Position numbers and translations under genes: made by a program. A DNA stretch of 46,815 nt, counting the filler, from Catajapyx aquilonaris (lineage: Eukaryota): the NCBI GenBank assembly GCA_000934665.2. It is 2 parts of 2 records of this genome, joined end to end, with 100 filler letters (N's around TTAATTAATTAA, not from the genome) between each part and the next. Parts side by side here need not be neighbours in the genome. Positions count along the whole stretch, not along the records: positions 23,460 to 46,815 come from JYFJ02005697.1; 1 more part is not named here. One strand, given 5' to 3'. Shown here one piece after another: positions 1-46,815 of this stretch. Below the pieces are notes generated by a model, which searched no databases, was not told where the DNA came from, and saw nothing but the letters and a program-made list of their open reading frames with translations. How positions within the stretch are numbered: the stretch's first letter is position 1; every line of letters starts with the position of its first letter.

Positions 1-1431
1 GTGTCTTCCAGGATCCTGACACATAACAATGAGAAGTTTCCTGTTGCCAGCATGTTTTTTGAAGTCAAGTAGAGTCCAGAAGGGTGCAAGAAAGATCACT
101 GCAGCAGAAAGTGAGTATAAAGCCCTTTATTCTTCTTGAATATTTGTTCCTGCATGATTTATGACAGTTGTGACAAACATGATGAGAAACATTCATGCTG
201 TATACGCGGATACCAATGATGACAGTAAAATGTGGCTGTGTTGTATTCTGATGTAAAGTCACAATTACTTGCTATTTTTCCCATATGCAATTGGGAAGCA
301 AGAGTGTCATTTACCTAATCTGTGTCTTCCAGGATCCTGACACATATCAATGAGAAGTTTCCTGTTGCCTGTTTTTGAAGTCAACTAGAGTCAAGAAGGG
401 TACAAGAAGGATCATTCCAGAATAAAGTGAGTAAAAAGTCATTTATTATTCTTGAATATTTGGTCCTGCATGATTTATGACAGTTGTGACAAACATGATG
501 AACAACCTTCAACTGTACATCAAGAGCAAGGACGTTGGACACCAATGATGATAGTGAAAGTGTGATTTAGCGTGTTCTGATTTAGTCACAATTACCAGCT
601 ACTTTTCCCATATGCAAATGGGAAGATAGAGTGTGATTTTAATAATATGTCTTCCAGAAACCTGATACACGATATTATGGGAAGATTCCTGTTGCATCAT
701 GTTTTTCAAGTCCACTGGAGTCGAGAAGGGTACAAGAAGGATCATTCCAAAATAAAGTGAGTAAAAAGATCTTTATTATTCTGGAATATTTGTTCCTGCA
801 TGATTTATGACAGTTGTGACAAAGATGATGAGAAACATTCATGCTGTATACGCGGACACCAATGATGACAGTAAAATGTGGCTGTGTTGTATTCTGATGT
901 AAAGTCACAATTACTGGCTATTTTTCCCATATGCAAATGGGAAGCAAGAGTGTCATTTACCTAATCTGTGTCTTCCAGCATCCTGACACATAACAATGAG
1001 AAGTTTCCTGTTGCCATCATGTTTTTTGAAGTCAACTAGAGTCCAGAAGGGTGCAAGAAAGATCACTGCAACAGAAAGTGAGTATAAAGCCCTTTATTCT
1101 TCTTGAATATTTGTTCCTACATGATTTATGACAGTTGTGACAAACATGATGAATACTCTTCAACTGTACATCAAGAGCGAGGACATTGGACACCAATGAT
1201 GATAGTGAAAGTGTGATAGAGCGTGTTCTGATTTAGTCCCAATTACCAGCTACATTTCCAAAGGCAAATGGAAGATAGAGTGTTCTTTTACTAATCTGTC
1301 TTCCAGAAACCTCATACTTATCTGTTGATACATGATATTATGGGAAGATTCCTGTTGCATCATGTTTTTCAAGTCAACTAGAGTCAAGAAGGGTGCAGAA
1401 ATATCAATACAAAATAAAGTGAGTAAAAAGT
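1..1431 (+). repeat. Tandem ~320-bp satellite-like repeat (about 4.4 units; two alternating variants give a ~645-bp dimer)
   Basis: Units restart at TGTCTTCCAG near 2, 323, 648, 969 and 1297. Internal segments alternate between GAAACATTCATGCTGTATACGCGGA (units 1, 3) and CTTCAACTGTACATCAAGAGC (units 2, 4). Confidence 0.95.
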
Positions 1432-2319
1432 CCTGGGTGGTTCGATTTCAGATCAGGCCAGATCCCGAAGAGTTGTCAGAGCGTGGTCTCCGATTATTAC
1501 GGATAAATTACACGAAGTACCGCTGTCGAAATGATGACCAATGACACAGGCTATTTTTCAGTAAAATTTTTTATTTGCCCTGAAAAAAATCATAACCGCA
1601 GTGCTACCACATCTGCTATTTCTCGAAGTTAATTTTTTCTCAAATTAGGACACCTGTACCAATTGCCCTATACGATTCGCACAAACCAAAGTAATGGAGC
1701 AACTGCCTACGTAGGTCCGAATACTAGATGTAATATAATTGCGAATGTATAATTAGCAACCGCGGAACATATATAATGGCAAAAATGCTGTTTTACGACA
1801 TTTTCGCAATTCTCGCAATTTTTTTTGTTTGCAAACAAAATACGTATTTGTGGGCAAATTAAAGATATAGACTTTCAGTACAACTCATACCTTCTCTACT
1901 TATCAGCTTTGTTAAGCTTTGAAGTCAAAGGTTAACAGTGGAGCCATTGTTGAACATTGTTAACTTCGCAAAACATATTTTGGAAGAAAATCATTTTCTC
2001 AAAAAACCCACGCGATAAATTAACACCTATTTATTTCTCGGCAGAGGAACATCTGAGCCACACACCAGTGCAAATATTTCTCTCCCCCCGAGGTGTATGA
2101 TCCTGATTTGAATTTTATTACTTCATCGTCTCCGGCGCTCTCCATGAAGCTCACCGACCCAATCCCATGACTCATAGCATCATCTACGGTACATTTGATT
2201 AGAACTTCTCTCGTACATGTAAGCTACATGTGATTGTATGATACCTTGAAACTTATATACTGGTTAATGCTAGTATGTGAGGTCCGGTGAGGTCAAATCA
2301 GGCATAGAGGTATTGCAAA

Positions 2320-2512
2320 GTCTTACGTGCAAGAATGATCATTGCAAAATAAAGTGAGTGAAAAGTCATTTATTCTTCTTTAATATTTGTTCCTACATGA
2401 ATTATGACAGTTGTGACAACGATGAAAAACATTCAAGATGTACAATGGTACATGGACACCAATAATGACAGTAAATGTGCTTAGCGTGTTCTGATTTAGT
2501 AAAAATTACCAG
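2320..2512 (+). repeat. Further diverged partial copy of the same ~320-bp repeat
   Basis: GCAAGAATGATCATTGCAAAATAAAGTGAGT...ATGACAGTTGTGACAA...GGACACCAATAATGACAGT matches the unit; separated from the array by ~890 bp of unrelated sequence. Confidence 0.85.
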
Positions 2513-2932
2513 ATCTATTTTCATGAGAGAAAGGTCAAGTCTCTGTACAAATATGACACCTACATATCTCATAGGAAATTGAGAGTAAATAGAGTTTTAT
2601 TTTGTGCAATAAAGCCTCTTATAACGAGTTTGTCGATAATTTATATGAATAAATACTTATCTGATGAATTTGTTCCAAGGCATCGAGAGATAAAGCGTAA
2701 TGTAGCTGGATCAAGTAGGCAATAATTGTCAAAAAGATGAGTTGGTGTAAACTGTTCTTCCGTATTACATTTTCCCCTTAAGACATAGGTTTACAATCGA
2801 TCCCGCCCTCTGTTACAACCACTGTTACTATGAGGGCGTCGATTGTAACACTCTGCTTTGGCTTGAAAAACATTTATAAATCTCTCAATTTTTAATCTTA
2901 ACAATTATTTATAATGTTAATTATTTCACATA

Positions 2933-3198
2933 GGGAGGCGAAGTGGTGCTGCGGTAACGTACGCGCCCGCGGATGTGAAAGTCCCGGGATCAAATCCCGC
3001 CCGGGGACACCCCCTTCATCTCGTGCATAGTTCAGGGTCACCTCTGGCTTCGTCTCGGGTGGTATTTCCAACAGACTAAACCACCCGGGGAAGTTCACTA
3101 AAAATGGCACCTTGCACATCCCCTCCTGTCATCCTGCGCCCGTGGGCCTGGGCGTTTCAAATGATATGTCCCCATGTGGGGGCGAAAGCACATTACCC

Positions 3199-3244
<46 letters not shown>

Positions 3245-3272
3245 CTATTATACTATTATACTATTATTATTA
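2933..3272 (+). mobile_element. tRNA-derived SINE with (TAT)n tail
   Basis: Pol III A-box-like GTGGTGCTGCGGT, B-box-like GGGATCAAATCCC, body, then (TAT)n from ~3200. Confidence 0.75.
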
Positions 3273-3512
3273 TAGAATACTGAATATTCAGAGTGGGTTT
3301 ATGTCGGGTAAGAGTTGTGTAGATCAGATATTCTGTATGAGACTCGTGATAGAAAAGTATTTAGCTGTAAACAAGAAGGTTTTTGTTGCCTTTGTAGACT
3401 TAGAGAAAGCATATGACACAGTAAGTAGGGAAGGTTTGTGGGAAGTTCTGAGTCTCTATGGAGTGAAGGGCCGCCTGTTGGAGGCTGTAAAGTCATTGTA
3501 TGAAGAGAGTAG

Positions 3513-3774
3513 TGTTGTAATATTGCATTACACAGATCAATAAACAAGTCTCTCAGAGGGGATTCCCACCTCCACCCAATAGCCAATCCTAGACCAGGAA
3601 AGTTGCACAATGTTGCTTCATGCTTCCAGCCTTTCCTCCCCCATCACCCTTGCTTATGCCTCCCTTCCACCTAGCCACGCAGCAGTCTAGAGACTGGACC
3701 CAAAGAAAGCGGATGTAACTCAGTCTGTGTATCACTTATAACATTCTCACTGACAACCAGGTAATGTTATAACA
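3513..3774 (+). repeat. 5' LTR (262 bp)
   Basis: TGTTGTAATA...TGTTATAACA, near-identical to 6516-6781. Confidence 0.97.
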
Positions 3775-3785
3775 TGGTGGCAGCG
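3775..3785 (+). promoter_or_regulatory. Primer-binding site, tRNA-Leu type
   Basis: TGGTGGCAGCG directly after the LTR; complementary to the 3' end (...CGCUGCCACCA) of eukaryotic tRNA-Leu. Confidence 0.75.
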
Positions 3786-3854
3786 TGTGTGTGTGAGAGA
3801 GGGGGGACTGTGCTTTACAACAGACAGTGACGCTGGTGCATCGCCGTTGGCGTG

Positions 3855-5000
3855 ATGGCGCATCACCTATCGCCTCCTCAACATCTGCAGCTGGGGGATT
3901 CCCCGGCGGATGACTGGTCGAGATGGCTGCAGGGTTTCCAGTTTTATATGACGGCCGCAAACTTTGACGGGGTGCCGGAAAGCCGAAAGGTTGCGCTTCT
4001 CCTCACCGCCATGGAGCCTACCGGACTGGAAATTTATAACACCTTGCCTGCTCCTGCTGATGGCGTCAGAGCGACCTTGGCCCACTATGTTGGTGCGTTC
4101 ACTACGTACTTCGCTCCTCTTCGGAATGTAACGTATGAGCGCCATAAGTTTGGCACGTGCGTGCAGTAGCCAGGTCAGATGATAGACGCTTTTCTGACCG
4201 AGCTGCGCACAAAGGCGAAAACCTGTGACTTTGGTGACAGGGAAGAAGGGATACTGGTGGACAAGATAATCCAGGGCGTCCGCAGTGACAAGGACCGGGA
4301 GGACATGCTGCGTCGACCGAATTTGACCCTGAAGGATGCCATGGACATTTGCCGTGCAGGTGAGATGTCCAGGTCGCAGTTGGGCGCTTTCCAGGCCCAG
4401 ACGAGCTCCATAGCGGCTCTCCAGCGCCCAGTACCGGCGCCACGCAAGTCGGTGCAACGCAGTACTGCTTCTTCGGGGCCTGATGGGGGGCCAGGTGCGC
4501 GGACTGGAGAGGAAGAGAGGGGTCAACGCCACCAAGGGGCTGGCCAGGCCTCTGCGGACTCTTCTCGGAAGCAGCAGAAGCCCTGTGGTAATTGTGGCTG
4601 CACGCATGCGTATCGACAGTGTCCAGCCTACGGTAAGATATGCTCCGCATGTGGTAAGCAAAACCACTATGCCCGAGTTTGCCGCCAGCGTGTGGTGCAG
4701 GCACTGACGACGCCGAGTGATGGCGCTTCGACGGGGGAGGAGGAGTTCTACATAGATACTCTTTACGCTGTCGGTGCGCTAGCGGGACTATCCTCCACAC
4801 GGAAGTGGGCAGCAGATGTCAGTGTGATGGGACACCGGGTAACATTCAAAATTGACACAGGTGCGCAGGCGAATGTGATGTCGGCGGGCCTCCTACGAAG
4901 TTTCGCTCCAATGGTGGACGTGAAGGAAACAACTAGCAAGTTGATGACATATACGGGTCAGCGCATTCCACTCAAGGCTACCTTGTGCTGCAAAGGGGCA
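3855..5000 (+). pseudogene. gag: gag-protease of the LTR element (in-frame TAG at 4167-4169; frameshift after protease)
   Basis: ORFs 3852-4169 and 4179-5243 share a frame; two zinc knuckles CGNCGCTHAYRQC and CSACGKQNHYARVC; aspartic protease FKIDTGAQANVM. Confidence 0.9.
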
Positions 5001-5085
5001 GGAGGCTACCCTTACGTTCCTCATCACCGAGGAGGAGTATGCACCTGTCTTAGGTCTGCAGGCATGTGTCGAGGGTCTTCGGCTG

Positions 5086-6421
5086 GTGGCCAGGGTGGGT
5101 GTGGTGCAAGCTTCTCCGCCCACATCGGACACAACCGGTGCCACGGCGGAGGCCATCGTCGCGGAGTATCCAGACGTCTTCCGGGGACTGGGAACTCTAC
5201 CAGGTACCGAGCACATACAGGTGGCGCCAGACACGCTGTCTAGGTCACCATTTCCGCATTCTGCGATGCCAACTCCGGATGAAGATGCGCAGAATGAGCT
5301 ACTCATAAACAACCTGCCAGTAACCGACGAACGACTGGAAGAGTTACGGACGGAGACGTCCGAGCAGATCGCCCAGATGATCCGGACCTGCGAGGTGTGC
5401 GCCAAGTACCAGCAACGGAGCTTGCGAGATCCGTACCTGCCTCACCCAATACCATACGGGCCATGGCAGCGGGTCGTAGTGGACTTCTTCGACCTACGAG
5501 GGTCCACCTACGTTGAGGTCATCGATTACTACTCTAAGTACGCTGCCTTCACTGAAGGCTGCCCCAGTCATTGCACGCCTGAAAGCAGTCTGGGCCAGAC
5601 ACGGTGTACCCCTCGAAGTGGTGACTGACGGAGGACCTCCGTTCAACGGAAAAGAGTTCCAGTTGTTCGCGGACGCGTGGCGGTTCACTCACGTACGGAC
5701 GAGCCCCCACTTCCCGCAGTTGAATGGCCAGGCGGAACGTGCCGTTCAGTCGATGAAACAACACATCAGGAAGTCTTTGGCCGACGGGAAGGACCAGTAT
5801 GAGATCCTGCTGGCGCTGCGGACCACACCGGTCCAGGGGTCAACATGGACTCCTGCACAACTCCTCATGGGCCGGGACATACAGACAAGCCTTCCTCAGA
5901 TATCCAAAGATCCTCCTCCCGTCCCACATTCTCTTTATCGAGCAGGTCGAGAGGAGTACCAGGCCAAATGGGCGGATGCAGCGGCCAATAGACGACATCG
6001 GTCGCCTTTTGCTGACGGCGCCGCAGTGAGGGTCCGCACAGATGACCGGGAGTGGCGACCTGCAACAGTGGTGACCTCGGCTTCCACGCCACGCTCATGC
6101 GTGGTCCCTACCTCATCGGGCAGGCAGCTGCGCCGCACCAGCCAGAATCTGCGAGAGGCCCATGGAGTGCCTCCCACACCTGCCCCAGTGGTCAGCCCAG
6201 CCCAGGCGACGACCTCAGAGGGACCGCCGCCGGTATCAGCCCGACCTGGCCTGGGGGTGACACCAGTGGCCTCCCCTGTGCCTTCGCCGGGGCTCTCCGT
6301 GGAGGGGCCACCTCCGGGAGGAGAGACAGCTCCGGTTGATGATTCGTCGCTGACGCCGGACGGGTGCTACCGTACCCGCCTAGGTCGACGTGTGATGCTC
6401 CCTCGCCGATTGCTGGATTGA
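5086..6421 (+). pseudogene. pol: pol remnant: RT/RNase H deleted, integrase core present (frameshifted ~5545)
   Basis: EYPDVFRGLGTL jumps to PDTLSR; CEVC; PWQRVVVDFF, IDYYSKY, VTDGGPPF, SPHFPQLNGQAERAVQ. Confidence 0.9.
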
Positions 6422-6515
6422 CTTTGTGTTTATTTTGTTATTTTATTTCGGAACGAACTTTGACGCTGTGTATTGCTCTGGGGTTATTTTAGAAAAAAAG
6501 AGAGAAAAAAGAACG

Positions 6516-6781
6516 TGTTGTAATATTGCATTATTATACAGATCAATAAACAAGTCTCTCAGAGGGGATTCCCACCTCCACCCAATAGCCAATCCTAGAC
6601 CAGGAAAGTTGCACAATGTTGCTTCATGCTTCCAGCCTTTCCTCCCCCATCACCCTTGCTTATGCCTCCCTTCCACCTAGCCACGCAGCAGTCTAAGAGA
6701 CTGGACCCAAAGAGAACAGATGTAACTCAGTCTGTGTATCACTTATAACATTCTCACTGACAACCAGGTAATGTTATAACA
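6516..6781 (+). repeat. 3' LTR (266 bp)
   Basis: Copy of 3513-3774 with a few substitutions and small indels, preceded by a polypurine tract. Confidence 0.97.
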
Positions 6782-7850
6782 AGTAGAGCTTGTGTTAGAA
6801 CTAGTGGGGGTTTCTCTGACTGGTTTAACATTAGCGTTAGGGTTAAGCAGGGTTGTGTCATGTCTCCCTGGTTATTTAATTTGTACTTAGATGCATATGT
6901 AAGGGAAGCTATGGTTGAAGGTGTAGGAGTGCAGTTTGGTGATGAGTTAGTTATTCACTTGCTGTATGCAGATGATTCTGCCCTTCTGGCGGAGAGTGAG
7001 GCTGATTTACAGTAACTGTTGATCCTATGCAAGTTAGATAATGTTTGTGAAAAGAGGGGTATGAGGATTAACGTAGATAAGACTAAGGTATTGGTATTTG
7101 AGAAGGGACAGCAGGTTTCTCCTTGTATGTTGCAGGTACGAGGAAAACTGGTTGAACAGGTCAGCCAGTTTGTATACCTGGGTAGTGATCGTGAGAGTAA
7201 TGATAGAATTGATGGGGAAATAGACAGGAGAGTTAGTTCTGGGTTGAAAGTAATAGGTGCCACAAGTAAGTTTTCTAGAAATAAGGACTTATCTTCTGCC
7301 TGTAGGTTGTTTGTCTATTCTCACGTTATTGTTCCTTCACTTATGTATGGTAGTGAAGCGTGGGTTTGGTCAGATAGGCATAAGAGTAGGGTGTTGGCTA
7401 CAGAGATGCGTTATCTCCGGAGGTCTACTCTAAGGTGGTTTGGCCATGTGGAGAGGATGAAGGAGGAGGAGATTGTGAAGAAGGTTTATTTGGGAGGAGT
7501 AGTTGGTAAGAGGGGCAAGGGTAGGCCTAGGAAGACATGGTTGGACCAGGTGGGTCAGTGTCTTAAGGGTGTTGCTAGTGTTAAGCCGAGACGTTCTTGT
7601 GTCAATAGGACCAACACCATGGACGTGGCTGAGGCTATGGTTGTTTGTTTGGATAGGTGTAAAGGCGTAGGTTAATTAATGGGTAAATAGGGAAATATGT
7701 CTGAGGATAAGGTGATGTCTGAGGTGGGCAGGGGTGGGGGTGGGACAGGTTGTTTTTAGGTTTATTCTCAAGAGTTTTATTAGTTCATATGTTGGGTTAG
7801 CTTGCGTCTCCCTTTGTCGCTGACTACCCCTCATAGGGAAATGTCGTGAT

Positions 7851-7877
7851 GTTGTTGTTGTTGTTGTTGTTGTTGTT

Positions 7878-7940
<63 letters not shown>
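7851..7940. repeat. (TTG)n(TAT)n microsatellite; retroelement tails
   Basis: Direct inspection. Confidence 0.95.
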
Positions 7941-7943
<3 letters not shown>

Positions 7944-8932
7944 TTTCACAGAGAGGAATGTTGCCTGGTTTCCACCATATCATAAACTTTAACCCAAATG
8001 CGTACGTAGCAGAAATAAACAAGATTGGCAAAACACGTGAGCGGGATTATAGTTGAATTTTTCTCATAAATATGAAACTTTACCGGTAATGTCATGGCGG
8101 CCGAGGACCTGCATGGCAAACAGGTCCAACTTCTGAAATTAATTACACAGCCACTGTTGCTGTGCGCGAGGTAAAACCCAGGGCAAATCCGCTGCGACAC
8201 ACTTGGTCAGGAACCCAGGGAAACTAATACATTTCGAAATCTAACGATAACCCCCGCCCGTGAAATAGACTTGTGCAGATAGAGGGAACCAGGAAAACCG
8301 GAAGTGGCGGGTCACCGGAAGTTGACCATGACACCTGTTCTAGTCACTCATAATCGCTCATAATCATAATCCGAAAACCGTTTGAGGCCTGATTCAGTGT
8401 CCACAGACAACAGACTCAGTCGTGGGGCAGTAGTGTCATGTAATTGACGGTCTTCTCGCTCATTATAATGCACCACCACCATAATATGAAAATCGCTTTG
8501 CAAGAAGGAGAACTGCAAATGTGAGTAGTGTCACACCCAGGCCCCATTCCCAAATTCCAATATATACAATAGTGTTTGCAAATCTCTCAAATAAATCTCT
8601 AGACATTACTACCATCCCTGTTGCCCAACTCTCTGCTGCATTTTAACATACGGTCAGCATTCGCACAGCCAACAAAATGTACGGATGGTTTCTGATCCTT
8701 CCATGCAATCAGTCCATATACCGCGTCCTGATTGTAGTGTTGTCCTACCTTACATTTGGGCTGTGGCCAAGTCCTCTCTTTTTTACTCCTTGACTCCCAT
8801 TGTTAGTCACATTCATTCGAATTTCTTACACGTAACAAAAACTTAAAGACTGTTCAAAATGTGTATTGTAGTTTTTTTTAGTCTTTTACACGTTGCATAA
8901 ATTTTGACCAAACACCTCTTGCAGATAGAAGG

Positions 8933-10352
8933 TTAAAAGTGGTAGGGGTTAAAAGTGTGAACGGGAAAACTTTTTCGAACTTGGCCTAGGCATTTCGTTC
9001 TGTCGATATAAATGCTATTCGTCTTGTTATTCATATCGCATTCCAGATTCTGTCGGAACTGCAGCAGAGAATCACGGCAATGGCAGACTTCTTCCATTTT
9101 CTCCCTCAATTCCTTCCTTGAAAACACCAGATTGTCGCACTCCCGTGAAAGCCTGCAACCATGACAGTTTGAGTGATTAATTTTTTGTCTTTAAAATGAA
9201 AATCATAATTGCAATAATCTGCGTTTTTATACCTCTCCTGTGCTAGGTCCCTACAATGTTCCATGCCTGGTCGTTGATTGCGATTGCTCAGCCGAGTCTG
9301 AACCAATTGGAGGGTCTTAGCCCAATCGCACATGGTGTTATCCATTTTTTGAAGTACGCGGTTCAAAGTCTGCACCTCTGCTGCTACGTTCTGATGGTAG
9401 TTGTTCAGGCAGTCCCTTGCTTTCGTGCTAACCTGGGAACACTTCTCTAGGGCAGAATTGGTGGACTTCCAAGCTTCCCACATTTCCTTAGTCATTTGCT
9501 CGTTGGCCTTATCTGCCGTAGCTCGCAAGCGAGTAGCTTTAAATCTAGCCTCCTTTGAGCGCTGGATGAGATTGGCAGAATACATTGCTCGGTCATGCGC
9601 ATGAGGGATTCTGAAAATAAGCAGTCAAGAACGTAAGTTTCAGACAGACTTCCCAGTTTGTTAGAGGAATTGGATTTTTCCTCACATCATGTGTTGTGCG
9701 TATGCAGACTGAGGTTGGAAAGCAATAGTGTCAGAATGCTTGGTCATATCCACGCAGTCCTGGTCAATCTTGTTTGCCGTTTCCTTTTGTTTCACGTCGT
9801 GTTCCATCTGAATTCGAATAGCTCGTAGCTCTCCCATCTCAGTTCAAGAAAACGAGAATGCATAGCTCTTAGTCACCTTGGACTAAATTCTATCAAATAT
9901 TTCTATTATAATAGGTGTTAGGTTAATATCCTACCTGAAAGTTTATCTTGTCAATGAGACTGAGAATCTTACTTATCCAGCAACCCAGAAGTAGTTTTTC
10001 CTTCTTAAAAGACCTCTCCGCAAAATCCCTCTTATTGTCAGTCCCTGTTAGGAAGAGTCGCGCATTTAATTATACAACGTCAACAACGTTGTCTTATTAG
10101 TGTGAAACTCACACGTATACTGTACCTTTGCGCTCTTGACGTATAACTAGCGCCTTGTCTGCGCCTCGTATAATTTCACTTGCACTTTTAGATGTTTTCA
10201 CCATAGCATCACGAATTATTTGTAGAAGGTCGCATTCTTCACGGTTTGCCTCAATTTCTTTAGTCAACATGTAATGCCACTCTTTTGTTTCCATAATGTT
10301 ATCTCTCAATACCTGAGTAGAGTTTTGCTCTTCACGTTTCACAGTGGAGTTC
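8933..10352 (-). CDS. Divergent tektin-family protein; exons 10352-10126, 10044-9935, 9837-9686, 9610-9233, 9152-8933; 5' exon(s) unresolved
   Basis: GT-AG introns with compatible phases (1,0,2,2) give a continuous coiled-coil ORF with QTRLSNRNQRPGMEHCRD (tektin RPNVELCRD signature variant) and a C-terminal LECDMNNKTNSIYIDRTKC. The acceptor at 9838 is an uncommon GAG. Confidence 0.88.
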
Positions 10353-10924
10353 CTATATTAATAATGAGGAAAGGGGCATGCATCAAGACATGTGTGATAC
10401 TAGTGAAGTCCGAAAAGGTTTTGCGTAGGCCTATTCATATTTTCGAATCAGGTACAATTATTACATGATAATAATATTATGTTTTGGTTGGCCTTGATCG
10501 TGCATGTTGCACCTCCAGACGTGACGTCAGATAAAATGGTGTGGTTCTCTGCTCTTCTTTCACCATCGCCGCGCCGCCTCACCCACTCACGGGATTATGG
10601 TACCACAACCACACAATCATGCTACATGCACATTCGTATAGCAGACAACTGCCTGCATTTCTCATCCTTCGCCCATATTTTCAACGCACGTAACCTACGT
10701 ATCGCCTGGCTAAATGAGGTTGAGCAAGCTCTATCCAGGGCCTTCTCGTATCCGACTGCTGCGCATGCGCGCAACATGAAACCTCAAGGCCAACCATCAC
10801 ATTTCGTAATAAAATATATACTTACTCCATGCATGATCTTTTTTCACCCTGTAAGTGTATCGGCATCGAAAATATAAATACGCGAAATTTTTGGCATTCC
10901 CCAGTGTATGGTCTATAGACTATA

Positions 10925-11327
10925 CAGGGTGTCCGTGAATTGACCAATCAGGCCTGTACCCGTGGCTCCATTGACACCAGAGGATCATGTCATGTAGAGG
11001 AGTCATTATATCTGGGCAGCCTTATTACTAAGATAATTGATCATTTGCGATTTAGCGATTGCGCCTGAGTGATTGTCACAGATTGTCACAGATCACATGC
11101 GACATGCTAGTAGCCAAATGGAAAAGCTGCTATTTTCACCCGTGATGCGATTTCGGGGCTGAAGGTTTCATACCTCCCAGGATACTTTGTACTTGTCGTA
11201 TAAAGGCAATTATTATCACTGCAGTAATGAGGCTGCCCAGACATAATGACTCCTCTACATAACATGATCCTCTGCTGTCAACTGAGCCACGGGTACAGGT
11301 CTGACTGGTCGGTTCACGGACACCCTG
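10925..11327. mobile_element. Tc1/mariner-type MITE (403 bp)
   Basis: TA|CAGGGTGTCCGTGAA...TTCACGGACACCCTG|TA; imperfect inverted repeats of ~105 bp. Confidence 0.92.
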
Positions 11328-11403
11328 TATACAATATTGTTACTATATTTTGTTGAAAAAATTCCCCTAACAAGAGTCAGTTATGCATATTATGCGGTAA
11401 AAC

Positions 11404-11405
<2 letters not shown>

Positions 11406-11471
<66 letters not shown>

Positions 11472-11480
11472 TTGATGATG
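11406..11480. repeat. (GAT)n microsatellite
   Basis: Direct inspection. Confidence 0.95.
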
Positions 11481-12695
11481 ATAATGTTGATGAAGCCTGA
11501 ATGACTTGTAAAGGAATTTTGTACTCTTGGTTGCACTGTTCTACTTAAAACAAATATCATGTTACATTTTTCTTTTTTCCACTATTTGTGTATTTAATTG
11601 AAGTAAGGTGGTTGTACCGGTTATGGCCTGTCACGTGTGACATTTGACCTGCTGCTTGTCTCACGGACTGGTGTGGTATTGGACTACTTTGTCGTTTGGA
11701 TTATTTTTTTTTGTCCTGGCCTTGCAGGGTCAGTGTGTGGCTGTTTTCCAGCGGAGCGTGATGTGCTCTTGAGACGCTGGTGCCACATTAAGGGTGTGTT
11801 GCTTCATGGCATGGTAAAATTGTACATGTCCGTGAATTGCGACTCTTACGGTGTGAAGAAGATTACGCATCATAAATGTACGACTGAATTGGAAACGTCG
11901 TTCAAGCCTTACTGGTGATTTCGGCCTTGAAGGATTCGGAATAGGATCGTCGAGGATCAACCAGTTGTGAGGTACAGTTTGGTTTACCTGTGCGTGCATG
12001 CCTTTTCCTGTCTTTTCCACTTCGGTGATTGCCTTGTGAAATTGGGGCACGAAGTTGGAAGGGTGTGAGTGTGCTATTCCGTTTGGATGTTACCCATCCT
12101 CGGTAAAGTGTCACATTGTACGGACTCTCGCTTGTGAGTATAATTGGGAGGTTATTCAGGCTTGTTTAAATTGTAAGCTTGACCTTACCCTGCCGTCCGT
12201 TAACCCTTCCTTTATTTTTGTGAACATTACCATTTGGTGGACGTGGGTCAACTTGCCTGAATTGTTAATTGTGAGAATAAATTGTCCTTCTCATGAGAGC
12301 ACTCTTAGTATGTTCCTTTCTCTGCTTAATAAATGAGGCTGTTTGATACCCTCTTGGATTTACCTTCGTGACATGGCCATGCTAAGGTTTGAGAATTTAT
12401 TTAGCCGCCTTTTTGAAAAAAAAAAATCATTTTTTTTTTTTTTTGTAATCGTTCCCAGGTTAATGGACTGTCATAACAATAAATTTAATTCCCCATGAAA
12501 ATAGTTTTACTGGTCCAAAAAAACGGAATTCCAAAAGTCGACACAGTGGCCATATTATATGAGGAACATGTGCACATGATATGACCAGCCTTGTTCCATG
12601 TTATACAAATCGTGATTTTTACCAGTTTCATAGTACAGTTATGCTGAAATTAAATGATTTTGGTGTGAAATCAATAAACATGATACGAAATAATA

Positions 12696-13170
12696 GGCGT
12701 ATTCGGCAATTCAGATTATTCTGAGATGCGTCACGTGATATCTGAGTTCTTAGCCCTGCCCATGGCCCTGCCCCTCAGAAGATTATTGCCGAACGGCCGA
12801 ACTGAGAGACCCCCCTACCCGCCTGTGCTGCATCCCAGTGATATGCCAAATGTTCGGGTATTTCGGTGCCGTATTTCGGACGCTTGCGGGTAATGGTGCG
12901 GGTAAAATGAAAATGCCGGTAAAATCGGGTATTTTCAGGTCCTCTCGCGGGTTTTTTGGGCATTTTGCATTGGCAACACTGCTGCATCCATAACAATAAT
13001 TTGTTTGTTAATTGTTTCTCAGCAAGTAAGTCAGGTCAGGAGTACACTAAGTTCCTGAGCTTGGGAAGTCAGGTAGGGCGCATGCGCACTTACTTCAGGG
13101 GGCGTGGCACCTTATTTGCCGAACATCCAAACAGCCCAGGAAGTCAGATTCCTGAATTGCCGAATACGCC
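12696..13170. mobile_element. MITE (~475 bp)
   Basis: TIR GGCGTATTCGGCAATTCAG / CTGAATTGCCGAATACGCC, flanked by TA. Confidence 0.88.
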
Positions 13171-13686
13171 TAATATTTTTTGTTATTAATAATATATAAT
13201 ATAATATATTTAATAAGGATAAATGATAAATATAATCCTTGAATTAATTAATTTGTTCATCGATTTACTGAGTAGCTTGAATGTTTAATGATCCACAGAT
13301 TGGCTTATTAGCATTAGGATGGCTGATGGACAAAGACGCTTTGATCATCACCATGATACAAATCTAATTATTGTGCAAAATGCGGAAGTAAGATCTCTGG
13401 GTTACATTTATCCATAAGGTTGAAGATCTTACGCAGCCCAGTCTTGTTTCAGTAATTTCTATCCGTTACTTGGATCTTACTTTCCTTTTTTTTACAATTC
13501 CGTAGGGAATTAGTTTTTGTGATAATGCAAAAGTGGATTCAAAACAGGAATTGCCATTAAAAATGAGGTTGTTTGCAAAATTGACATTACAATTTCTTTC
13601 AAGGGGGGAAAAACCCCATTTGAAATCATTCCAGAGAAGAGACAAAAATTAGATTGTTAAAACAAATTACTGTTCGCAATTGGGAC

Positions 13687-13687
<1 letters not shown>

Positions 13688-13738
<51 letters not shown>

Positions 13739-14016
13739 TCTTACCCCGTTATCAGCCTTTTTCGGCTCTTTAGGGGGGAAGTTTCTTTTTGCCTGGAACT
13801 CTTTGCTTTTCATCTTTACTGTGCTCTTTGGGATAGGATAGGGACGGAAGGAAGCGGCTGTGGCCTATTAATTACGGAAGCAACTCCGGAATTTTCCTGG
13901 AAGGACCGTGGGAAACCACAAAAAACCACGGTCAGAGTTGCCGGCCCCGGGATTCGATCCCAGGACCTCCCGATTAGCAGTCGGACACCATATCCCCTAC
14001 TCCAAACTGCTTCGGT
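13688..14016 (-). mobile_element. tRNA-derived SINE with (ATT)n tail
   Basis: Minus strand has B-box GGGATCGAATCCC, a GGTTTT..GTGGTTTCCC...GGCCACAGCCGCTTCCTTCC core of the kind seen in insect SINEs, and a tail read as (AAT)n at 13688-13738. Confidence 0.8.
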
Positions 14017-14825
14017 CGGGACAAATAAAAATACATAATACTTGATATGGCCACATGGTGCAGTGCACTTGATGTGGCCATATCAGGAGCAGGTCAGCTT
14101 TTACGAAAATCGTTTGATTAGGAACAAATCGTAAAACATACGCCATCCACGGCAACACCAATCGAAAGAGCATTAAAAACTGAATCAGATTACGATGGTA
14201 TTCATGAAAAATGTATTTGAAAAACATGCATAAAACAAAGGAGACGTATACATGAGAAAAACAAGAAGAGGTTACACGAAAAACACAAATCAGGCAACTG
14301 AGGCCATATGGCTCAACCTGGGTGGATGGGAAATGATCAAGTGACACACTCTGGCTTCAACTGTCTGCTGATGCCATATAGCGGATTTCTTTGTTAGTTA
14401 ACTCACAATAGCGGGGTGGGCATATCAGGAACATGGCCATAACCGGTATACGACCACCTTATCTAATTATGCAGAGTTATGTTATGCAGAGACACCAATT
14501 GAATATGTCAGAACAACATACGTTACTAGAATTGCATTATTTTAATGTAGGGTAAAATGGAAGCTTACCTGTACCCCACAAACACACATGCCTCATCCTG
14601 TAGTTTCCTGCTGATACTTTGGCCATACTTGGTGTTACAGAATTGCTGAGTATTATTCTGACACCAATCCAATGTGCTGTAGCGACTGGCATCTTGAAAC
14701 GTGGGGCACCTGAAGTTAAATAATTGCCCCATTTAAATAAGCAGTGACTACAATCGTATATAAATCTGTGGCAGTAGTTACCAATATATTGACATCTTAA
14801 ATAGGAAACAAAATCATGTCGGCTA

Positions 14826-15080
14826 TATGAAGGGGTTAGTGCCATAACGTGCTAAGCCACACTTTTGTGTTTTTTGAGCTTGCACGTGTCTGAAAGTCCC
14901 ACCATTGTTCTTCACAAGTGGGCATCACGTAGTTAGAAAAATTCCCCATAGATCACGAGAAAATCACGAATAATGTTCCTTGTTTTGTATGGTTTGCCAT
15001 ATTAAGCCAAACTTTTGAAAGCCCATATCTCAGAATGAAGGTTTTGTGGCTTAGCACGTTATGGCACTAACCCATTCATA
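14826..15080. mobile_element. MITE (~255 bp)
   Basis: ~36-bp TIR TATGAAGGGGTTAGTGCCATAACGTGCTAAGCCACA / TGTGGCTTAGCACGTTATGGCACTAACCCATTCATA. Confidence 0.88.
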
Positions 15081-15138
15081 CGATAAGTTACATAATATTG
15101 TTTTCTGTGTAAGTTATAGCCATGGTTATAGCCTACTG

Positions 15139-15403
15139 CAGGCGTTCCCAACCTGGGTGTCACGACCCCCCAAGGGGGCCATGGAGCAGGTCCAGGGGGG
15201 CCGTGAGAGGCCGCGGTTATTTTTATAACTTAAAAAATAACTAAAATTTTAAAAATTTATAAAATAAATTTTATAGGAAATTTTATCACGACGGTTTTTT
15301 TCAACATCTACTAACACTCGGGGAGGGGGGAGGGGGAGGGGGTCGCAGGTTGCTTGACTATCATAAAACGGGGTCGCTACCCGAAAAAGGTTGGGAACCC
15401 CTG
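15139..15403. mobile_element. hAT (Charlie/Buster-type) MITE
   Basis: TIR CAGGCGTTCCCAACCT / AGGTTGGGAACCCCTG; perfect 8-bp TSD GCCTACTG (15131-15138 / 15404-15411). Confidence 0.95.
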
Positions 15404-17084
15404 GCCTACTGTATTCTGGGGGGAAATGACCCCGCCCTTTTTCAAAAGGTGTAGTTGATCTTTCCAAATATTAAGTCCATTCTATACGATGAAGAAATTT
15501 AATGATTTTGCCTTATCATTACAAAGTTACATTATTATCTTATATATGTCAAAAACGTTTCCAAGGGAAGATAATGATTAGAAACATTTGGTTACCTGGT
15601 TTTGCGAAGTCGTGGATATGTGCAGATATCTTTCCATGGATGAGTGTCGCCACTGAACATGGAGTCCTGTTGGCATGGTGTTAGATATTTTGTTGGGTCA
15701 TAGCAGGGGCAATCTCGTTGGCCATAAACTCTTGCATACATTTGCTATTAACATTGAAGAAAAACATTAGCTTATCAGTCCACTTAGACTGTTATTAGCA
15801 CTGCAAACTACCGTACAATTAGCATCACACATAAAACCTTGGAGGGGAAGGGGGAGGTAGGCCCACACCGCTGCCATGTTCGGAAGGCAAAGAAGAGATG
15901 TTTACGAAACTTTCACTGTGTAATTTTATTAGATAAAATAAATTCGAGTGCAGTTGCACCAAAAATTATGGGACCTTCTGTTCTACTACAGTGGCAGCGT
16001 AAAGGGTGTTTAAGATCACACACAACATATCCCTTTTGTGTTATATACAATAGTTACCCCGTGCTCCAAAATAGTCGCTGCTGGACGTTTAATTTATATT
16101 TACACACTACTGGGTGTTACGAAGTAATATTTATTTATTCACTCCTGTGCCAACATATTGAAGTAAATTTTTGACCAGTGCACCTAATTATTTTATGATT
16201 ATAAGTTATATAGTTGGTTGCTCGGCACACTCCTCGTGACTAAGGTAATCACAAGTTTTATCAACAGCTAGTACAGTTGTAGTAGTAGGCCTATGAACAC
16301 CCTTATTATGCTCCTCCTCGCAGTGCCTGTATGCTTTCGGCGCTCTGATTTTCAATGCCATTGGCTATATATGGCACCTGATAGACCCGCAGTGTAAAGT
16401 AAAACTGATACTGCTGTGACCTAGGCAGGCTTCTTTTGAGGGTTCCTATTTGCCAGGAGATTCTGCGTCTTGTGCGTGAAGTACTGCAGAGTAACCTTTC
16501 TGTGTATCGACGCAGAGCCGACCAAGTAACACCCTCTGAACATCTCAATCTAAAATTTAACATTTTCCAGTGACTATTCCAGCATTAATTAGTAGATCGA
16601 TTGGAATTTTTCACCTCTCTTATTAGCGCAATCTGTTTAGGATGTTTCATTTTTGGTCACAGAATACACAGCACGTACACAGGGTGGTGGGAATTGTGCT
16701 AATTTTCTCTTGGATGTAGGTTTATTGCGAATTTCAGAGACGAAAAAACGCTAGCTGATTCTGGCGGCTTCGGCTTCAGCATGTAAGATAATAGCTGGGT
16801 ACTACATTGCAATTCACACTGGTGATTGGTGATGGGGCTCATCCTGCCGACCAGTTGGCCCATGTGGCAGTTGTGGTTGGGGGGTTGCCTGGCTCGCAGG
16901 ATGAGCCCTTTCAGCAGGGTTCATTTCGATTCGATACTAAACAAGGCGTTTGACAAAATCAAATAGGATAATTTCGTCTTTGAAATTCGGAAGTGACAGA
17001 AATGTGAGAGGAGGTACGGATTTTTGGGGAGGGGACCCAGGTGCAAGTGCAATGTCGGAAATGGATCATGTGCAGTCCCCCAGA

Positions 17085-17199
17085 AGGCTAGGTTGCCAAG
17101 ACAGCGCGTGCCCCCACTGACGCAGGCGGAAGGATCGAACCCAGGACCTTCCGCACAGCAAGCCGAGACGTTACCATCTCGGCCACCACGCCTTCCCCG
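17085..17199 (-). mobile_element. tRNA-derived SINE head, next to an (AAT)n tract (17207-17262)
   Basis: Minus strand GGGGAAGGCGTGGTGGCCGAGATGGTAACG...GGGTTCGATCC; same family as 32090-32228. Confidence 0.75.
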
Positions 17200-17206
17200 A
17201 CTCCGC

Positions 17207-17262
<56 letters not shown>

Positions 17263-17361
17263 GTGATGATAATCATCCAGTCATATGCCTCTGGTATCTT
17301 TTAAACCAGTACAGATTTCGGATTTTTAAACGCGAAGTCATGGTTAACACAAAAATGAGAG

Positions 17362-17417
17362 GGGAGTTAACCCCCTATTCGTATATACATGTATATACGA
17401 ATAGGGGGTTAACTCCC
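17362..17417. repeat. Perfect 56-bp palindrome
   Basis: GGGAGTTAACCCCCTATTCGTATATACA|TGTATATACGAATAGGGGGTTAACTCCC. Confidence 0.95.
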
Positions 17418-18256
17418 GTCTCAGTTTAACCCCTCTCTTTGGGGGTAGAGCTAGACCGGAGTCATTTTTAAATTGTCCATTTAAATCATCTTGTCTTACA
17501 GGTGTGTGACACGAAATGATTTCTACACCATTTTCTTAATTTTGATCGTCTATGTCACCGGGAGGGTAGTCAGAATATTCATTATAATTCAGATTGGTGC
17601 CCTGACGGAAATTTATCAGTTTTACATCATTTTTAAAAAAGGCAAAAGTTCAGAAATCAAGTAGAGCATGTTCAGTTGTTCACTTTGTATTTTTTGACGT
17701 CCATGGAGCGGGAATTTCGAAATATCAAGTATTCTCTAGTGAGATAGCCTTACTTACATTGTACTGACGGTGCATCTTCACTGCTACTTAGTGAGGGAGA
17801 TTTATATGGGGGAGACTCGAAATATTCTGCTTCTATCTGCAAGAGGAAATGAGTTGTTGTTTTGGTGTGGGTTACTAGGTTACCTGATAACAGTAGCAAA
17901 ACAGTGAAAAGTGAACTCATTATTGTTTATTTGTTATAGTACTCGTATGCCAAACAAAATATGAATTGAGGACATCAATGGCAAAAAAGTAATTGAAAAA
18001 CATCCCCCCACCCCCCGACACGCATAGGTAATCGTTATCAGATCTACATTCCCAACTACTGTAGTCACTAACACTTCGTAAAGGCTATAAGATCTTATAT
18101 ATTCAGAGGTGCTCTGTCATCTCGAGTAACATATCCGTGTAATAATTGACTTAAAGGACCGAATAAAAGACGTATAATGCACAAGAACTCGTACTTTTAA
18201 TTAGCGCATTGGCATCCCATTGTTTCTAATATTTGTGAATTTTCAAAGCGTCAAAC

Positions 18257-21200
18257 TTAGCAGTTCATTACAACATTAACCAAATCCTCGTAATTGATGT
18301 TTCCCTCGGAGTCTTCCTGATCCTGCATGAGCTGTTCCACTTCTTCCTCAGTCATCCTTTCACCTGGAAGTATTTAAAAAAAAAAATTGACAGATCTTGA
18401 TTGTAAATTTTTCCCCAGGACTTCCATTGAAATCCAAAAAAATTACATCACATAATAGGCTGCATTTCGTAATGATTTATCACATGTGGAATAATTTCTG
18501 CATCATCATGCCAATATTATTGCGCGAAACCTGTAATATCATGAGCAAGTCTCCTGCAGTGTACAAGAGATATCTCTTCTTCCTTCCGCCTGCGGTTGTC
18601 GCCACAGGAAGAGCAAACTTATAAGAAACACTACTTATAGTTTACAAGGTCAGCTGCATTTCCTGTTGCAATATTGTACTTCCAAAGTCCACGTGCTGTC
18701 TGACTACACTAATGTACGAACATGAAGCTGAGACAATTTATAGACCGTCCAGGAAAAGACTGCATGGTTTTCTGGGGTTTTGAAGTCGACTTGCCAGATG
18801 CAAAAGGAACACGGAATACCCCACATCCACGTTGAAAAAAAATGTCACCACCTGGCTACTCTACTTATCTCCATGGTAAACATAGGGACTGGGGAGGTGG
18901 GGGGGGAGGGAGCTGAAAAGTTGGAAAACCCCACCTAATCCCCGCAGCCGCCTTTTCCAGTTATACATCTGAATAGTTTCATATCAGAGCAATATCAGTC
19001 CTGGCTCTGATATGCCACAATATTAATGATAACATCGTACATAACACAGCAGAAAGTTGGTGTAACAGAATATCACATGTACTCAACTTTCACTTGCTAC
19101 ACTTTATCCCAAACTTGTGCAATTAAAAAAACTTCATGGAATTTATTAAATTTCATAGTTACGACAATAACAAATCAGCTACATTATAATATAACGAGAC
19201 TGATGCACAATGTATTTATTTCCTCTATCAATAAAGGATCATTCAAGATTTGGATTGCAAACTTTCCTTATTTTTACAATAATTCAGCTCAACGTATAAT
19301 TAGCTAGATATGTACTTCAATATGCAATCATAAAACTTCACACCCTCATATCTCAAAATGACTAAAATGTTATAATGACTCCTACTTTGCATATTTTTAA
19401 TTCAGTGCCACGAGGAGCAGTTATTGAGAACTTCAGCCACGCAGCCAGAGTAACTGATATCTTTCTTAACGTAATTGTATTGAAGGAATCATTCTGGTGC
19501 AACTGATTCAGTTGCTCAACTGAGCCTGTTACCTTTAGTAGTCAGAAGGTAACGAAATTCGGAGGAAGAAATGTATCCGTTGCCATCCTTGTCGAAATGG
19601 CGAAGAAACTCAACAAATTCGTCAGGGCCAATTTTCTTTTGATTCTTGCAGATGTTCATCAATATCGGCAGGAACACGTCAAATGTGATGCGTCCGTCTG
19701 AAACTCCTCATATAATCATAAATGCATTTTTTAAAAATAAATAGTCTTTTACACCTGTCCTGTTGTACAAGTAGTACAGACATTATTTGTGAAGGCACTA
19801 TAACATGTACCTGATGGCTGGATGTGATCAGTTAATTTCTTGATTTGGGCATCGGTTGGGTTTTGTCCAAGTGCTCTCAACAACTCTCCGACGTGCTTCA
19901 ATGGAATTGTACCGTCTCCTTGGTCGTCAAAAAGGTTAAATGCTTCACGTGTTTCTGTATCATACAACACTGTAAAAACAATATCATAGTATCAATATTT
20001 TACAAACTGATATATTAAGGACTATAAGGAGATAATTTCGTAATTTGTGGACTAAACCAGATTGTGATGAGTTTTGAGGAAATTAATGCAGTGAAACGGA
20101 CCCCTATTACGAATATATAATTAAAGGTATCACAACAGGGATTGTAATATTTAAAATACTAAAATATTTTGTGCAGAGATTTACAAGAGCAGAATTTGGG
20201 TATACTACATACAGGACTATCATTTGACCGGAAATAAAGCGTTAAATTACAAGTAGTTTGGTATTTCTCTCGGAGGAGTGATTGAAAAGTCAATCATAAT
20301 ACGCATCATGCGATTTTAAAAAAATGCACCAGTAATAAGGACTTACTGCTAGACAGCACGATTAGTTATGATTGTGATATTGTTCGACATTACATAATTA
20401 TTATATCCGACCCGTTTAATTTGCTTGCTCTTGATGGAAGGCACGCACTATGGAAGCTTAGTCATTATTACCACCCAATATTATCTGGCCACCCCCACCC
20501 CAAGCCCTATATTGTGGGGACCATGTGTGTGGTTCCAGCATTTATCCTCTTTTGGAAATTGTCCCTGTTCTTGTGCGCCATCTGCTGGTGGCTGTAATAC
20601 TGTATAAAAGGAAGGGGGCTTCGGCCCTCGAAAGACTCTCTCCTGTATCACTCCTGCAATATACACTGATTTACCTCCTACCGGTCTCTTATTCCACGCC
20701 CTGCGAGCTAGCTAGGTCAGGGGTCAGGTTAAGGGTCCTCACAATATGATAAGGATATATCCCCTCAAATTCTCAATGCAGAAATAAACAGGTCCGATGC
20801 AATGCAGTGCAATTTTACCATCCGTTACTAATAATTTGGGAGTTCAAAATAAAATGTAATTGGCTTAATTAATTGTAAAATAATACGAAAATAATCACAG
20901 CGTGTCTCTGAAACAGGTAGCTATATCCGAAGACCCAACTCGAATAATAGAGGATTTAAATAAGAAGTATGAATATATGGCATTCAACGGCATTATGATC
21001 ACATACAAGTAGGCCTATTGCTGCCATGTGACTATAATTTATTGCGAATGAGAAACAACTTTGAGTTTCGTGAAAGCAATTAGGAAAAATCCTTCATTAA
21101 GCATTATGAGCTTACATCCGCGGAGGCTTAATTTGAGTGGAAACAACAAAGGCCTTAAATCGAATAGTCCTATAGGCCTAATATACAAGTAAACGCATCA

Positions 21201-21840
21201 CTCCTGATCACATTTGCTCTTTTTCACCTGCAGAAATGATGTTGCGTTGTATGTTTACTTTTATTAGCACTTGACAATTTATGAGGTTTTTAGCATGTTT
21301 CGTCAAGTTTCTGAGCGTGTGCTTTACAGTTTACACCGTAACTTGTCCTTCAACCGATACTCTTCTCGCGGAAAAACTCAAGTCACTTTTAATTTTCTAC
21401 GAATAACAAAATGACCCTATCGCAGCTCCACCCTGCTCCCCATTACAACGTGAGAACAGGTGTACTCTGTACCGCACAGTATCACCCGTGTTACCACCTG
21501 CTCAAGGTAATGAATAATAAATTATGGCAATGCCAGCAAGCTAAAGTGCATAACAAAATCACATGCCACGTAAACTCATACAGTGAAATATACGTGGTGT
21601 GTGTTTCGCGACTCTTATCAGTTGATATTTTTAGCTACCCATTGACATATAACAAAAGCATGCTGTCATTCATTGATACGGGGCATATCTTGTAGTATCA
21701 GCACGAAGTTCCGTACTTACCTGAACTCCGGTCTTCGGAAGTCTTGTTGGACGCATCCTGCAAACGACACGAAAATGGATCATTGAAACGAGTGTGTTGT
21801 AAGTCGCACCCAAGAAAAAGAAAGGCCGTAAACTGACCAT
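18257..21840 (-). CDS. Mlc-c: Essential myosin light chain, non-muscle type (Mlc-c/MYL6-like EF-hand protein), 151 aa; exons 21840-21838, 21757-21721, 19954-19811, 19697-19533, 18363-18257
   Basis: Spliced product MDASNKTSEDRSSETREAFNLFDDQGDGTIPLKHVGELLRALGQNPTDAQIKK...ITFDVFLPIL...[37 protein letters not shown]...GNINYEDLVNVVMNC*. All introns GT-AG; ATG-only first coding exon; 456 nt total. The symbol denotes family, not proven orthology. Confidence 0.9.
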
Positions 21841-22905
21841 GATGTCTAACTGGAATAATAACGGCCGCAAAAAGGATATGATCTGCACAGTCCCAATTCC
21901 AGTACTCCACTGCACTGACTCACGTCTGTCAGCACCAGGCAGATAAGCTTGCGGGTATATTAGCAACTTTGAGTGACTGGCGGTTGCAACATGAAACTGC
22001 GCGTTTCATTGGACCTAAGTATAATAACACTGCTAAATTTAAATAAAAACGACGTTATATAATACAAATAGCGCATTTCGTACGCAACAAGCATTAATTC
22101 GAAATAATTACCGACAGAGGGGTGCTTTCCATTTGTCAAATGGCGTTAACTATAAGTTACATATTGCAATCCTCTACACTACCTACCGACGCTATACCTA
22201 TAGTGTACAGACATTGCAGCAGCTCGCTCCGAAAGCACAATGGCAATAATAACTGTAGGAAGTTGAAAAATACTGTACTGCCCATATAAAGAAACCTACT
22301 GGATAAGGATTCCAAAAAAATGCTGCCAGATTTGTGCTAAGATCATATTTTCGCACTCTAAAATGACATTAATTAAGAAAATAAGTAGTCATGACCTTGA
22401 AACTTTCAACGCTAATACCCAAAACGGCTATACCCAAATTTTAATGCAATTGCGCCACAGGAAAGGTCTTGAAGTCTACTTTCAGGAGGTGTAAAATTTT
22501 GTTCGTGAATTTTGGGTTTTCACATAGATAATGGTATAATATTAACAAGGTGTCAAGGTCAAGGTTAGTGAGGTGTCTGAGGAGTACCAGGGAGTACCAC
22601 TCCCAGGTGTACACCGGAGTACCGAAGTGATTACCCTCTTGGTTGAACCTGTAGTACATTGATCCTCTCTGTTGAGGCTGAAAAACAAACGCCTCAGGTC
22701 TTACCAAGGTTAGCCACATTCTCCCGTAATATTCATTTACAGTTTTCGAATACGAGCCAATTTCTTACAAATGGAACTGGGGGCTAAAGGATCAAGCTTG
22801 AGAGCTCACCCTATTCCTCACTTTTCCAGACAAATGGCTTCCCAGTTCCCACTAGATGTCTGGAGAGAAGCAAAAACCTAGCCCATTTTAAAATTCATGC
22901 ACATG

Positions 22906-23201
22906 TATGAGGCGGCATGGTGGTCTAGCGGTTACGCCGCTGGCCAGCCAAGCGGGAGGCCAGGGTTCAAATCCCGTCCCCGTCACCTCTGCTTGGCCGG
23001 GTCTTTTTCCGCTTTTCACCCGACATGCCAGGGCAGAATTGCACTCCCTACTCTGCCCGGGGCCAGCAGAAAAGGTCTGGTGTATTTCACAAAGTCAGAA
23101 ATGACTAAAAATTACAGCGCCCTCCCTTGGGAACCTCCCCTTCCCCCCTAAGAGAGCCACGAGCTCCATCACGGGGTAAAAAAAAAAACAAAAAAAAAAC
23201 C
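22906..23201 (+). mobile_element. tRNA-derived SINE with A-rich tail
   Basis: A-box GGTGGTCTAGCGG, B-box GGTTCAAATCC, A tail, 14-bp TSD AATTCATGCACATG (22892-22905 / 23202-23215). Confidence 0.92.
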
Positions 23202-23359
23202 AATTCATGCACATGCTGTTTGTACCAGCCCCCAGCAACTCCTACCATACAGTAGGGTACTTACAAGGGAAGTGTCTGTAGGGCCATCGGCCAATCGGCC
23301 CGAAAATGACACTAGGGGTAAATCGCAGGCCAGAAATTCATTGGTGAAAGTAAAAAGTC

Positions 23360-23459
23360 NNNNNNNNNNNNNNNNNNNNNNNNNNNNNNNNNNNNNNNNN
23401 NNNTTAATTAATTAANNNNNNNNNNNNNNNNNNNNNNNNNNNNNNNNNNNNNNNNNNNN
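23360..23459. other. Scaffold gap with artificial stop-codon linker
   Basis: 44 N + TTAATTAATTAA + 44 N = 100 bp. Confidence 0.97.
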
Positions 23460-24949
23460 AGGCACTGACCTATGGTGTATTTCAAAAATACTGAGGGATG
23501 TTGGCTGTGAGGTCTGTACATGACTATATCGCACTGGGCTCTGTCTGCACCGCTCATGTGAAGCTGAGCCGACTATATATACGAGTAGTAGAACACCTGG
23601 CATTGCCTGGATGAAAAAGATTTCACTTGGTAGTCACCTGACAGCTGGGGGAAAAATTTCTCGGATGCCCTTGTAGCCCAAATCCATTGCAATTATGATG
23701 TTTCTCATTAATAACTAACCCTGGTGTACACTACCTGACTGGGAATTTTTACAGGGCTCCATATCTATATGCATTGGTGACAAGCAAACAGACTTCATGA
23801 TTATGTTTTCGATACTCACATTTCTCCTCCTCATGCCCCCTTGCACCAGCATCTTCATCCTCTTCTGCACTGGCCAGAAACTTCACCTTCGTTACATCCT
23901 TCAGGCAGTCCTAATTGCTGCCCTTTCCCCTGGGCTATAAGGCTTCGCACAATGTCATGGACAACAGCTTCATCTGAAATTGCATATAGTATTTTTATGC
24001 ACCCTCAGTGTGACCACTGCGTTTCTGTTTCATGTGGTTTTCCGGCCAAAACAATGCATTCATTGATGCTTCAGGGGTCAGTTGCAGGTCACCCATTGCC
24101 TTCCTACCTAGTCATTCCCCTGTGAATAATTTACATTCTGAGTGACGGGGATCGCGAATTTGACACATTTCATGTACCAGGCTACAGACTTATTTGCAAG
24201 GGCTGGCAGTGTCCATCAGGCCAGTGCCGGAAATATTATCATCGGCTCTGCCGAGAAGTACACCAGTAATGCGCACTTAACCGTCCAACATCCTTGCATG
24301 CAGGGCTGCGTCCACTGCTAGCGTGAAGGAACGCCCTAGGTACCCAAGCTTCACATGCTCATAGTGAGTCGCCATGCTGGGAGTCGCCGTGTTGGATTTT
24401 CTGTTGGATCGAACGGACGAACTATATCCCTCGGCCGGTGCAAGCGGTTCCCTACCGGTGACGTCATGTCACCCGAACCAAACAGGTCACCAAAGCAATC
24501 CTACGAAAGGCTGTCGCTCCCCTCAACAACAGGCCCAGAAGCGCGTAGGTCAGCGACAGTAGGGGAAGGTGGGGCAAAGCGGAACGGTTCAGGGATGTTT
24601 ATTTTTTCCCAATCAGATGAAAAACTTGATGGGATTGAATGTGCACAGCACAATACCTTCATGTCTCCTCTGTAATACCTGAAGTGATGAATTACAAAAG
24701 TCAATTACCGTAGGAGTTAGAACCTTATTTTTGAACCCCCACCAACCCGTTTCACAGGTCCCGCTCAAAATGCAAAATGGCTGCCTGAGTCGCTGTAGTT
24801 TCAAAAAAGTGCTGCCATCAGGTAATTAATGTGCATCATTATGTGGACAATTAGATGTAGCAAGATCCAGGAGATGGCACACACCGCACGGATATTTACG
24901 CCTGTGTTTCGCTTTGCCCTCCGTTTCACTTTGCCCCATTTTCCCCTAA

Positions 24950-26280
24950 TTAGGGGAAAGGGGGACAAAGTGGAATAGATAACGTTTGTATTTTATTTTA
25001 AGAGAGAGAAACATAGGTACCTTTGCTGTTATATGCCTATTTGATACCACCATGTGTAATACTAACGTACACGAATTGGTCATGGATCTTGAGGGAATAA
25101 TTTTGTAAGAGATGACGACATTTGTTTCACTTTGCCCCCATGTAGGGGGCCAAGTGAAATATGGCAGGGGGCAAAGTGGAATTTTACTTTCTTCATTGCA
25201 GGCGCTCTTTATTTTCTGAATACAGGTATTACAATGACCACGTTGTCTCAAACTATCATTATTAGAACTGTACCATTCCTCGCCGCAGCTGTACAACATT
25301 GCACAATCTGCCGATAATCTCATGGTTGAAGACAAGACTGGTATCATGGCCAATGATAGACATGCTTGTTCAGGCTGTAGGGACGCATGAATTTCACTGT
25401 TATTTCAGTTTCATTTATCGCTTGGGCCACATATATGGATTGCACTTGAGCAACATATTGGACTTGAAAGTAAATTTGATTATATCCTATGATACCAAAA
25501 CTGTGAATAGACCTGTTCATCATGATTGCTATAGCCTATTTCCAACAACTACTATAGCCTAGCCTACCTTCTTTTGATTCGATGTCATTTCAGTTAAAAG
25601 GAAATCATCCACTTTAATGTTTCCAACATCGACTTCTTTCATTGTCGTGCCAGGAGAATCCTCATCTTCAGCTGACGTGTCAGATGTGACTGACGAGTCC
25701 TCTGGGGCTGAACTATCCTCTTCGTCACCATCCGATGTGTCTGAGTTGTCTTCATCTAGGCCTACGCTCCCTATTTCTTTCCTGAGCCTTTTTGTTCCTG
25801 ATGCTGACTGACTCCCCGGAAAAAGATTTGCCGTTGCTGTAGTCTTGGCTGTCTTTGAGGCAGTCATAGCCTTTTGTTTCCGCAGTTCTTCAAGATATGG
25901 ACTTGATGATAGTATGGCAGTTCTTCCCCTCTTTCGGGAAGTAGACTTAGGCTGTCGTGTAGGAGCAACTGGTAGTGGCATGACGTCTTGAGGGGACAGA
26001 ACAGGCCTCGATGGGGTGAGGGAGTGTGAGGTTGAGGTGTGAAAGGATGTTCAGGTGCATTGACAGTTCCTGTGTCGCTGGTGTTAGAGGGAACAGGCCT
26101 AGTTTGTGTGTCAGGATTGGGTAAGGGCCTATCAGTTGTTTCTGCTGGAGCAAATAGGTGCTATTGGGAAAACATTTTCGTCAAAAGGACAAATCCCACA
26201 TTGTTAAAAGCCACTTATGGCATTTTCTGTTGTTGCTGCACGGAGATAGGCTCGACCAAATAGTGCACCGACATCATGAA
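24950..26280 (-). mobile_element. pogo/Tigger-like (DDE_1) transposon 3' fragment with terminus
   Basis: Minus DVGALFGRAYLRAATTENAISGF*QCGICPFDENVF, then PLPVAP...RKRGRTAILSSSPYLEEL; terminus AGGGGAAAGGGGGACAAAGTGG with repeated CACTTTGCCCC motifs. Confidence 0.7.
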
Positions 26281-27789
26281 GAGTCACAACTTTTCCTGGA
26301 TTATTTCTAAACCAGGATTTCACTTCTTGCTCATAGAAGGCACTGAGCTCCAAACTGTCAAGGTTGATGATATTTTTATTTATTTTATTTACCCCGTGAT
26401 CAGGTTAAGTACCTGTTTTGGGGGACACATTCCACTGACTGCGTTACATCAAGAAAGGTAATTTGTAATACATTTTAGTTACATGTAGTAAATTATAGCA
26501 CTTTAAAAGAAAGAAAAAAGAAAAGGAAAAGAAAGAAATATGTGTTTTTTTCTTTTGTCACCTTACAGTACACACATCGTTCTTTTTTCGACATTACGGA
26601 AAAACATGTATAAACAAAATATGTCTTTATTAACGATCATCTGATATATATAGTGGTAGTGCGAGGGGGGTAATTTTGGTATGTTGGACAAATATTGACT
26701 TCTGGGTAGTTCAAAGAATTTACAATGATAATATGATATGGAGACAGTATTATTACATTTTGCAATATGACACTCACATTTTTATAGAACGATTATACGC
26801 TCAGATCAGTTTGTTTGACATATTCCCTGGTCCTTTGCTTACCCCAAATTTGCAACCTCAGTTGAAAGTAGGCCTTTAGCACAACTGCATCCCAATCATG
26901 ACACATTCCTGCGACGGTGCTTGCACATATCTTTATGACATAGCTGTGAGATATTCAGGCAAAGGTGCCTTGACACTGGCTCACCTGCTTCCTTTCAATG
27001 CACAAAATATACTTTCCTTTCTTCAGTAAAGTGAATGCCTGCTCACTGCATTGACATAATGCTTCTGGCTTAATGGCTTTGTATGCTTGTAACGTACTAA
27101 CTTTGTGAATTTCATTCATACCTGAAGCACAAGGCATCTCAGCACAGGCCTCAGCATAGGCCTTCAATGGAAATGCTTCTTGAAAACTAAACACTGATTC
27201 TCATACGGTGTGCACTGCAAGCACCACGAGTAAATGGAGTGCAAGCTTCTCTCTAGTCACTTTCTGCAAACCGCACTTGCAGCCTTCCATATTTTTGCAA
27301 GGGGTAGTACATAATTACGTACCATACTGTACATAAATAGTAGGCTACATATACGTACATATGAAAAGCACAAGAAACGATGCGAAATGGCAATGTAGTG
27401 TTAGTGACGTGTGCAGCGACTTGGTATCCGACCCTTTACATTTTTTTTTGCGATACCTCATTACATAACATAATACACTACAATACTACATATCTTTCTG
27501 CCCCCTCACTTTGTCTCTTCCACCACATCTCCCCTGTCTTCCCTCTTCCACTGTCCCATTTTTCTTCCTCTTCCCTCGGTCCAGCCTATCCAACCCCCTA
27601 TCTTCTCCGGTGTCCATGAGTCGAGGAGCAGAAGGACTTTCTTCCTGTCATCTGGAAGACTGGGCCAGAAGCGCCTCAATTGGATTGGCTTCGCTACCTT
27701 TTTTTTTTCTTTTGTAGATATAGGCTACTTTACCAACACTCTGTAGTCACAAGTTCTTTTGCTTCCTAAAATCTTGGGTCTGCCAAAAT

Positions 27790-28410
27790 CGGAGGGCTGA
27801 GGTTCACAAATCCACATATCACTGTGACAATGTCATTTGCATGGGTGAGAAGTGTCCAATCCAGCTTCTTTTGCAATATGGCAAAACATTTCATGCGCTG
27901 TATGGCTCTTTCCACATGCACCCTTGCTCGGGCAATGCTGCTGACTCAGTTGCTCCTTTTTTTGCAAAAATGGAGGCTGCACCACACCAATTGCATTTAC
28001 AGAGCACACATCATTGATCCTGAAGCATTTATCAACCATCACTTTATCTACATATATGGCTCCATCTTCTCCACAATACCTGACAATTCAAATATCGCTT
28101 TATCGGATGCACGGTCACCATATACCTTGCTACGAGCCACTATTACTCCTGCAGGACTCACCCCCACCATAACCTTGATAGTGTTGCCTCCATAGTAATG
28201 TGAGTAGGTCAGCAACCTGCAGTTGATGCAGCCACACTGTTCTACAAACACTTCCGTGCAATCCAAAACCACTATAGTGTTGTTGTAGCATCGGTAGCAT
28301 TTTGGTAAATTGTTCATGATCTCCTTCTTGGAAGGCCCAGGTATAAAGCTTGTCAAAACCTCTGACATGGCCTTCTAAGACCTATCAAAAATATAGGTGC
28401 ACATGGAGGG
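27790..28410 (-). pseudogene. ISL2EU-type (PIF/Harbinger-related) DDE transposase fragment, frameshifted
   Basis: VVLDCTEVFVEQ, TYSHYYGGNTIKVMVGVSPAG, YGDRASDKAIF, MVDKCF, PPFL, ARVHVERAIQRMK. Confidence 0.85.
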
Positions 28411-29560
<1,150 letters not shown>

Positions 29561-30619
29561 CCCTAATAATTATTATTGTGACTGACGATGTTCGATGAAA
29601 GTAGGCTACCTTATTTTCTTTGCCTTAGCCCTTTTCCATTCTTGTTCACAACGGGGCCTCTTCTTAGCATCTGCAGGACTGCGTTCCTCAGCGGCTAATC
29701 CCTCCATGGAGCACCATTTGCAGTCCTAAAGCGCATGAAGAAACTGGCATCTGCCCGGTCTCCAGGCCTGCCTGCCACTGCGCGAGTCACCCGTGTCAGA
29801 AATGCGCAAACGCAGTACGGTATTACGTGGAGGATTTTGCAACTGGGTTCACAGGAACCTTTGTCCCACATGGAGGTTTTTGAAACCACAGATGGATTTT
29901 CAGCATTCATTACTGGTGCACATGGCGGTTTTCACTACTACATTTTTAACACATGGTAGGGTTTGATCTGAACAACAACGTGGCGTCGCTAACTCAGCAT
30001 CCATGGACAAAAAAAACTCACATTTTGTTGCAGAGTGTTATTCAGAAATAAAGGCGAACTCCCTGCCAAGTTTCCATATTTTGACAATAGGCTAACATCC
30101 ACTTGTTAATTTTTTCCTCATTATTGCAATGCTGAGGTAAGTGATGCATTGTATCCATGGAAGAGTGCCACCTTCACCTTCATAGCGCCCACGTTTAAAT
30201 TACATTCCAGTAAAATTAGATTTGTGGGGTCCATATGAACTCTTAAAATGGCCATCCTGTAAAGTTGTATAAATGGTCTATTCGCCCCTTTGGCTAAACA
30301 CCGACGATATATCAATACTGTATTTCAAAATCACAGCTACAAAAAATAACCGTTTTCATGTCCATAGACGCTACAATCAGCTGCAATGGAGATGACCGAA
30401 AATGAAACTGAACGGATGTTGAAATGTGGACTTGAACGAAACTGTTTCCAACTCTCAGAAGGTTTATGATGCCGTTATTACAACCTACGTCGGGTGGATA
30501 TGAACGAACATAACACATCCAATGTCAATCCGCTGTTGGCTCGATTTCGTTGAAAAGTGGAGATAACCGAAGATGATTCTCAGCCCGCGCTGTGCTGAAG
30601 CTTGAAGTTTCATATCCCT

Positions 30620-30860
30620 AAGCTAAGTTCTGAAACAAAATCAACTTGGACAAGTTTTTTCTAATACGCTTTGGCTGCAACTGCAACGTTTGCTTTTTAG
30701 CCATGTGGTGCAGACAAACTTTCGCATATACTTCTGGTCTTCTGCTATGACTTTGACCAATCTATGTACATGGTTATTATCCGGGGGGCTATCGAACATG
30801 TGATGGTACAATTCTGGAAAAACATTTTCCTGCATGTATCGTTCAGAACAGCTGTACATA
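30620..30860 (-). pseudogene. P-element/THAP9-like transposase C-terminal fragment
   Basis: HHMFDSPPDNNHVHRLVKVIA, then (frameshifted) KRIRKNLSKLILFQN. Confidence 0.65.
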
Positions 30861-31448
30861 TAGCAGGTACTATTCCCGACATCTGAGGAAGTCTCCCACT
30901 ATTTACTTTTATCATGTGTTTACAGCGTCAAATAGATGCCCTGGCTCAGTACTTGGATGAAATTGGCCTGTCTGTTAAAGGCAATGGATTTCTTAGAGTG
31001 AACTGCTGGGCCCAGGGCCCCGCCCCCAAACAAACTTCTCTCCTCCCTCCTCCCTCCTCCACAACTTCTCCCCCCCACCACTTTGGCACCATGACAACAT
31101 GTATCCCTCCGCCAGAGCCTTATTCCGATGGTGCTTATGCGCGCCGAAAATAAGTGAAAAGAAGAAATTCGAACACCGTTGCCGTGGATTCGAACGATGC
31201 TTCGAAATTACGCGGACACGGATCCCGATGCTCTTTTGTCTCTCGCCTTGAAAGTAGTCCCCATGTGGCAAGGTTGCTGATTTTAATTTTTCGCGTAAGT
31301 AAATAATAACGCTATTCTAAGTAATGCTTTAGCGTACATAAATTATGTCAGAACCAAATAATTGATATGCGTCGAATTCCTTTTTAAAATACACCGTCAA
31401 TTACATTTATGTATTTTCACCTGGCAACCTTCCTGTGACGCACGGTCA

Positions 31449-31548
31449 TACAGGCGATCCTATTGGTTCGCCCGGGGGGGCGTTTCTGTTCACTCTAATA
31501 CAGGTGATCCCATTGGTTCGCCCAGGGGGGCGTGTCTGTTCACTCTAA
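31449..31548. repeat. Tandem 50-bp duplication
   Basis: TACAGGYGATCCYATTGGTTCGCCCRGGGGGGCGTKTCTGTTCACTCTAA twice. Confidence 0.9.
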
Positions 31549-32089
31549 GAAATCCGTTCCCTATAATTTGGGGAAAAAACAAGTTCTGATTTTTAGAAAG
31601 GGTGGGGTTCTCTCTGCGAAAGAGAAGTTTTTCTGGAACGGAAGACCGCTAGTAATTACCAACAATTACAAATATCTTGGGAGTCCCCTTTCAGTCTTCA
31701 ACTAAGTAAGTTATGTTTACTTACAAATGGAAAGCAATTCCACTTCCTTTCTTGTACGTGTTTGTGCAGCCATATGCACAACACGTCGGCATTGTTGTGA
31801 GAGCAAGAGTACCGGTAGGTTAATAATATACGTGTATTGGCTACATGGCACGTAGGCCTGAAAGCCTATGGTGCACGCGCTGCCCCTCTAAAACTCTATA
31901 ATACACAACGAGAGGGGAGAGTGAATACTTCACACTGACATTACATTGCTAATCACACCGGCCGTAGGCTGACCATGCGGCAGACTAAGCACTGCAACAT
32001 GGCGGCCAATCAATGATGGCAGCCTCAGACGATTGCAGTAGTTCAGCTATCCATACTATATAGAGATCAGTGGTCCAGCTCCAGCTTGA

Positions 32090-32228
32090 AAGGTTGCCAA
32101 GACGTCTTCTTAGGCGCGGGCCAGAGACCCACTGACGCAGGCGGAAAGTAGCTCCCGGGCGGGGATCGAACCCGAGACCTTCCGCTCAGCAAGCCCAGAC
32201 GTTACCATCTCGGCCACCGCACCTCCCC
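32090..32228 (-). mobile_element. tRNA-derived SINE head (same family as 17085-17199)
   Basis: Shared AGGTTGCCAAGAC, CCCACTGACGCAGGCGGAA and ACGTTACCATCTCGGCCACC. Confidence 0.75.
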
Positions 32229-33419
32229 CATGATAGCTCATTTTGTACCACTTTTAGTTTCTTTATATAAAAATGTCCCAGTTGAAATGCATTACCTTCT
32301 GTGACTACAGCTGCTTCGTAGGTCGTGTTCAGTGTTTTTGCCCTTGCCTTATTTTTGAACTTTTTGGCAAGGGTTGCCCCGTGAATTTTCAGGAAGTTGC
32401 TGATGTCTGCCCTTTTAATGCAAAGAGCTTCTGCTTCCACCAGCAGCTGTGAAATAAATATATTCATTTCTTGTAAGGAGCAGTGAGGCATACACTGTGA
32501 TAATCCACTATTATTTGAATGATGGTATAATAACAGCTATTTTAATACGTCAAAAATGTTTCTTACAATGTTACCAGAAAAGGCAGTAAGTTTGCACTGG
32601 GAAAAGGTTGATGGCGATTGAGCATGCACAAATAATTGTATATTTAAATGTCTCCAGTAAATAATCTGACAAATAAGCCACGGCAATTTAATTCAGCACT
32701 AGTCATTTTGGAATTTGCCATTGACCCTTAATTTAATTTTGCAAAAAAAATCAAAGACATGACTGGGCACCCTCTGTCTGAATTGAAATGGAATCTGCAA
32801 ATAGCTGCCACCAGTAGTACCTGCTCTGGCATCTTCAGGGCAGGAAACTTCTCCAGGACTTGACTGACTGAATGGGTCTCCACAAATCATGACTGTCAGA
32901 AAGTGCAGGTTTAGGTGATATCACATTAACATATTTAACTGTATTTTGTGAGTGTGTGTGTGTGTGTCTCCATCAGGCTGATTGAGCCAATACAAATACT
33001 GACCTTCTCTGTGTCATATCTATGGGAACAAGCATGAATAGTTTGTGTTTGTGATGGGCAGTGGTTGTTACAACTTATTAGCCCAACAAAGCATTTTGTG
33101 AACAGTTATTATTACAGTTGACTCCAGATCTTCAACGGACCGCAACAATGTACAAATACCTAGAGATTCTGCTTTGCATATGCTTACAATGCACACTACT
33201 GCATACTGATTAATGAAGCTATCCACAAAAATGCAAAATTAGCTTATCCATAAGTTATGGAGGACCAAAAAAATCCTAACGTAACTTACATGTACAATAC
33301 ATACATTATTTATACACACATACATAATTTTTTCTGTGATGTTAATAACATAACACCTAGTTCATGTATTCATCAAGCATTGAATTCGCCATTTCATTAC
33401 TAATCACACATAAAAGAAG

Positions 33420-34620
33420 TTAGGTCTGGAAACGACTGTTAATTATGGATTGCCTGACCAGTTCTCCCCTCCTCCGCATCGACTCCCTTTCCCGGTGGCT
33501 CGTAGCAAAGATGGTGCAGGTTGGTTCGGGATGCTCTGGAGGCACTGGATCTTCACCATCAAGTTGTGGGTCTGGAAGCCCATGCTCTATGCACAAATTG
33601 TGTAACACTGCACAAGCATTGGCCACCAAAGCCACCTTGTTAAGGTGGAGATGCAGGGTGCGATGGCGGAGAAGGCAGCGAAACCTCGACTTGAGTACGC
33701 CAAAGCACTTCTCCACCAACGCACGCACCTTGCATAGTGCTTTGTTGTACCGGCCCTCCGGGGTCTCAGGTTCCGGATGATTGCTGACGGGCATCATCAG
33801 CCACGGCTCCAAGGGAAAGCCACTGTCCCCTATGTCAAATATGAAGTGGTTAGCACTCTTAGCAGCACATAAGGAAATAGTTACAGGCAAGACACTGGCA
33901 AGAGAAAAAAATATCCTAGATTATGGCATTTCAGTTGCAGGTATATTGCTTTCCAACTTTTACCGCAAACCTTGCAATAAAGTGACACAAGAAAGGTACA
34001 CAGCAGTCTAAGTGACAAATCATTGCTGGTTGAAAGTATTTACTAACTCAGCAACCAACCTTCACCTCCTAGGCCACCCTGCTGAAAGTGTTGCCGCAGG
34101 GAACAGAAGCGCCAAATGAATGCGTCGTGCACTGACCCAGGGTACTTCGCCGAGAACCACAAAATTTTGTACTTCACATCACACACCTGCAGTATTTTGC
34201 TACTGTTAGCACTCTCTCCACTTCATTGACAGGAATCTATTGACTAATTTACCTACTGCCAGGGCGTTTACAGAGTGATACCCCTTGCGGTTGACGAACA
34301 TGTGTTCCGGGGATCGTCCAATCCGAGGGGGAGCTATATGAGCAAGGTAACTCCCATCAATCAGCCCGACCACGCCAGGGAACCCAGCACGAGAGAACTC
34401 TTGCTTCATATTCCTGACTTCCTGTGGGGTGCGGGGGTATCTAATCCACTGCGGGGCTAGGTGATGGTCAATGGCTGTGGTGACAGAGGTTGCCACGTTG
34501 CTCACTGTTGACTGTGAAACCCCATGGTACAGGTTAGCCGCAACCTCTTCTTGACAGGACCCTGCGGGATAAAACCGCAGGCCAATCAGCATCTGCAGCA
34601 CATGCTTTAATTTCCATTTG
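33420..34620 (-). pseudogene. PIF/Harbinger (HARBI1-like) transposase, 5'-truncated, two introns retained
   Basis: GFPGVVGLIDGSY, FVNRKGYHSVNALA | VCDVKYKILWFSAKYPGSVHDAFIW | GDSGFPLEPWLMMP, VEKCFGVLKSRFRCL, ACAVLHNLC. Confidence 0.92.
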
Positions 34621-34641
34621 CATACACTTCTTGATCATACA

Positions 34642-35262
34642 CTACCGTAGGACCTGCCGCCATGTCTCCTCACTGATGAGCGTGACGGAGCAGCCAGAGT
34701 CTACCTCCATCAGCACCCGGATTGGCCCCTCCCCACCTTGATCCAACCGCGTGTGGAAGACGGTGCCCCACTCCTCCTCCTGGCATACCGCGTTGCAGTG
34801 TCCCCCTTTAGCCTCTGGGGTGGCGCTGCCCTGCCCGCCCTCCTGCCTCCTCCTCGCCAGCCACACCCTGCCCAGGTGGCCCACCTTATTGCAGAAATAG
34901 CAGACGGTGTTTTGGTGGCGGCAGGAACCGGCCGCATTGTCCCCTCCACATCGATAGCATGGTCCGCCACCCTCCGCAGCTGGCGATGACGCTGCTTGGT
35001 CCTTCTTCTTCAGGTCAGGGCGGGTGGCCGGCGCCCCAGGCGGAGCCCACACCGCAAAGACCTCCCCCTTTGTAGATACGTCCAGAGCCCGCAGTTCACT
35101 GGTATGCTTGGCTGCCGTCTCCACTGTTAGGGCCATCTCCAAGGCCTTCTTGAATTTCAGCTCTGGTAACTCCAGCATCCGCCGCTGTAGGTCCGGGTTG
35201 CCCAGGCCAAAAACCAATCTGTCACGAATCATGCTCTCCAACCCAGACCCGAAGCTGCAAAG
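34642..35262 (-). pseudogene. gag: Ty3/gypsy (Mag-like) gag-protease fragment, no LTRs
   Basis: IRDRLVFGL, CYRCGG..C, CYFCNKVGHL, MEVDSGCSVTLIS. Confidence 0.88.
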
Positions 35263-36541
35263 AGCTGCAAGAGCTGCAAAGAGCTGGCAGCATGTACTTG
35301 AAGTACACTAAGGATAGTTTTTTGATGAGCTCCTGCACAAAATTCTCATCAAGATGCACAGGTATTACAACTATGGACTGATCCACACTGCAAAATGCGA
35401 TCAAGTCACATTTCTTGAGGTTCATAACCGCCATGCCCAACTGTACCTGCCCATAATAGGCATGTCTCTTTTTCAGTTTTATGTTTTCCCCCTCACGCAC
35501 AAGGTATGATAACTGACTCTCCCCTGACACATACTCAGATGCACTTGTTGTTTCATTTGGGACAGGACATTTGATTTCAATGAGAGAGAGTGGCTTACCA
35601 TCCACGAAAACCACTCCATCTGGAGACACACCAAGCCTTGGGGCTTAGGGAGAGATAACAAGTCCAACCTGCTGCACATCACTCTGTGTTTCTTTGCTGT
35701 ACACCTCTCGGGCAGTACCTTCATACCTCTTACCATGATTTGTGCTGGCATTGCCAAAACACTGCCTCTGATTCCACTTTTTTGTTCCAGTCTGCCCCTC
35801 TTCTCTTGCCATAAGTGTACAGTTCGTAACACACTGACCCAGTAATTCGCACCCTTCTCATTTCCCTCCAAAGGTCATTGTCTTGTGTCAGAGTCCCTGT
35901 GCATATTTTCTTACATTCATCCACACTTTTAACAACTTTTCCATTATAAAACTGTAAGTGCTCTTCAGCAGTGTCCACTTCCCCTCCACTCCCACTGTCC
36001 ACTGTTACATTTCCCAAATGAGAATTTGTGGTGTACAATCATAATATGTTTGAACAAGTTCATTACAATGTCATCCGATGGTGTCGGGGAGACATGCGGT
36101 GTACTTGGTGTACTATCCTGAGTTTCAGTCAGTCGTCCTCTTACATGCTTCGCCAATGCCGATTCAGGACAACCTTGTATAAGAATGTCCCTGAATAGGC
36201 TGTGTTGCTCCTCAGTCACTTCTGGCCGCACTCTCTTTGCTGGGACGTGACAGAGATCTTTAATTTTGGTGGGTTTGTAAAGGTCACTGCTAGTGTTCTT
36301 GAGCTTTCCCCACTGTTTTTGGAGGTCAGTGTAACTGAAGTCTTCCAGTGCCATTACGGTTGTCCTGTGTGGACAACACATAATATTAGAAATAGACATC
36401 ATGTGGTGAATACAACAGCACACGTGAGAAGACTACTTATGCATCATGGGCAGGGCGTTGCAATAAATTTTCCAACTCCTAAATAATTTATCATTCATCT
36501 CGGCAGCTACTCTGCCCTTACGTGAACTACATCATATAATT

Positions 36542-38193
36542 GAAGGGGTCGGTGCAATACTGCCCTAACCCACCAAGTGACACAAATTGAGTTTCGCGCA
36601 CTTCCATATACTACTCTCAAATATCTAATAAAGTACACTGAGATTGTCCAGTTTCTGCCATTTGTTGGCGAGAAATCAAACAATGTTTTTATTGCTCCAA
36701 GGTTATGAATGCCTTTTCTGCAGCAAAACCGCCCTAACCCTCCGTCTTCAAATATTGCAGCGCGCAGGATGCAGCTGCGAGCTGCTGTGTCTCACGAGTT
36801 GGGCTTAAATAGTGAGCTTTTGCCTGATGACACCGATGTGGATGAGAGTACCTAAGATTCAGAGTTCGATCCTGATAATGATGATGTGCAAAGTAGTAGT
36901 CCATTGCAGCATAATAATAATAATAATAATAATGATGATGATGATGATAATAATGATAATAATAATAATCGTAGTTGGGTCATTCCATGTCAAGACAGAC
37001 AACTTGGTGGCTCGACCATCTCATAATTTGATATAAAAATCATTCAAGTGTTGCCAAAAATAAAGTTAAGAGCCTCCCAGGTGAAAATCCCACGGAGATA
37101 TGGCAACGTCTTTCAGCAACAATGGAGCCGGAAGGACCATTTATTTCAGGCGAGGTTATTGTTGTACCCTCTTGTTCATATTATATCAAATGAACTGTTG
37201 TGAGATGAGGAACATTATTTTTGTGGCAACGTGTTTAACCTAGATTGTAAAATAAAAATGCTAAAAAAATCGAATTCTTGTGCAAAAGGACACATTTCAA
37301 TGGTCGAATGTCATTGTTAAATACATGCTAAGCGTGTGGAATTAATATGGTAGGTACATTGTCATCTGATCATCAGTAGTCATTTCTACTGCAGGACAAC
37401 ATCAAGGTCAAGCAGACTTGGAGATAATAAATCTGAAATGTCGGAAAAAGCCCTCTATAGGCTACTCCACGTTATTTGATGTTGCGAGTGAACCATTCAT
37501 GGTAAGTGAACAGTTCTTATACCGCTATGTTATGCATGAAAAGACGTTTCTGCGATAACTTAAAAATTGACCCAGCCCCAAACTGAGAAAAATGACCCCA
37601 AAGATGACCAAATTAGTGGAAAACAGACATTTCAGAAGTTTTATTTCCAAGACTGCTTGACCTGTGATGTCCTTCGACAGTATAGTAATGATCAGATGAC
37701 AATGTATACCTACCGTATTAATTCCACACCCTTAGCATGTGTTTAACCATGACATTGGACAATATGAAATGTGTCCGTTTTGCTCAATAATGCGATTTTA
37801 TTTTAACATTTTTATTTTACAATCTAGGTTAAACCAGTTGCCACCAAAATGTTCCTCATCTCACGACAGTTCATTTGATATCATTTATATGAACATTAAA
37901 CTAACTTGTGATACGTTCTTGACCAATTTAGTTCGCATTACAAGTTGGGTGCAATACTGCCCTAACCCTTTTTTTCACACGCGGCCACATTATTTTGTTC
38001 ATTCTTAGAGTGGGTGGTGCATCGTCATCATCATAATAGCACGTTAATGTTCCTTATTAGTGCCTTGTATATTGGGGTAGAAATGAAAATTGTCCCATGG
38101 AAAATGTGATTTATGGGTCATCTCAAACTTTCAAATGCGTTTTTCTCGAAATCAGGTTTGGGAGGGTTAGGGCAGTATTGCACCGACCCCTTC
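36542..38193. mobile_element. Non-autonomous TIR element with AATT TSD (Sola1-like), inside the YqaJ intron
   Basis: Perfect 30-bp TIR GAAGGGGTCGGTGCAATACTGCCCTAACCC; flanking AATT at 36538-36541 and 38194-38197; internal copy of the TIR core at ~37948. Confidence 0.88.
36977..37900. mobile_element. Nested foldback element with ~210-bp diverged inverted arms
   Basis: ~37172-37378 is the reverse complement of ~37683-37895; begins GGGTCATTCCATGTCAA, also seen at ~46457. Confidence 0.75.
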
Positions 38194-39180
38194 AATTATA
38201 AATGCACCAATTTTTGGGGCATGTAGTTGTGCAGTGAAGTGGATTCTAGTGTAACCACACAAGTGGTGCAAAGTGGTAGCATAGTATAAAATTTATATGA
38301 CCTATTCACTTGCAACAAGGCATACTTGCACATGCCGGAATTGCCTGCTTTGGATGTACAGGTGATGTTTGGCGGTAGCTGTTGGACAGCGTCATCCCTC
38401 TGCAGTACCACCTCGATCTGGTGCGGCTTTCCCGAGACGTTGCTTGTTTGCAAGCACAGCGAAACGATCTTGCGTGTCGCCTCCGTCCTCTCCAAGAAAC
38501 CACAGCAAATAATGTGCTTGCCCTTAACCACGCGTTCACCATCCACCAGGCATCTCTGCTTATCGCCCACGTACTGTAATATGTCCACAAACCCCACTTC
38601 CCAAGTGGAATCCATGCCCCACCGCTGGTTACGCTTACGGCCGCCTTGCTAATACAACGAACTAGTACCGTCTCCCGTCGGATGGTAAAACCCTATATTT
38701 GAGTTTTCAGCAACTTTTCAGGAAAAAATATTTTCATACAAACCCTTCCCGTTCGGTTCCTATAACAGTTGCAACGAGTATGATAAGTGTCATGGGGTAC
38801 TTTTTAATGCTGAATCCAATCATTTGGACGAAATCTCGCTGAAAGCAGTAGTTTGACCTCAGTGGAGTATATATTGTTTTACCATCTTGCTTATTGAACT
38901 CACATTTTGGTAAAACACCATATATACCATTTGTTCTGTTTTACCATCGTGCATTTCAGTTAACTTAATATGCCGGAACATGTCAAACTGCACAATACAC
39001 ATCGTATAATTACCTGTAGTCCTGCTTTACACTTTCGCATCACTTACAGCACGTCTAGGGATGTACTGGAGGAATAATAATCACCATGAAGCAATAAATA
39101 ACATAAGCCGTGTTAAGGTTTGAAGAGTCTGGACATTGCAGCCATTTTATTTCTGTATAATTTATACGGGTCCGGGGTCC

Positions 39181-40170
39181 TCACAAAGGCCAAGACTGAC
39201 GTATGAATATTTTGATCATTGCCGGTTCGTTTCGTTTATTCGCAATGATTCCCCAGGTCAGTGCTCTCCTCGCTTTCAGGAAGAGACATTCAAAACTGCC
39301 TCCTGGTTTCAGGAATATTCTATAGTCCTTGTCGTGGAAGCTGGTTTTGTACCTCAATGAGAATGAATGTCGCTGAAAGGTGATTTCGCACATAGACGAC
39401 AAAAGTGGCATAGCGTCGTTCTTTTCTTTTCTAACTCTGAATGTACTTTCAAAATTGTACATCTCTTTGGCCGTGAGCATGACAGCACTGCAACCTACTG
39501 CAGACTCCTTGCACACATTGCAGAAGTCAGTCACGTCGTACACATTACGGACGCTGCGTAGTTTTTGCTCTATCTTTCCATGAATCCCATCTGCAGCCAT
39601 GTAGGTGTGGCCTGGTACGAGGCAACGTAATGAGATTTCATTGGCTGCTATTCTGCTGCTGTTGACTGCTGCCATCAAAGCTGTAAAAAGGACGTAATTC
39701 TTGTTTTGGGCTGAGCAATTATCCAGCCATAATAATGATGATGATCTCCTTGTCACGAACAGTGTCCAGGAATCTTATGAAAGCGCTGGCAATGTCCGTT
39801 GCACTCCTCCCTGCTTCAGCTTCATGCCAAACAACACACAAGTGCTGCTTACTACTTGGGGCTGAATTTTTTGACATATTAGCAAAAGTCTCGTTAACTA
39901 ATACCAGGCGAGACGCAAAAAATGATGATTTCACATCAGGCATCCTCGGTAAAAGCACTACTTTCTGCAAGTCAGCTGCGTACACACAAATCTTGGGAAG
40001 GTTAATGGCCGAGTCGGAATCATACTGGGCTCGGGCTTCAGACACCTGCAGCATGTGAATCCTCTTGTTTTCTTCGCTACCTGGATTCATTTCATAGGAC
40101 ATACATTCCTGACACTTGTCTACGTTCGGAATGTTGAAGTAAATGTTCATGTCACGAAGCGTTCTCCTAT
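39181..40170 (-). pseudogene. Sola1-like transposase fragment, frameshifted
   Basis: DKCQEC, ADLQKVVLLP, WHEAEAGRSATDIAS, WLDNCSAQNKN, PGHTYMAADGIHGKIE. Confidence 0.75.
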
Positions 40171-40171
40171 A

Positions 40172-40380
40172 CAGGGTGTATCGGAACTCGACCATAAGCC
40201 ATGTGCCAATGGCATAAGGGGCACCAGAGCATCATTATATGTAGAGGCGTCATCATGTCTAGGCAGCCACATCACGTAGATAATTGATCATTTGCGAAGT
40301 AGCGATTGCGCTTAAGTGCGATTGTAGAATAGCAGTGCCAAGTGCCATTGCTCTTACAAATTAGCAGCTATTTCGTTACC
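40172..40380. mobile_element. Half of a MITE related to 10925-11327
   Basis: TA|CAGGGTGT...; shares ATGTAGAGG.GTCAT and AGATAATTGATCATTTGCGA..TAGCGATTGCGC. Confidence 0.75.
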
Positions 40381-40519
40381 CGAATCCGCCGGAGGCTGAT
40401 TGCGCAGGTTCATATAACAATAATAATATGCACCCATGCATGAAATGGAATTAGACAACCCCTCGCCCTCAAAAGTCGACAAAATGGCTCCCCAATTCAT
40501 GCGGAATCATTTAGTTCAC

Positions 40520-42660
40520 TTACAACTCGGCAAGGCGAGCCCATTCCATAGATTGTACAAAGTAACCAATGAGTGTTAAGGACAAATTGCAATAATAATT
40601 GTGACACACATTGTTCATGATGTTGACAGTCACGGATGACACCACACATTTTCCAGAAACGTACAGGTGGCACACATTTAACTGCAAAATGTACAGAGAG
40701 ACTTGCACTTGTGTGTAGTATCTGTGTGAAACCTTTAATGTCCAACTACCTTCACCATCCTGCTGTAAATATTCTAGGTTGCTAATACCACCCTCCACAA
40801 CACTCTGCTTCTCACACCTGCTGGGACACTTGATCTCCAAAAGAATCATCCCCTCCTCTGTGAAGACCAAGCCGTATGGGCTGCAGCAAAGCCATGGTTG
40901 TTTTGAGGAAATGTACACTCCAATGTGCGCGACACAACACTTGTACTTGGTTTTGTACTCAGCCAAGGCCACTGGCTTCATGATAATTCCATACCGCATG
41001 GATTTTGTGCACACATTTTTTGCATGCAAAAACCTTGCTGCCAGGAGGTCAAAGGATTTCCTCCTTGTCTTGATGTTGTGACCTCAGTAGGGAACACAAG
41101 AAAAATCGTGGGTTCAGTCAAGACAGTGTTTTAATAGCAAGAATAGGAAAAAGGGTATGACGAGTGGGCGCAACCTCCCACCCGGGCCGATCAGTTACCT
41201 CCCCGAAGGGAGAGAGACCAAAAAGCCTTGATTCTATAACGGGAGCAGTTCATATAGGTCGGAACCAAGAGGGGTGCATGATGGGATACCCTCGTCTCTA
41301 CTAGTCAGACGTCAGGCTGGAGATCTACTAGGGTAGGGAAATGGGTATACCGTATACGTACATCAAGGACAAAGTGCACAATGGGCATATGTAACAGGAT
41401 TCTCATCAGACGTAAATACAGATGGAGATGATACACAAAAGAAACTTAGGGCGTGCCACCTGTTCCCCCAGAGGGTAAGGTCACAATGTCATGAGCCTTA
41501 GACCCCGCTGACACTCTCACCTTTCTTTCCAATTCCCATGATGTCTGGTCTCGTGTCATCACTGCAACTCTTCGTATGTCGTCAGCACTCAGGGAGATCT
41601 TCGATGCATAGTAGTCTTGGTTGGAGCTTGATAAACTATTGAAGAAGTCATGACGAACCAACTTCACTTTTGTTCCACACTCCGACTGAACGGGGGCGTA
41701 CAAGTGATAACTCACACCTGCACTACATCCTTCCTGCAATAGATCTAATGCTTGGTCCATCACTTTAGTTTCTGCAGCATCTGCGGCTCTTGCAATGAGG
41801 CTGTCTATGACTTGAGACACAACAATTCTTGCCTCGCTCTCACACTCGGCCTTTAAAACTTTTGACAATGAGCAGTCTATTCCAGAAACTACTTGTAGGA
41901 TTTGATGCGCAGTCCAGTCTGATGTCGTGTGAACAGGTGGTGCAGGAGGTGGCAGGTGATGGATTTCTGACAGGGTTGTCCCCTTCGCATACTTCCCCAG
42001 CTGAGTTGCAGTTGGCATCCCCCATTGTCTTGCTTCTGTCGTAACAGACTGGTCGCGTTCCAGGTTCACCGCATTCATTGCTGCTGCTGCTACATGTTTG
42101 CAGGTGCCACATGCTCCACCCTTGCACGAACAGTGTCCACTGACAATGTTCCTGTCACAGTCAAGCTAGAGTTGGAAATTATAAATGTTTACAAAAAATG
42201 GGGTTTCTCTTGTACAAAATGTCTGCATGATAACCCAGAAATAGCCAGTCCGCCAGTTAATTGTAGTTAAAATGTGGCGCAGCAGCTCTGAAGTGTCAAG
42301 GGTCCTTTACTTATATTCCATTATTGTTACTGCGAGCTTGCATCACTTGTTGTTTGAAGTCAAATGAAAGTACATTTACTTGCATGTTTTCCAGGCTAAC
42401 TCAAACTGTGGCCACAATAAGTGGCTCCTGGCCAGATCTCTGGCCAAAGCTAGGTCGTTGTACTGTACAGTAATGCGGAACCTGTAAGGAGCCTTGTTGA
42501 CAGACGTTTCCGGTACGCAGGTACCGGACACGGTGCTGTCGTCTCCGAGCGAAGGAAATTCCTCCTTCAGATGCCCGACATGCCCGGCATTGTACAGGTC
42601 CAGGCCGTGCTTAAGGACTCCAGATCGAAGATGCCCCCGTACATGAATGGGTCGAAAGCC
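40520..42660 (-). pseudogene. Second SWIM plus YqaJ-like gene, split by a solo LTR
   Basis: GHCSCKGGACGTCKHVAA (~42130-42085), WELERKVRVSAGSKAHD|IKTRRK, SMRYG, PWLCCSPYGLV, LEIKCP, YYTQVQ. Confidence 0.85.
41077..41485 (-). mobile_element. Solo LTR (409 bp)
   Basis: TGTGACCT...AGGTCACA termini; 4-bp TSD ATGT; excision restores the YqaJ reading frame. Strand inferred only from ATTAAA on minus. Confidence 0.85.
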
Positions 42661-43037
42661 AACGGCGATCGTGACTACCGGGGGCGGCCCTGATAGTCGG
42701 CCCTGAAGAATTTCTGGCGTCTCCCATTCCCAAAAAACCTTGGGGCAGCCCAGGGGCGGCCTCTGATCACTGCGGTAGTGGTGTCAAGAGCTACCTACAC
42801 TAGTGAAAAGGGCGGATCGGCACTGAAGTGGGAAAAACGAGCCCAAACGTTTACGCCCGATCCGCCGCCAGGAGGCAGTGCAAGCCATCTTAGACCTCGG
42901 CCAGCGTGCTCTCGAATAGGAATGATAAGATCCTACAAAATTTTGAACTGCGACAAGTCCACACTAAATGTCAACTGCTCACGTTGCCGCAGGGAACCTC
43001 CACACTCCGTTTCAAATAACGCACTCTCACTTCTTCA

Positions 43038-43235
43038 CTATCCATGGGTGAATGCTTTTGGGAATGCCTGGCCTACTAATTCAGCTATGTCATATATTGA
43101 CAGGGTTTTGCCACAATTCATGTTCATCCATGCACTGCATGCCTGATTATAATAAGTCTTAAATGGGCCAAACACTGTCCTATCCAGAGGTTGGAGCTTG
43201 TGGCTAGTGTGTGGAGGCATGGTAAGCAGGACAAT
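43038..43235 (-). pseudogene. pogo/DDE_1 transposase fragment
   Basis: LTMPPHTSHKLQPLDRTVFGPFKTYY. Confidence 0.88.
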
Positions 43236-43607
43236 TCGCCGGTTTATTACTACGTAGTTCTAACTCCACTTTTGATGAAGCTGAGACATTTGAAGTCAAA
43301 GTTTGGACAGCACGACAATTGGACCATGAACATTGAAATGTAATGAGTTAATTTTTGCACTACCGTGGCTTACATACCTTACTCATATTTTGTGTTTCAC
43401 TGTCCCAATGTCATTGTCGTTGTCTGTAACAGCAGCAACAATGGTGGAGTTGGAACTTTTGAAATTACCTATTTGAATTTTTCCAGAATCACGAAAGTCT
43501 AACTCCAACCATTTCATGTTTCTGTCGGGAGTACAGGTATAAATAATAATACTGCTATCCTGCAGAACAATGTTGTTTATTTCTAGCAGAATACAATCAT
43601 GCCATTA

Positions 43608-45265
43608 TTATTTTTTCGTTTTCTTGCCAGCCTTTCCAAGTATGGATGTGTAGAAATCTTTGTCTACTTTGGGCATGTACTTATACAATGATCTTACATC
43701 CTTAGCCTTGTCCTGCGGGACACTAGGAACAGGCATGTCATGGATCGGGATTTTCAATTGCGAGAACTCCTTTGGCTGCTTGGTTTTATTTTTCCTGCCC
43801 TTTGGTGTGATACAAAATGGGACAGTAGCTACTGGACTGAAGGGATCGTGGGACGTCTTGCACTGCATCTGACTATCTGTGTGAATGATATGCTTAGCTG
43901 TCGCATAGGGAACTTGTGAAAAATCCAGAGGCATATTTCGTGAACTATCCTTGTAGTCCTTGAAATCGCTGCGGTGCATGCGGCAAACAATATACTTCTT
44001 AACACTTCGTACATTCAGTATGGCTCGTACCATTCCCAATGGACTGAAAATTTCCTGCTTTGACAGGCAGTGCTCAATGACCGAATGCATTGAGTCAACT
44101 TCTTGCACGCATGAATGACCTGGTTGTTGGTACTTTTGTTCAATGAACTTGACTTGCGGATTGCTCTGCATGAACAGCAGCAGTGCCGTTGACATGATGC
44201 GATTTTTATTTTGCGGCACACATGAATCCGACCACATGATTATGCGTGAAATATGTGGTTTCCCTGTCAATGCCTCTGTGAGAAGTCTAACTACAGCACT
44301 CGCAATTGCATTTCCTGATCTATCTCCTATGCCTTCCCACCACAGACAACAATAACCTTGTTTTGCCCCAACATCGTAGCCTGTCAAGTTGAACACTGAT
44401 ATCTTCCTTTTGTAATAGAAGCTACTGGTGTTACTTTTTGGACTCTGTAAGACTTTCTGGAGGTCAAAGACAAACAACAAAGTATCCTCATTTATACTCT
44501 CCTTGTCCGCACACTTAGCCTGCCTAGCATGGCCCTTCTCTGAGATATGTTCCTTCCACTTAGCTTTCAAATCTGTATCTGATTGTTCAGATGCATTCCA
44601 TTCCATGCAATGATCGCACTGATCCTTTTTTCTGGTATGGAAGGAAATGTTGAAGTTACTCTTTAGGATTTTCCTGTAGCTGTGGACCTTCACAGCGACT
44701 CGGCCTAGCTTTGCACATTTCTCTTTGTACAAATCATACATCTTAGGAAAGGAAAGTTGGTCACTAAGGTACTCCTTACCTGTATCCTGGCGGCAAAAAT
44801 GAGAGGAGACTCTGGGAAATGAGTTCATGTGCTCAATGACAAATTCTTTGTCTGCAATAGGCAGAGATTTCTTCGCATGCTTCCCTTGCTGACTTGGACA
44901 CGGTGTACCTGTGGTGCTGTTCCTATGCTTGTGAGCATTGTACACTCGAGTTTGGGATACATCAAGAGTGGCCAAGTAGAATGGCTTACATACTTTGATG
45001 CTGTCTCCAGTGTCAGCAGCTAAAAAAGAATATTGAAAGGAGAACTGTCTCCTTGATGTGGGGCGTTTAACATCTCTTTCGCGAACCTTCTTCGCCTTTC
45101 TTGTTGTGTTCAGGAAAATTTGAATTTTGTCTGGGTTTGCCAGACTCCAAAACTCTGCATGAATTGCTGCTCTGCCTGCACTGTCTATTCTCTCTGAGCA
45201 TTTGAACCTACAGCTCTGTGCACACCTATTAACATCTGGCACTTCCCTGGCTTTGTGCAGCTTTC
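43608..45265 (-). mobile_element. Sola1-like transposase, uninterrupted ~550-codon frame lacking its native N-terminus
   Basis: VCKPFYLATL, SSHFCR, KKDQCDHC, FDLQKVLQSP, YYKRKI, WWEGIGDRSGNAIAS, WSDSCVPQNKN, PGHSCVQEVDSMHSVIE. Superfamily label from motif recall. Confidence 0.8.
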
Positions 45266-46236
45266 CTCTCTCAGCGTTGAGACACATAGGTACTATGGGC
45301 GCCAAAAGAATTGACCGGAGTTTATGGGTATATAGCGCCATATACCCATCAAATCCGGTCAATTCTTTTGGCGCCCATAGTACATCTTGCATACTGTGCA
45401 GATAACCCTGGAACGCCCTTTACATCCCTCTAACGTCTAACCGACAACGGCTGGCGTGCTTGTCATCCAACATCTGAGGAAGGTGCATGAGGCTTTTACT
45501 CTTCCTCTTTTCCCTGCTCGGCTTAGGAATGACCTTCCTTCTTACATCCTCTACCTCACTATCGCTGCTCACATTGCTCTCATCCCTCCCCACACAATAC
45601 ATTAAGGCCTCCGCCACATGAAAACGAAATTGCATCAATTTCATTACATTCTTACTTTGCACCCCCTGATTCACTTGGTCCCGCCTGTATTGCCCCCATG
45701 AATTCGCAAGTGCCAGGTCTGCAAAATGTAGAATCAACCGTACCGTCCGTTTTTTTTGTCTTATTTTTGATACGGTAGTGACTGATCATGCGATCCGCTA
45801 GAAGGCTAGATCAACCCCCCCCCCCCTCCCCCATGTGGCTATTGTACTTTTTTACCACCAATGGTCTGGTAACTTTAATGATTTTTTTTTCCTTCTTACT
45901 CCACCTTGTGCAAAATCTGTCGGGTTTTTCCCCATACCTGTGGACCCCAGAACAATCCCTTTATTGTCATACCACTTTGTGACATTCACCTCCCCGTCAG
46001 AGCGTACAGATTGCTCAATAGCACCTCGACCTTTTTTGGCCATTTCTTTATCGGTTCCTAGCTTTGTTTCTTTTGGTATCCGATTTTTAGCCATAGTTCC
46101 AGTCCCTGTGTATCCCTGTTCCTTCAACAAATCTAAAAGCGGAATTGATGTGAAAAATCTATCAATGAAAATGTGTGTTCCTGGGGGAGCAGTACGACTC
46201 AAATGCAAAACAGCTCCACTTGCCACACCCGGGTAA
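45266..46236 (-). pseudogene. piggyBac (PGBD-like) transposase C-terminal fragment, frameshifted
   Basis: IFIDRFFTSIPLL, GTGTMAKNR, KWYDNKGIVLGST, DLALANSW..YR, cysteine-rich tail SRCR...ICTVCKMYLC. Confidence 0.9.
45293..45380. mobile_element. 88-bp hairpin mini-MITE with TA TSD
   Basis: TA|CTATGGGCGCCAAAAGAATTGACCGGA...TCCGGTCAATTCTTTTGGCGCCCATAG|TA. Confidence 0.9.
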
Positions 46237-46456
46237 TTCCAGGACAGTTCAACCAGATCATAACACCCCTCATTTTTTTATTTAAACGAAAATTGGCGCA
46301 CAGTACTTTAATCACAATAGTAGCGTAAAACTAATTTTTGTTTCCCCCTACTCTGTCAAGGTCAAGCGTGAAGTCAAGGTCAAAAAAATGTATGGAGTGA
46401 AAATAGGTCTCTGCATTTCTTGCCATATCTCAGGAACGACTGGATCTATCGCAACA

Positions 46457-46815
46457 GGGTCATTCCATGTCAATTCACCGAGCCCCCTGACCCTTGGGTT
46501 GTCAGATTTTGACGAAAATCGGCGAATCGCTTTAATTACGTCTTTCAAAAATACCATTTGAGCGGTTTTGAGATTTACCCCCCCTCCCCGGAGATAGGCC
46601 CACCGAAAAAAACGTCCTTTTCGGAAGGTAGGGTTTCAGAAATCGGTCATATCTCGTGAACCAATTGAGCTACAGATGTCATAGACCGCTCCCTTTGAAG
46701 AGATTCGAGAGCCCAATATCACTAAGGATTGAAAATTCGCATTTTGACTTTTTTGAAAATTTTGTCCCATTTTCAAAATTTCAATTTTTTTTAAAAAAAA
46801 ATCCGCCTATTTTAA
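46457..46815. mobile_element. Probable terminus of a long-TIR DNA element running off the window
   Basis: Starts GGGTCATTCCATGTCAA, identical to 36977. Confidence 0.45.

Follow-up and report, generated by a model that had tools for sequence, protein, structure and literature searches.

Fragments of unrelated transposons on one strand of a Catajapyx aquilonaris contig: a possible uni-strand piRNA source locus

Introduction

Arthropod uni-strand piRNA clusters are said to include, further to those compared below, a flam-like cluster of Aedes aegypti. In most of the arthropods surveyed, piRNA clusters are reportedly transcribed in one direction (as summarised in PMC9175491). Flamenco and the flam-like clusters, as van Lopik et al. 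describe them (2023, PMC10643416), are dense fragment graveyards with near-complete polarity, and so is the contig reported here. The likeness would extend to fragments lying antisense to a single long transcript, which is predicted in our case. According to the model published there, promoter-driven clusters select for antisense insertions; flam-like clusters are presumed to lose sense insertions by selection, in part through their poly(A) signals (PMC10643416). The same account also marks the differences. Specifically, flam-like clusters are defined by enrichment of Gypsy/LTR elements, which is absent here, where DNA-transposon genes account for ~11 of the 13 orientable pieces and LTR elements for a single gag, and the flam-syntenic clusters span 227-1,085 kb, whereas here 23 kb are visible, bounded by the contig (PMC10643416).

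Clusters of Trichoplusia ni and Rhodnius prolixus, as described, share with the present locus an arthropod host and mixed transposon remnants, and are transcribed from one strand (PMC5844692, PMC11614815). In the confirmed uni-strand clusters of T. ni, 57.1% of insertions and 79.7% of nucleotides are given as antisense (PMC5844692). The uni-strand clusters of Rhodnius are described as not polarised, with mariner-like DNA transposons ranking among the most frequent elements of its top clusters (PMC11614815). The complete polarity found here exceeds both descriptions. Judging from these two species, strand polarity alone is not diagnostic of a piRNA cluster (PMC5844692, PMC11614815). The T. ni and Rhodnius clusters were defined from small-RNA data, and for flam the promoter is mapped and both piRNAs and expression in the soma are on record (PMC10643416), whereas the present locus is known from DNA sequence alone.

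Antisense bias is also described for intronic transposons, of which sense copies disturb host transcription (Zhang et al. 2011, PMC3088655). That bias is moderate in the published account, and most pronounced near exons for LTR elements and LINEs (PMC3088655), whereas neither an exon nor a host transcript is known here.

Results

The window, meaning the whole stretch of DNA analysed (46,815 nucleotides), contains an artificial joiner at positions 23360-23459, read from the sequence and its N runs as 44 N, TTAATTAATTAA and 44 N. The joiner lies outside the locus and forms the left end of the contig, and the finding begins exactly there. Thus, the region 23460-46815 (23,356 bp) is a separate, isolated contig, and the genes to the left (tektin, EF-hand) are therefore not neighbours of the locus. 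An earlier note on this DNA had seen no host gene among the transposon pieces, which is true, the scope of the statement being one whole isolated contig.

To score strand, all stop-to-stop ORFs of at least 38 aa overlapping 23400-46815 were compared with Pfam in the same way on both strands. The short-ORF set comprises 223 ORFs (125 plus, 98 minus), and 142 ORFs (76 plus, 66 minus) have at least 60 aa. Fragments below the reach of Pfam were placed by pairwise BLASTP and one database search. Pfam names are used throughout: DDE_Tnp_4 and DUF7869 are the pieces that the earlier note labelled 'ISL2EU' and 'Sola1', respectively.

Nine ORFs pass the curated Pfam cut-offs, and all nine are on the minus strand. 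They belong to DDE_Tnp_4 (27769-27945, 28051-28374, 33423-33920 and 34046-34222), YqaJ (35648-35857 and 40523-41083), DUF7869 (39184-39774), DDE_1 (43041-43259) and the piggyBac family DDE_Tnp_1_7 (45855-46277). The Pfam rows of the plus strand are all below cut-off and concern non-transposon families (Vp20_capsid, E=0.0038; Glyco_transf_22, E=0.004). With BLASTP and the database search included, ~12 coding pieces and one SINE head are on the minus strand and none is on the plus strand. The two-sided probability of such a run by chance is 0.0039 for 9/9, 0.00049 for 12/12 and 0.00024 for 13/13. The contig is an old graveyard of truncated transposon pieces, and the minus strand is the sense strand of all those that can be oriented, so that any plus-strand transcript would be antisense to every one of them.

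These results bear out the one-strand claim of the earlier note, together with the dominance of DNA transposons and the structural half of its reading, namely a mixture of truncated pieces with a single orientation. Twelve of the 13 fragments that it listed could be placed, nine firmly and three weakly; the exception is a P/THAP9-like piece, for which the region gives no Pfam row at E<=1 and no match to a hallmark motif. Nor was the possible plus-strand LINE remnant recovered: the ORF at 30887-31150 matches 0 Pfam families at E<=1. The 'unusual composition' of the earlier note is a contrast with Drosophila flamenco.

Several transposon groups, unrelated to one another, contribute to the dense patchwork of the region, with cut-and-paste elements in the majority; all coding pieces described below are on the minus strand. 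Pogo-type fragment A (25562-26404) has no Pfam match and consists of two ORFs, of which 26207-26404 aligns with the DDE_1 ORF of pogo-type fragment B (BLASTP E=5e-9, 30% identity over 40 aa), while 25562-26050 is an acidic tail of no assigned family. Fragment B (43041-43259) matches DDE_1 with E=1.8e-7 over positions 100-138 of 177 of the profile. DDE_Tnp_4 transposase A, of PIF/Harbinger type (27769-28374), is split by a frameshift and matches Pfam with E=7.1e-13 (profile 1-69) and 2.8e-10 (profile 112-158); it corresponds to the piece called 'ISL2EU' or 'Harbinger' before. The Harbinger-type transposase B (33423-34634) lies in three frames (Pfam E=6e-16 and 6.3e-8). A hAT-like C-terminal fragment (28356-29296) is weakly supported: its dimerisation region, 28356-28742, matches Dimer_Tnp_hAT with E=0.019 and 15.2 bits, below the cut-off of 21.4, and the fragment has no PDB relative.

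The DUF7869-type transposase is represented by three copies. Copy C (43611-45419) is an uninterrupted frame of 603 codons with 113 database relatives (25-44% identity, E down to 1.6e-118), many of them carrying PF25273. It keeps all 44 invariant columns, but the basic N-terminal block that its relatives have is missing (alignment A1). One DNA contig covers 43547-45316 and shows 0 differences, and no depth lower than the one there was seen. Copy B (39184-40231) lacks ~250 N-terminal residues, and matches both Pfam DUF7869 (E=3.6e-7) and the 603-codon frame (BLASTP E=3e-12 and 1e-6). Copy A (29157-29543) represents the N-terminal part only, with weak to moderate support from BLASTP; specifically, 29157-29348 aligns with residues 241-272 of the 603-codon frame (E=5e-4).

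The LTR-retrotransposon gag fragment (34645-35307) carries two CCHC knuckles (zf-CCHC E=0.02), followed by a protease DSG motif identified by eye, and aligns with the ORF 4170-5240, which encodes gag-PR in an LTR element (BLASTP E=1e-9). YqaJ-type nuclease fragment A (35225-36432) matches Pfam YqaJ with E=1.1e-4 and 0.014. Its remainder, 35225-35644, aligns with element B (BLASTP E=3e-15), and the two share 34% identity. Element B (40523-42165) combines a YqaJ nuclease (Pfam E=1e-12) with a SWIM motif, a CxC...CxH pattern recognised by eye in the ORF 41449-42165. Fragment A may continue upstream at 38199-38648, across an inserted element at 36535-38200, as suggested by a weak link (E=0.088 and 0.017). 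The piggyBac transposase fragment (45423-46277) is 5'-truncated; it matches DDE_Tnp_1_7 with E=8.5e-9 over positions 195-279 of 349 of the profile, and its C-terminal ORF, 45423-45785, was recognised by eye.

The earlier note had called the independence of the pieces imperfect. There are no long direct repeats within the region, and copies of the same family are 26-34% identical (26-33% for the pairs of DUF7869 copies) or unalignable, no alignment being obtained between DDE_Tnp_4 A and B. The pieces are therefore not duplicates, and their independence of one another is good. The asymmetry is also visible in measures that need no annotation. ORFs of at least 150 aa number 0 on the plus strand and 11 on the minus strand, with equal counts of stop trinucleotides (1052 and 1053). 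Pyrimidines predominate on the plus strand in 17 of 23 1-kb bins; the unrelated left piece has 11 such bins of 23. Both the ORF-length and the base-skew asymmetry extend over the whole contig.

The poly(A) hexamers AATAAA and ATTAAA together occur 10 times on the plus strand and 37 times on the minus strand (binomial p ~1e-4), compared with 33 and 42 in the left piece, and stretches of 7.7 and 6.6 kb on the plus strand contain none. With so few hexamers on the plus strand and so many on the minus strand, a long plus-strand RNA is feasible and a long minus-strand RNA is not. However, the asymmetry is ambiguous. It is mostly minus-strand enrichment (37 against an expected 24.5 +/- 4.8; 0.3% of simulations reach 37), which the transposons' own signals would explain, whereas the plus-strand depletion is not significant (10 against an expected 15.3 +/- 4.2; 12% of simulations are as low).

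Several non-coding repeats are interspersed with the coding pieces; their copy number was approximated by summed DNA-contig depth, a rough measure. A small inverted-repeat element at 24560-24975 (28-nt arms, 86%) adjoins a 52-bp palindrome and is not orientable. The high-copy element at 30975-31566, with 29-nt inverted-repeat ends and a 50-nt tandem pair inside, has a summed depth of ~1000-1800. The non-autonomous element at 36535-38200 (1.67 kb, 40-nt terminal inverted repeats, 98%) is also high-copy (depth 2267-5627) and contains a nested fold-back element at 37180-37884. A near-perfect 94-bp palindrome at 45290-45383 (47+47 nt, 94%; high copy, depth 2330) sits at the 5' end of DUF7869 copy C, the 603-codon frame. 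The remaining repeat, at 32091-32231 on the minus strand, is a tRNA-like SINE head that carries GGTTCGATCCC, an exact box B, and GTGGCCGAGATGG, which resembles box A, judged against the consensus of the two boxes; neither ARAGORN nor Rfam calls a tRNA in it. It lies in the highest-copy bin (depth 18907), with loose ends at 32091 and 32228.

Discussion

The most likely reading, which we put forward tentatively, is that the contig would be part of a uni-strand piRNA source locus with a plus-strand precursor. A long Pol II transcript, started from a promoter outside the contig, would run along the plus strand and be antisense to all embedded transposon pieces. Cutting of the precursor would yield piRNAs, by which PIWI proteins would be directed to the sense mRNAs of transposons. 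Insertions in the opposite orientation would be lost, either because they yield useless sense piRNAs or because their poly(A) signals end the precursor early. We infer the transcript, its processing and the selection on insertions from the arrangement of the pieces.

A less probable but serious explanation places the contig inside an ordinary long unit of Pol II transcription on the plus strand, such as a large intron, a UTR or an lncRNA, with no dedicated piRNA production. Sense insertions would bring poly(A) and splice signals and be purged by purifying selection, while antisense ones would stay. This predicts exactly the hexamer asymmetry of 10 versus 37, and large introns would need no exon or host gene within 23 kb. 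Introns take up a much larger share of a genome than piRNA clusters do. With an antisense probability of 0.75, a run of 12 would occur in ~3% of regions, and some are expected among hundreds of windows. That transposons in introns tend to be antisense is well documented, LTR elements and LINEs above all, but the bias reported is moderate, and the orientation analysis described in that mammalian study omitted DNA transposons (PMC3088655). A count of 12-13/13 is extreme for cut-and-paste elements, with a likelihood of 0.004-0.006 at p=0.65, and no plus-strand ORF has a Pfam match above cut-off.

Absence of any function is improbable. Co-orientation could have arisen by chance and been sharpened by ascertainment, since extremes are flagged among many windows (533 of this genome, ~250,000 overall), and p is only 0.0039 if limited to the nine firm ORFs. 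Alternatively, the cause could be a neutral process by which orientation is preserved, for example a series of deletions in a patch that was biased from the start. Truncated pieces abut each other, DUF7869 A and hAT near 29200 and piggyBac and DUF7869 C near 45420, so much of the structure was made by deletions, which cannot alter orientation. Against this stand the p of 0.0002-0.0005 with 12-13 pieces and the asymmetries in ORF length and base skew, which are contig-wide.

One large composite mobile element, or a capture-type one (Helitron-like or Pack-type), could have collected fragments in the direction of its own transcription. This would account for co-oriented, truncated, abutting pieces from many sources, but is very improbable given that no helicase/Rep, polymerase or other gene typical of giant elements was found in any frame, that the coding pieces are at ~single-copy depth on this rough measure, so the array itself is not repeated, and that decay is unequal, from an open frame of 603 codons to multiply frameshifted remnants, which favours separate arrivals.

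The content of the contig, which is not flam-like, and the likely targets of its piRNAs count against the favoured reading as a piRNA source locus. Summed depth, again as a rough measure, is lowest for most coding pieces (~26-100) and reaches thousands for the MITE-like and SINE repeats. Few copies at least 90% identical to the coding pieces apparently exist elsewhere, and the 'library' would thus match mostly low-copy or extinct families.

One-strand arrangement of transposon coding sequence

All stop-to-stop ORFs on both strands of the contig that forms the right piece (23460-46815; 23,356 bases with zero internal N) were compared with Pfam, ORF by ORF. The scan comprised 76 plus-strand and 66 minus-strand ORFs of at least 60 aa, together with 125 plus-strand and 98 minus-strand ORFs of 38-59 aa (223 in all) that overlap 23400-46815. 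Nine ORFs in 23400-46815 score above the Pfam curated cut-offs, and all nine are on the minus strand. Specifically, four match DDE_Tnp_4 (27769-27945, 28051-28374, 33423-33920, and 34046-34222), two match YqaJ (35648-35857 and 40523-41083), and one each matches DUF7869 (39184-39774), DDE_1 (43041-43259), and the piggyBac family DDE_Tnp_1_7 (45855-46277). Plus-strand ORFs of the contig return only sub-threshold rows of unrelated families (Vp20_capsid, Glyco_transf_22), and no host-gene Pfam match was found among the scanned ORFs. The same scan recovers plus-strand RVT_1 at 3031-3540 and 6761-7012 in the left piece, and therefore is not blind to the plus strand. An earlier note had reported that the transposon fragments all lie on the minus strand with no host gene among them. 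Both statements hold; a balanced orientation was looked for in the two-strand annotation, which gave 9 minus vs 0 plus. The all-minus observation is confirmed and somewhat strengthened.

Further pieces beyond the cut-off hits are likewise on the minus strand. An ORF at 26207-26404 shows homology to the pogo ORF that bears DDE_1 (E=5e-9), bringing the pogo fragments to the two that had been claimed. The claimed pair of YqaJ fragments and the piggyBac fragment are both borne out by the Pfam matches, and the rest of the first YqaJ domain is found at 35225-35644 (E=3e-15 against the second copy). A gag ORF with CCHC knuckles at 34645-35307 matches the gag-protease ORF of the left-piece LTR element (E=1e-9; zf-CCHC, E=0.02); the gag part of the "Mag gag" assignment is thus supported, while "Mag" is a label of the earlier note that plays no part in the evidence. 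The three "Sola1-like" pieces are DUF7869-type, two of them firm and the third, an N-terminal piece at 29157-29348, weak (E=5e-4). Because a full-text literature search for DUF7869/PF25273 returned nothing, "Sola1" also stays a label of that note; the search for YqaJ/SWIM transposons returned nothing useful. "ISL2EU" is likewise a label of that note, for sequence that Pfam places in DDE_Tnp_4. The hAT fragment is represented by a dimerisation match at 28356-28742, but this match (E=0.019) scores below the Pfam cut-off, and the hAT ORF at 28955-29296 has no meaningful relative in the PDB.

Two of the reported elements were not confirmed. A P/THAP9-like fragment could not be located by Pfam at E<=1 or by hallmark motifs; for the candidate ORF at 30644-30898, PDB and Atlas look-ups were uninformative, with a best Atlas score of 0.82. 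The possible plus-strand LINE remnant corresponds to an ORF (30887-31150) with no Pfam family at E<=1.

A tRNA-like head at 32231-32150 on the minus strand contains a box-A-like motif and a box B that fits the consensus exactly (GGTTCGATCCC). It sits in the bin with the highest repetition in the region and looks like a SINE oriented like the coding pieces. Neither ARAGORN nor Rfam calls a tRNA in the region, and Rfam reports no family at gathering score, with only generic hairpin matches to palindromes at E<=1. Taking Pfam, BLASTP, and the SINE head together, ~13 pieces of the contig can be oriented as minus and 0 as plus, and they comprise PIF/Harbinger, pogo, hAT (weak), piggyBac, DUF7869-type, YqaJ-type, and LTR gag groups.

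Anatomy of the array

Read along the minus strand from 46.3 kb downwards, the array begins with the 5'-truncated piggyBac, followed by the DUF7869-type piece with 603 open codons, a pogo piece, the second YqaJ copy with its SWIM motif, and another DUF7869-type piece lacking ~250 N-terminal residues. Next come a 1.67-kb element at 36535-38200, the first YqaJ copy, the gag-protease piece, one of two Harbinger-type (DDE_Tnp_4) elements, the SINE head, and a 592-bp inverted-repeat element. The remainder consists of a DUF7869-type stub abutting the hAT C-terminus, the other Harbinger-type element, and the second pogo piece. The level of decay is very uneven between pieces. Many junctions set one truncated piece against another, and deletions have therefore made much of the structure. 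The last part of the contig, 46286-46815, is a very high-copy repeat (summed depth of aligned DNA-run contigs ~12,000), which probably explains why the assembly stops there.

The element at 36535-38200 has 40-nt terminal inverted repeats that are 98% identical and a nested fold-back of ~700 bp at 37180-37884. On weak similarity, it appears to split a YqaJ-type element, with an ORF at 38199-38648 upstream and 35225-36432 downstream. By eye, the upstream ORF looks like a decayed SWIM N-terminus of the first YqaJ copy; BLASTP gave only E=0.088 and 0.017 for the YqaJ link and no match to the ORF at 42379-42783, and a database search among longer proteins found nothing. Two near-perfect palindromes, of 94 bp (45290-45383, high-copy) and 52 bp (24924-24975), each match generic miRNA hairpins in Rfam below threshold and are probably tiny fold-back transposon remnants.

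Summed depth is lowest on the coding pieces (~26-100) and reaches thousands on the inverted-repeat elements and the SINE. Summed contig depth is no copy number and serves only as a rough sign that close copies of the coding pieces are few. Targeting by piRNAs depends on close matches, and the depths hint that few expressed transposon copies elsewhere would match the fragments at 90% identity or more. Contigs of run X5, which carry neither strand nor level, fall mainly on high-copy repeats, with a few low-depth pieces on low-copy 38827-39587 and 40657-40843.

A 603-codon transposase frame

Amid the otherwise decayed graveyard, a DUF7869-type transposase frame of 603 codons runs uninterrupted from 45419 to 43611 on the minus strand. 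It has 113 relatives in the protein database (25-44% identical, many with PF25273), which have a patchy distribution over beetles, flies, moths, and a mussel. In an alignment with nine relatives, all 44 columns that are invariant among them are kept in the frame, and the basic N-terminal block of the relatives is missing. The frame begins at the 94-bp high-copy palindrome, adjoining the piggyBac end. DNA-contig depth is lowest here, and one contig agrees with the frame at 0 differences. The frame is either a young insertion or has been kept open by selection.

Strand asymmetry independent of annotation

ORFs of at least 150 aa number 0 on the plus strand and 11 on the minus strand (2,403 aa), and those of at least 100 aa number 14 and 25, respectively. 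Stop trinucleotides are equal between the strands (1052 and 1053). Pyrimidines predominate on the plus strand in 17/23 1-kb bins of the contig vs 11/23 in the left piece. These annotation-free measures agree with the minus-strand polarity.

Poly(A) hexamers (AATAAA and ATTAAA) are also distributed unequally, with 10 on the plus strand vs 37 on the minus strand (binomial p ~1e-4); for the left piece the counts are 33 and 42. The plus strand contains stretches of 7.7 and 6.6 kb with no such hexamer, and the longest on the minus strand is 2.3 kb. This asymmetry shows that a long plus-strand RNA would be feasible and a long minus-strand RNA would not. Relative to simulations from an order-3 Markov model, hexamers are in excess on the minus strand (37 observed vs 24.5 +/- 4.8 expected; 37 reached in 0.3% of simulations), whereas the plus strand is only mildly low (10 observed vs 15.3 +/- 4.2 expected; 10 or fewer in 12% of simulations). 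The asymmetry may therefore largely stem from signals carried by the transposons themselves. It is no proof of selection, and the scarcity of plus-strand hexamers is the only hint, an indirect one, of a long continuous precursor.

Possible origins of the polarity

The layout of the contig matches a uni-strand piRNA cluster with antisense-selected insertions, following the model and criteria set out in PMC10643416. Like a flamenco-like cluster, it packs ~12 coding fragments, MITE-like elements, and the SINE head densely into 23.4 kb, with strong polarity (9/9 Pfam-supported ORFs on the minus strand). That the contig is a piRNA source locus is the most probable of the readings, with somewhat short of an even chance, and as matters stand it counts as a sensible candidate for a known class of locus rather than as a discovery. 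A broader proposal, that uni-strand piRNA clusters of flamenco style, fully polarised and made mainly of cut-and-paste DNA transposons, form a set in this genome to which the contig would belong, is rather doubtful.

An ordinary long plus-strand transcription unit in which sense insertions were selected against, for example an intron, is the main alternative, unlikely but substantial. Antisense bias of transposons is documented for introns in PMC3088655, but DNA transposons were not included in that study. At an antisense probability of 0.75, 12 pieces in a row would be antisense ~3% of the time, and a reader picking extremes would meet such cases. No plus-strand ORF in the contig is above the Pfam cut-off. 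If the contig is an intron, such complete polarity would mean that sense insertions of transposons are selected against unusually strongly in this genome.

Chance or a neutral process is improbable. The two-sided p for all pieces falling on one strand is 0.0039 for 9 pieces, 0.00049 for 12, and 0.00024 for 13, the last reproducing the 2/8192 that had been given for 13/13. Copies of the same family are distant from each other: mutual identity is 26-33% for the DUF7869 pieces, 34% for the YqaJ copies, and 30% for the pogo pieces, and the two DDE_Tnp_4 elements are unalignable. Long direct repeats are absent from the region, which has just a 50-nt tandem pair, so these copies are separate arrivals, not duplications. 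A single composite giant or capture element was rejected as very improbable, and what probability lies beyond these four readings is assigned to no explanation.

Comparison with known clusters

According to PMC9175491, piRNA clusters of arthropods are as a rule transcribed in one direction. PMC5844692 gives 57.1% antisense insertions for the uni-strand clusters of T. ni, and the clusters of Rhodnius are described as unpolarised in PMC11614815. From these two cases, strand polarity is not a reliable cluster marker. In contrast to the weakly polarised T. ni clusters and the unpolarised Rhodnius clusters, the contig is fully polarised. Antisense enrichment of Gypsy-type LTR elements is a criterion of flam-like clusters in PMC10643416. 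Unlike these Gypsy-enriched clusters, the contig contains one LTR piece only (gag-PR, 34645-35307), and the rest of its coding sequence is of DNA-transposon type. Clusters of the flamenco kind are further marked by abundant 24-31 nt, 1U-biased small RNAs mapping uniquely to one strand, and by a long continuous precursor that starts from a single upstream Pol II promoter. They also span hundreds of kb at a position conserved in related species beside the same host genes, whereas 23,356 bp are visible here.

If the piRNA reading is true, both the composition and the completeness of the polarity would differ from published arthropod cases. Were piRNAs made, the contig would show clearly that a fully polarised cluster can occur outside Drosophila, one that would target DNA transposons rather than retroviruses. 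One-strand graveyards could then serve as a sequence-only predictor of cluster position and transcription direction in a non-model arthropod. A genome-wide set, if true, would mean that strong selection on insertion orientation within piRNA clusters extends beyond Drosophila, does not depend on Gypsy-type endogenous retroviruses, and can affect DNA transposons.

The joiner and the left piece

The joiner at 23360-23459 consists of 44 N, TTAATTAATTAA, and 44 N. TTAATTAATTAA contains stops in six frames and is a non-genomic linker. Because this artificial joiner separates the two pieces, the left piece (1-23359) is not the neighbour of the contig and their relative orientation is arbitrary; readings that use either half as genomic context for the other are therefore invalid. 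The genes and LTR element of the left piece were accordingly dropped as context for the locus.

The left piece carries two host genes, both on the minus strand, namely tektin exons at 8936-10357 (Pfam E down to 1.6e-22) and two exons with EF-hand matches at 19519-19991. The latter resemble a non-muscle myosin essential light chain, for which no first coding exon was found. The LTR-retrotransposon remnant lies on the plus strand at 3031-7672, with RVT_1, aspartic protease, and integrase matches, in GC-rich DNA (58% over 4001-6000). Its reverse-transcriptase pieces flank the gag-PR and integrase ORFs on both sides, which suggests nesting or rearrangement.
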